Made by a program: the position numbers and the translations under genes
Assembly (NCBI GenBank): GCA_964016885.1
Contig: OZ024760.1
Coordinates: forward strand, 31,372,001 to 31,436,000
Reading direction: 5' to 3'
Length of the DNA stretch: 64,000 nucleotides
Source: Eledone cirrhosa
Lineage: Eukaryota
Shown: positions 1 to 64,000 of the stretch, one piece after another
Layout: each line of letters opens with the position of its first letter
How positions within the stretch are numbered: position 1 is the stretch's first letter
The notes under the pieces: model-generated
Databases searched by the model: none
Told to the model about the DNA's origin: nothing
Seen by the model: only the letters and a program-made list of their open reading frames with translations

Positions 1-687
1 GAGAGAGAAAAAGAAAACCTGGAGAAATACCGAAGAGAGAGAGAGAAATGTATGTAGAAAAGAAAGATATAAATAGATAGGAGGAAATAAAAGAAAAAAG
101 GAATAAATAAGAAAAACAAAAGAAAGCAACAGAGAGATAATAATTCATCATACAGATAGAAAACTCAAGAGAGAGGAAAAACTATATAGAGAGAGGGGGA
201 TATAGTGACAACTTTACGTCATGTCATATTAAGTTGAGTTAACAATTCATATGAAATGAATAATAAAAATATAAATATCAATATTCATGAATGGGACATA
301 GATATATAATATGAGAAAATAACATTGTTCAATAATGACCATATGTTTAGTGTAAAACCTTGAGGTCAATATACCAAAATCTGAGTTAAAACCTTCAAAA
401 AATACCCTATTTATAAAAATACGGATACAAATATGTATATATATATACACACATATGTATGTCCTGAAAAAAGAAATTATGTCTCCAGGTTTTCTTTTTC
501 TCTCTCTCCTTCTTTTTCTCTCCTTCTCTCTCTCCGTTTTTTCTTTCTCTCCGTCTTTTTCTAACTGTGCTTAACACTATAACTAATAAAATAATTATAA
601 ACATCTCACTATCCAGACAGCTTCCAAAAATAATGGTTGCATCTAATAGGGTACGTCAAAATTATTTATAAAACTGTTTATATATTG

Positions 688-752
688 TATTTTGTCTGAT
701 GAAGGCATACCATATTTTAATTTAGTATCCCTGAAATATGTATAATGAAATA
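688..752 (+). ncRNA. Minimal type I hammerhead ribozyme motif
   Basis: TATTTTGT-CTGATGA-AGGCATAC..GTATCCCT-GAAA-TATGTA-TA^-ATGAAATA; stem I pairs with 2 G-U, stem II with one mismatch. Confidence 0.7.
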
Positions 753-849
753 AATATGGTTTTATAAATATAGTTTCCATTTATTTAATATCGTATATAT
801 ATATATATATTTATATGTGTGTGTATACATATATATGTATATATATATG

Positions 850-903
<54 letters not shown>

Positions 904-913
904 GATATATATG

Positions 914-988
<75 letters not shown>

Positions 989-989
<1 letters not shown>

Positions 990-1170
990 ACGAAGGAAAT
1001 GTGGTAAGGAACCAGGTGGACCATAACGCACCAAAGTACTCAATACTTGGGGTAGTAGAGTGGGTAATAGGAACCAGTAAGACCCCGACGGCTGAGCTCA
1101 AGCCGTTTCGACGTCGAATTAGCCGTCGAAACGGCTTGAGCTCAGCTGTCGGGGTCTTACTGGTTCCTAT
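989..1170 (-). mobile_element. Short fold-back element in (TA)n (hairpin 1067-1170 plus one-sided tail)
   Basis: Inverted arms of about 47 bp; a second copy lies in the opposite orientation at 9578-9763. Confidence 0.7.
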
Positions 1171-1222
1171 ATATATATATATATAATATAAGATCAAAAG
1201 ATGGTTAAAGGAGTTCAATATA

Positions 1223-1289
1223 TTTTATTATGCGCATTTCAAAAACAAACATCATCAAACAATAATATTTGTATTTTCATCAGATAAAA
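1223..1289 (-). ncRNA. Hammerhead ribozyme motif, left arm
   Basis: Reverse complement of the motif at 1912-1978. Confidence 0.78.
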
Positions 1290-1911
1290 CAGGAGAACAT
1301 GATATGTAGGCTAAAAAAACACTTGTTGATAGTGCAGTTTTAAATCAACATATGAAAAGTGGTTTTAGATTGATGTGTGATATTGGGAAAAATATTTTAT
1401 TTAGAGAGGGGGGGAGAGAAAAGGATGAAAAGGGAAGGAGATGAGAGGGAGAGATGGGTGATAGAGAGAAAGAGATAGTTTTTATAACAGAGAGGAGATA
1501 TATTTTATATAGAGGGGTTGAAAACCGTTGGAAGATACTGTATAAATTAAAAATTTTGAAAATTAACGAAGGGAGGATATGTGCGAGGAAAAAAAATATA
1601 TTATATTTTTTTCCTCGCACATATCCTCCCTTCGTTAATTTTCAAAATTTTTAATTTATACAGTATCTTCCAACGGTTTTCAACCCCTCTATATAAAATA
1701 TATCTCCTCTCTGTTATAAAAACTATCTCTTTCTCTCTATCACCCATCTCTCCCTCTCATCTCCTTCCCTTTTCATCCTTTTCTCTCCCCCCCTCTCTAA
1801 ATAAAATATTTTTCCCAATATCACACATCAATCTAAAACCACTTTTCATATGTTGATTTAAAACTGCACTATCAACAAGTGTTTTTTTAGCCTACATATC
1901 ATGTTCTCCTG

Positions 1912-1978
1912 TTTTATCTGATGAAAACACAAATATTATTGTTTGATGATGTTTGTTTTTGAAATGCGCATAATAAAA
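1912..1978 (+). ncRNA. Minimal type I hammerhead ribozyme motif
   Basis: TTTTAT-CTGATGA-stem II-GAAA-TGCGCA (palindromic)-TA^-ATAAAA; stem I is perfectly paired. Confidence 0.8.
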
Positions 1979-2287
1979 TATATTGAACTCCTTTAACCAT
2001 CTTTTGATCTTATATTATGCATACTCCAGTCCCACAAACTGTAGAGTGCTTCTTATCCGATATCTGCATTGCTTTATTGTACTACAATAAAACTCACCTC
2101 CTACATATATATATATATATATATATTTATATGTGTGTGTATTTGTATACCTATGGCGAGTGTTTTCAGGTATGCTTGTGTAAGTACGTATATGGATGCG
2201 TGTATGTATTTATTTAATTTCAATTGCCTCTGTATTTTATTTACTTTATTCTTAACTCTGAAGCCGAGAATCATTCGGTTTCCTAGT

Positions 2288-2570
2288 TAGAATTTTAGTC
2301 TACGACTTCAGTTATACCATTTACGTCGTTTTGTCTTTGCGTGCAATTGTTCTCCCCGCTCCACATATGACGTATCATCTTTGTCTTTTACGTTCATTGC
2401 CAGAGAACGTCTCTATGAACCAACTAATAGAATATTAGTCTACGACTTCTTTTATGCCATAAACGTGGTTTTGTCTTTGCGTGTAATTGTTTTTCACCGC
2501 TCCAAATAATGACGTATTATATTCGTTTCTTTCCCGTTCTTTGCCAGGGAACGTTTCCATGAACCAAAAT
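2288..2570 (+). repeat. Diverged tandem duplication, about 140 bp x 2
   Basis: agaat.ttagtctacgactt...gttttgtctttgcgtg.aattgtt...gaacgt.t..atgaaccaa occurs twice. Confidence 0.7.
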
Positions 2571-2711
2571 ATTGTCTTCCTGTCTTCCTCCGGTTGTAAC
2601 GTTTTTTGAAATATTCACTTCTGCGTTCACAGGTTGACTTTGTTAGTTTCAGAAGATCACGTTAAGAGTGAAAGCAGCGATTCTTTGCTTAAACTTTAAT
2701 CTGTTATTTTA

Positions 2712-2790
<79 letters not shown>

Positions 2791-2814
2791 GATATCTACT
2801 TTTTCTTCAACCAG

Positions 2815-3063
2815 GATCCCTCGAAGCGATAAACAACTGCCTTACAAACCATAATATTAAAACACTCAATGGTAGAAATGAGACCTTGTTGCACACCTTG
2901 GTGGCCAGTGAGGTGGATGATGTTTGCTTTTACATCAAAGTTATGAAGCTGCTATTAGATACAGGTATAAGAAGATCAGCAAAGGACTGTGAAGGACGGA
3001 GGGCTGCTGACCTGGTGACCATTTTTGATATAGCCGGCGCCCTTCTCAAAGTGGACAAAATCG
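2815..3063 (+). CDS. TRANK1-like gene, internal exon (ankyrin-repeat-like)
   Basis: Acceptor ttcttcaaccAG, donor G/GTAAGA, phase 1-1. Translation SLEAINNCL...[11 protein letters not shown]...[25 protein letters not shown] resembles ankyrin repeats. Confidence 0.7.
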
Positions 3064-3069
3064 GTAAGA

Positions 3070-3626
<557 letters not shown>

Positions 3627-3628
<2 letters not shown>

Positions 3629-3970
3629 ATCACAGAAAAAAAGAGAATCAGTGTTGTGACAAATGGAATTTATTGGACATATTACAATCGTTTCTCTGGC
3701 AACCAGCTCGAGGCACGATTGATGTGATGATCGAACCAGACTCTGAAAATCGCTAGGTCCTCAGATACATCTTGATTCTACGAAGCAGATTTTCCTAATT
3801 AGGTAGATCTGCTTCATAGAATCAAGACGTATCTGAGGACCTTGCGATTTTCAGAGTCTGGTTCGATCATCACATCAATCGTGCCTCGAGCTGGTCGCCA
3901 GAGAAACGATTGTAATATGTCCAATAAATTCCATTTGTCACAACACTGATTCTCTTTTTTCCTGTGATAT
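3627..3970. repeat. Palindrome of about 344 bp (fold-back element) with tail at 3971-4026
   Basis: atatcacagaaa...cctaattagg...ctgtgatat; arms of about 165 bp with few mismatches. Confidence 0.9.
3826..3921 (+). ncRNA. Type I hammerhead motif with extended stem II (mirror copy at 3676-3771, - strand)
   Basis: GACGTAT-CTGAGGA-about 63 nt-GAAA-CGATTG-TA^-ATATGTC; 7-bp stem I. Confidence 0.68.
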
Positions 3971-4095
3971 CATACTCTGCTCTATGAGGGCATTCAGTGC
4001 TCATACGGCCTACTGCTTACGGACGCTTTAACCCTTTAGCATTCGCATTAATTTTCAAACGTCATGTTTATCTACTCGCATTATTTTCAGTTAAT

Positions 4096-4279
4096 GGTGG
4101 TGAATTGGCAGTATCGGTAGAGGGTTGGACGCCATGCTTTCTAGCATAGTTACGTCCCTTTACAGTCTAAGTTCAAATCCCGCCGAGGTTAACTTTGCCT
4201 TTCATCCTTACGGGGTCGATAAAATAAGGTACCAGTAATGTACTGGGTAATTGCTGGCCTTGTGCCTAAAGTAGAAACA
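4096..4279 (+). mobile_element. tRNA-derived SINE with 16-bp TSD, nested in a truncated TTAA-MITE that begins at 4032
   Basis: B box GTTCAAATCC, gcctttcatcct...ggggtcgataaa core; TSD attattttcagttaat at 4080-4095 and 4280-4295. Confidence 0.8.
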
Positions 4280-4439
4280 ATTATTTTCAGTTAATCATAC
4301 TCAAGAGGGTTATCAATTGTTTGTAATTTTCTTAATTTTCTATGTGCAGACTTGAAATTTTGTCAGATGTTTAAATATCAATAATTTACAATTATATAAT
4401 TTTACCTGATTTTTTTGGTCAAATTTGACTTTTATGGGC

Positions 4440-5060
4440 AGGTGAAATTAATTAATAGGGGCATTTGAAGTATCAACCAGATGCAAATACGGGTTTAATT
4501 TTAAATACATTGTTGTCGGCATAATACTTGATATATAAGGATCACTAAACCTTATATCAGTGTTCCAGTAATTCCACAGTCTTGGAAATTGTTTTATACC
4601 GAACATAATATTTACAGTAAAAAATGCTTGCATTTCCGCAGCATCTGTCGGTCGCCAAACAGATCGGGTTTACCTCGATTTGAAATCTGTTGTTGGGTAT
4701 ATCGATTAATCTTTCTGCCACAACTTCGAAGAAAGTTTGTGGTAAAAACAAAAAGAAATAATCCAGTGCTTTAGCATTGGGATCTAATGTGTGTTGTGGA
4801 CCAGTATTTTGAATAAAATCGGGAACATATATTAGTGTGGTATTTTTCAACCACATTGCTGTAATATTTTCAATCGCGTCCTGGAGATCTCCTTCAGTTT
4901 CACTTTCAAAACAATCATCGTCAGACGAAATTTCAGAAATATAAACATCAGATTCATTTGAAGATAAATCACTAATATTATCGTTTGTTTCTTGTTTATT
5001 CTGAATGTCGTCGTGTGTAAAAACTTCAAAGTCGGTATCGTTACTTTCATAAGCTATGTT
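4440..5060 (-). pseudogene. piggyBac-type transposase remnant
   Basis: Acidic N-terminus, ALDYFFLFLPQTFFEVVAE, MFGIKQFPRLWNYWNTD...YLHLVD in shifted frames. Confidence 0.7.
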
Positions 5061-5306
5061 GATACAAAAAAAAAATTTGTTGTATTTGAAAGTTAAAAAA
5101 ATACTTGTTGTTTTAAGTTGTTTCACTATATTAAGTGTTAACTTTCACAGTAAGGGCCTAATCTCGCAGCAGTCTCGAATTGATGAGATTTTGATGATGG
5201 TTTGTTTATTTTTAGAACGATTTTTTAGTGTGGGTGTTATCGGGTGATTTCAGGTGGTTTGAACAAATGAAGGGAAATAATTTTGATCGATTTCAGGTGG
5301 TTTAAA

Positions 5307-5343
<37 letters not shown>

Positions 5344-5381
5344 GATGCATACACATATACATACATACACACACACACACG

Positions 5382-5413
<32 letters not shown>

Positions 5414-5444
5414 CATATATACATACAAATATATATATATTTAT

Positions 5445-5620
5445 ATCATCATCATCATCATCATTTCATTTTACGTCCGCTTTTTCCCTGCTTGCAAGGG
5501 TGGGACGGGAACTGATTCTGGCTTGATTTCTACAGCTGGATGCCCTTCCTAACACCAACCTCATTTACAGTGAGTGCTGGGTGCTTTTTTGCCATGGCAC
5601 CTACACGACCACTTTGCAGT
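5445..5620 (-). mobile_element. RTE LINE 3' end fragment
   Basis: Matches the 3' UTR at 12255-12375 in reverse; (GAT)n tail. Confidence 0.7.
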
Positions 5621-5669
5621 GGAATGATAGGGACCCCAGTCTCTATCATCTCATTTCTACAGCTGGGTA

Positions 5670-5780
5670 AACTGGAGCAATGTGAAATAAAGTGTCTTGC
5701 TCAAGGAAACAACACATCACCCGGTCTGAGAATTGAACTCACAACCCTTCGATTACAAGGCCAATGCTCTAACCACTAAC

Positions 5781-5783
<3 letters not shown>
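5670..5783 (-). mobile_element. tRNA-derived SINE fragment
   Basis: Same family as 9455-9575 and 33635-33900 (cttgagcaagacact core, A/B boxes). Confidence 0.65.
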
Positions 5784-5820
<37 letters not shown>

Positions 5821-6137
5821 TACATATATATGCATACATACATATATACACACACACACACACATATATATATATCATCATCATCATCATTTTACGTCTG
5901 CTTTTCCCATACATACATATACATTCACACACACACACACACATACACTCACATACATACATGCACTCACACACATACACTCTCACACACAGACACACAC
6001 GCAAACATGCACTCACACTCTCACACATACATGCACACATACACACACACACTCACAGACACACACAGACATACACCAACAAACCACTAAATATGTATAA
6101 GACTAAAATGCAAACTCCATCCCCTTATCTTCTGTAG

Positions 6138-6394
6138 CTGACTGCGAGGATGTAAACCATGTGATGACCCAGATTGAGAAACTCCAGCTAAATCCCAGTG
6201 TTGATAAGGAACTCCTAGTTTCATACTGTACCATTGGTAGGGCCCTGCTTTTACAAACGACCTGCAAACTGCTGAATTGTAAGAAACTTGTCAAGATTTC
6301 TACAATACGTGCACAGTTAGGTTTCCAGCTTGGATTTCCACAAACTGCAGAAAATGATTTGACAACAGCGAGAAATTATTGTCTCTCATTGAAG
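6138..6394 (+). CDS. TRANK1-like gene, internal exon
   Basis: Acceptor cttctgtAG; open frame (A)DCEDVNHVMTQIEKLQ...YCLSLK; phase-compatible with previous exon; donor AAG/GTTGGC is weaker. Confidence 0.55.
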
Positions 6395-6460
6395 GTTGGC
6401 ACAAGTTTGTTTATTTCAATTTTTATTTAGTCGGATTGGGCAGGCTGTTTTTATCTGTTT

Positions 6461-7664
6461 GGTGGACATGGTGATAGAAGTCAGTGGTAGCCATGGTGAT
6501 AGAGGTTGTGTGGTGGACATGGTGATAGAGGTTGTGTGGTGGACATGGTGATAGAGGTGACGTGGTGGACATGGTGATAGAGGTTGTGTGGTGGACATGG
6601 TGATAGAGGTGATGTGGTGGACATGGTGATAGAGGTCAGTGGTAGCCATGGTGATAGAGGTTGTGTGGTGGACATGGTGATAGAGGTTGTGTGGTGGACA
6701 TGGTGATAGAGGTTGTGTGGTGGACATGGTGATAGAGGTGATGTGGTGGACATGTTGATAGAGGTCAGTGGTAGCCATGGTGATAGAGGTTGTGTGGTGG
6801 ACATGGTGATAGAGGTTGTGTGGTGGACATGGTGATAGAGGTGATGTGGTGGACATGTTGATAGAGGTCAGTGGTAGCCATGGTGATAGAGGTTGTGTGG
6901 TGGACATGGTGATAGAGGCGACGTGGTGGACATGGTGATAGAGGTCAGTGGTAGCCATGGTGATAGAGGTTGTGTGGTGGACATAGTGAGAAGGTCAGTG
7001 GTAGCCATGGTGATAGAGGTCAGTGGTAGCCATGGTGATAGAAGTGATGTGGTGGACATGTTGATAGAGGTCAGTGGTAGCCATGGTGATAGAGGTCAGT
7101 GGTAGCCATGGTGATAGAGGTTGTGTGGTGGACATAGTGAGAAGGTCAGTGGTAGCCATGGTGATAGAGGTCAGTGGTAGCCATGGTGATAGAGGTCAGT
7201 AGTAGCCATGGCGATAGAGGTCAGTGGTGGACATAGTGATAGAGGTCGTGTGGTAGCCATGGTGATAGAGGTTGTGTGGTGGACATGGTGATAGAGGTGA
7301 CGTGGTGGACATGGTGATAGAGGTCAGTGGTAGCCATGGTGATAGAGGTTGTGTGGTGGACATAGTGAGAAGGTCAGTGGTAGCCATGGTGATAGAGGTC
7401 AGTGGTAGCCATGGTGATAGAAGTGATGTGGTGGACATGTTGATAGAGGTCAGTGGTAGCCATGGTGATAGAGGTCAGTGATAGCCATGGTGATAGAGGT
7501 CAGTGGTGGACATAGTAAGAAGGTCAGTGGTAGCCATGGTGATAGAGGTCAGTGGTAGCCATGGTGATAGAGGTCAGTAGTAGCCATGGCGATAGAGGTC
7601 AGTGGTGGACATAGTGATAGAGGTCGTGTGGTAGCCATGGTGATAGAGGTCAGTGGTGGACATG
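6461..7664 (+). repeat. 25-26 bp minisatellite (CATGGTGATAGAGGT + CAGTGGTAGC / TGTGTGGTGGA variants)
   Basis: Direct inspection; interspersed variant units. Confidence 0.95.
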
Positions 7665-8141
7665 TCGAAACTATGTCCCAACCCTCCCATCAAATCACTG
7701 ACCTCCAATAATAACTGGTATGAGGATGATGGACTTCATCAGGCCACAGCTGTTGTATTATTTCTATTTTGATAATCTGCAGTGACTACAACTCCATTGT
7801 ATATATATGTGTGTGTATGAGGGTGTGTGTGTGTGTGTGTGTGTGTGAGAGTGTGTATGTGTGAGGGCGTGTATGTGTGTGTGTGTCTGTGAGTGTGTAT
7901 GTGTATGAGGGTGTGTGTGTGTGAGGGTGTGTATGTGTGTGTGAGTGTATATGTCTATGAGGGTGTGTATGTGTGAGTATATGTGTGTGAGGGTGTGTAT
8001 GTGTGTGAGAGTGTGTATGTGTGAGGGTGTGTGTGTGTGTGTGTATGTGTAAGTGTAAGTGTAAAGGTGTTGTTGTTACTATAGTAACATCTTGTCCAAT
8101 CTTCCAACCCTATTTTAACTCATCTTGTCTCTTTCCTACAG

Positions 8142-8159
8142 GAATCTTCTGCCAAACAA
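8142..8159 (+). CDS. 18-nt microexon (ESSAKQ) of TRANK1-like gene
   Basis: Polypyrimidine tract + ttcctacAG acceptor, perfect GTAAGT donor, phase 0-0 matching both neighbours. Confidence 0.5.
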
Positions 8160-8231
8160 GTAAGTTCAAAGTTATTGTCATTTTTTTTTCAACCTGGCAA
8201 TACCAAACAATTCTATCAGCTGCCGCTAACT

Positions 8232-8368
<137 letters not shown>

Positions 8369-8406
8369 CATATATGTATATACATATATGTATATACATA
8401 TATGTA

Positions 8407-8437
<31 letters not shown>

Positions 8438-8445
8438 GTATATAC

Positions 8446-8597
<152 letters not shown>

Positions 8598-9208
8598 CTG
8601 ATGGTAGCTAAGATGCTTCCATAGGCAGTATGCCGGTTGAGCACTCTATGCTCTTACAGAGCAGAGTATGATATAAATAAAATGAAAAATCAGTGATGCA
8701 TCTGAACTCAATTTATTATTTCGTCGGCGGACAGCTCGAGACACGATCATTGTGTGGATCTGTCTGACTGTAGACCTACGGGCTCGTCGGACACTTCCAA
8801 TGCTTTTGGAGCAAATTCTTTCACTGGGGTGTTAGTGTCAAAAACATCCTCTTGGCGTGTCCCGTTATTGGCTGCTTTTCTACGTCATCGTAAATCTGAC
8901 CAACAGATGTCAATGCGACTAACCATTCTGCCACACTTCGATGAGTTACTACTGGGTTTGGTAGTTTACACGTCGACGCGCACACCACAGACACATATAT
9001 ACACACACATGCACACACACACACAATCCCATAGAGAACAACATCCGTACGCATAGACTCCTGCCACACACACACTTAGGGAGAACAAAGAAAAAAAACC
9101 ATAGACACACACATACACAGGCGCCTGCCTACATGCCCATATACACAGATACAGATACAGACTCGCTCACAAACACACACATATATATATATACACATAT
9201 ATACATAA

Positions 9209-9350
<142 letters not shown>

Positions 9351-9454
9351 ATCTTAAGGAACGATCGACTTTCGTCAAATCGGACCGAGGGAACAATGTT
9401 TCCGTTGGTCTTTCCGATTGCTAATACTATCTATCGGTCGCAACTCCAGGTAGA

Positions 9455-9575
9455 AGGAGCAACGTGAAATAAAGTGTCTTGCTCAAGGACATAACGCATC
9501 ACCTGGTCCAGGAATCGAACTCACAACCTCTTACGATTGAGAATCCAATTCTCTAACCACTCAGCCACACGCCTT
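9455..9575 (-). mobile_element. tRNA-derived SINE 5' portion
   Basis: A box TGGCTGAGTGG and B box GTTCGATTCC on the minus strand. Confidence 0.75.
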
Positions 9576-9577
9576 AT

Positions 9578-9763
9578 ATAAGAACGAGTAGGACCCCGAT
9601 GGCTGAGCTCAAGCCATTTCGACGGCTAATTCTGGACTAAATGAAATGGCTTGAGCTCAGCCGTCGGGGTCCTACTCGTTCCTATTACCCACTCTACTAC
9701 CCTAAGTATTGAGTACTTTGGTGCGTTATGGTCCACCTGGTTCCTTATCACATTTCCTTCGTT
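9578..9763 (+). mobile_element. Short fold-back element (second copy of 989-1170)
   Basis: Hairpin 9578-9685 plus tail, flanked by TA tracts. Confidence 0.7.
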
Positions 9764-9784
9764 ATATATATATATATATACATA

Positions 9785-12390
9785 TAGGACATGACAGATG
9801 GACAGTTGTAAACACAAAAGCCTTCCCTAGTGAGGAATGTACCTCCCAACGTAGCTTAGTTGTCAGCGACCTCACGGTCAGAACTAGATGAACCTGGAAA
9901 CAGAGGCCAACCTGGAGAAGAAAGATCTGGAAGCTGAAAGAGCCCTCAGCCAGTAACAGATTTAAAGATATTTTACTCAACGCCTATGACAGTAAAGAAG
10001 AACAGATACAGACATTCAATGCACTGGGAGTTCCTAAAAAATAACTTACTAGAGGCGACGGACCAGATCTGTGGCTGGAGTAAGACCTCAAGCAGGAGGA
10101 GAGTGACTGGGTGGTGGAACAATAAGGTAGATGAGGCAGTTAAAGCCAAGAGACAGGCATGGAAAGAATGGAAGACGGGGGAAGCAGGGTACATTACATA
10201 GAGACCGAGAATGAAGCTAGGCGACAAGTATACTTAGCTAGGAGGGAAGCAGAGGATAGAAAATTCAAGCATGTTTTGCAACGTGAGGACCAGAAACAGG
10301 AGGTGTTCAAGATTGCGAGGCAGTGTGTCAGAGAGAATTGTGATGTCATTGGAGAGAAGTGTATCCGGAATGATAAAGGTGAGATTGCCCTCACAAGTGC
10401 TGAGAAGAAAGATGTATGGAAGAGCCATTATGATAGATTACTAAATGAGGAGAATGCATGGGAAGAAGAATCCCTACCCCAAGTAGACCCTATAGAGGGG
10501 CCAGAAGTACAAGTCAGCAGAAGCGTAGTAAGTAAGGCAACCGGTCCATCGGGTATAGCTGCTGAGATGCTGAAGGCATCTGGGTCTGTAGGTCACACTA
10601 TAACCACACGTATTGTTAACCAGGTAATACTAGAAGGTGTCATACCAAAAGATTGGTGCAGTAGCATCATTGTCAACTGCTACAAAGGTAAAGGTGATGC
10701 ACTAGATAGAGGAAACTATAGAGGTATAAAGCTGATGGACCAGGTCATGAAAGTAACAGAAAGAGTTATAGCACAGTTGATTAGGGACCTGGTGAAACTA
10801 GATGAGATGCAATTTGGGTTTGTACCAGTAAGAGGCACCACTGATGCCCTCTTCCTTGTGAGGCAGTTACAGGAAAAGTACCTAGCTAAAAGTAAGCTAC
10901 TCTACCTGGCATTCGTCGATCTCGAGAAAGCCTTTGACAGAGTTCCACGTGCTATAATCTGGTGGGCTCTTAGAAAACTAGATGAATGGCTTGTGAAAGC
11001 TGTACAAGCCATGTATAGAGGAGCAGTCAGCAAAGTTACGATTAGCAATAAGTATAGCGAGGAATTTAGCTTACAGGTTGGTGTCCACCAAGTCTCTGTT
11101 CTTAGCCCTCTCCTGTTCATCATAGTCCTGCAGGCAATAACGGAGGAGTTTAAGACCGGATGCCCATGGGAACTCCTGTATGCAGATTACCTCGCACTTA
11201 TAGCTGAATCTATGGTAGAACTAGAGAAGAAATTCCACACTTGGAAGCAGGGACTAGAAAGAAAGGGTCTCAAAGTCAACCTGACAAAGACTAAGGTCCT
11301 TGTAAGTAGACTAGAAAACAGAACCCAGATCCCCTCAGGGAAATGGCCTTGCTCAGTATGTAGGAAAGGTGTAGGTAGGAACTCCATTCTCTGCCCCAAA
11401 TGCAAACAATGGGTACACAAGAGATGTAGCAGGATCTCAGGAAGCTTAATTAAGAATGTAGGCTTCACATGTAGCAGCTGTGGTGGGACAGCAAGCAGCA
11501 AACAGCCACAGGAAACAAGTACCACCAATCTCTGGGAGGGCTCTGTAGAAACAGTAGACAGCTTCTGCTACCTAGGTTACCGAATTAGCAGCGGAGGTGG
11601 GTGTTCAGAAAGTACGATAACTAGAGTAAGAACGGGATGGAAGAAGTTCAGGGAACTACTGCCACTGCTAGCTGCAAAAGGCTTTTCCCTCAAAATGAAA
11701 GCCAGACTGTGTGATGCGTGTATACGAACAGCAATGTTACATGGTAGTGAGACCTGGGCGCTGAAGGTGGAAGACTTACGTAGATTAGAAAAAAACAAAG
11801 CCTGCATGCTCCGATGGATGTGTAATAGTAATATACGCGAACGGCAAAGCATAAATGAATTGAGAGAGACTGAGCATAAGAGGAATCAAATGCTGTGTGC
11901 AGGAGAGGCGGTTGCGTTGGTATGGACATGTGATGCGTATGAAGGATGACAGCTGAATAAAAAGGTGCAGAGCACTAGAAGTCATTGGAAACCGCGGAGT
12001 GGGGAGACCCAAGAAGTCTGGGATGAGGTGATAAAAGCCGACCTTACCCAATTACACCTCTCAAAGGTGATGACACATGACCGTGACCTCTGGCGTCACA
12101 CAGTAATACAAAGTACCCGACCTCCCATGGGTACAAGCTGAAGCATATAGACAATATGCCCCCACACTCTCCCACTGAAAAGTGGTTGTGGAGGTGCCAC
12201 GGCAAAAAAGCACCCAGCCCACTGTAAAGTGGACGTGTAGGCGTCACGGAAAAAAGCACCCAGCACTCACTGTAAATGAGGTTGGTGTTAGGAAGGGCAT
12301 CCAGCTGTAGAAATCAAGCCAGTATCAGTTCCCACCCCACCCTTGCAAGCAGGGAAAAGCGGACGTAAAATGAAATAAAATGAATGAATG
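9785..12390 (+). mobile_element. 5'-truncated RTE-clade LINE (RT + PHD-like Cys cluster), degenerate
   Basis: ORF 10159-11949: QFGFVP, FVDLEKAFDRVP, LYAD(Y), WPCSVC..CPKC..WVHKRC..CSSC; (TGAA)n tail. Confidence 0.9.
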
Positions 12391-13239
12391 ATTATATATA
12401 TATATATATATATATACGTATCTATATACACATATACACAAACACATATATAAACACACATATCTATACCTACATACACACATACATATATACACACCAA
12501 CAAGCCATTTCGTTACATTATGTGCTTGTACACATATATGTGTATGTTTGTGAGCGAGTCTGTATCTGTATCTGTATATGGGCATGTAGGCAGGCGCCTG
12601 TGTATGTGTGTGTCTATGGTTTTTTTTCTTTGTTCTCCCTAAGTGTGTGTGTGGCAGGAGTCTATGCGTACGGATGTTGTTCTCTATGGGATTGTGTGTG
12701 TGTGTGCATGTGTGTGTATATATGTGTCTGTGGTGTGCGCGTGGACGTGTAAACTACCAAACCCAGTAGTAACTCATCGAAGTGTGGCAGAATGGTTAGT
12801 CTCATTGACATCTGTTGGTCAGATTTACGATGACGTAGAAAAGCAGCCAATAACGGGACACGCCAAGAGGATGTTTTTGACACTAACACCCCAGTGAAAG
12901 AATTTGCTCCAAAAGCATTGGAAGTGTCCGACGAGCCCGTAGGTCTACAGTCAGACAGATCCACACAATGATCGTGTCTCGAGCTGTCCGCCGACGAAAT
13001 AATAAATTGAGTTCAGATGCATCACTGATTTTTCATTTTATTTATATGTATATATATATATATATTTAAAAAAAATTTTTGCTCTACATGGCTGAATACA
13101 ATAAATGTAATCTGAGTTTTTCGAATATTAATAACATTCGATTCGTTTGCAATTATGCAAACAAGCCTCATTTTTATAGCCATGTCAGTAGAATGAACTC
13201 TAATATGCAAATCAGGCTGATCAGTCACTGTATATTTTA

Positions 13240-15815
13240 GAAACGAGACGTACTCGACAACAGAGGAGGACTATCCTCAGGAGAAAAATATGGAAGTTAA
13301 AGGACCCCACAACCAGTAATATATTTAAAAGCATATTACTTGATGCTTTTGACAGTAAGGAAGAGCAATTAGAGTCCTACAATATAGAGGAACAGTGGGA
13401 ATTCCTGAAAGCTAACCTGCTGAAGGCGACAGATGAAATCTGTGGCTGGAGCAGACCTATAGGCAGGAGGAGAGTAACTTGGTGGTGGAACAGTAAGGTG
13501 GAGGAGTCAATCAAGGCCAAAAAGCAGGCTTGGAAAGTATGGTGGGATGGGGGAAGTAGAGAAAACTATCAAGTGGTCAGGGGGGAAGCTAGGAGACAAG
13601 TGTACTTCGCAAGAAGGGAAGCAGATGAAAGAAAGTTCAAGCATGTTCTACGATGCGAGGACCAAAAACGTGAGGTGTTCAGGATTGCTAGGCAATGTGT
13701 CAAGGAAAATCGTGATATTGTCGGGGAGAAGTGTTTCCGTAATGATGATGGTGTACTTGCCATCACTGACACTGATAAGAAGGTAGCTTGGAAGTGTCAC
13801 TACGAAAGGCTACTAAATGAGGAGAATAAATAGGAGAAAGACAGTCTCCCTCACATCGATCCAATAGAGGGACCAGCAGTGCAAGTTGAAGGTAGTATAA
13901 TAAGTAAGGCAATTAAAGATATGAAAACGGGCAAGGCGGCTGGGCCTTCGGAAATAGTTGCTGAAATGCTGAAAGCATCTGGAATGGTGGGACACACTAT
14001 GGTCATCCGGATAGTAAACCAAGTCATACAGAATGGGGTCGTTCCAAAGGACTGGCGCAGCATCATCATCATTAACTGCTACAAGGATAAAGGTGTTGCC
14101 CTAGATAGGGGAAACTATAGAGGCATTAAATTAATTGACCAGGTCATGAAGGTCACAGAAAGAGTTATAGCGCAACTAATCAGAGAGCGAATTGATCTAG
14201 ATGAAATGCAGTTTTGGTTTGTGTCAGGTAAAAGTACGACAGACGCTCTTTTCCTTGTACGACAACTACAGGAGAAGTACCTAGCTAAAAGTAAACCCCT
14301 ATACTTAGCTTTTGTTGACCATTATCTGGTGGGCTCTCAGAAAACTAGGTGTTGATGAATGGCTTGTGAGAGCTATACAAGCCATGTATAAAGAAACAGT
14401 CAGCAAGGTTAGAATTAACAACGAATATAGTGAAGAGTTTAGCGTAAAAGTTGGTGTTCATCAGGGCTCTGTCCTTAGGCCCCTCCTATTTATTTTTGCC
14501 CTTTAGGCTATAACAGAGGAGTTCAAGACCGGCTGCCCATGGGAACTCCTATACGCAGATGATCTAACGCTCATAGCTGAATCAATGGCTGAACTAGAGA
14601 AGAAATTCCAAACATGGAAGCATTTAACTTGTCTAAGACTAAAGTTCTAGTATGTAGGAAGGGAAATAGGGCACTGGTCCCCTCTGGGAATACTCAGTGT
14701 GTAGGAAAGGATTAGGCAGAAACTCCATTTATGTCCCAAATGCAAAGTATGGGTGCATAAAAGATGTAGTGGGATCACAGGTAAGCTAACTAAAAATATA
14801 GATTTTATATGTGGCCGGTGCTCAGGAACAATAAGTAGTAGCAAGTGGCCATAGGAGACTAGCTCATTCCATTGCCCAGATGGTTCTATAGAAATAGTGG
14901 ACACCTTCCTTTACCTGGGTGACAAAATCAGCAGTGGTGTAGGGTGCTCCGAAAGTACAGTAGCTAGAGTCAGAACGGGATGGAAAAAGTTCAGAGAGCT
15001 TATACCACTATTGGCCGCTAAAGGTTTCTCTGTAAAAATGAAAGGCAGGCTGTATGATACCTGTATACGAATAGCAATGCTACATGGCAGTGAGACATGG
15101 GCTTTGTGCGCAGAGGAACGAAGCTTGCATGCTCCGTTGGATGTGTAATAGTAATATACGTGAACGGCAAAGCATAAACGAACTAAGTGAGAAATTAGGA
15201 ATAAGAGGGATCAGATGCTGTTTACTCGAGAGAATACTACGTTGGTATGGTCACGTGATGCGCATGAAAGACGACAGCTGTATAAAAAAGTGCAGGGCGG
15301 TAGCTACGGAGTAGGCAGACCCAGAAAAACCTGGGATGATTTGATAAATTCCAACCTTACACACTTACACCTTTCCAAGACAATGTCACTGGACCAAGAT
15401 CTTTGGCACTACGCATTAATACAGAAAAACTACCTTGCCTAAGTACAAAGCGAAACCTACAGTCAGTAGGCACCTCTTAACCAAAATACACCCCCGTCCC
15501 ACTACCCCTACCCCCACCCCTATCAACACCACCCCTTTCTCTGTAAAGTTATGTTGGTACCACAATATCCAGTCCTAAACAAATGAGGTCGTGAAGGTGT
15601 CACGACAAAAAACACAGTCCACGCTGTAATGTGGCCGTGTAGGTAACACGGTAAAAACCTCCCAGTCCGCACTGTAAATGTGGTTGGTGTTAGGAAGGGC
15701 ATCCAGCCGTAGAAAACCTGCCAGACAGTCCTATATGCCTCAAGTAGGAGAATTCCTGTCTAAACCCATGTTAGCATGGAAGATAGACGTTAAACGATGA
15801 GGATGATGATGATGA
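13240..15815 (+). mobile_element. 5'-truncated RTE-clade LINE, degenerate
   Basis: Fragmented RT ORFs; (GAT)n tail; close relative of the 47605-49705 copy. Confidence 0.88.
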
Positions 15816-15883
15816 TATATATACTTATGTATATAGTCAAACATTCGTACAATTTTAACTTTCTTTTCTTTAATTATTTTCAG

Positions 15884-15932
15884 GATTTGCTTGAAAGTTT
15901 GTCACAATGTAAAGGACAGGGTCTGTTGACAG
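15884..15932 (+). CDS. TRANK1-like gene, short internal exon
   Basis: ttttcAG acceptor, G/GTTAGT donor; DLLESLSQCKGQGLLT, phase 0-1 bridges to the 24423 exon. Confidence 0.6.
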
Positions 15933-16983
15933 GTTAGTGTCATTACTAGCATACACCCTCCCCCCCATAGACCTCATACACACCTCCACCACCACCACAT
16001 ACACACAACCACATAGACCACCACTACCACATACACATCATACACATCCCCATCACCACCACCACCTACACGACAAACATCAAAATATATACTCCAGTCA
16101 CCTTACAGAATGACTATATAACATTTACATTACTCTATATATACTATTATATTTCCACATTAAAGGCTTTACTTCACATAATATCTCACATAACATTTAC
16201 ATTACTCTATATATATTATTGTATTTTCACAGTAAAGGCTTTACCTCACATAATATCTCACATAACATTTACATTACTCTATATATACTATTGTATTTTC
16301 ATAGTAAAGGCTTTACCTCACATAATATCTCACATAACATTTACATTACTCTATATATACTATTGTATTTTCACAGTAAAGGATTTACCTCACATAATAT
16401 CTCACATACCATTTACATTACTCTATATATATATACTATTGTATTTTCACAGTAAAGGCTTTACCTCACATATCTCACATAACATTTACATTACTCTATA
16501 TTTACTATTGTATTTTCACAGTAAAGGATTTACCTCACATAATATCTCACATACCATTTACATTACTCTATATATACTATTGTATTTTCACAGTAAAGTC
16601 TTTACCTCACATAATATCTCACATACCATTTACATTACTCTATATTTACTGTTTTATTTTCACAGTAAAGGCTTTACCTCGATAATATCTCACATAACAT
16701 TTACATTACTCTATATATACTATTGTATTTTCACATTAAAGGCTTTACCTCACATAATATCTCACATAACATCTCGTATACGAGAGACGTGTGTTGACGT
16801 GTGTGAACAAGCTCGGCTACCGAGTCGGATTTACTTACTCAAAAAGTGAGTTTTGATTAATTTTTTTATACTGTAATATACGTTAACCCCTTGCCTTGGT
16901 CGTCAAACTTTGAGTTTATTTATTTTCGCCCCTTTTTGGGGCGAATTTTCCAGTTAAAAATTTATTACGGCAAACTAATAGAA

Positions 16984-18726
16984 ATGGACGGAATTTTCAC
17001 ATCTCATCCTAACGTGAAAGCCACGCCCCCTAAGAAAGGTGATACAGAGAAGCTAGAAGCACAAGGCTCTAAGTCTTCCCTCCTGACTTCTGCAAAAGAA
17101 ACATGGAACACGGAATTAAAAGAAAAATTTGTAAAAATGGGTGAAAACCCAGAAAGTCACATAAACGCAGACAAAAACAACAACGACAATAACAGCAATA
17201 GTCACAACACCAACCAAGGAAAAAATAACGATAACACCAAACAAAGCGAACCCACTACTGGTGCCTCCTTTGCACAGGCGGTCCGGAAAACACAAACCTG
17301 CAAGCAACTGGACATTACAACTCTGAGAGAAAAGATGAAGGAAGCGAAACAGTATGTAACTTTCAAAGAAGGAGGAGACTTCACAATCACCTCCCCACAA
17401 GAAATCAAAAGAGACACGACGCTAAGAACGATATCTTTCAGAACAATTTCCAACATAACAAGGAAACCAACTCAATTATCCCAAAAAGAGATTGAGCTGG
17501 TCCTAAAAAATGTGTGGAGTGATATATCGTTCATACAAAAAGGGCCACTCTATGGGAATATAACGGTCCTAATGAAGGATCAATTGACGGCCAGGAAATA
17601 CTCTGTGGCACCAATTGTTTCCAAGCTACATACATTTTTCCCCACATATTTAGGGAAAAGAACGCAGAAGATAAGGGTCTCCGGAATCCGGCCAAATGCA
17701 TGCATTTTCTGGGTACTAACAGGATTTTTAGAAGACGAGCACGGAATCCTCTCAGTAGGAGAAGTCACCACAGACGTTTTCGGCGGTTTGAGCGTGGAGG
17801 TTCTGGTCCAAATGAGACCAGAACGAATAGCTAGAATACCACAGAGGGTGTCCCTCGATGGAGAAACATTTATATATATTTCAGCCGAGGGTAGGAGGCC
17901 CATATGTTACTACTGTTCAAGCAGGGGTCATCTAAGGGCTGCTTGTCCTCAATTGACAAAAAAAAAGGCTCTTTTGCCTACACCCCACACACCACCACCG
18001 CCACCACCACCACCACCACCACCTCCACCACCACCACCACAACAACAACAAAAACAACAGGGAAAAATAACACAAGACACGGCCCCACCCAAAACAACTC
18101 CCAAAACACACACAAATACAACAAAACCCCAAAATACACCACTACCCGACAGCACGGACGAGGACCCAGCGGAAACGGCACCTAGTGACGAAGAGGGGGA
18201 ACCCTTCCAACCTGTAAAAAGGAAAAAAAGAAAGCACCACTCGAACATAAACGAAACAAACACACAACCACCAACAAAAACAAAACAAACAGAACAAACA
18301 AAATCCGCCCCACCCCAAAACATAACACATACAACAAAACGTAAGCCCACACAAGAACAACAAACAAACACAACACAAATAAAACAGTATACATACATTA
18401 ACACAAATAACAAAGAACTAGTAAAAACAATACACAAAGACCCTTTGGTGGAAACTGAAGGGCAATTCTTTGCAAGCGCGGCCAACAAACCGCATTTAAA
18501 AATGATAAGACTCCCAATGGACACCTATGCAAAACTAAGAGAGAACTTTCCTGAGGACGTGGGGAAAACATGTACTCGACCCTATAACCGCGTCCTCTTG
18601 AAACGTTTCCCCACCCACACCTCACCAAACACCCCCACTCCACCACAGAACAACACCCCACCAAACAACCCCTCCAATACGCCCATGGATATTGTGCAAC
18701 CTGCTCCTCAGGAGCCGAACAGGTAG
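16984..18726 (+). CDS. Tx1 ORF1, gag-like protein with CCHC knuckle
   Basis: CYYCSSRGHLRAAC, poly-Pro, basic NLS-like KRKKRK; first ATG at 16984. Confidence 0.85.
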   Translation: MDGIFTSHPNVKATPPKKGDTEKLEAQGSKSSLLTSAKETWNTELKEKFVKMGENPESHINADKNNNDNNSNSHNTNQGKNNDNTKQSEPTTGASFAQAVRKTQTCKQLDITTLREKMKEAKQYVTFKEGGDFTITSPQEIKRDTTLRTISFRTISNITRKPTQLSQKEIELVLKNVWSDISFIQKGPLYGNITVLMKDQLTARKYSVAPIVSKLHTFFPTYLGKRTQKIRVSGIRPNACIFWVLTGFLEDEHGILSVGEVTTDVFGGLSVEVLVQMRPERIARIPQRVSLDGETFIYISAEGRRPICYYCSSRGHLRAACPQLTKKKALLPTPHTPPPPPPPPPPPPPPPPQQQQKQQGKITQDTAPPKTTPKTHTNTTKPQNTPLPDSTDEDPAETAPSDEEGEPFQPVKRKKRKHHSNINETNTQPPTKTKQTEQTKSAPPQNITHTTKRKPTQEQQTNTTQIKQYTYINTNNKELVKTIHKDPLVETEGQFFASAANKPHLKMIRLPMDTYAKLRENFPEDVGKTCTRPYNRVLLKRFPTHTSPNTPTPPQNNTPPNNPSNTPMDIVQPAPQEPNR

Positions 18727-18747
18727 GTCCTTCCTCTTTTAACCAAC

Positions 18748-21700
18748 ATGGCTGATATAAGAGTTGGGTGTCTGAATGTACGTGGCCTGGGACTGTCTTG
18801 GAAACAAGGCAAACTTTTAAACGATCTCAGGTCGCATAGAATGGATGTAATGGCTATTTGCGAGTCCAGGATCAGCAGCGAGCACCAACTGGCGCCCCTC
18901 TTCGACGACTTTGAGATCTTCGCATCTCTCTGTCAACCGGGGGGTGGGGGTGGAGTTGTCGTTCTGCTGCGAAAACACCTGGGCCTCGCCATACAGAAGG
19001 TGCACCTGGACCCGGAGGGTCGACTGGTGGTTTTAGACGTCGGCAGTAGTGAAAGTGGAGCCCTTAGACTAATAGCTGTGTACGCCCCTTTTTGGGCAGC
19101 GCGGCCGGAATACTTCCAACGTCTGGAAACTTTTCTGGGAACGTCCCGCTCCTTGCTTTTAGTGGGGGACTGGAATGGTATCCTGGATGCACGTTGGGAC
19201 TATGTAGGGGCATGTGCCAATAGAGGGGGGTGTAAAAGCCTCAAAAGGTTAATCGGCCGATTTGACCTGGCCGATAGATATCGACTAGATTTTCCGACTA
19301 CCACTATGGACGTGGACCAATCGCAGTGGAACATCTAGGTCGTACCTAGATAGGGTCCTAGTTAGAGAGAACGATAGGGACACATTTAGCTGTCCAAAAA
19401 TGTTCATGGTTGACTATTCGGATCACAAGTTAGTGACCTGCATAGCCAACCTTGATAGAACCCATAGACAGGGACCCGGTTACTGGAAGCTGAACTTGTC
19501 CTTACCGAGAAGCAAAGCTTACAGTAAACGGATTAGCACGTTAGTTAAGCAGAGTTTGACAGGGGCAATTGTCAACAACAGGTGGTGGAGCTCTCTTAAG
19601 AGAGCAATTAGAATAGAATCGATAGGTTTTAGTCAGGAATTAGCAAGGGATAGGAACAAGACGGAAAGGGAATTAGTAGATAGAGTAGAAGAGGCGATTA
19701 GGAGTGGCAATGTAGCCGGCGTGCTGGCATCAAGAATGGCCTTAGACCAGTTCTTTGAGGTGAAGCATGAAGGCTGCGTTGTCAGGAGTAAAATACGTGC
19801 TCTGGGTAATGAGGGAGCCAAAGCTGTGAGCTGGGCCCGAGTGACAGAGGCAAAAAGTGGGAACAAGTCCACGATTCGGTCTTTGAAGGACCAGGATGGG
19901 CGTGTGATCCTTGAACCTGGGCAGATGTGTGCGGCCTTTCAGCGGCACTTTGCACGACTGTTCGAGAGGGGCGGCGCGCCGGGTGAGACTATGGATTTCA
20001 ATCCATACCTCGACGGTCTGCCGCGCCTCTCGGACGCGGAGGCGAAGTCCTGCGAAAGGACGATTTCAGCTGCTGAGATAGGGGCGGCGCTGAGCCAATG
20101 CGGCAAACGCAAATCCCCGGGTCTCGATGGTCTACCATACGAGCTATATGTAGCGATGCCGGACTTGTTCTCCGATATCCTCGAAGCGGTCTACTGCAAC
20201 TGGCAGCAGAACGGGAGAATTCCCAGTTCTGTGACCAAGGGCGTAGTTACGCTGGTGAGGAAGGATGAGAACAAGAGGGATGACATAAGTAACTTTAGGC
20301 CCATAACTCTGCTAAATACAGAGTTAAAGATTTTGGCCAAGGTGTTAGCGAAGAGGTTGGCGCTTGTCGTTGGAAACCTGGTGGGAGAAGCGCAGACATG
20401 CGCAATCCCGTCCAGGTCCATTCACGACAATCTCCACCTTATGCGATACATCATAGAGAGGGTAGGGAATGAACCCGGCTTTGGTGGGGCCCTGATCAAC
20501 TTGGATCAATCTAAAGCTTTCGATAGGGTTGACCATCGTTACCTGGATGCGGTGCTCGCGGCGGCAGGCTTCGGACCCGTTTTCAGGGGTTGGATTGCTG
20601 CGATGCACAGCAGCAACGTCTGCTCAAGGGTCAAGGTGAACGGCCACCTCTCGGAGCCGTTCCAAATCATGCGATCCATCCGACAGGGATGCCCTCTCTC
20701 CTCCCTACTGTATGTGCTGGCTCTTGAGCCACTACTGCGGAAGTTGGAGCGGTTGCAGGGCATCCCTTTGGAACCGGGATTGCAGAAAGCGGCGTCGGCC
20801 TACGCCGATGACGTGACAGTAATGGTGTCGAAAACCTCGCAAATCGGTGAGATCGGCACCTTACTGGAGGAATATGAAAGGTTTACAGGAGCCAAGCTGA
20901 ACCGGGACAAGTCCGTCGGTTTGCAACTCGGAACATGGAGAGGCAAACCGATGCCCTCCAACGACGTCGTCGGACGCTGGACGGAGGGCCCGGTGAAGCT
21001 GCTTGGGGTCTGGTTCGGACCAGACCTCCAGGTGGAGAAAAACTGGAACGAGGTAACGGCCAGGGTGTTTGCACTCACCCAGAAGTGGGCCCAGTGCAAA
21101 CTATCCCTGAAAGGTCGAGCGGAGGTGGCGAATACTTATATAGCATCCGTCATCTACTACCGCTTGACCGTCGTGCCTTGCCCAGTGAAAAGACTCGCCA
21201 AAATGGAGTGCGCGCTGTTCCAATTTCTTTGGAACAAGCGGACCCCTTTGGTGAGGAGATCCATCTGCTGTCAACACCCTTCGAAAGGAGGGCTGGGGAT
21301 GCCGTGGCTACAGATGCGTAAACACGCATTAAGGCTACGGCACCTCCAGGTATTCCTCACCGGTCAACCGGTGTGGGCCCCGTTTGTGAGGCGAGCCTTT
21401 CCCAGACTCGTCTCGCTCACCGAGCTGCAATCCTGGGTCAAGCAAAGACCGAGAAAAGTGGGCGACTGGCACATTGAATGTGCCCAGGCGCTCACGGCCC
21501 TCTGGAAAGCGGACCCGGCAATCAGTGGAGACTCCACATCGACATTCTATAGAGGGTTGGTACGCAGCAGGTGCGACGATGCTCTCGGAGAAGCTCTAGG
21601 CATGGAGGAAGATGAACTGGCCAGTCTGTTCGGTAGGACGTTTGGCCCTGGACCGATGGACAACTTCCAAAAGTCCCTGGCTTGGCAGTGCTACCGAGGG

Positions 21701-22183
21701 GCTCTACCCGTTCGAGACAAGCTCCACAGGCATGGGAGCCTGGGTAGAGATCCTTTGAATAAGATCTGTCCGAGATGCGTGCATGATGACGAAACCGTTG
21801 CGCACGCATTCGTACACTGCCCAGGCATTGCTGACCTGTGGGGCTATGTGGAACGACTACTGTCGAGGGTGGGACCAATCCGGTTGACCACCGAGTCCAT
21901 TGTCACGATCAAACCGCCTCCCCCTTTCAAAAACGAAGGAGAGGCGGTTTTTCTCTGTGTGGTAGCCATGGCTAAAGAAGTTGTATGGTGGACGAGGCTG
22001 AAAGGGCTGAGGTCAGACACCTTTCTCTCCGGCCAACAACTGGTCCCCTTTTTCAAATACCATTTTAAAAGAAGGATCAGAATGGAGAGAGAGGTGCTCT
22101 ACCCCAGCAAGTTTTATGAAAGGTGGGTGAAAGTAGGGAGAATGGCCAGAGTGAATGGGTCATCTCTCTATATCAGCCTGTAG
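18748..22183 (+). pseudogene. Tx1 ORF2 (APE endonuclease-RT-Zn finger), frameshifted
   Basis: 2-bp deletion near 19299 (ccgacTGTacc to ccgacTacc) relative to copy B splits the ORF. Confidence 0.88.
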
Positions 22184-24422
22184 GTGAAAGAAGAGGAAAA
22201 AGAGGAGACGAGGGAAGCACCTACTCTTTGTGCTCCTGAGGAGAAGGGTTACACATTTTTTCCGGGGTGTGTGCGACCCATGTTAATGCCCCCTCCCTAT
22301 TGAGGACTTCGTTTGTTGTTGTTATTTCATTGTTATATTTTTGTACTCGTTAATTATATGTAAACTTCCCCCCTTGTATCTGTCCCTACCTTTTGTGCCC
22401 TAGTGGCAAATAAAGAAACCACTCTATATATACTATTGTATTTTCACATTAAAGGCTTTACCTCACATAATATCTCACATAACATTTACATTACTCTATA
22501 TATACTATTGTATTTTCACAGTAAAGGCTTTACCTCACATATCTCACATAACATTTACATTACTCTATATTTACTATTGTATTTTCACAGTAAAGGATTT
22601 ACCTCACATAATATCTCACATACCATTTACATTACTCTATATATACTATTGTATTTTCACAGTAAAGTCTTTACCTCACATAATATCTCACATACCATTT
22701 ACATTACTCTATATTTACTGTTTTATTTTCACAGTAAAGGCTTTACCTCGATAATATCTCACATAACATTTACATTACTCTATATATACTATTGTATTTT
22801 CACATTAAAGGCTTTACCTCACATAATATCTGACCTAACATTTACATTACTCTATATATACTATTGTATTTTCACATTAAAGGCTTTACCTCACATAATA
22901 TCTCACATAACATTTACATTACTCTATATATACTATTGTATTTTCACATTAAAGGCTTTACCTCACATAATATCTCACATAACATTTACATTACTCTATA
23001 TTTACTATTGTATTTTCACAGTAAAGGATTTACCTCACATAATATCTCACATAATATGTACATTACTCTATATATACTATTGTATTTTCACAATAAAGGC
23101 TTTACCTCACATAATATCTCACATAATATTTACATTACTCTATATTTACTATTGTATTTTCACAGTAAAGCCTTTACCTCACATAATATCTCACATACCA
23201 TTTACATTACTCTATATTTACTGTTTTATTTTCACAGTAAAGGCTTTACCTCGATAATATCTCACATAACATTTACATTACTCTATATATACTATTGTAT
23301 TTTCACATTAAAGGCTTTACCTCACATAATATCTCACATAACATTTACATTACTCTATATATACTATTGTATTCTCATGGTAAAGGCTTTACTTCACATA
23401 ATATCTCACATAACATTTACATTACTTTATATATACTATTGTATTTTCACAGTAAAGGCTTTACCTCACATAATATTTACATTACTCTATATATACTATT
23501 GTATTTTCTCATTAAAGGCTTTACCTCACATAATATCTCACATAACATTTATATTACTTTATATATACTATTGTATTTTCACAGTAAAGGCTTTACCTCA
23601 CATAATATTTACATTACTCTATAAATATACTATTGTATTTTCACGTTAAAGGCTTTACTTCACGTAATATCTGACCTAACATTTACATTACTCTATATAT
23701 ACTATTGTATTCTCATGGTAAAGGCTACTTCACATAATATCTCGCATACCATTTATATTACTCTATATATACTATTGTATTTGACAGTAAAGGCTTTATC
23801 TCAAATAATATCTCACATACCATTTACATTACTCTATATTTACTATTGTTTTCACAGTAAAGGCTTTACCTCACATAATATCTCACATAACATTTACATT
23901 ACTCTATATTTACTATTGTATTTTCACAATAAAGGCTTTACCTCACATAATATCTCACATACTATTTATATTACTCTATATATACTATTGTATTTTCACA
24001 GTAAAGACTTTACCTCACATAATATGTGACATAACATTTACATTACTCTATATATACTATTGTATTGTCATGGTAAAGACTTTACTTCACATAATATCTC
24101 CCATACCATTTACATTACTCTATATATACTATTGTTTTTTCACAGTAAAGGCTTTACCTCACATAATATCTCACATAACATTTACATTACTCTATATATA
24201 CTATTGTATTTTCACAGTAAAGGCTTTACCTCATATAATTATCTCATATAATATCGAATATACGAGATTTATTTTAAGAACAATATCTTAACAACAGTAT
24301 GAACGGCCGAATACGGCCAGTTTGAACAGAAAGAGGTGAGAGAATTCTGGCTGGATATAGCCAGTTTAAATGCTAAAGGGTTATACCAATTTAAATTTCA
24401 TAATGTCTATTTTCTGTTTTAG

Positions 24423-25167
24423 TTGAGACTGAAAAATTTGAAGATCTGGAACTTGACAAATCTGACAAATACTGTAGCTTGGATGGTAATGTCAATGAGA
24501 AAAACAGCAAGGATCTATTAAACAAACAGTTTTATAAAGACCCCACTGAATCTACATCATCAAAAGACCCCACTGAATCTACATCAACAAAAGCCCCCCC
24601 TAAATCTACATCAACAACAGCCCCCCCTAAATCTACATCAACAAGAGACAGCCCTAAATCTACACCTACAACAGACCCCCCTAAATCTACACCAACAACA
24701 GACCCCCCTAAATCTACAAAAGGCCCCCCAACAACAGACCCCCCTCAATCTACATCAACTGACAATTCAAAGAGTCTCAATTTCTGCCCAGAAGAGAAAA
24801 CTACAACAGAAGCAGCAGGAAAAATCAAGAAACGAAAGCATCGAAAGAAAAATTCTATAAGGCCAATTATTGAACCAGAAAAGTATGAAGAAATACCCCC
24901 AAAATGCGCTGTTAAACCTCCACAGCCAGACATTTCTAAACATGAGAAACAGGTGGAAGAGGTCAAATTTGATGTTGAATCTTTGGAAAGCAGAATGAAA
25001 GCCAACATAGAATCATTGGCTGAGTATAAATTTGAAGAAACAGATTCCATTTTTGAAAGGGTTGAAAGGGAAAATTCTTCTGAAACAATTTCTAATCCTT
25101 GTAAAAAGATTGACAGATGTGTAGACTTTAATCCTGATGTAATCAAAGACTGCGAAATTTCAGAAGC

Positions 25168-25205
<38 letters not shown>

Positions 25206-25478
25206 AGGCTGCTGCTGATGCCGATGGTGAAGATTTGTTTGAAAATTTGGTTTGGAAAATAGTATGTACGCAAGATGTTTGGAATACATTGAAGAGCAGA
25301 GACTTGACCACTGAAATACGCAGACAAGCTATTTCAGCAATCAGAAAGCTAGCTTCTGGATATAAGACAAGATATGTGAGAAAACTGAAGGATATCCCCA
25401 ACAGTTTGAAATTGTACACAATTCGTCTGTCACCACATTCACGCATCATCTGGCAAATAGCCATATATTATATTCCAG
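24423..25478 (+). CDS. TRANK1-like gene, large exon (Pro/Thr repeats, acidic tract, WKIVCT...RIIWQI region)
   Basis: ctgttttAG acceptor, G/GTAAGA donor; 345-aa ORF; C-terminal part resembles the TRANK1 segment upstream of the helicase. Confidence 0.8.
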
Positions 25479-25735
25479 GTAAGAATATGCACAGTATACG
25501 TTTTTCTTCTCATTAAAATATATTGGTCTGGCAAACCAAAGATGTGGGCTCATGTCCCATGTATGTCAAAACTCATCCTTTTTTCCATTCAGAGGGTTTT
25601 TAAAATCCCAACTAAGCAGACTAATTCTATTTAGTCAAGTGTGGTGTAGGCACAGGTAACTAACTAATTTTCAAATTCGCTAGCTGTTTGTAAACAAAGC
25701 CTGCTTTGTCTCTCCCTGTTTATATATATATACAT

Positions 25736-25779
<44 letters not shown>

Positions 25780-25838
25780 TGTTATACTTTGGGAAGGTTA
25801 TGCTGCCAATAAATTTATATATATATATATATATATAG

Positions 25839-26374
25839 ATATATCAACTAGAAATTGATTGACATATATATATATCTAAAATAAACATATGAAACAATCA
25901 CAGGGAATAATTTGTAAAAGTGTGTAATCACACATAGCTATGTAGGTAACTAATTAAAGTTTAACTAAAACTTCAAAAATAGATACCTTATAAATTGATT
26001 AATCTTCCTTGTATATATTTCATTAAAGAAATATATTTCACTATCAATCGATCGGTAAATCACAGTAGCCAAATCCCGGATTTTCAACAAGGGAGAAGAT
26101 CTAAATATCTGTGTTTACACAGCAAATTCAAATCTGCGAATGACTAGCAACACGTGTTGCATTTTTTTAAAATACACACATCGTACCAGCTTCATCCCAG
26201 GGGCGGAATAGGGTTATTGACAACTAGAAATAGCAGCCGAGTCCTTTCAACTGAGTTAGCTCTACAATTAAGGGGCCGTATATATATATATCCAAAATTA
26301 AATTATTCCCTGTGATTGTTTCATATGTTTATTTTAGATATATATATATATGTCAATCAACTTCTAGTTGATAT
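25839..26374. repeat. Inverted repeat pair of about 73 bp with about 390 bp spacer, plus tail hairpin
   Basis: tatatcaactagaa...cagggaataattt (25839-25912) mirrors 26300-26374; followed by ATGCTC...GAGCAT. Confidence 0.7.
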
Positions 26375-26605
26375 AAAATGCTCGGATCTATTCATTGGAA
26401 TCTTGGAGCATATTCTACGGTGGATATGGCGAATGTCTCTCCGACATGACACCCTTAATTTAATTTTGGATATATATATATATATATTATCAACCTCGTC
26501 CTCCTCCTCCTCTCATATCCTTCATTCACTTTTGTTACCTTAATCTATATTTACAGCCTCCAAGATATACTGAAGAAAATATTTTTCATTTTTCTTGTTT
26601 TATAG

Positions 26606-27196
26606 AACTGGAACGGTACTCAGAGGTCCTTTGTATCTGGAAATTGGTTTTTAATTTAAACAAACTAAGATCCATCATAGATGCCATAGTTGAAAGCCAC
26701 GTGACTAGTTTATCTCATTGTCCCCAATATTTAAGACAAGTACATTCTGATCAAAAAGATTCTGCTAAATGGCACCCTCGTATTTTTGAGGAGAGTGACA
26801 ACAATAACGAGACGGACATCTGTCAACCATATATCACCGTCAACGATGAAAATGGCTTGGATGTGATGAAATTCTATCATTTTTCTTCTTCGTTGGTGAC
26901 ATATATTCTTCAGGAGGACATCATACAAGAAGCTTCTTTTCCTTTTGAAGTGAAAGAAAGTGAAGCTAAGATAATTTCTGACAATGGCAATGAAACTGTT
27001 ATCGTATTAGGTAGAAGTGGAACGGGTAAAACGACGTGTTGCCTTTATCGAATATGGAGTCATTACATCAGTTATTGGAAGGACAACACCTCAGCAATGC
27101 CATTATTTCAAAAAGCTGACACTAAACCATTTGATCCTCTCAGAAATAACAAGCTGACAGAATGCCATGAAGAGGACGATCCACAAGAATCACAAG
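26606..27196 (+). CDS. TRANK1: TRANK1-like UvrD helicase exon, Walker A
   Basis: VIVLGRSGTGKTTCCLYRIW; ttttatAG acceptor and G/GTAAGG donor in phase. Confidence 0.88.
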
Positions 27197-27336
27197 GTAA
27201 GGCATTTTATTTAAAATCAAAATAATTTTTGAATTCATTCATTTTAATAAGTAGAGTGTGGTGTTTTAAGTTAACCTGTTAGCATTTACATTACTCTATA
27301 TTTACTATTGTATTTTCACAATAAAGGCTTTACCTT

Positions 27337-30300
27337 GAACAGATAAATCGGTCAATTTACACGCGTTGATCCCTGTTGCACTAACTCACCTCAGTCAATG
27401 ATTTAGCCAGTCAATGATCCGATACAGCTATCTATCGGATGAGTAATGCATTGTGCCAAAACCGAAAGCAAGGAGTTCAGCAGATACTTTCAGACCAGAA
27501 ATACATAATAATTTGCTGTCCTCAACATACGACAGGTGGCGCGAAATAAGGCTAACCCGAGTGCTATGTTTAATCTACCAACTGGATATTAGACATCCAT
27601 AATGTCTTGATAACTAGTAGAGGTAACATTGTGTTATCCACAAACACCCTTGTACTCTTAATAAGTTCAAATGTATTCTGCTTGTTCACATTCACAAACA
27701 CGATTGAAAAATATGTTCTTCGATAAATAAATGTTCTGTGTTCATACTATTGCGACTAGCGTTGTTGTTCCACGAACACCACGAATTGCCGAACAGTTAA
27801 CCGCAAGTTCACCACTAAATTGGTGACCCCGACGTGATTAAAAAATAAAATAAAATAGATGGTGACTTCGGTTAAGAAAATTAAACCGACTTTCTGGAAC
27901 ATTACTTCAATGTTGTTTTCGCCGGACATCTAGAGAATTTATACACATCAAAAAAGTTTTAGAAAGTTGGCAGCGATGTTAAGGGAAAATGATGATCTAA
28001 CACACATTTTGTTTTGGCAGTCTTAAATATTATTTTTTTCTCCTTCATATCATTCTCTCTGATTTACGATGTCTATCGTCAAACAATAGACATTGCTTCC
28101 GTGAGCTACTTTTCTTTGTCCACTTAAAAAAAAAAGAAAACGAAACTATTCATTTCCAAAATGGCGACACCTTCTTGTTCAAAATTGACATCTTTACGCC
28201 TTCACACATACACAAGACATGCTCACTGAGTTGCGCACGAAAACGGCAGACATCTTGAATTCGGCAGAGAAATACCAAATTTTTTGTTATCGAACACAGC
28301 TTCTTTCCGTCTTTTCAGTATCATACAAGCACTTAGAGAATGAGTAGTAACTCCCTGCCAAGTTTTTCAGGCGATGTGCGTGTTTGGTTTGTTTAGATGG
28401 AATCACATTTTGCGGCCAGTGATTTGTCTGACCCGAAGAAGCAATTGCACATATTACTTAGTGCAATTCTGCCCTCCTTGACCAACACCGTTAAGGACCT
28501 GATTACTGATCCCGCACCGGACGCGACCTATTTCAGTGTCAAGACTGAAATACTGAGACGAACACCGCAGACGGCAGAAAAACGATTTAACATCTTAGTT
28601 AATGATGAATATCTCGATGACAGATCACCTTCGCAGTTATTGAGGTGAATGAAAGACTTAGTGGAAAATGCCCCAGCAGACAGTGCCATGTTGAAGCAGT
28701 TATTCTTATCGCGACTGCCAACGACGGAACAGGCGATAATAGCGCCTATGATGGAGGGCAGCACAGTTGAACAGCTCGCGACATCGGTGGACAAAATACT
28801 TGACTACACAGGCCAACTCACTGTGCCTGCACAAACTCCTGCACCTTCTTTTCCGCCAGTGGCTTCGGTTTCTTCCAGCGAGCGGTCCCCCTCGGAGAAT
28901 ATGTAGAAGGCCATCAGAGAGCTGACAAAATCAGGGCAATTGTTGCACCGACAGAGAACACAACCACTTAGTCGTTTTACACATCGTCGTTCGCAGTCAC
29001 CAAGCCACTGGACATCGTATCCGCCAAATTCAACTGATTATTGCTGGTACCACAGCAAATTTGGCAGCAAAGCTCATCGCTGCAGACAGCCTTGTTTGTT
29101 TCCTAACCAGGGAAAATTCCACCCGGAGAATTGAGTACGTCACATTCTTCACAAACACCAACGCAGATAAGCAGCGCTCAAAATCGTGCATTCTTTATTG
29201 CGGATATTTTTTCCAACTCACGTTGCCTCATCGACACCGGAGCAGCGTGTAGTATTTGGCCACTAAAGCTTCTAAAGGACAAACCTGCACTTTCATCAAT
29301 TTCGCTACAGGCCGTCAATAATTCTGCTATTCCCAACGTACGGACAAATATCTCATTCTTTGGATTTGAACTTACGTAGAGATTTTACGTGGATCTTCTC
29401 TATAGAGGATGTACCGTTTCCAATACTCAGTGCAGATTTTTTGCACCACTTCAAACTCTTTGTGGACATGCGGGCACATCGTTTGTTGGACGCAAACACA
29501 TATCTTTCGATTCCTGGTCAGGCTTCGACTGTACCACATGTTAGTCCAGTCTTTTTCATCGCTGCGTCAGATAACCCGTATCAATCAATTTTGGAGTCTT
29601 TCCCAGAAATAACGAATTTAAACTTTACAGTGGACACTCCTGTTCATTCTACCAAGCACTTTATCGAAACTAAGGGTGCACCGGTATTTTCTCGCCCTCG
29701 TTGACTTCCTCTGGAAAAGTTAAAGGCAGCTAAAGCGGAGTTTAACCACATGCTGCAGTTGGGCATAATACGTCCTTCTACCAGTCCTTGGTTCCGAAAC
29801 GTTCGGGAGATTGGCGCCCAACGGGGAGATTTCCGACGGTTGAACGCAATAACCGAACCAGACCAATACCCAATTCCTCACATTCAGGATTTCACTTCTT
29901 CCTTGCACGGATGCACAGTTTTCATTAAGCTAGATTTAGTCAGAGCTTACCATCAGATGCCACTCAACCCAGCTGATGTTCCGAAGACTGCTATCACTAC
30001 ACCTTTTGGTGCTTTTGAGTCCCTTTGCTCTACACAACGCCGCTAGTACCTTTCAACGCTTCATGGACGAAATCACCAGAGACCTGGATTTTGTATACTG
30101 CTATATCGACGACGTACTCGTTGCTAGCACATCCCTGGAGGAACACGCTAACCACCTCTGTTCATTATTTCAACGTTTTAAGAAGTACCAAATTCGCATT
30201 AACCCTGCGAAGTGTATATTTGGTGCATTTTCGCTAGTTTTCTAGGACATCATTAGTCCTACAGGCATATCACCTCTACGGGATAAAGTGAAAGCTCTTC

Positions 30301-32984
30301 AAGAATTACCTCCTCCTACATCATTACGTCATTTCTTGGGACTGCTAAATTATTATCGTCGTTTTATTCCACATTGTGCGGAGCAGATAGCACCTCTTTC
30401 CGAACTGTTGCGGAATCGGAAGAAAAAGAACGAACCTATTTCTTTGGACCCTACTCATCTGGAGGCTTATTCCAGAGTGAAGCAGGAATTAGCCAATGTC
30501 ACCCTGCTTGCACATCCTGTGCCTGATGCCCAATTTTCACTGGTCGTTGACACATCAAGCACAGCAGTTGGTGCAGTTTTACAACAGTATCACAATCAGA
30601 AGATGCAACCACTTGCATATTTCTCAAGACAGCTGAAACCTGCTGAAACCCGCTACAGTACCTTTGGCAGAAAACTTTTAGCGATCTACTTCGTGATCAA
30701 ACACTTCCAGCATTCTTTGGAAGGATGCACGTTTACGATCTTCACGGACCATCGCCCTCTTATGTTTGCTCTCAAAGTTAAACCCGAAAAATACTCGCCA
30801 CGTGAAACTCGACATTTAGATTATGTATCACAATTCACTAGTGATATACGCCATATTCCTGGATCACAGAATTTAGCGGCAGATGCATTATCTCGTTTAC
30901 CTATCAACTCACTATCGACAAAAACCGATATTGATCTACGTTTGCTCGCTGCTGACTAGCCTGCTTTGAACGAATTGGATTTATCTGCAACCGAATTTGC
31001 GATAAATTACTTATACACAATTCTGACACAAGCATCCTGTGTGACATATCGACTGATTCACCTCGACCCTTCGTTCCAGAACCTCATCAGCGAACAGTTT
31101 TCAACACGTTACACAACCTCTCACACCCTGGAATCCATTCATCAGTGAAACTCATTACGGCTAGATTCTTTTGGCCGAATATGAGACGAGATATCACTGC
31201 ATGGTCTCGTTCTTGCATACCATGCCAGAAGTCTAAGGTGCAAAAACACATTCGAGCACCTCTGGGCACATTCAATACTCCTGATGCCCGCTTCGACCAT
31301 ATTCATATTGACCTAGTTGCACCTTGGCCGGTCAGTCATGGATATACATACCTTCTTACATGTATCGACTGAAGCCATTCCTCTCGTAGATATTTCAGCA
31401 GAATCGGTAGCACGAACTCTGATGTCTGGCTGGATTTCGCGATACGGTGTCCCTTCCACGATCACCACTGACTGTGGCGGACAATTTGAATCTCATCTCT
31501 TTCACGGACTTTCTAAGATTTTAGGAATACGTCGCATTCAAACTACTAGTTACCATCCAGCTTCAAATGGCATGATAGAACGCTTTCATCGCCAATTAAA
31601 AGCCGCATTGTGTGCTTATCCCGACCAGCAAAAATGGAATGAATATCTACCAATTGTTCTTCTTGGCTGTCGCACGGCGGTCAGGGAGGATCTTGGATAT
31701 TCCCCAGCGGAATTGCTGTACGGAACACCTTTATTCTTGCCGGGACAGATGTTAGTCCCAGTTGACGCATAGCTGGAGGATCCTACATTATATATCAATC
31801 GACTACGATCATATTTCAACGATCTTTCGCCTATGGGAACACGTCAACAGAAGATTAAATCTTTGGTCCCCAAAGACATTACTTCTTGGACTCACATTTT
31901 TCTACGTAAAGACTCAGTGAAAGGACCACTTGCGCCACCCTATACTGGACCGTACCGTGTCCTGGCAAAAACGGACAAACTTTTTACTATAGACATTTGT
32001 GGTAGGAAACACACAGTTTCTGTAGATATGATTAAACAGGCCTTTACAGACGTTCCACCAGTTGAACCTCATACCCCCCTCCCACATACAATACATTGCA
32101 TGTTGAACCTTCACAAGCATACTCACCCACAACATCACACACACCTTCATTACCTTCACCCATATATGTTACGACGACTCGTAGTGGTCGTAGATTACAT
32201 TGGCCTCAGAGATTGAGTAAAACAATTTATATATGAACTCTGTTTTTGATCAAACTTTTGACTCTCTTATAAAAAAAAAACAATGACTTTTGCTTGTTCA
32301 ATTATGTTATGTTTCATTTTTTGGGGTTGTATCCATGCATGTATCTTTTCTCTGTGTACCCGACGATTTTTTTTATTGTGTGATGTCATGTAGACATATT
32401 GCATATTTAGCACTACTAATGTAATACGGGCAGAGTTCCAGCCACCATAGTTTTGCCTTGGCTTATATATTGATATTGATCTTCGATCTAAACGGAGGGT
32501 AATGTAGTGAACAGATAAATCGGTCAATTTAGTTGATCCCTGTTGCACTAACTCACCTCACCTAAATATTAGCCAGTCAATGATCCGATACAGCTATCTA
32601 TCGGATGAGTAATGCATTGTGCCAAAACCGAAAGCAAGGAGTTCAGCACATACTTTCAGACCAGAAATACATAATAATTTGCTGTCCTCAACATGCAACA
32701 CGTGGCGCGAAATAAGGCTAACCCGAGTGCTATGTTTAATCTACCAACTGGATATTAGACATCCATAATGTCTTGATAACTAGTAGAGGTAACATTGTAT
32801 TATCCACAAACACCTTGTACTCTTAACAAGTTCAAATGTATTCTGCTTGTTCACATTCACAAACACGATTGAAAAATATGTTCTTCGATAAATAAATGTT
32901 CTGTGTTCATACTATTGCGACTAGCGTTGTTGTTCCACGAACACCACGAATTGCCGAACAGTTAACCGCAAGTTCACCACTAAA
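27337..32984 (+). mobile_element. Ty3/Gypsy LTR retrotransposon, degenerate
   Basis: LTRs 27337-27819 and 32503-32984; TSD ACCTT; gag (CWYH..FG..A..C..PC), PR LIDTGA, RT YIDD, RNase H, then integrase; many stops and frameshifts. Confidence 0.93.
27821..27838 (+). promoter_or_regulatory. Primer binding site, tRNA-Trp
   Basis: TGGTGACCCCGACGTGAT is complementary to the 3' 18 nt of metazoan tRNA-Trp; purine tract at 32490-32502 precedes the 3' LTR. Confidence 0.85.
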
Positions 32985-33634
32985 ACCTTACATAATATCT
33001 CACATAACATTCACATTACTCTATATATACTATTGTATTTTCACAGTAAAGGCTTTACCTCACATAATATCTCACATAACATTCACATTACTCTATATAT
33101 ACTATTGTATTTTCACAGTAAAGGCTTTACCTCACATAATATCTCACATAACATTCACATTACTCTATATATACTATTGTATTTTCACTGTAAAGGCTTT
33201 ACCTTGCATAATTACCTCACATAAGATCTACATTACTCTATATATACTATTGTATTTTCACTGTAAAGGCTTTACCTCACATAATATCTCATAACATTTA
33301 CATTACTCTATATATACTATTGTATTTTCATGGTAAAGGTTTTATCTCACATAATTATCTCATACTATCTCATAATATCGAATCTAGGAGATTTTGATAT
33401 TACTTATTTTGAGAACAATACTTTAAGAGTGGCTGGTTACGACCAGTTTGAACAGAAAGAGGTGAGAGAATTCTGGCCGAATACAACCGTTTTAAATGCT
33501 AAAGGGTTAATGAGGGCTTAATAATAGATTAATCTGGATTAATGAGCAGTTAATGAGAGGTTAATAAAACCTTATTCAGCTGATCTTGAAAATTAGTTTT
33601 CACTAGATTTACTTAACCCTTTTGTTACCATATT

Positions 33635-33900
33635 TCCTAGTGGTAAGTGTGTTTGTCTCACGATCATAATGTCGTGGGTTCGATTCCTTGACTGGGTTGT
33701 GAGTTGTGTTCTTGAGCAAAACACTTCATTTCATCATTTCATGTTGCTCCAGTATACTCAGATGAAAATGAGTATCAGCAATAACTGGGGGTTTAACCTA
33801 GCAATGGACTGGCATCCTATCCAGGGGTGAGTCTGGTACTCTCAGTCACTTCATGCCATGTAAACTAAGATAAACACTGGCCTGAGATAGACTTTAGATG
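33635..33900 (+). mobile_element. tRNA-derived SINE
   Basis: cctagtggt A-box remnant, GGTTCGATTCC B box, cttgagcaaaacactt core. Confidence 0.65.
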
Positions 33901-33927
33901 ATTCTCAAATAATTTGGATACTTTTAA

Positions 33928-34130
33928 TGCTGTTTGGAACATAACTTAACAAAGGTTTTATAACTAACTTTCTCATTAAGCTGCTGTTTGGAACATAACT
34001 TAACAAAGGTTTTATAACTAACTTTCTCATTGTTAAGTTACTGTTTAGAACATAACTTAACAAAGGTTTTATAACTAACTTTCTCATTATTAAGCTGGTG
34101 TTTGGAACATAACTTAACAAAGATTTCATT
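33928..34130 (+). repeat. 54-57 bp tandem repeat, about 4 units
   Basis: ctgtttggaacataacttaacaaaggttttataactaactttctcatt repeated. Confidence 0.85.
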
Positions 34131-34220
34131 ACTATATTTCTTATGAATAAATGCTGCCCATGTTTCTGTGTATTCACAATAGTAGAGTAGCTACCATATT
34201 TTATTTTCCTCTTCCATCAG

Positions 34221-34831
34221 ATGAACAAAGAGATGAAGCTAAAGATGAAGATGATTCCAGCAACTACAGCCACCTCCATCAGCTGTTTATTTCTCGAAAC
34301 AATTGCCTGTGTACAGAAATGCAAAAGAACTTCCAAAATCTCTGTACTGGCGAGAATATCAGTGAAAACCACACAGAATTTTCTGGCTTTTGTTTTGAGG
34401 ATCTCCAAGACAACAACTTCCCTTTATTTTTAACATCCAAGAAATTTTGGGCTCTTATAGATGCTTCACTTGGCTCTCCTTTTTTCTTTCCTCGAAATGA
34501 AGACTTAAGCTTTAGGAGTGACTTGAAAAGCTGGCTGGCTGAAGGGTCCAACAAGCTCTTTGACATGGATACCAAGGACAATACCAAGGACTTAACTGAA
34601 GATTTCCCAGATTTTTATGAAGTAACATATAATGTATTTGTGAAAGACTTCTGGAATCGTGTGAAATATCTTGTGTCTGACTGTCACCCAACTCTCATTT
34701 GGACTGAAATTATGTCCATCATTAAGGGGTCCTATAAATCCCTGCTTTCAAAGAAAGGTTACCTGTCAAAGGAAGACTACTTGGTTATAGGGAAAAAGCA
34801 GGCTCCAAACTTCACATCAGATCGGGAAAAG
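34221..34831 (+). CDS. TRANK1: TRANK1-like helicase exon
   Basis: HLHQLFISRN, FPLFLTS, HPTLIWTEIMSIIKGS, GKKQAPNF motifs; ccatcAG acceptor, AAG/GTCTGT donor. Confidence 0.85.
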
Positions 34832-34869
34832 GTCTGTAAATTGTAATTTATCTTATAGTATTTCATTCC

Positions 34870-34967
<98 letters not shown>

Positions 34968-34968
<1 letters not shown>

Positions 34969-37225
34969 ATCATCATCATCACCGTTTTACGTCCGTTCTT
35001 CCACGCTAGCATGGGTTAAACGGGTTGTCCTGTTATGGGCAGTGTCCGGTCAGCTGACCTTGTCTTGCTCATACGGGAACTGATTCTGGCTTGATTTCTA
35101 CAGCTGGATGCCCTTCCTAACACCAACCTCATTTACAGTGAGTGATGGGTGCTTGTTTTTCCGTGTCGCCTACACGTATCCACCACTTCTATAGCACTCA
35201 CCTGCATTTGAAAAATGTGTCTATCAATGTAACTTCTACTGTCTAATTTCCCTGTACATCTACTGCATACGTATTTCTCCCTACCTGTTAGTTTGCCTGC
35301 TATCCCGCTACATCTCTTGTGTACCCAGGATCTGCATTGTGTGCATTTTATAGAATTTATGCCAGTTCCTTTTCTGCATATCGAACATGGCCATTTCCCT
35401 GATGGAATCAGAGTTTTGTCCTCTTTTCTACTCATCAACACTTTTGTCTTAGCTAGGTTCACTCTCAGTCCTCTTGCTTCCAACTGCTGTTTCCACAGCC
35501 AGAATTTATTCTCTAGCTCCTCTACTGATTCTGCTATAAGAACCAGATCATCAGCATAGAGAAGTTCCCATGGACAGCCAGTCTTAAACTTCCCTGTTAT
35601 GGCTTGGAGGACTATAATGAACAAGAGCAGGCTGAGGACAGAACCTTGATGTACTCCTACTTGTATCTGGAATTCCTCACTAAACTCCATTCCTACCCTG
35701 ACTTTACTGACAGTACCTCTGTACAAAGTTTGCACTGTCCTCACAAGCCATTCCTCAATACCTAGTTTCCTTAGGGACCACCAGATGACAGATCGGGGTA
35801 CCCTATCAAAGGCCTTCTCTAGGTCAACAAAGGCTAAGTATAGTGGCTTATTTTTCTCTAAGAACCTCTCTTGTAATTGTCTCACCAAGAAGAGGGCATC
35901 TGTTGTACTTTTCCCAGGCACAAAACCAAACTGCATCTCATCTAGTTTGACCCTTTCTCTAATTAGTTGTGCTAATATCCTTTCTGCCACTTTCATAACC
36001 TGATCCATGAGTTTTATACCCCTATAATTGCTCCTCTCCAGAGCATCCCCTTTACCTTTGTAGGAATTTATGAGAATACTGCTGCATCAGTCTTTGGGTA
36101 TGACACCACCATATATAGCCTGATTGATGATGCATATAACCAGTTTAGTGCCTACTTCCCCTGATGCCTTCAGTATCTCAGCAACTATCCCCGATGGTCC
36201 AGCAGCCTTACCAGTTTTCATTTCCCTAATCGCCTCTTGGACCCTATATTTGTCAATCTCAATAGCTGGTCCCTCTGTCGGATCTACTGAGGGTAATTTA
36301 TCTCTCTCCCATTCGTTCTCCACATTCATCAGTCTCTCATAATGACATTTCCAGGCCTCCTTTTTCTGATCATTCGTGACACTAAGTACACTGGCATCAT
36401 TCCGGACACATTTATCTCCAACAACATCCTGATTTGCATTGACACACTGCCTTGCAATGTGGAACACCGCACGCCTCTGATCTTCCCGTTGCAGAACATT
36501 GCCTCCCTGTGTGCTAAGTACACCTGACGTCTAGCTTCTCTCTTAGTGGCTGTATATCCTTCCCTACTCCCACCCTTTTTCTAAGCCTTCCATGCTAGTC
36601 TTTTGTCTCTAATGGCCTTATCTACTGTGTTGTTCCACCACCAGGTCACTCTTTGTCTGTGGGGTACATTCTTCCCCAGGGTATGCCTTGGTATTAGACA
36701 CTATCTGCCTGTCCCGCTGCCTAACTAGTAAGAAGTCAATCTGGCTTATGTGCTCACCAGATTTGTAGGTTATTAGGTGGTTGGCAGGTTTCTGGAAGTT
36801 AGTGTTGCAAATAGTCAGTGTACTTGCATCACTAAATTCAAGAAGTCTCACTCCTTTATTTCTTGCGCCGTAACCGTGCCCACCATGTACTCCAGTGTAA
36901 CCATCCTGGAGCTGTCGGACATGACCATTGAAGTCTCCTGCTAGCATAACGATGTCTCCGTCCTCTGTCATTGCGGTTGTTTGTAAAAGTTGCTCGTAAA
37001 AGCAGTCTTTCTCATCTTTGCCTAGGCCTGCTTGGGGAGCATAGGCAGAGATGATTGTCAGTAGTCTCCTGCCTACAACTAACCTAAGCTTAATTATTTG
37101 ATTACTAACTCGAACTACCTCTATTGTCTTATTGATCCATCTCTCAGCCAGGAAAATGCCTACTCCCCCTAACTCATCATCCTTACCTACCCAGAAAAGC
37201 TTATAGCTAAGATGTTTGCCTACGA
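34968..37225 (-). mobile_element. RTE-clade LINE, internally deleted (APE part + RT)
   Basis: ORFs 36618-37283 (SAYAPQ, GDFNGH, SQIDF) and 35133-36008 (LYADD, Cys cluster); (GAT)n tail. Confidence 0.88.
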
Positions 37226-37716
37226 CTATATATACATATATATATATATTAGTAATAATAAAAATGTGAAGACTAAAATCCAAAGAGGGCTCGATAAGGA
37301 TAAATATATATCAAATATATAAGAACCCTAGAGTAAATATTTATTAATATAACATTAAAGTTTAAGCAAAGAATCGCTACTTTCAGAAGATCCCGTTAAG
37401 GGTGAAAGCAGCGATTCTTTGCTTAAACTTTAATCTGTTATTTTAATCAATATATATATATAGTACGGTAAAGTCTGAGGCGCAGATCGATACTGGAGTC
37501 GGGTCAACAACTCCTATGGGTCACTTTGAGCCAAACCTCTGTGAAACACGCATAACGGGTCGTTACGCAATATAGATATTTGATATGTAAACGAAACTTC
37601 CTCGTTTTTCTATTATATATATATATATAAATAATATATATATTATTAGTACAAATAATATATGGCTCTCTCTCTCCCTCTCCCTCTCTCTACTATATCT
37701 TTTAATTGGAATTATT

Positions 37717-37770
<54 letters not shown>

Positions 37771-37882
37771 TATATAATTTGTTAAGTGTAAAATGATATG
37801 AGAGATAATAAGAGTTTGTGACCCAAGAATCACAACTCTTGACATTTTGAAATATCTTTTTCTGTTTTAATTTCATCTGTAG

Positions 37883-38310
37883 GTCTATGAAGCATTCATG
37901 AAATACAACAAAATACTAAGCGAAAAAGGTTTGTTTGATGAGATGGATGTTGTCTGTAATTTATTCAACCGACTTCGTAATTCTAGAACAAACCTCTGCC
38001 CCATCCACGAGATTTACGTTGATGAAGTCCAGGACTTTACCCAAGCTGAATTATTTCTGATGATAATTCTAGTTGAGAATCCCAACAACATGTTTCTCAC
38101 AGGTGACACAGCCCAAAGTATCATGAGAGGAGTTGCTTTTCGATTTTGTGACCTCAAGTCTCTGTTTTTTTACTTAAAAGAGATTTATTCAAATTTCAAA
38201 CAACTCAACAAGATAAACGTACCCAAAAAAATGCATTACCTGACCTGTAACTACAGGTCACACAGCGGAGTCGTTTCACTTGCATCCTCTGTCTTGGATT
38301 TACTTAACAG
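37883..38310 (+). CDS. TRANK1: TRANK1-like helicase exon, Walker B and motifs III/IV
   Basis: YVDEVQDFTQAEL, LTGDTAQSIMRGVAFRF, LTCNYRSHSG; ctgtAG acceptor, AG/GTAACT donor. Confidence 0.9.
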
Positions 38311-39939
38311 GTAACTTGTTTTTCCTTTTCTTTCTGTTGTTAATATTATTTGAAATTCCTTCTTTCCCAAATCTTACCGAGTGTCAACCTGACACCTGAG
38401 TCAATATTTGATAATACACACATTTTACAATCAATTGTCACATAAATCATGTCACAAGAGCTCAGAGCAACAGTAAATGTCTTAGCAAGGTGTTTAACTC
38501 TTTAGCAGTCCCATTACTCTATATATACTATTGTATTTTCACAGTAAAGTCTTTACCTCACATAATATCTCACATAACATTTACATTACTCTATATATAC
38601 TATTGTATTTTCACAGTAAAGTCTTTACCTCACATAATATTTCACATAACATTTACATTACTCTATATATACTATTGTATTGTCACAGTAAAGGCTTTAC
38701 CTCACATAATATCTCACATAACATTTATATTACTCTATATATACTATTGTATTTTCACAGTAAAGGCTTTACCTCACATAATATCTCACATAACATTTAT
38801 ATTACTCTATATATACTATTGTATTTTCACAGTAAAGGCTTTACCTCACATAATATTTCACATAACATTTATATTACTCTATATATACTATTGTATTTTC
38901 ACAGTAAAGACTTTACCTCACATAATACCTCACATAACATTTACATTACTCTATATATACTATGTATTTTCACAGTAAAGACTTTACCTCACATAATATC
39001 TCGCATAACATTTATATTACTCTATATATACTATTGTATTTTCACAGTAAAGGCTTTACCTCACATAATATTTCACATAACATTTACATTACTCTATATA
39101 TACTATTGTATTTTCACAGTAAAGACTTTACCTCACATAATACCTCACATAACATTTACATTACTCTATATATACTATGTATTTTCACAGTAAAGACTTT
39201 ACCTCACATAATATCTCACATAACATTTACATTACTCTATATATACTATTGTATTTTCACAGTAAAGGCTTTACCTCACATAATATCTCACAAAACATTT
39301 ACATTACTCTATATTTACTATTGTATTTTCACAGTAAAGGCTTTACCTCACATAATACCTCACATAACATTTACATTACTCTATATATACTATGTATTTT
39401 CACAGTAAAGGCTTTACCTCACATAATATCTCACATAACATTTACATTACTCTATATATACTATTGTATTTTCACAGTAAAGGCTTTACCTCACATAATA
39501 TCTCACATAACATTTACATTACTCTATATATACTATTGTATTTTCACAGTAAAGGCTTTACTTCACATAATATCTCACATAACATTTACATTACTCTATA
39601 TATACTATTGTATTTTCACAGTAAAGGCTTTACCTCACACAATATCTCACATAACATTTACATTACTCTATATATACTATGTATTTTCACAGTAAAGACT
39701 TTACCTCACATAATATCTCACATAACATCTCGTATACGAGAGACGTGTGTTGACGTGTGTGAACAAGCTCGGCTACCGAGTCGGATTTACTTACTCAAAA
39801 AGTGAGTTTTGATTAATTTTTTTATACTGTAATATACGTTAACCCCTTGCCTTGGTCGTCAAACTTTGAGTTTATTTATTTTCGCCCCTTTTTGGGGCGA
39901 ATTTTCCAGTTAAAAATTTATTACGACAAACTAATAGAA

Positions 39940-41682
39940 ATGGACGGAATTTTCACATCTCATCCTAACGTGAAAGCCACGCCCCCTAAGAAAGGTGATA
40001 CAGAGAAGCTAGAAGCACAAGGCTCTAAGTCTTCCCTCCTGACTTCTGCAAAAGAAACATGGAACACGGAATTAAAAGAAAAATTTGAAAAAATGGGTGA
40101 AAACCCAGAAAGTCACATAAACGCAGACAAAAACAACAACGACAATAACAGCAATAGTCACAACACCAACCAAGGAAAAAATAACGATAACACCAAACAA
40201 AGCGAACCCACTACTGGTACCTCCTTTGCACAGGCGGTCCGGAAAACACAAACCTGCAAGCAACTGGACATTACAACTCTGAGAGAAAAGATGAAGGAAG
40301 CGAAACAGTATGTAACTTTCAAAGAAGGAGGAGACTTCACAATCACCTCCCCACAAGAAATCAAAAGAGACACGACGCTAAGAACGATATCTTTCAGAAC
40401 AATTTCCAACATAACAAGGAAACCAACTCAATTATCCCAAAAAGAGATTGAGCTGGTCCTAAAAAATGTGTGGAGTGATATATCGTTCATACAAAAAGGG
40501 CCACTCTATGGGAATATAACGGTCCTAATGAAGGATCAATTGACGGCCAGGAAATACTCTGTGGCACCAATTGTTTCCAAGCTACATACATTTTTCCCCA
40601 CATATTTAGGGAAAAGAACGCAGAAGATAAGGGTCTCCGGAATCCGGCCAAATGCATGCATTTCCTGGGTACTAACAGGGTTTTTAGAAGACGAGGACGG
40701 AATCCTCTCAGTAGGAGAAGTCACCACAGACGTTTTCGGCGGTTTGAGCGTGGAGGTTCTGGTCCAAATGAGACCAGAACGAATCGCTAGAATACCACAG
40801 AGGGTGTCCCTCGATGGAGAAACATTTATATATATTTCAGCCGAGGGTAGGAGGCCCATATGTTACTACTGTTCAAGCAGGGGTCATCTAAGGGCTGCTT
40901 GTCCTCAATTGACAAAAAAAAAGGCTCTTTTGCCTACACCCCACACACCACCACCGCCACCACCACCACCACCACCACCTCCACCACCACCACCACAACA
41001 ACAACAAAAGCAACAGGGAAAAATAACACAAGACACGGCCCCACCCAAAACAACTCCCAAAACACACACAAATACAACAAAACCCCAAAATACACCACTA
41101 CCCGACAGCACGGACGAGGACCCAGCGGAAACGGCACCTAGTGACGAAGAGGGGGAACCCTTCCAACCTGTAAAAAGGAAAAAAAGAAAGCACCACTCGA
41201 ACATAAACGAAACAAACACACAACCACCAACAAAAACAAAACAAACAGAACAAACAAAATCCGCCCCACCCCAAAACATAACACATACAACAAAACGTAA
41301 GCACACACAAGAACAACAAACAAACACAACACAAATAAAACAGTATACATACATTAACACAAATAACAAAGAACTAGTAAAAACAATACACAAAGACCCT
41401 TTGGTGGAAACTGAAGGACAATTCTTTGCAAGCGCGGCCAACAAACCGCATTTAAAAATGATAAGACTCCCAATGGACACCTATGCAAAACTAAGAGAGA
41501 ACTTTCCTGAGGACGTGGGGAAAACATGTACTCGACCCTATAACCGCGTCCTCTTGAAACGTTTCCCCACCCACACCTCACCAAACACCCCCACTCCACC
41601 ACAGAACAACACCCCACCAAACAACCCCTCCAATACGCCCATGGATATTGTGCAACCTGCTCCTCAGGAGCCGAACAGGTAG
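39940..41682 (+). CDS. Tx1 ORF1 with CCHC knuckle
   Basis: As copy A with a few substitutions. Confidence 0.85.
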   Translation: MDGIFTSHPNVKATPPKKGDTEKLEAQGSKSSLLTSAKETWNTELKEKFEKMGENPESHINADKNNNDNNSNSHNTNQGKNNDNTKQSEPTTGTSFAQAVRKTQTCKQLDITTLREKMKEAKQYVTFKEGGDFTITSPQEIKRDTTLRTISFRTISNITRKPTQLSQKEIELVLKNVWSDISFIQKGPLYGNITVLMKDQLTARKYSVAPIVSKLHTFFPTYLGKRTQKIRVSGIRPNACISWVLTGFLEDEDGILSVGEVTTDVFGGLSVEVLVQMRPERIARIPQRVSLDGETFIYISAEGRRPICYYCSSRGHLRAACPQLTKKKALLPTPHTPPPPPPPPPPPPPPPPQQQQKQQGKITQDTAPPKTTPKTHTNTTKPQNTPLPDSTDEDPAETAPSDEEGEPFQPVKRKKRKHHSNINETNTQPPTKTKQTEQTKSAPPQNITHTTKRKHTQEQQTNTTQIKQYTYINTNNKELVKTIHKDPLVETEGQFFASAANKPHLKMIRLPMDTYAKLRENFPEDVGKTCTRPYNRVLLKRFPTHTSPNTPTPPQNNTPPNNPSNTPMDIVQPAPQEPNR

Positions 41683-41703
41683 GTCCTTCCTCTTTTAACC
41701 AAC

Positions 41704-44700
41704 ATGGCTGATATAAGAGTTGGGTGTCTGAATGTACGTGGCCTGGGACTGTCTTGGAAACAAGGCAAACTTTTAAACGATCTCAGGTCGCATAGAATGG
41801 ATGTAATGGCTATTTGCGAGTCCAGGATCAGCAGCGAGCACCAACTGGCGCCCCTCTTCGACGACTTTGAGATCTTCGCATCTCTCTGTCAACCGGGGGG
41901 TGGGGGTGGAGTTGTCGTTCTGCTGCGAAAACACCTGGGCCTCGCCATACAGAAGGTGCACCTGGACCCGGAGGGTCGACTGGTGGTTTTAGACGTCGGC
42001 AGTAGTGAAAGTGGAGCCCTTAGACTAATAGCTGTGTACGCCCCTTTTTGGGCAGCGCGGCCGGAATACTTCCAACGTCTGGAAACTTTTCTGGGAACGT
42101 CCCGCTCCTTGCTTTTAGTGGGGGACTGGAATGGTATCCTGGATGCACGTTGGGACTATGTAGGGGCATGTGCCAATAGAGGGGGGTGTAAAAGCCTCAA
42201 AAGGTTAATCGGCCGATTTGACCTGGCCGATAGATATCGACTAGATTTTCCGACTGTACCACTATGGACGTGGACCAATCGCAGTGGAACATCTAGGTCG
42301 TACCTAGATAGGGTCCTAGTTAGAGAGAACGATAGGGACACATTTAGCTGTCCAAAAATGTTCATGGTTGACTATTCGGATCACAAGTTAGTGACCTGCA
42401 TAGCCAACCTTGATAGAACCCATAGACAGGGACCCGGTTACTGGAAGCTGAACTTGTCCTTACCGAGAAGCAAAGCTTACAGTAAACGGATTAGCACGTT
42501 AGTTAAGCAGAGTTTGACAGGGGCAATTGTCAACAACAGGTGGTGGAGCTCTCTTAAGAGAGCAATTAGAATAGAATCGATAGGTTTTAGTCAGGAATTA
42601 GCAAGGGATAGGAACAAGACGGAAAGGGAATTAGTAGATAGAGTAGAAGAGGCGATTAGGAGTGGCAATGTAGCCGGCGTGCTGGCATCAAGAATGGCCT
42701 TAGACCAGTTCTTTGAGGTGAAGCATGAAGGCTGCGTTGTCAGGAGTAAAATACGTGCTCTGGGTAATGAGGGAGCCAAAGCTGTAAGCTGGGCCCGAGT
42801 GACAGAGGCAAAAAGTGGGAACAAGTCCACGATTCGGTCTTTGAAGGACCAGGATGGGCGTGTGATCCTTGAACCTGGGCAGATGTGTGCGGCCTTTCAG
42901 CGGCACTTTGCACGACTGTTCGAGAGGAGCGGCGCGCCGGGTGAGACTATGGATTTCAATCCATACCTCGACGGTCTGCCGCGCCTCTCGGACGCGGAGG
43001 CGAAGTCCTGCGAAAGGACGATTTCAGCTGCTGAGATAGGGGCGGCGCTGAGCCAATGCGGCAAACGCAAATCCCCGGGTCTCGATGGTCTACCATACGA
43101 GCTATATGTAGCGATGCCGGACTTGTTCTCCGATATCCTCGAAGCGGTCTACTGCAACTGGCAGCAGAACGGGAGAATTCCCAGTTCTGTGACCAAGGGC
43201 GTAGTTACGCTGGTGAGGAAGGATGAGAACAAGGGGGATGACATAAGTAACTTCAGGCCCATAACTCTGCTAAATACAGAGTTAAAGATTTTGGCCAAGG
43301 TGTTAGCGAAGAGGTTGGCGCTTGTCGTTGGAAACCTGGTGGGAGAAGCGCAGACATGCGCAATCCCGTCCAGGTCCATTCACGACAATCTCCACCTTAT
43401 GCGATACATCATAGAGAGGGTAGGGAATGAACCCGGCTTTGGTGGGGCCCTGATCAACTTGGATCAATCTAAAGCTTTCGATAGGGTTGACCATCGTTAC
43501 CTGGATGCGGTGCTCGCGGCGGCAGGCTTCGGACCCGTTTTCAGGGGTTGGATTGCTGCGATGCACAGCAGCAACGTCTGCTCAAGGGTCAAGGTGAACG
43601 GCCACCTCTCGGAGCCGTTCCAAATCATGCGATCCATCCGACAGGGATGCCCTCTCTCCTCCCTACTGTATGTGCTGGCTCTTGAGCCACTACTGCGGAA
43701 GTTGGAGCGGTTGCAGGGCATCCCTTTGGAACCGGGATTGCAGAAAGCGGCGTCGGCCTACGCCGATGACGTGACAGTAATGGTGTCGAAAACCTCGCAA
43801 ATCGGTGAGATCGGCACCTTACTGGAGGAATATGAAAGGTTTACAGGAGCCAAGCTGAACCGGGACAAGTCCGTCGGTTTGCAACTCGGAACATGGAGAG
43901 GCAAACCGATGCCCTCCAACGACGTCGTCGGACGCTGGACGGAGGGCCCGGTGAAGCTGCTTGGGGTCTGGTTCGGACCAGACCTCCAGGTGGAGAAAAA
44001 CTGGAACGAGGTAACGGCCAGGGTGTTTGCACTCACCCAGAAGTGGGCCCAGTGCAAACTATCCCTGAAAGGTCGAGCGGAGGTGGCGAATACTTATATA
44101 GCATCCGTCATCTACTACCGCTTGACCGTCGTGCCTTGCCCAGTGAAAAGACTCGCCAAAATGGAGTGCGCGCTGTTCCAATTTCTTTGGAACAAGCGGA
44201 CCCCTTTGGTGAGGAGATCCATCTGCTGTCAACACCCTTCGAAAGGAGGGCTGGGGATGCCGTGGCTACAGATGCGTAAACACGCATTAAGGCTACGGCA
44301 CCTCCAGGTATTCCTCACCGGTCAACCGGTGTGGGCCCCGTTTGTGAGGCGAGCCTTTCCCAGACTCGTCTCGCTCACCGAGCTGCAATCCTGGGTCAAG
44401 CAAAGACCGAGAAAAGTGGGCGACTGGCACATTGAATGTGCCCAGGCGCTCACGGCCCTCTGGAAAGCGGACCCGGCAATCAGTGGAGACTCCACCTCGA
44501 CATTCTATAGAGGGTTGGTACGCAGCAGGTGCGACGATGCTCTCGGAGAAGCTCTAGGCATGGAGGAAGATGAACTGGCCAGTCTGTTCGGTAGGACGTT
44601 TGGCCCTGGACCGATGGACAACTTCCAAAAGTCCCTGGCTTGGCAGTGCTACCGAGGGGCTCTACCCGTTCGAGACAAGCTCCACAGGCATGGGAGCCTG

Positions 44701-45141
44701 GGTAGAGATCCTTTGAATAAGATCTGTCCGAGATGCGTGCATGATGACGAAACCGTTGCGCACGCATTCGTACACTGCCCAGGCATTGCTGACCTGTGGG
44801 GCTATGTGGAACGACTACTGTCGAGGGTGGGACCAATCCGGTTGACCACCGAGTCCATTGTCACGATCAAACCGCCTCCCCCTTTCAAAAACGAAGGAGA
44901 GGCGGTTTTTCTCTGTGTGGTAGCCATGGCTAAAGAAGTTGTATGGTGGACGAGGCTGAAAGGGCTGAGGTCAGACACCTTTCTCTCCGGCCAACAACTG
45001 GTCCCCTTTTTCAAATACCATTTTAAAAGAAGGATCAGAATGGAGAGAGAGGTGCTCTACCCCAGCAAGTTTTATGAAAGGTGGGTGAAAGTAGGGAGAA
45101 TGGCCAGAGTGAATGGGTCTTCTCTCTATATCAGCCTGTAG
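41704..45141 (+). CDS. Tx1 ORF2, 1145 aa: APE endonuclease, reverse transcriptase, C-terminal Zn finger
   Basis: LNVRGL, GDWN, SYLD, SDH; SPGLDG, RPITLLN, DQSKAFDRVDH, RQGCPLS, YADD; CPRC...HAFVHC. Confidence 0.95.
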   Translation: MADIRVGCLNVRGLGLSWKQGKLLNDLRSHRMDVMAICESRISSEHQLAPLFDDFEIFASLCQPGGGGGVVVLLRKHLGLAIQKVHLDPEGRLVVLDVGSSESGALRLIAVYAPFWAARPEYFQRLETFLGTSRSLLLVGDWNGILDARWDYVGACANRGGCKSLKRLIGRFDLADRYRLDFPTVPLWTWTNRSGTSRSYLDRVLVRENDRDTFSCPKMFMVDYSDHKLVTCIANLDRTHRQGPGYWKLNLSLPRSKAYSKRISTLVKQSLTGAIVNNRWWSSLKRAIRIESIGFSQELARDRNKTERELVDRVEEAIRSGNVAGVLASRMALDQFFEVKHEGCVVRSKIRALGNEGAKAVSWARVTEAKSGNKSTIRSLKDQDGRVILEPGQMCAAFQRHFARLFERSGAPGETMDFNPYLDGLPRLSDAEAKSCERTISAAEIGAALSQCGKRKSPGLDGLPYELYVAMPDLFSDILEAVYCNWQQNGRIPSSVTKGVVTLVRKDENKGDDISNFRPITLLNTELKILAKVLAKRLALVVGNLVGEAQTCAIPSRSIHDNLHLMRYIIERVGNEPGFGGALINLDQSKAFDRVDHRYLDAVLAAAGFGPVFRGWIAAMHSSNVCSRVKVNGHLSEPFQIMRSIRQGCPLSSLLYVLALEPLLRKLERLQGIPLEPGLQKAASAYADDVTVMVSKTSQIGEIGTLLEEYERFTGAKLNRDKSVGLQLGTWRGKPMPSNDVVGRWTEGPVKLLGVWFGPDLQVEKNWNEVTARVFALTQKWAQCKLSLKGRAEVANTYIASVIYYRLTVVPCPVKRLAKMECALFQFLWNKRTPLVRRSICCQHPSKGGLGMPWLQMRKHALRLRHLQVFLTGQPVWAPFVRRAFPRLVSLTELQSWVKQRPRKVGDWHIECAQALTALWKADPAISGDSTSTFYRGLVRSRCDDALGEALGMEEDELASLFGRTFGPGPMDNFQKSLAWQCYRGALPVRDKLHRHGSLGRDPLNKICPRCVHDDETVAHAFVHCPGIADLWGYVERLLSRVGPIRLTTESIVTIKPPPPFKNEGEAVFLCVVAMAKEVVWWTRLKGLRSDTFLSGQQLVPFFKYHFKRRIRMEREVLYPSKFYERWVKVGRMARVNGSSLYISL

Positions 45142-47231
45142 GTGAAAGAAGAGGAAAAAGAGGAGACGAGGGAAGCACCTACTCTTTGTGCTCCTGAGGA
45201 GAAGGGTTACACATTTTTTCCGGGGTGTGTGCGACCCATGTTAATGCCCCCTCCCTATTGAGGACTTCGTTTGTTGTTGTTATTTCATTGTTATATTTTT
45301 GTACTCGTTAATTATATGTAAACTTCCCCCCTTGTATCTGTCCCTACCTTTTGTGCCCTAGTGGCAAATAAAGAAACCACTCTATATATACTATTGTATT
45401 TTCACAGTAAAGGCTTTACCTCACATAATATCTCACAAAACATTTACATTACTCTATATTTACTATTGTATTTTCACAGTAAAGGCTTTACCTCACATAA
45501 TACCTCACATAACATTTACATTACTCTATATATACTATGTATTTTCACAGTAAAGGCTTTACCTCACATAATATCTCACATAACATTTACATTACTCTAT
45601 ATATACTATTGTATTTTCACAGTAAAGGCTTTACCTCACATAATATCTCACATAACATTTACAATACTCTATATATACTATTGTATTTTCACAGTAAAGG
45701 CTTTACCTCACATAATATCTCACATAACATTTACATTACTCTATATATACTATTGTATTTTCACAGTAAAGGCTTTACCTCACATAATATCTCACATAAC
45801 ATTTACATTACTCTATATTTACTATTGTATTTTCACAGTAAAGGCTTTACCTCACATAATACCTCACATAACATTTACATTACTCTATATATACTATGTA
45901 TTTTCACAGTAAAGGCTTTACCTCACATAATATCTCACATAACATTTACATTACTCTATATATACTATTGTATTTTCACAGTAAAGGCTTTACCTCACAT
46001 AATATCTCACATAACATTTACATTACTCTATATATACTATTGTATTTTCACAGTAAAGTCTTTACCTCACATAATATCTCACATAACATTTACATTACTC
46101 TATATATACTATTGTATTTTCACAGTAAAGGCTTTACCTCACATAATATCTCACATAACATTTACATTACTCTATATATACTATTGTATTTTCACAGTAA
46201 AGGCTTTACCTCACATAATATCTCACATAACATTTACATTACTCTATATATACTATTGTATTTTCACAGTAAAGTCTTTACCTCACATAATATCTCACAT
46301 AACATTTACATTACTCTATATATACTATTGTATTTTCACAGTAAAGGCTTTACCTCACATAATATCTCACATAACATTTACATTACTCTATATATACTAT
46401 TGTATTTTCACAGTAAAGTCTTTACCTCACATAATATCTCACATAACATTTACATTACTCTATATATACTATTGTATTTTCACAGTAAAGGCTTTACCTC
46501 ACATAATATCTCACATAACATTTACATTACTCTATATATACTATTGTATTTTCACAGTAAAGTCTTTACCTCACATAATATCTCACATAACATTTACATT
46601 ACTCTATATATACTATTGTATTTTCACAGTAAAGGCTTTACCTCACATAATATCTCACATAACATTTACATTACTCTATATATACTATTGTATTTTCACA
46701 GTAAAGTCTTTACCTCACATAATATCTCACATAACATTTACATTACTCTATATATACTATTGTATTTTCACAGTAAAGGCTTTACCTCACATAATATCTC
46801 ACATAACATTTACATTACTCTATATATACTATGTATTTTCACAGTAAAGGCTTTACCTCACATATCTCTATTGATATCAAATCTATGAGATTTTGATATT
46901 ATTTATTTTGAGAACAATACCTTAACATTAGTATGAGTGGCCAGTCACAGCTGGTTTGAATAGAAAGAGGTGAGAGAGCTCTGGCCGGATACGGCCGATT
47001 GAAATGGAAAAGGGTTAAATTGACTCCCCATTTACACACTCACGTTACACACATTACAGACTCATGTTATACACTCACGTTACACACACACATTACACAT
47101 GTTATACAAACATGTTACACACACACACTTTACACACTCATGTCACACCTACGTCACACCCACGTCACACATATCCACATTGTTGTGTTCTGCTTCTCAA
47201 TTTCTCTTGTTGATTGCTGTTCTTCTTGCAG

Positions 47232-47388
47232 GTATTTCCCAGAATCCTTTGACGTAACAGAGAAAGATAGTGGAAGCTACAAGGGCCCCAAACCGAAAAT
47301 CTTTGAGTTCTGTCAGAATGAGGACTTAGCCATGTTACTAGGGGCAGAAAGTCAGGCGTCAAATCAAATTGAATTTGGAGCCCATCAG
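47232..47388 (+). CDS. TRANK1: TRANK1-like helicase exon
   Basis: (R)YFPESFD...GPKP...IEFGAHQ; ttcttgcAG acceptor, CAG/GTACAA donor, phase 2-0. Confidence 0.88.
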
Positions 47389-47604
47389 GTACAAATGATA
47401 TGTCTACACAACTACCTTCCTGTTGAGGTCAATAAAAAAAGTACCAGTTTAGTACTGGGGTCGATTCTTCCTCTATATCTCTTTTTCATTTCCTCTCTCT
47501 CTTTCTATCTTTCTCTGGAAGAAGAAATCTGCTGTACTCAGACTTGTATGTCACTACGGCGTCCCTACAACTCTATCAAGAGTTAAGGGACCATATATAT
47601 ATAT

Positions 47605-49705
47605 ATCATCATCATCATCATCGTTTAATGTCTATCTTCCACGCTAGTATGGATTTAGACGGGAATTGTCCCACTTGAGGCAAGATTGGTCGTCTCGCTC
47701 GTATAGGACTGTCTGGCAGGTTTTCTGCGGCTGGATGCCCTTCCTAACACCAACCACGTTTACAGTGTGGACTGGGAGGTTTTTACCGTGTTACCTACAC
47801 AGTCGCATTACAGCGTGGACTGTGTGTTTTTTTTTTTGTGACACTACCTACACGACCTCATTTATTTAGGACTGGATGTTGTGGTACCAACATAACTTTA
47901 CAGAGAAAGGGGTGGTGTAGATGGGGGCGGTGGTAGGGGAGTTGTGGTAGTAGGATGGGGTGTATATTTGATTAAGAGGTGCCTACTGACTGTAGGTTTC
48001 GCTTTTTACATAGGCAAGGCGGGTCTTCTGTATTACTGCGTAGCACCAAAGATCTCGATCCAGTGACATTGTCTTTAAGAGGTGTGTGTAAGGTTGGAAT
48101 TTATCAAATCGTCCCAGGTTTTTCTGGGTCTGCCTACTCCGTAACTACCGTCTATTTTGATCGCCCTACTCTTTTTTATGCAGCTGTCATCTTTCATGCG
48201 CATCACATGACCATACCAACATAGTCTTCTCTCGAGTAAACAGCATCTAATCCCTCTTATTCCTAATTTCTCACTTGGTTCATTTATGCTTTGCCGTTCA
48301 CGTATATTACTATTACACATCCAACGGAGCATGCAAGCTTCGTTCCTCTCCAGTCTGCGTAGATCCTCTGCACACAAAGCCCATGTCTCGCTAAATTCTT
48401 CACTATATTCGTTGTTAATTCTAACCTTGCTGACTTTCTTTATACATGGCTTGTATAGCTCTCACAAGCCATTCATCTACACTTAGTTTTCTAAGGGCCC
48501 ACCAGATAATGGCGCGGGGGACTCTGTCAAAGGCTTTCTCCAAGTCAACAAAAGCTAAGTATAGGGGGTTTATTTTAGCTAGGTACTTCTCCTGTAGTTG
48601 TCGTACAAGGAAAAGAGCGTCTGTGGTACTTTTACCTGACACAAACCCAAACTGCATTTCATCTAGATCAATTCGCTCTCTGATTAGTTGCGCTATAACT
48701 CTTTCTGTGACCTTCATGACCTGGTCAATTAATTTAATGACTCTATAGTTTCCCCTATCTAGGGCATCTTCTTAACCTTTGTAGAAGTTAATGATGATGC
48801 TGCTACGTCAGTCATTTGGTAAGACCCCATTCTGTATGACTTGGTTTACTATTCGGGTGACCATAGTATGTCCCACCGATCCAGATGCTTTCAGCATTTC
48901 AGCAACTATCTCCGAAGGCCCAGCTGCTTTGCCTGTCTTCTTATTTGAATGCCTTACTTATTATACTACCTTCAACTTGCACTGCTGGTCCTTCTATTGG
49001 ATCGATGTGGGGGAGACTGTCTTTCTCCCATTTATTCTCCTCATTTAGTAGCCTTTCGTAGTGATACTTCCAAGCTACCTTCTTATCAGTGTCAGTGATG
49101 GCAAGTACGCCATCATCATTACCGACACACTTCTCCCCGACAATATCACGGTTTTCCTTGACACATTGCCTAGCAATCCTGAACACCTCACGTTTTTGGT
49201 CTTCACGTTGTAGAACATGCTTGAACTTTCTTTCCTCTGCTTCCCTTCTTGCGAAGTACACTTGTCTCCTAGCTTCCCTCCTGACCACTTGATAGTTTTC
49301 TCTACTTCCCCCATCCCGCCATACTTTCCAAGCTTGCTTTTTGGCCTTGATTGACTCCTCCACCTTACTGTTCTACCACCAAGTTACTCTCCTCCTGCCA
49401 ATAGGTCTGCTCCAGCCACAGATTTCATCTGTCGCCTTCAGCAGGTTAACTTTCAGGAATTCCCACTGTTCCTCTATACTGTACATCTCTAATTGCTCTT
49501 CCTTACTGTCAAAAGCATCAAGTAATATGCTTTTAAATTTGTTACTGGCTGTGGGGTCCTTTAACTTCCATATTCTTCTTCTCAGGGTAGTCCTCCTCTG
49601 TTGTCAAGTACGTCTCATCCTGACTATGAGGTCGTTAACTCTGAGGATATGCTGGGAGGTGCATTCTTCACGGGGGAGGGATTTAGTGTTTACAACAGAC
49701 ACTTT
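47605..49705 (-). mobile_element. RTE-clade LINE, truncated and internally deleted
   Basis: RT fragments 48421-48717 and 48941-49363; (GAT)n tail. Confidence 0.88.
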
Positions 49706-50227
49706 ATAAGCCGCTGAATTATGATTGGACCAAATAATAATGGTGGCGAGTGGGGGGAGGGAGGTATATGGGGAAGTTAACGAGAAGGTTATTTTTATAA
49801 TCTAAACCTACAAATTCGACCATAATTTAAACGAACGTATAACAGTAATCAGAGTTTAAATATGAGAAGATTGTTTTTGAGGGTCTGACAGAATTATTGA
49901 ATAAAATTGAAAAGATTGGATTCTAAGTAAATGGACCGAGTAAAACATGGAGAGACGAGAAAATGGAGTGAAATATATTACATTTCTCAAACGACCCTTC
50001 GGCAAGGATAAGGAATTCGAAGAACTCTGAAATTTGTGACCACCGACAGGTTCATTTTATACTTGCTGAGAGAGGGTGGGTGTGAGAGGACCTGTAGGCT
50101 TATAAACAATGCAGAGTAGAGGAGAAGAAGAAGGAAGAATGTTCTCGAAAAAGTTAATGAGAAGGAAGGTTATTTTTATAATCTAAACCTACAAATTCGA
50201 CCATAATTTGTATATATGTATATATAT

Positions 50228-52408
50228 ATATTGTTATACTTGGGGAGGGTCATATTTGTGTAATATTGCCAGAATTAATAACAGAACACACTCACTGTTT
50301 GGTTGGTTTTCGCTTTTCGCTTCTGTGTCTTTTATATCGGTAATCTAATATATTCGGTCCTCAATGTTGCCATTGACTGACCAACGGTCAAAAATAATAC
50401 AGATACAATATAGACACAAACACATATATATAGTTTATCAAAGTTCTTTCGTTGCACATCTGCAACATCGTCAGTGGTGCTATAGATTCCTCCCGTTGCA
50501 TTGTATTTCTACGCCATCTTTATTTAGTCTGTTTATATATTTATTTATTTATTTGTTTGTTTGTTTATTTTATTATGTCTTCTTTGCGCATGCGTTTGCG
50601 TGTGTGTATAGTGTTTTGTTTGATGTGTGTTCGTGATTGGGTGACTGTGTATTGGTTAATGTATTCTATGTTTACTAGTGTGTGTTTATATGTGTTTGTT
50701 GTTATTGTGCTTGTGTATGTATTTATTTATTTATTTATCTATTTATTTATTTATTTATACTTCTCTTAGGTCAGTGTTGTTTGTTTGGGTGTTGTTCTTA
50801 TTCCATTCATTCTTTCTGTTTAGTCTTGGCCTTCTAAGTTCTATTTCACTGGCCTCTCTGATTTGCCTATCTGCTGGGTCATTTCTATGTTTAGATATTA
50901 TTCTAATTTCTATGTTGTCTATATTACCGTCGTGTTGTTGTCTGGCATGTAGTACTGACCCGTTTTTTTGTCCTTTTAGTTCCCTCCAGTGTTGGTCTAT
51001 CCTTTCACCTATGCTACGAGCTGTTTTGCCTATGTATGTTGTTGTCATGTTTCTGCAAGTACCCTCTGTACATCTTATGCTATAGACTACGTTTCTAGTT
51101 TTACAGTTTATCCGGGGGTTTACCTTACATATGATACATTTCCTATTAGTACAGTGGGTTTTCTTAAAAGGGTAGGTTTTGCTGATCAGGGATTTTATGG
51201 TGGTTCCTGGCTTTTCTACCACCTTAATCTTTAAGTGGGTCTTTCTCAGGACCTTTCTACACTGGTTAGCTAATTTCCCTCCAGGGGTAGCATCCACAAA
51301 CATGACACTCTGGTATCTCTGGTTGTCGTACCATGAGGTGGCTTTCCCTATCTTATGTCTAGCCCTATCTAAGCTATTCTAGGATTTGCTCCTGTATAAT
51401 GGGCAAATTCCTTTCATGTCCAGTTCTATGAGGGTCTTATACTTCTCCATGGCTCCTTCGTATACTCTGACTCTGTCTCTTTGGTTGTAGCCAGAGAACT
51501 GCATGCGGTTGATGAAGTGTTGGATGTGTCTTTCTATTTCTGTTGGGTCGCACATGCGGGACACATTCTCATCACTCGTACCAAATCTGCGATCAGAATA
51601 TTAAACTTAGCACTACTGGACATTGCTGAGTTTTTGAGTATCAGGTATTTGGAGGCCATGGGTTTAGCATAGTGTGAGTGGAGAATTTGGTCTCTCTCGT
51701 CTATAGTGTTAATCCAGAGTTCCGTGTCTAATACAGGTAGTCTATTGTTAGGGTGTTTGGAAGGGTAGTCGATAGTTACAGTTATACTCTGGTGTATGGA
51801 ATTAGCTATCTGCTGGATGCTTTCCATTGTGCTACGTTCTAAATCAAACTTGTTAGTGCTCTCTAGTGGGGATGTTCTTATAACTATATTGATATCATCT
51901 ATGTAACGAGAGTACATGATGAGGTCTATGGAGCTCTCATTAAGGAGATCTTTAAGTCTCCTTTCCCACCATACCATAAAAAGGTTGGCAACATCACCAG
52001 CTATGCTGACGCCAATGGCTGCTCCCTCATTTTGGGTGTAGATCTTCTCGTTGAACTTGAATATGTGGCCCTTTAGGGTAGTTTTAATACTAGCCCCTAT
52101 TGCATGTGCGACCATTTTTCTTACCTGATCATTGTTTTGGGGGGTCCGTATAGCTTTGGTCCACCCAATCCACCTTCCCATGGGAGTCTTTTTTGCCATG
52201 GAGGTTATGGTGGGGGGTCTACCTCTTATGGGTCTACTAGGGCAGAAACGTCTAAGGTCATGGCTGTCTAGGTAGTCAGTGTCGTAGGTAAGTCTAAGTA
52301 GGAGGCCCAGTTCGTCTGTGTCGACATCGCAGAACTCTGCCTCACTCTCAATGATCATCTCCACACATTTTTCCACAGCAAAATCAATGTTAATGGATGG
52401 GTACAGTG
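50228..52408 (-). mobile_element. Penelope-like element, inverted arm (RT core + GIY-YIG), frameshifted
   Basis: YTQNEGAAIG, YSRYIDDI, LPVLD; NVVYSIRC...YIGKTARSIGERIDQH...EASEI...LNRKNE. Confidence 0.88.
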
Positions 52409-54532
52409 TATACTAAGAGACAGAGCAGACCAGAGGCCCAACAACTTGGGAGGAAACCTGTAGAAGGCTTGGTTAGCTTCAAGCAGCGCACAAGGGATGG
52501 TGAGGTAGTATGTCTACCCACGGATAAGTCGGGTAGGATGTCAATAGATAGCATGCCGAACTACATCAAGGCTATACAACCCCACATCACCAACACGAGC
52601 GAAATTGCACAGCAAATACATGATGGGAGAGAAAATCCTCAATGCTCACATGATGATGTGGACTGACATCCTAAAGCCAAGCAGACGCACTGCCAACAAC
52701 TTCCAGGCGTTTAACAATGGCATACCACCCTTGTATGGGCTCCGCAAAGACCACAAGACAGTCGACGACCCGACAACAGGACCACCAACAAGACCCGTAT
52801 GCGGAGCTAATATAGCTAGCAACTACAGGATCTCCTACTTCCTCTCAATGGTTATACGCTCCATAATCAAGATGTCCCCAGATGTATGTAACAGTACAGA
52901 GGACCTCCTCAGTGAGTGCAACAAAAACAGGAACCTATCCAACTGCATAATAGGCAGCATGGATGTGGTATCACTGTACCCATCCATTAACATTGATTTT
53001 GCTGTGGAAAAATGTGTGGAGATGATCATTGAGAGTGAGGCGGAGTTCTGCGACGTTGACACAGACGAACTGGGCTTCCTACTTAGACTTACCTATGACA
53101 CTGACTACCTAGACAGCCATGACCTTAGACATTTCTGCCCTAGTAGACCCATAAGAGGTAGACCCCCCACCATAACCTCCATGGCAAAAAAGACTCCCAT
53201 GGGAAGGTGGATTGGGTGGACCAAAACTATACGGACCCCCCAAAACAATGATCAGGTAAGAAAAATGGTCGCACATGCAATAGGGGCTAGTATCAAAACT
53301 ACCCTAAAGGGCCACATATTCAAGTTCAACGAGAAGATCATGAAAGGAATTTGCCCATTATACAGGAGCAAATCCTGGAATAGCTTAGATAGGGCTAGAC
53401 ATAAGATAGGGAAAGCCACCTCATGGTACGACAACCAGAGATACCAGAGTGTCATGTTTGTGGATGCTACCCCTGGAGGGAAATTAGCTAACCAGTGTAG
53501 AAAGGCCCTGAGAAAGACCCACTTAAAGATTAAGGTGGTAGAAAAGCCAGGAACCACCATAAAATCTCTGATCAGCAAAACCTACCCTTTTAAGAAAACC
53601 CACTGTACTAATAGGAAATGTATCATATGTAAGGTAAACCCCCGGATAAACTGTAAAACTAGAAACGTAGTCTATAGCATAAGATGTACAGAGGGTACTT
53701 GCAGAAACATGACAACATACATAGGCGAAACAGCTCGTAGCATAGGTGACAGGATAGACCAACACTGGGAGGAACTAAAAGGACGAAAAAACGGGTCAGT
53801 ACTATACGAATATGCTAGACAACAACACAACGGTAATATAGACAACATAGAAATTAGAATAATATCTAAACATAGAAATGACCCAGCAGATAGGCAAATC
53901 AGAGAGGCCAGTGAAATAGAACTTAGAAGGCCAAGACTAAACAGAAAGAATGAATGGAATAAGAACAACACCCAAACAAACAACACTGACCTAAGAGAAG
54001 TATAAATAAATAAATAAATAGATAAATAAATAAATAAATACATACACAAGCACAATAACAACAAACACATATAAACACACACTAGTAAACATAGAATACA
54101 TTAACCAATACACAGTCACCCAATCACGAACACACATCAAACAAAACACTATACACACACGCAAACGCATGCGCAAAGAAGACATAATAAAATAAACAAA
54201 CAAACAAATAAATAAATAAATATATAAACAGACTAAATAAAGATGGCGTAGAAATACAATGCAACGAGAGGAATCTATAGCACCACTGACGATGTTGCAG
54301 ATGTGCAACGAAAGAACTTTGATAAACTATATATATGTGTTTGTGTCTATATTGTATCTGTATTATTTTTGACCGTTGGTCAGTCAATGGCAACATTGAG
54401 GACCGAATATATTAGATTACCGATATAAAAGACACAGAAGCGAAAAGCGAAAACCAACCAAACAGTGAGTGTGTTCTGTTATTAATTCTGGCAATATTAC
54501 ACAAATATGACCCTCCCCAAGTATAACAATAT
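52409..54532 (+). mobile_element. Penelope-like element, direct arm with internal deletion
   Basis: LYGLRKDHK, RPV, SMDVVSLYPSI, GIY-YIG (VVY..YIGET); RT catalytic segment is missing. Confidence 0.88.
54277..54330 (+). ncRNA. Degenerate hammerhead motif in the Penelope 3' region (mirror at 50430-50483)
   Basis: CTGACGA-T-GTTGCA-gatg-TGCAAC-GAAA-GAAC-TT; stem I is poorly paired. Confidence 0.5.
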
Positions 54533-54587
54533 TTGTTTCGACACACGATTTCATATAAAAAAACCTCGCAAAACTAATTCATCGCCG

Positions 54588-54624
<37 letters not shown>

Positions 54625-54631
54625 TGTATGT

Positions 54632-55056
54632 ATAGTATATTTGGCAATTATACCGTATGTTTAATTAAAAACATTTAGAAGACCATACGCTATCAGTTTT
54701 AAAGTAGTGACTATGTCACTTACTTCTTTTCGGTGAAAGAAGGGAGAGAAGCTGACAGTCTGTTTCACGCTGGTTGGCGTTCATCAGAGCCATGCATTCC
54801 CCTGCTTCCGACGAAATTTATAGAAGCTGGATTCTTATTATAATTTTTGCAGGATCGGCAGTCGCTCTGTATAATCAGCTCCTGATCATTACTGAAAGAA
54901 TCCAGCTTCTATAATTTTCGGCGGAAGCAGGGGAGTGCGTGGCTCTGATGAACACCAACCAGCGTGAAACAGACTGTCAGACTACTTTAAAACTGATAGC
55001 GTGTGGTCTTCTAAATGTTTTTAATTAAACATACAGTATATTGCCAAATATACTAT
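54632..55056. repeat. Fold-back element of about 425 bp
   Basis: Inverted arms with about 60 bp spacer; about 43 extra bp in the left arm. Confidence 0.88.
54939..54985 (+). ncRNA. Hammerhead motif (mirror at 54749-54793, - strand)
   Basis: GGCT-CTGATGA-AC(A/G)C caacca GCGT-GAAA-CAGACTG-TC^-AG; canonical core with GUC triplet. Confidence 0.78.
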
Positions 55057-55581
55057 TCACGTATACATCGCTATTTCAGAGCACCAACCCTGTTTGTATA
55101 TATATATATATATGTGTGTGTGTGTTTGTATATATATATATATATTCTCAGGCCTGGAGAGCTTAAAATGCCCAAGAAATGCTGTATGTCAGTACGGCAT
55201 CCCTAAACTCTGTCTGCTCAGACCTGGAAAGGAGATGGGCTCCACCAGGAGTTACAGCTCCGTACATAAATGCAGTTTATTTTTCAAAATAATCCTTTGA
55301 AAGGAACAATGCAGTTATTAATAAGAACAAGTTGAAACTAATGACATGCAAGATTTCACAGCTCTAGCATCAATCCTTCATTGTCAGCCTATGAACTTTT
55401 CAGACTGCATGTATGCATACACATACATACACACATACACACACACCCATGCATACACACACACACACACACATACACACAACACACATACACACATTTC
55501 CGCCGCTACACATATCAGTTTGTTTCTTGTCACTATATGTCACTACTTCCCTGTGGCTCAGTACTAATTCTTCTCTTTCAG

Positions 55582-55719
55582 GCCATACTTGTAGCAAACA
55601 ATCAAGCCAAAAATGAACTTCCAAGTTTCCTTTCATCTGGAATCATTCTTACAATTGCTGAATCCAAAGGCTTGGAATTTAATGATATCCTTCTCTTCAA
55701 CTTCTTTCAAGACTCTCTG
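55582..55719 (+). CDS. TRANK1: TRANK1-like helicase exon, motif V
   Basis: AILVAN...ILTIAESKGLEFNDILLFNFFQDS; ctttcAG acceptor, CTG/GTACTG donor. Confidence 0.88.
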
Positions 55720-55943
55720 GTACTGTCCTTTATTTTATATCTTATTCAATTTCCCATCCACCATTTTGAAAGGGGACCCCATATGTTCTTTGCTCAGCTC
55801 AAACTACTTCATCAAGCTTCTCTTCCTTGTCAAAGCCCATGTAAAACATGAAAAGAATCTGTATATATATATATACATAGTGGTAGAACACTGGAAGATA
55901 ATATATGTAGTGGTAGAGCACTCTGTCCATGGGGCGAGTTAGG

Positions 55944-56105
55944 TAGAAGTGGTTACACAACACTTAGTTCACCATACCGAGAACAATTGTTTCACCTTAG
56001 TGGATCCTCAGCTCGTAATGAGCATGCCCATTACGAGCTGAGGATCCGCTAAGGTGAAACAACTGTTCTCGGTATGGTGAACTAAGTGTTGTGTAACCAC
56101 TTCTA
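55944..56105. repeat. 162-bp hairpin element with tail at 55875-55943
   Basis: Arms of about 77 bp around a short loop. Confidence 0.9.
56034..56071 (+). ncRNA. Minimal hammerhead motif (mirror at 55978-56015, - strand)
   Basis: CGAG-CTGAGGA-tCCgctaaGGt-GAAA-CAA(C/T)TG-TT^-CTCG. Confidence 0.72.
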
Positions 56106-56427
56106 TATATATATATATATGTATCATCATCATCATCATCAACGTTTAATGTCTATCTTCCACGCTACTATGGGTTTAGATATATATATATTATTATTAT
56201 AATAATAAATGGAAAAAATGAAACAAAATTTCATTTCATTTCTCACTCTTAGTATGGCTGTCACTTATATATAATAATATACATACTTATATATAATAAT
56301 AATAATAATAGTAATAATAATAAATGTGAAGACTAAAATCCAAAGAGGGCTCGATAAGGATGGATAAATATAATCAAATATATAAGAACCCTAGAGTAAT
56401 ATATATGTATATATATATGTGTATATA

Positions 56428-57717
56428 CAGGGTGGGACATAAAAACTGTTACAAAATAAAATGCAAATAGTTCTTGAAAAAAACATTTATTTCAAGATCT
56501 GACTTCAAAAATAGTAAGTAATATACTATTAAACAACTGCACAAAAATTTATTCGAAATGCTTTCCTCTAGCTCTCACTACTACTCGAAGACTTCTAGGA
56601 AAGTCTTCGATGGCTGCACGAACAGTTTCCATGGGTATTTTCTCCCATACTTTATTCAGTTTTGATTTTAGAGTTTCAATAATTTGGCTAGGAGTAGAGC
56701 AGGCTTCAGTCTCAAGAATTGACTATAAAGAAAAATCGAGAGGGTTGAGATCTGGTGATGTGGGAGGCCACTCTTCCTTACTGATCCATGCAGGACAATA
56801 GTCTCTACACCACTGTTGTGTTACGCAAGTAGTGTGGCTCATCGCTCCATCTTGTTGGAGAGTCCAAATGTCATCGCCATAAACAGATATGCACCATGGT
56901 ATATAAATATTCTTTATGCAAAGTTCTTTGTTAATTTTAACTCCTTGAGGCACAAAAATCAGAGGAGACTTCCTTCTTTCAGAAATGGCTGCCCAAACCA
57001 TCACTGATGCTGGTTTCTGTGTTCTGAACACTTTTCCTACACTTGAAGGAATTGATTTGAGACTTTTTGCAAGTACTCGATCATTTTGATGGTTGTGAGA
57101 CTGCTGCACAGTGAATAACTTCTCATCTGTAAAGATGATGTTTTGCAGCGTGCCATCCTTGATACGGTTCAATAACAGTTTACTTCTGGAGAGCCTCCTT
57201 TCAATTGTGGCTGCAGAAAGAAGCTGCCTATTTTGGAACTTATAGGGTGACATCCCCAGATCATCTCGACATATCCTCCGCATAGTTCTCGGCGATGTTT
57301 CTGCTTCTTCTGCCATTTTTCTCATGGACCTTCTTGGATTACGCCTTATTTTTTCCCTCACACTTTTAACGAGTTTTGGTGTTCTTGAGGTGCGAGGGCG
57401 TCCAGATCGAGGTCTGTCTTTGGTCGAGGAAGTTTCCTTAAATCGATCGATTTTCCTTTTGTTCAACATTCTATTGATCTTAAGAATTTTCCCCAGTTTA
57501 AATATCTTGGGTGGAGTCAGGCCTTTTTCATGCTTCTCTATAATGAACTTTCTTTTCAATTCTATGGACATTGCAAATTGTTAATGGAGTAATGTTCTGA
57601 AAAATAGTTAATATGGCTATAGTGCATGGATTTGATATAAATATATTAGTTATATTAGCAACATAATGTATTTTTAAATTGATTTAAACTTTGTAACAGG
57701 AATTATGCCCCACCCTG
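56428..57717 (-). mobile_element. Tc1/mariner DD37D (maT) transposon
   Basis: TIRs CAGGGTGGG.CATAA...CTGTTACAAA with TA flanks; transposase 57571-56723 with FTDEK, QQDGA and SPDLNPLD, 37 residues between the 2nd and 3rd Asp; C-terminus is frameshifted. Confidence 0.9.
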
Positions 57718-57725
57718 TATATATA

Positions 57726-57799
<74 letters not shown>

Positions 57800-57800
<1 letters not shown>

Positions 57801-58170
57801 TTCCTCCAAAGTGTCTGAAGTAACATTACTCAATAGAGTGTGTAGCTCGAAGATCAGAAAGTCATTCCAGGTGGAGCCACTACTTCTCTGAATTGAGACA
57901 TCACAACATCACAGCTCCAATACTATGGGTATGTGGTTTGAATGTCTCAGGACAGAATTGCTAGACAGATTTTACAGGCAAAACTACCCAGCAGGAGATC
58001 CAGGGGTAGACCCCAAGTAAGATGGTTGGATAACATCCCTGAGCTCAGCTGGATCAACTGGAGACGGTTGTTTCAGACAGAACCTACTGGAATGAGTGTT
58101 TGAGAGCTCTGTTCCCATGACCTTTCCAAGAATATATGGAAGGAAGAGAAGAAGATTTTAATAATAGACT
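57800..58170 (+). mobile_element. Degenerate LINE 3' fragment
   Basis: RIARQILQAKLPSRRSRGRPQVRWLDNI, typical of RTE ORF ends. Confidence 0.5.
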
Positions 58171-58251
58171 GGCCAGGTGCTGTAAAAGACTTATTTACAG
58201 TAGTTTGGAATGTGGATTGGGTCAGTTTTATGAAATTATTTTTTATTCCAG

Positions 58252-58357
58252 GTGACGAATGAATGGCGAATAGTAACCAGCTATTTGCAGGAACTAATTG
58301 CAAAAACCAACGAAGATGGTCATGGGAATGATCAAAAATTGACTGAATTGAACTTAG
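58252..58357 (+). CDS. TRANK1-like exon (gene continues beyond window)
   Basis: ttttattccAG acceptor, VTNEWRIVTSYLQELIAK..., G/GTAAAC donor; in phase with the previous exon. Confidence 0.72.
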
Positions 58358-58718
58358 GTAAACCATTTTCTTGTTTAGCTCTAAGTCTGTTGTGATCCAA
58401 TGCGACTATAATCAGTTGCATTTCAGCTGTAATCATTCCTCCCCCTTCACCCTTTTCATGGCCACTGTGTAGCTAGGACTATATTATTCAATGTGACATG
58501 CTTTCTTAAGATAGTTGTGTGTAATTTAAAGGAGATATGACTGCTATTTCTAGGAGGTCGAGCATCTATGCTTTGCTGATGAAGTCATAAAAAGAATGAA
58601 ACCAACCCTGAGTTATCTCCCATACTTTTTAATTACCCCTGCATTAAATATAACACTAATATATCTATGTCATTTTATCTATTTACCCAGCCACCTATCT
58701 ATCTATCTACCTATCTAC

Positions 58719-61700
58719 GCACCTCTCTGTCAGCCAGGAGCTGGAGGGGGAGTGGCTGTCATGTTTCGGAAAAACCTGGACCTCAAAGTATAGCAAGTAC
58801 ACTTGGTATGGAGAGTAGACTGGTAGTCCTAGACGTGAACAGTGTTGGAGGTGGAGCTTTCAGACTGGTGGTCGTTTATGCCTCGACTGGGTTATTGTGG
58901 CCAGACTTCTTTAAGCATCTAGAGTCTTTTCTGGGAACGTCTCGCTCCTTGCTTTTAGTGGGGGACTGGAATGGAATCCTAGATGCACGATGGGACGATG
59001 TAGGATCATGACCCAGTAGAGGGGGGTGCAACAGCCTCAAAAATTTAATCAGCCAATTCCAACTGGCTGATAGGTATCGACTGGATTTCCCGACTGCACC
59101 ACAGTGGACGAGGACTAACCTCAGCGGGACATCTAGATCGTATTTAGACAGGTTCTTTGTTAGAGAGAGAGACAAGAAGATGTTAAGCTGTCCACAAATG
59201 CATGTGGTTGCCTATTCAGACCACAAACTAGTCATGCAGATGACTAGTTTGTGGTCTGAATAGACAACCGTGATAGAATACATAGACAAGGACCCGGATA
59301 CTGGAAGCTGAACGTGTCGGTTCCGACAAGTAAAGCCTACAGTGATCAGGTAAGTAGATTAGTTAAGCAAGAGTTGACGGGAGCCATCGTCAACAACAGA
59401 TGGTGGTACTCTCTCAAAAGAGCAATTAGAGTAGAGTTGATAGGGTTTAGCAGAGAATTAGCCTTAGAGAAAAACAAAACAGAAACGGAACTAGTAGCCA
59501 AGGTAGAGGAGGCGCTTAGGAGTGGCAACGTAGCTAGAGTGCTAGCATCGAGAACAGCACTGGACCAGTTTTTCGATGCAAGACACAAAGGTTGCGTGGT
59601 CAGAAGTAAATCACGTGCTCTAGGAAACGAGGGAGCAAAAGCTGTTAGCTGGGCCCGAGTGGCAGAGATGAAAAGTGGCAACAAGTCCACGATTTGGTCT
59701 TTGAAAGACCAAAACGGACGCGTGCTATTTGACCCCAAGCGGATGTGCACGGCCTTTCAGCGGCACTTTGCGCAACTGTTTGAGCAGAGTTGCGGTGCGT
59801 TGAACGGGGCAATGGACTTTGGTTCATACCTCGACGGCCTGCCGCATCTCTTGAGCATGGACGCTGAGTTCTGTGAAAGACCGATCACAGCCACTGAGAT
59901 ACGGGATGCTCTGGGCCGCTGCGGGAAACGCAAATCACCCAGTCTAGATGGTCTATCCTATGAGTTTTACATAGGCATGCCGGACTTGTTCTCTGGCGTC
60001 CCCAAAGCCGTCTACTCCTACTGGCAGCAGAACGGGAGAATTCCCAGTTCTGCAGGCAGGGGCGTAGTAACGCTGATCAGGAAAAACGAGAACAAGGGGG
60101 ACAGAATTAACAACTTCAGGCCCATAACTCTGCTCAACACAGAGTTAAAGATTTTGGCCAAGGTGCTAGCGATGAGGTTGGCGCTTGTCGTCGAGAACCT
60201 GGTAGGGAAAGCGCAAACGTGTGCAATCCCGACCAGGTCCATACACGACGACCTCCACCTCATGCAATACATCATAGAGAGGGTGGGGTGTAAACCCAGC
60301 TTCGGTGGGGCTCTGATCAATTTAGATCAGTCTAATGCATTCAATAAGGGGCACCATCAATACTTCGAAGCGGTTCTCAAGGCGGCCGGTTTCGGACCTG
60401 TATTCAGAGGCTGGATCACTGCAATGCACACCAACATCTGCTCGTTCGCAATCACGTGTTACATCCGACAGGATGCCCTCTCTCCTCCATTCTGTACGTA
60501 TTGACTCTAGAGCCACTACTGTGGAAGTTGGAGCTATTGCAGGGCATCCTGTTGGAACCTGGACTGTGGAAAGCGGCGTCGGCTTATGCCAACGACGTGA
60601 CAGTAATGGTGTCGAAAACCTCGGAAATCGGGGCGCTCGGCAACCTACTACAGGAATACGAAAAGCTCACAGGAGCAAAACTGAACCTGGACAAGTCTGT
60701 CGTTTTGCAACTCGGAACGTGGAGAGGCAAACCGATGCCAAGGTATTTGCGCTCACCCAGAAGTGGGCAGAGTGCAAAGTGTCCTTGAAAGGTCGAGCGG
60801 AGGTGGCGAACACTTTCATAGTGTCCGTCATCTACTACCGTTTGACCGTCGTGCCTTGCCCCCGTGAACATCTCACCAAGATAGAACACATGTTCTTCCA
60901 GTTCCTTTGGAAGAAGCAGGCTCCACTGGTGAGGAGATCCGTCTCCTGTCAGCACCCTTCCAACGGAGGGCTGAGAATCCCGTGGCTGATGATGCGCAAA
61001 CATCCACTGAGGCTACGGCATCTACAGGTATTCCTCACCGACCAATCGGTGTGGGCACCGTTTGTAAGACAGGCCTTCCTGCAACTTGTCTTGCTGACGG
61101 AGCTGCAGTCCTGGGTCAAGCGGAGACCAAAGAAGATGGGCGCCTGGCACATTGAATGCGCTCAGGTGCTCACAGTCCTCTGTCAAGCGGGCACGGCAAT
61201 TAGTGGAGACTCCACTTTGACATTCTATAGAGGGTTAGTACGTCACAAGGGTGACGACGTGCTCGAAGAGACTCTAGGCTTCAAAGACGATGAACTCACC
61301 AGTCCGTTTGGTAGGACTTTCTGCCCGGGATCTATGGACAACTTCCAGAGGTCCCTGGCCTGGCAGTGCTACCGAGGAGCTCTACCGTGACAAGATCTAC
61401 AGGCACGGACGCCCCGGCAGGGATCCTTCCAAGAGGACGTGTCCAAGATGCAGGACATTGAAACTATCTTGCACGCAATTATACACTGCCCAGGCGTAAC
61501 CGACCTGTGGAACTAAGCAGAACAACTGCTGTCGTGTATGGGACAAATCCAGTTGACTGCCGAGTCCATAGTAAGGATCAAACCGCCAACTTCTTTCAAA
61601 AACGAAAGATAGGCGGTTTTCTTCTGTATAGTGGCTATGGTGAAAGAGATTATATGGTGGACGAGATTGAGAGGACTGAGGACAGATGCCTTTCTCTCCG

Positions 61701-62069
61701 GACAACTCATTCCCTTCTTTAGGTATCACTTTAGAAGGAGAATCAGACTGGAGAGAGAGGCCCTGCACCCCAGTAAATTTACTGAAAGGTGGGTGAATGA
61801 AGCAAAAATGGTCCAAGTGATTGGGCCTTCTCTGTATATAAACCTGTAGGTTGAAGAAGAGAGCAAAAGGAAGAAAGGAGCACCTGCACAACATGCTCCT
61901 GAAGTTGAGGGTTGTATTAAACAACCCATTTCTGGTGCCTCCCGCTATTGGGGATTTCGATTGTTATAATTGTTTGTTTCAATATTTTTACACGACTATA
62001 TGTAAAATCCCTGGCATGCGTCTTTGTTTTGTCCCCTTTTCTTGTGCGCCCTTGTGGCTAATAAAGAAA
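58719..62069 (+). mobile_element. 5'-truncated, decayed Tx1 sister-family element in (TATC)n
   Basis: ORF2 fragments homologous to 41704-45141; ends gtggctAATAAAGAAA followed by tctatctatc; ctatctac repeats on the 5' side. Confidence 0.9.
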
Positions 62070-62182
62070 TCTATCTATCTATCTCTCTGTCTGTCTATCT
62101 ATCTACCTATCTATCCATCCATCCAGCGACCTACACACCAAAACACCCACCTATCTATCTGTCTGTTTGTTTGTCTCACTAC

Positions 62183-64000
62183 AATGTCATATGTGTAGTT
62201 AGACAAAGACATGTCATATGTTTAGTTAGACATATCATATGTGTAGTTAGACATGTCTTATGTGTAGTTAGACAAAGACTTGTCATATGTTTAGTTAGAC
62301 ATATCATGTGTAGTTAGACATGTGATAGGTAGTTAGACGTATCATAGGTAGTTAGACATGTCATATAGGTAGGTAGACATGTCATATGTGTAGTTAGACA
62401 TGTCATATGTGTAGTTTGACTTGTCATAGGTAGTTAGACATGTCATATAGGTAGTTAGACATGGCATATGTGTAATTAGACATGTCATATGTAGTTAGAC
62501 ATGTCATATGTGTAGTTAGACATGTATGTGTAGTTAGACATGTCATGTGTAGTTAGACATGCCATATGTGTAGTTAGACATGTCATGTAGTTAGACATGT
62601 CATATAGGTAGTTAGACATGTCATATAGGTAGTTAGACATGGCATATGTGTAGTTAGACATGTCATGTGTAGTTAGACATGTCATATGTGTAGTTAGACA
62701 TGACATGTAGTTAGACATGTCATATAGGTAGTTAGACATGTCATATAGGTAGTTAGACATGTCATATGTGTAGTTAGAATGTCATATGTAGTTAGACATG
62801 TGATATGTAGTTAGACATGTCATATGTGTAGTTAGACATGTCATATATGTAGTTAGACATGCCTGATGTAGTTAGACATGTCATGTAGTTAGACATGTCA
62901 TGTGTAGTTAGATATGTCATATATGTAGTTAGACATGTCATGTGCAGTTAGACATGTGATATGTAGTTAGACATGTCATATGTGTAGTTATACATGTCAT
63001 ATGTAGTTAGACATGTCATATAGGTAGTTAGACATGTCATATGTGTAGTTAGACATGTCATATGTAGTTAGACATGTCATATGTGTAGTTAGACATGTCA
63101 TATGTGTAGTTAGACATGTCATGTAGTTAGACATGTCATGTGTAGTTAGACATGTCATGTGTAGTTAGACATGTCATGTGTAGTTAGACATGTCATGTGT
63201 AGTTAGACATGTCATATATGTAGTTAGATATGTCATATGTGTAGTTAGACATGTCATATGTGTAGTTAGACATGTCATATGTAGTTAGACATGTCATGTT
63301 TAGTAAGACATGTCATATATGAGGTTAGACATGTCATATGTAGTTAGACATGTCATATGTGTAGTTAGACATGCCATATGTAGTTAGACATGTCATGTGT
63401 AGTTAGACATGTCATGTGTAGTTAGACATGTCATGTGTAGTTAGACATGTCATGTGTAGTTAGACATGTCATATGTAGTTAGACATGTCATGTTTAGTAA
63501 GACGTCATATATGAGGTTAGACATGTCATATGTAGTTAGACATGTCATATGTAGTTAGACATGTCATGTAGTTAGACATGTTATGTGTAGTTAGACATGT
63601 CAGGTAGTTAGACATGTCATAGGTAGTTAGACATGTCATATAGGTAGTTAGACATGTCATATGTAGTTAGACATGTCATATGTAGTTAGACATGTCATGT
63701 GTAGTTAGACATGTCATGTGTAGTTAGACATGTCATGTGTAGTTAGACATGTCATATATGAGGTTAGACATGTCATATGTAGTTAGACATGTCATGTGTA
63801 GTTAGACATGTCATGTGTAGTTAGACATGTCATGTGTAGTTAGACATGTCATGTTTAGTAAGACATGTCATATGTAGTTAGACATATCATATATGAGGTT
63901 AGACATGTCATGTGTAGTTAGACATGTCATATGTAGTTAGACATGTCATATGTAGTTAGACATGTCATGTGTAGTTAGACATGTGATATGTAGTTAGACA
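62183..64000 (+). repeat. 17/19/21-bp minisatellite GTAGTTAGACATGTCAT(AT/GT)n
   Basis: Direct inspection; runs off the window end. Confidence 0.95.

Follow-up and report, generated by a model that had tools for sequence, protein, structure and literature searches.

Two LINE copies in the internal arrays of a MITE

The window analyzed here, a 64,000 bp stretch of the Eledone cirrhosa genome (assembly GCA_964016885.1, contig OZ024760.1), holds two nearly identical LINE copies, A and B, each embedded in an array of 72-bp units, together with an empty copy of the same host repeat and an older sister LINE. The features, all on the forward strand, are:

16118..16772, +, 72-bp array 5′ of copy A, about 9 units; MITE left end not found
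16748..16772, +, putative leader of copy A, 25 nt, unit positions 41-65, assigned by analogy with 91 copies
16773..22420, +, LINE copy A, 5,648 bp; ORF2 frameshifted by a 2-bp deletion within the APE domain
22421..24384, +, 72-bp array 3′ of copy A, about 26 units, with the right end of the MITE
32985..33510, +, further copy of this MITE, empty of any LINE, 5 units
38494..39728, +, MITE left end (TTAA, degenerate TIR) and array 5′ of copy B, 17 units
39704..39728, +, putative leader of copy B, 25 nt, target-derived; predicted to pair with the first ~35 nt of the element
39729..45378, +, LINE copy B, 5,650 bp; both ORFs intact
39940..41682, +, ORF1 of copy B, 580 aa, with a single CCHC zinc knuckle at aa 308-321
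41704..45141, +, ORF2 of copy B, 1,145 aa; APE endonuclease (aa 1-245), reverse transcriptase, zf-RVT
45367..45372, +, AATAAA in copy B, six bases 5′ of the 3′ junction, with no poly(A) tail after it
45379..47018, +, array 3′ of copy B, about 21 units, with the right end of the MITE and its TTAA
58712..62068, +, older sister LINE, 5′-truncated, 77% identical to copy B in nucleotides, within an (ATCT)n microsatellite

Pairwise comparison of A and B (99.7% identity, same strand, 23 kb apart) reveals 16 substitutions and a single 2-bp deletion in A that breaks the endonuclease reading frame, much as the preliminary description had it; the same description is borne out in that copy B is intact (both ORFs open, with an Exo_endo_phos domain in ORF2), and the variants of the 72-bp unit around A differ from those around B. 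Three of its points need amendment: i) the identical junctions of A and B within the repeat unit read exactly as first quoted, but the site lacks a 7-bp stretch of the unit, TTACATT, an absence that had been overlooked; ii) the 72-bp "satellite" is indeed a tandem repeat, but is actually the internal array of a MITE with a TTAA target duplication and short TIRs starting CCC; and iii) the apparent start of the element stands, but the functional 5′ end is likely at least 25 bp upstream (16748 and 39704). The host element is an old, piggyBac-type MITE. The window also contains a fragment of a piggyBac-type transposase (PF13843); some 420 bp separate it from a sequence that matches the MITE terminus over 12 bp.

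An APE-type element of the L1 group

ORF2 contains the Pfam domains Exo_endo_phos, RVT_1, and zf-RVT, retains the catalytic motifs NVRG, E39, GDWN, SDH, and YADD, and has human L1 ORF2p as its nearest solved structure (E 3e-53, compared with 3e-23 for R2). The ORF1 knuckle has the spacing CX2CX4HX4C; the Pfam zf-CCHC match (E 0.004) falls below the curated cut-off, and Atlas zf-CCHC clusters match at 0.93. By domain content the element is an APE-type non-LTR retrotransposon of the L1 group. A CCHC knuckle in ORF1 is a feature of the Tx1 clade, and both this knuckle and sequence-specific insertion into a multicopy repeat are present here; on these traits the Tx1 clade is a candidate placement within the L1 group. 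Among the matches listed, none of the homologs is named Tx1, and the closest one that carries a name is a protein of Argonauta hians, at 68% across the RT region.

Both ORFs are intact in 22 of 92 sampled copies, a sample made up of first-listed contigs and exact-motif matches and hence biased to young copies. Changes shared between copies of ORF2 comprise 28 replacement and 30 silent substitutions, compared with 734 and 313 among singletons, a ratio that argues for purifying selection on ORF2; the copy tree is ladder-like. We infer that the LINE family is active today. No spliced copies of the 5′ UTR were found among the 40 commonest UTR forms. No RNA data set was listed among those containing the element, and one public RNA run contained short diverged pieces only; neither result says anything either way on expression.

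Insertion at a single base of the 72-bp unit

The genome has about 300 copies of the young LINE family, nearly all of them at a single base of the 72-bp unit. Across the genome, 252 of 260 young 3′ ends (97%) join the unit at this base, as do 30 of the 30 older-subfamily 3′ ends examined (of 68) and each of the 7 copies examined that are truncated or inverted. The proposal that most 3′ junctions, including those of truncated copies, would map to one site in the 72-mer is thus upheld, and the flanks are not random. Exact empty target sites number 25,543. The last two bases of the element shift from TT to TC to CC with subfamily age, and on the copy tree these endings do not keep strictly to clades.

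The 5′ junction and a probable target-derived leader

Of the steps in target-primed reverse transcription, the joining of the 5′ end of a LINE is the one least settled, and the heteroduplex model for it draws on rDNA elements, in which the target hardly varies. In the present family the units vary between arrays, so replacement of 25-29 bp of upstream target can be seen directly in about 90 natural insertions. Full-length copies have in common the 7-bp deletion of TTACATT, with 25 consensus bases just upstream. Unit positions 43-65 are perfect in 86/89 junction units, compared with 317/631 ordinary units and 44/85 first downstream units, whereas the control positions 13-35 are perfect in 42/89 junction units and 298/631 ordinary units. 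The perfect 25-mer is found at 83 of 91 junctions where 42 would be expected from each local array; in arrays with no more than 15% perfect units the junction 25-mer is perfect in 10/10 cases (control segment, 1/9); in four arrays without any perfect unit (0/26, 0/29, 0/47, and 0/23) the junction unit is perfect nonetheless; and in two arrays composed entirely of 60-bp units, a 12-bp block absent from the arrays is present at the junction. Genome-wide, 251 of 284 heads carry the perfect 23-mer and 33/284 are imperfect; 8 of 116 sampled junctions are off consensus, and one copy (L117) retains the local short unit at its junction. The local sequence is kept both in the downstream unit and, upstream, at positions 1-36; local variants are replaced at unit positions 41-65 only. 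Because the junction bases are consensus even where the array has no consensus unit, the element likely carries a target-derived 5′ leader, which from these alignments is likely about 25 nt long and borne at the front of the element RNA.

Leaderless insertion would instead require that the top strand be cut 7 bp upstream and that units with consensus sequence upstream be preferred, the clean 25-mer then reflecting target choice. The truncated copy L095, which has the 7-bp-deletion junction though its leader should be absent, fits such a scheme, as does the top-strand cut at -9 proposed, though together with a leader, for melanogaster-type R1A (PMC2718515). Target choice is difficult to reconcile with perfect junctions in the four arrays lacking any perfect unit, with the 12-bp block found only at the junctions of the two 60-bp arrays, or with the truncated and inverted copies, 6/7 of which keep the 7 bp and have duplications; we consider it quite improbable. 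A cut at -7 may be part of the mechanism but alone cannot account for the overwriting, and L095 may reflect either such a cut or an internal deletion of a full-length copy.

We also considered, and excluded, a 65-bp duplication in place of the 7-bp deletion: positions 1-42 of junction and downstream units match in only 17/85 cases (neighboring units, 150/555), and the higher-order order of units runs on across copy B. Copies L122 and L134 were examined as a displaced leader marking the first base of the RNA and rejected, another LINE having inserted there with the array resuming upstream. Searches for a leader at a nonhomologous site gave 11 and 2 matches, all ordinary arrays except L134, so that no displaced leader was found.

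A Rfam search for a known ribozyme at the 5′ end returned only two chance-level matches (E above 3), and for this reason we favor transcription that starts within the upstream unit as the origin of the leader; a read-through RNA that cleaves itself is the less favored source. The 5′ end is predicted to form a long hairpin, with the leader folding onto the first 35 nt of the element (z -2.5); it is conceivable, if rather unlikely, that the folded leader is part of an undescribed 5′-end processing structure. A pseudoknot common to the heads of the family and its sister was not consistent by eye.

Truncated copies and the proposed mechanism

Of 75 3′ ends, 6 belong to 5′-truncated copies and the remaining 69 to copies with a 5′ head. 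Apparent target duplications of 2, 6, 9, 10, 15, and 16 bp accompany five truncated copies and one inverted copy, the product expected of target-primed reverse transcription; a constant 3′ end, 5′ truncation or inversion, and target duplications, all marks of retrotransposition, are thus present. The truncated copy L097 directly adjoins the left end of the MITE, so nicking does not require the leader region.

We think it probable that the element inserts site-specifically by target-primed reverse transcription and that the ends of full-length copies are completed by annealing of the leader. The APE domain of ORF2 would nick the bottom strand at TT^ACTC or no more than a few bases away; the RNA 3′ end would include a few bases of downstream target, as suggested by the position of AATAAA 6 nt before the junction and by the shift of TT to TC to CC with subfamily age; in truncated events the top strand would be nicked 2-16 bp downstream; and in full-length events a target-derived 5′ leader of 25-29 nt would anneal to the upstream unit, where the cDNA/target heteroduplex would prime the second strand, overwriting local variants and propagating the fixed 7-bp deletion.

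If full-length copies were instead propagated as DNA from a few retrotransposed founders, in the manner of homing, through gene conversion between arrays or the repair of breaks, this would explain the predominance of copies with a 5′ head (69/75) and the uniform junction, and flanks are in fact common to some neighboring tandem copies such as L139/L140, which are probably local duplications. Co-conversion would, however, have to be one-sided and limited to 25-29 bp, leaving the downstream unit unaffected, and the purifying selection seen in shared ORF2 changes and the ladder-like tree also speak against it; we give this reading very little credence and prefer leader annealing.

Independent insertion into diverged MITEs

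That all examined copies lie within the MITE repeat might suggest a single insertion followed by movement of a composite MITE-plus-LINE by piggyBac transposase, a question like that posed for SINEU-3 in Mariner-N4 (PMC4494074). Among 41 copies with the MITE right end in reach (820 pairs), median divergence was 15.5% for MITE right ends but 1.3% for LINE ORF2, about a 12-fold difference; in the 68 pairs whose LINEs are less than 0.3% apart, even the closest MITEs differ by 7.6%; and MITE and LINE distances show no positive correlation. With the MITEs so much more divergent than the LINEs they contain, the LINE was no passenger of the MITE and inserted independently into MITEs already diverged. 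Moreover, repeat units on either side of the LINE vary from 0 to 25 among copies, and truncated copies have junctions of their own. The composite is refuted for these 41 copies and scarcely tenable overall; nor, given the differing local variants and the far greater age of the MITEs, do the LINEs share flanks as spread by recombination or MITE transposition would predict.

Local segmental duplication or assembly error in the window, suggested by the 99.7% identity of A and B only 23 kb apart, has next to no chance of being correct: 260 copies are dispersed genome-wide, and the element is present in independent public runs, where one contig crosses the 3′ junction; no common outer flanks exist, there being no plus-strand similarity between the surroundings of A and B outside both host MITEs and, as first reported, no exon duplication (0/7 exon stretches tested); the host MITE ends of A and B align at only about 77%; and A and B are placed in separate parts of the copy tree.

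Comparison with known systems

Xenopus Tx1L makes a long target duplication, whereas the family studied here makes a 7-bp deletion. Tx1L also differs in host, probably in target sequence, and in the endonuclease hairpin loop (alignment to the LTx chimera 2v0r, into which the Tx1L loop was grafted). Tx1L, crocodilian Tx1-Mar, and Tx1-9_AMi are likewise APE-type LINEs whose target is a non-autonomous DNA transposon; Tx1D is classed among the non-autonomous piggyBac families, and Tx1 targets include satellites and microsatellites (PMC4494074). The Tx1L endonuclease nicks its own site specifically (PMC1950540), and the portions of the literature consulted make no mention of a target-derived leader for Tx1L.

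Melanogaster-type R1A elements of Drosophila, also of the APE type, have a precise 9-bp deletion in full-length copies and duplications in truncated ones, and are inferred to have upstream target, 6-27 nt of it, on their RNA (PMC2718515). The present family resembles R1A in its precise deletion in full-length copies, its duplications in truncated copies, and its apparent carriage of upstream target bases, seen in the DNA as overwriting; R1A differs in belonging to the R1 clade, in its 28S rDNA target, and in its ISR class of junctions (duplication then leader), of which we found 0 here and 283 in a positive control. In R2 elements whose RNA cleaves itself within the upstream 28S rRNA, that RNA retains upstream target, most often 28 nt and at most 36, which makes the 5′ junctions uniform; springtail R2 also propagates a uniform 7-bp deletion (PMC3774820). 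R2 differs in its restriction-like endonuclease, its HDV-like ribozyme (no Rfam ribozyme matched here above chance level), and its co-transcription with rRNA.

Each half of the proposed strategy has a precedent, Tx1L in a piggyBac-type element and leaders in Drosophila R1A and some R2s; the combination of a target-derived leader with targeting of a transposon repeat was not found in the literature searched. The leader strategy would thereby extend to an element of the L1/Tx1 group whose target is not rDNA, and a joining step inferred so far mainly in ribosomal-DNA retrotransposons becomes visible and countable site by site. With insertions that are mostly full length and 97% specific to one base, the young family should also be useful for studies of APE targeting.

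A sister family in microsatellites

Kibi and Koshi are microsatellite-targeting Tx1 families, and the sister family ends similarly in (ATCT)n/(AT)n-like repeats, with ATCTAT or ATATAT following on the 3′ side in 26 of 29 relatives; the studied family differs in using a single base of a 72-bp unit. A recent target shift from microsatellite to transposon-internal repeat within one genome is likely. The APE hairpin loop is almost identical in the family and its microsatellite-targeting sister, and the register of the TCTAT core is kept. One could speculate that the shift from (ATCT)n to the MITE base came about mainly through RNA-DNA pairing, with target captured at both RNA ends and the endonuclease little changed; we regard this as rather unlikely, but if true, swapping leader and tail might re-aim or sharpen an L1-group element. 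A DPE-like GACG, considered as a motif that might set the start site, lies exactly 15 nt 5′ of GTAAG in 10 of 13 sister heads; its spacing differs in the studied family, whose leader would by a +28 rule measure 15 nt and thus fall short of the 25 nt seen.

Two LINE copies in one host gene

Main features of the window
16773-22420, plus strand: LINE copy A, 5,648 bp
39729-45378, plus strand: LINE copy B, 5,650 bp
15885-55720, plus strand: host gene, with a UvrD-type helicase exon at 37883-38311
4028-5144: defective piggyBac-type element, with a PF13843 fragment on the minus strand; a terminus nearby equals the terminal inverted repeat (TIR) of the target-bearing MITE over 12 bp
58712-62068, plus strand: truncated LINE of an older sister family, 77% to B, in an (ATCT)n microsatellite

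Between copies A and B there are 16 substitutions, and A also has a 2-bp deletion that shifts the ORF2 frame near codon 187, within the endonuclease domain. Copy B encodes an ORF1 of 580 aa with a single CCHC knuckle and an ORF2 of 1,145 aa that comprises APE, RT, and zf-RVT domains, its catalytic motifs intact; among solved structures its best relative is human L1 ORF2p, and its closest named homologue is a protein of Argonauta hians, an octopod (68% across the RT region). The family belongs to the L1 group, probably to the Tx1 clade. A poly-T run in the 5′ UTR (39813-39824 in B) differs in length among copies and is preceded by GTGAGT, which resembles a splice donor.

A and B lie in different introns, as the preliminary description had it; the gene is probably a TRANK1 relative, and no exon duplication was found among 7 exon stretches tested; nor did the outer flanks of A and B, compared on the plus strand, have anything in common. 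The gene also carries a 27-bp coding repeat at 24536-24718.

Site specificity and independent insertion

The 72-bp arrays terminate in a common stretch of ~130 bp, the last part of which is a short TIR plus TTAA; the host of the arrays is a TTAA MITE of ~225 bp, and among sampled copies whose two ends could both be reached (12 loci fetched), 8 of 9 have at most one unit, the segment being expanded in some copies. The PF13843 piggyBac-type transposase fragment in the window lies near the match to the MITE terminus. Exact matches in the genome number 25,543 for the empty 37-bp target site and 8,428 for the MITE right-end 28-mer, the latter inflated by a tandem array. A second tandem array (44-bp period; contig C1, 11.995-12.008 Mb) is made from the right end of the LINE-hosting MITE.

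Across the LINE site the unit reads ...CATAACAT TTACATT ACTCTAT.... The junctions quoted in the preliminary description are correct and identical in A and B, but that reading did not include the 7 bp of the unit that are absent at both sites. A 65-bp duplication in place of the 7-bp deletion was excluded by comparing junction, downstream, and neighbouring units. The young LINE 3′ end occurs 260 times in the genome and is followed by ACTCTATAT, at the identical base, in 252, which bears out the proposed satellite specificity; the 3 of 8 exceptions examined are all variant units of the repeat, and all 30 fetched older-type 3′ ends (68 in the genome) are likewise at the target site. We regard the feature as real and the earlier interpretation as supported.

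That a single insertion was spread by MITE transposition, as the preliminary description had allowed, does not survive comparison of the hosts: for the 41 of 92 full-length copies whose MITE right end could be reached (820 pairs), the median pairwise difference is 15.5% between MITE ends versus 1.3% in ORF2, and among 68 near-identical LINE pairs no host-MITE pair is closer than 7.6%. Both ORFs are intact in 22 of the 92 copies; ORF2 changes common to at least 4 copies comprise 28 replacement and 30 silent, and singletons 734 and 313. Among 75 LINE 3′ ends from the first-listed contigs, a 5′ head is present in 69 and the other 6 are truncated. Apparent target duplications of 2-16 bp flank five of the truncated copies and an inverted copy from another list; one truncated copy (locus L095) has a junction of the full-length type. 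Copies ending in TT, TC, and CC have median divergences of 1.6%, 1.2%, and 0.3%, a pattern not strictly clade-bound on the copy tree; because TT is the target's own sequence, the last two bases were likely acquired from the target and travel on the RNA.

Most LINE copies on the largest contigs lie no more than ~30 Mb from an end, and small contigs are densely populated. Up to six share one array (C1, 4.22-4.26 Mb; C10, 40.72-40.75 and 41.38-41.43 Mb), and three adjacent pairs of clustered copies are spaced exactly 65 bp, the unit minus 7.

A likely target-derived leader at the 5′ end

In 89 of 92 copies (no unit start could be located in the other 3) we compared the unit at the 5′ junction with its neighbours. 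Overall, i) positions 43-65 are perfect in 86/89 junction units versus 317/631 ordinary and 44/85 first downstream units, while control positions 13-35, of equal length, are perfect in 42/89 versus 298/631; ii) perfect 25-mers occur at 83 of 91 junctions versus 42 expected from each array's own make-up (control segment, 39 versus 36.8 of 86); iii) four arrays contain 0/26, 0/29, 0/47, and 0/23 perfect units yet have a perfect junction unit, and in two of these, built of 60-bp units, only the junction unit includes the extra 12 bp; and iv) a perfect 23-mer is present in 251 of 284 heads genome-wide. Since junction units are perfect despite their local arrays, these bases were brought in, and on the 5′ side alone, likely as a leader carried by the element. 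All 89 junction units are consensus at position 41, while positions 35-36 show ordinary variation; the tract therefore begins between 37 and 41 and measures 25-29 nt. Annealing of the cDNA end to the upstream unit fits such one-sided import.

Against a leader stand loci L095 and L117, the second of which retains a short unit typical of its own array at the junction; 8 imperfect junctions among 116 sampled; the genome search for ISR junctions (the R1A class, duplication then leader), which gave 0 versus 283 in the control; and searches for a displaced leader that would fix the RNA start, which found none. An Rfam search of the LINE 5′ region gave two chance-level hits (E above 3) and no ribozyme. 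Pairing between the leader and the first 35 nt of the LINE is predicted (z -2.5); it may serve a function or be left over from an old fold-back.

Comparison with known systems

Tx1 families on DNA transposons, satellites, and microsatellites are already described (PMC4494074; PMC6719617; PMC1950540). Melanogaster-type R1A has precise deletions where its copies are full-length and duplications where they are truncated, the same split as in Eledone, and 6-27 nt of upstream target are inferred on its RNA (PMC2718515); R2s that self-cleave upstream have uniform junctions, among them a propagated 7-bp deletion (PMC3774820). The Eledone LINE resembles Tx1L in target choice and R1A or R2 in 5′ joining. 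The literature searched described neither this family, which may already be catalogued in Repbase or Dfam, nor any Tx1 element with a leader. A 2026 annotation of O. vulgaris includes 13 L1-Tx1 families listed as recently active; its main text uses neither "target" nor "satellite" (PMC13282606).

The sister family and other elements

The sister family ends in ATCT/AT repeats (ATCTAT or ATATAT comes next in 26 of 29 relatives), and the hairpin loop of its endonuclease hardly differs from that of B. By eye, several of 13 recovered sister heads begin with degenerate ATCT-like bases; several distinct heads genome-wide, often in tandem, share GACG-N15-GTAAG spacing, exact in 10 of 13. The simplest history is that the target moved from the microsatellite to a similar-looking core within the MITE, the direction being inferred from copy ages on an unrooted comparison. 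Directly after the sister's microsatellite lies a 19-bp tandem array (62184-64000).

At one fetched locus (L108, positions 799-1574) the LINE's first 150 nt adjoin what looks by eye like the 3′ end and LTR of a Gypsy element, ending at the same target base; such a join is also seen 40 kb away in the upstream flank of L146 (C1, ~11.0 Mb). These joins may have arisen by deletion or may represent a small non-autonomous family. The window also holds decayed elements at 10144-14355, 30246-31772, 35133-37310, 50228-54532, and 56723-57580, which we take to be RTE-like LINEs with a PHD finger, a Gypsy pol fragment, a Penelope-like pair, and a Tc1/mariner-like transposase; the Penelope-like copies form an inverted pair, 98% identical over 1.2 kb.
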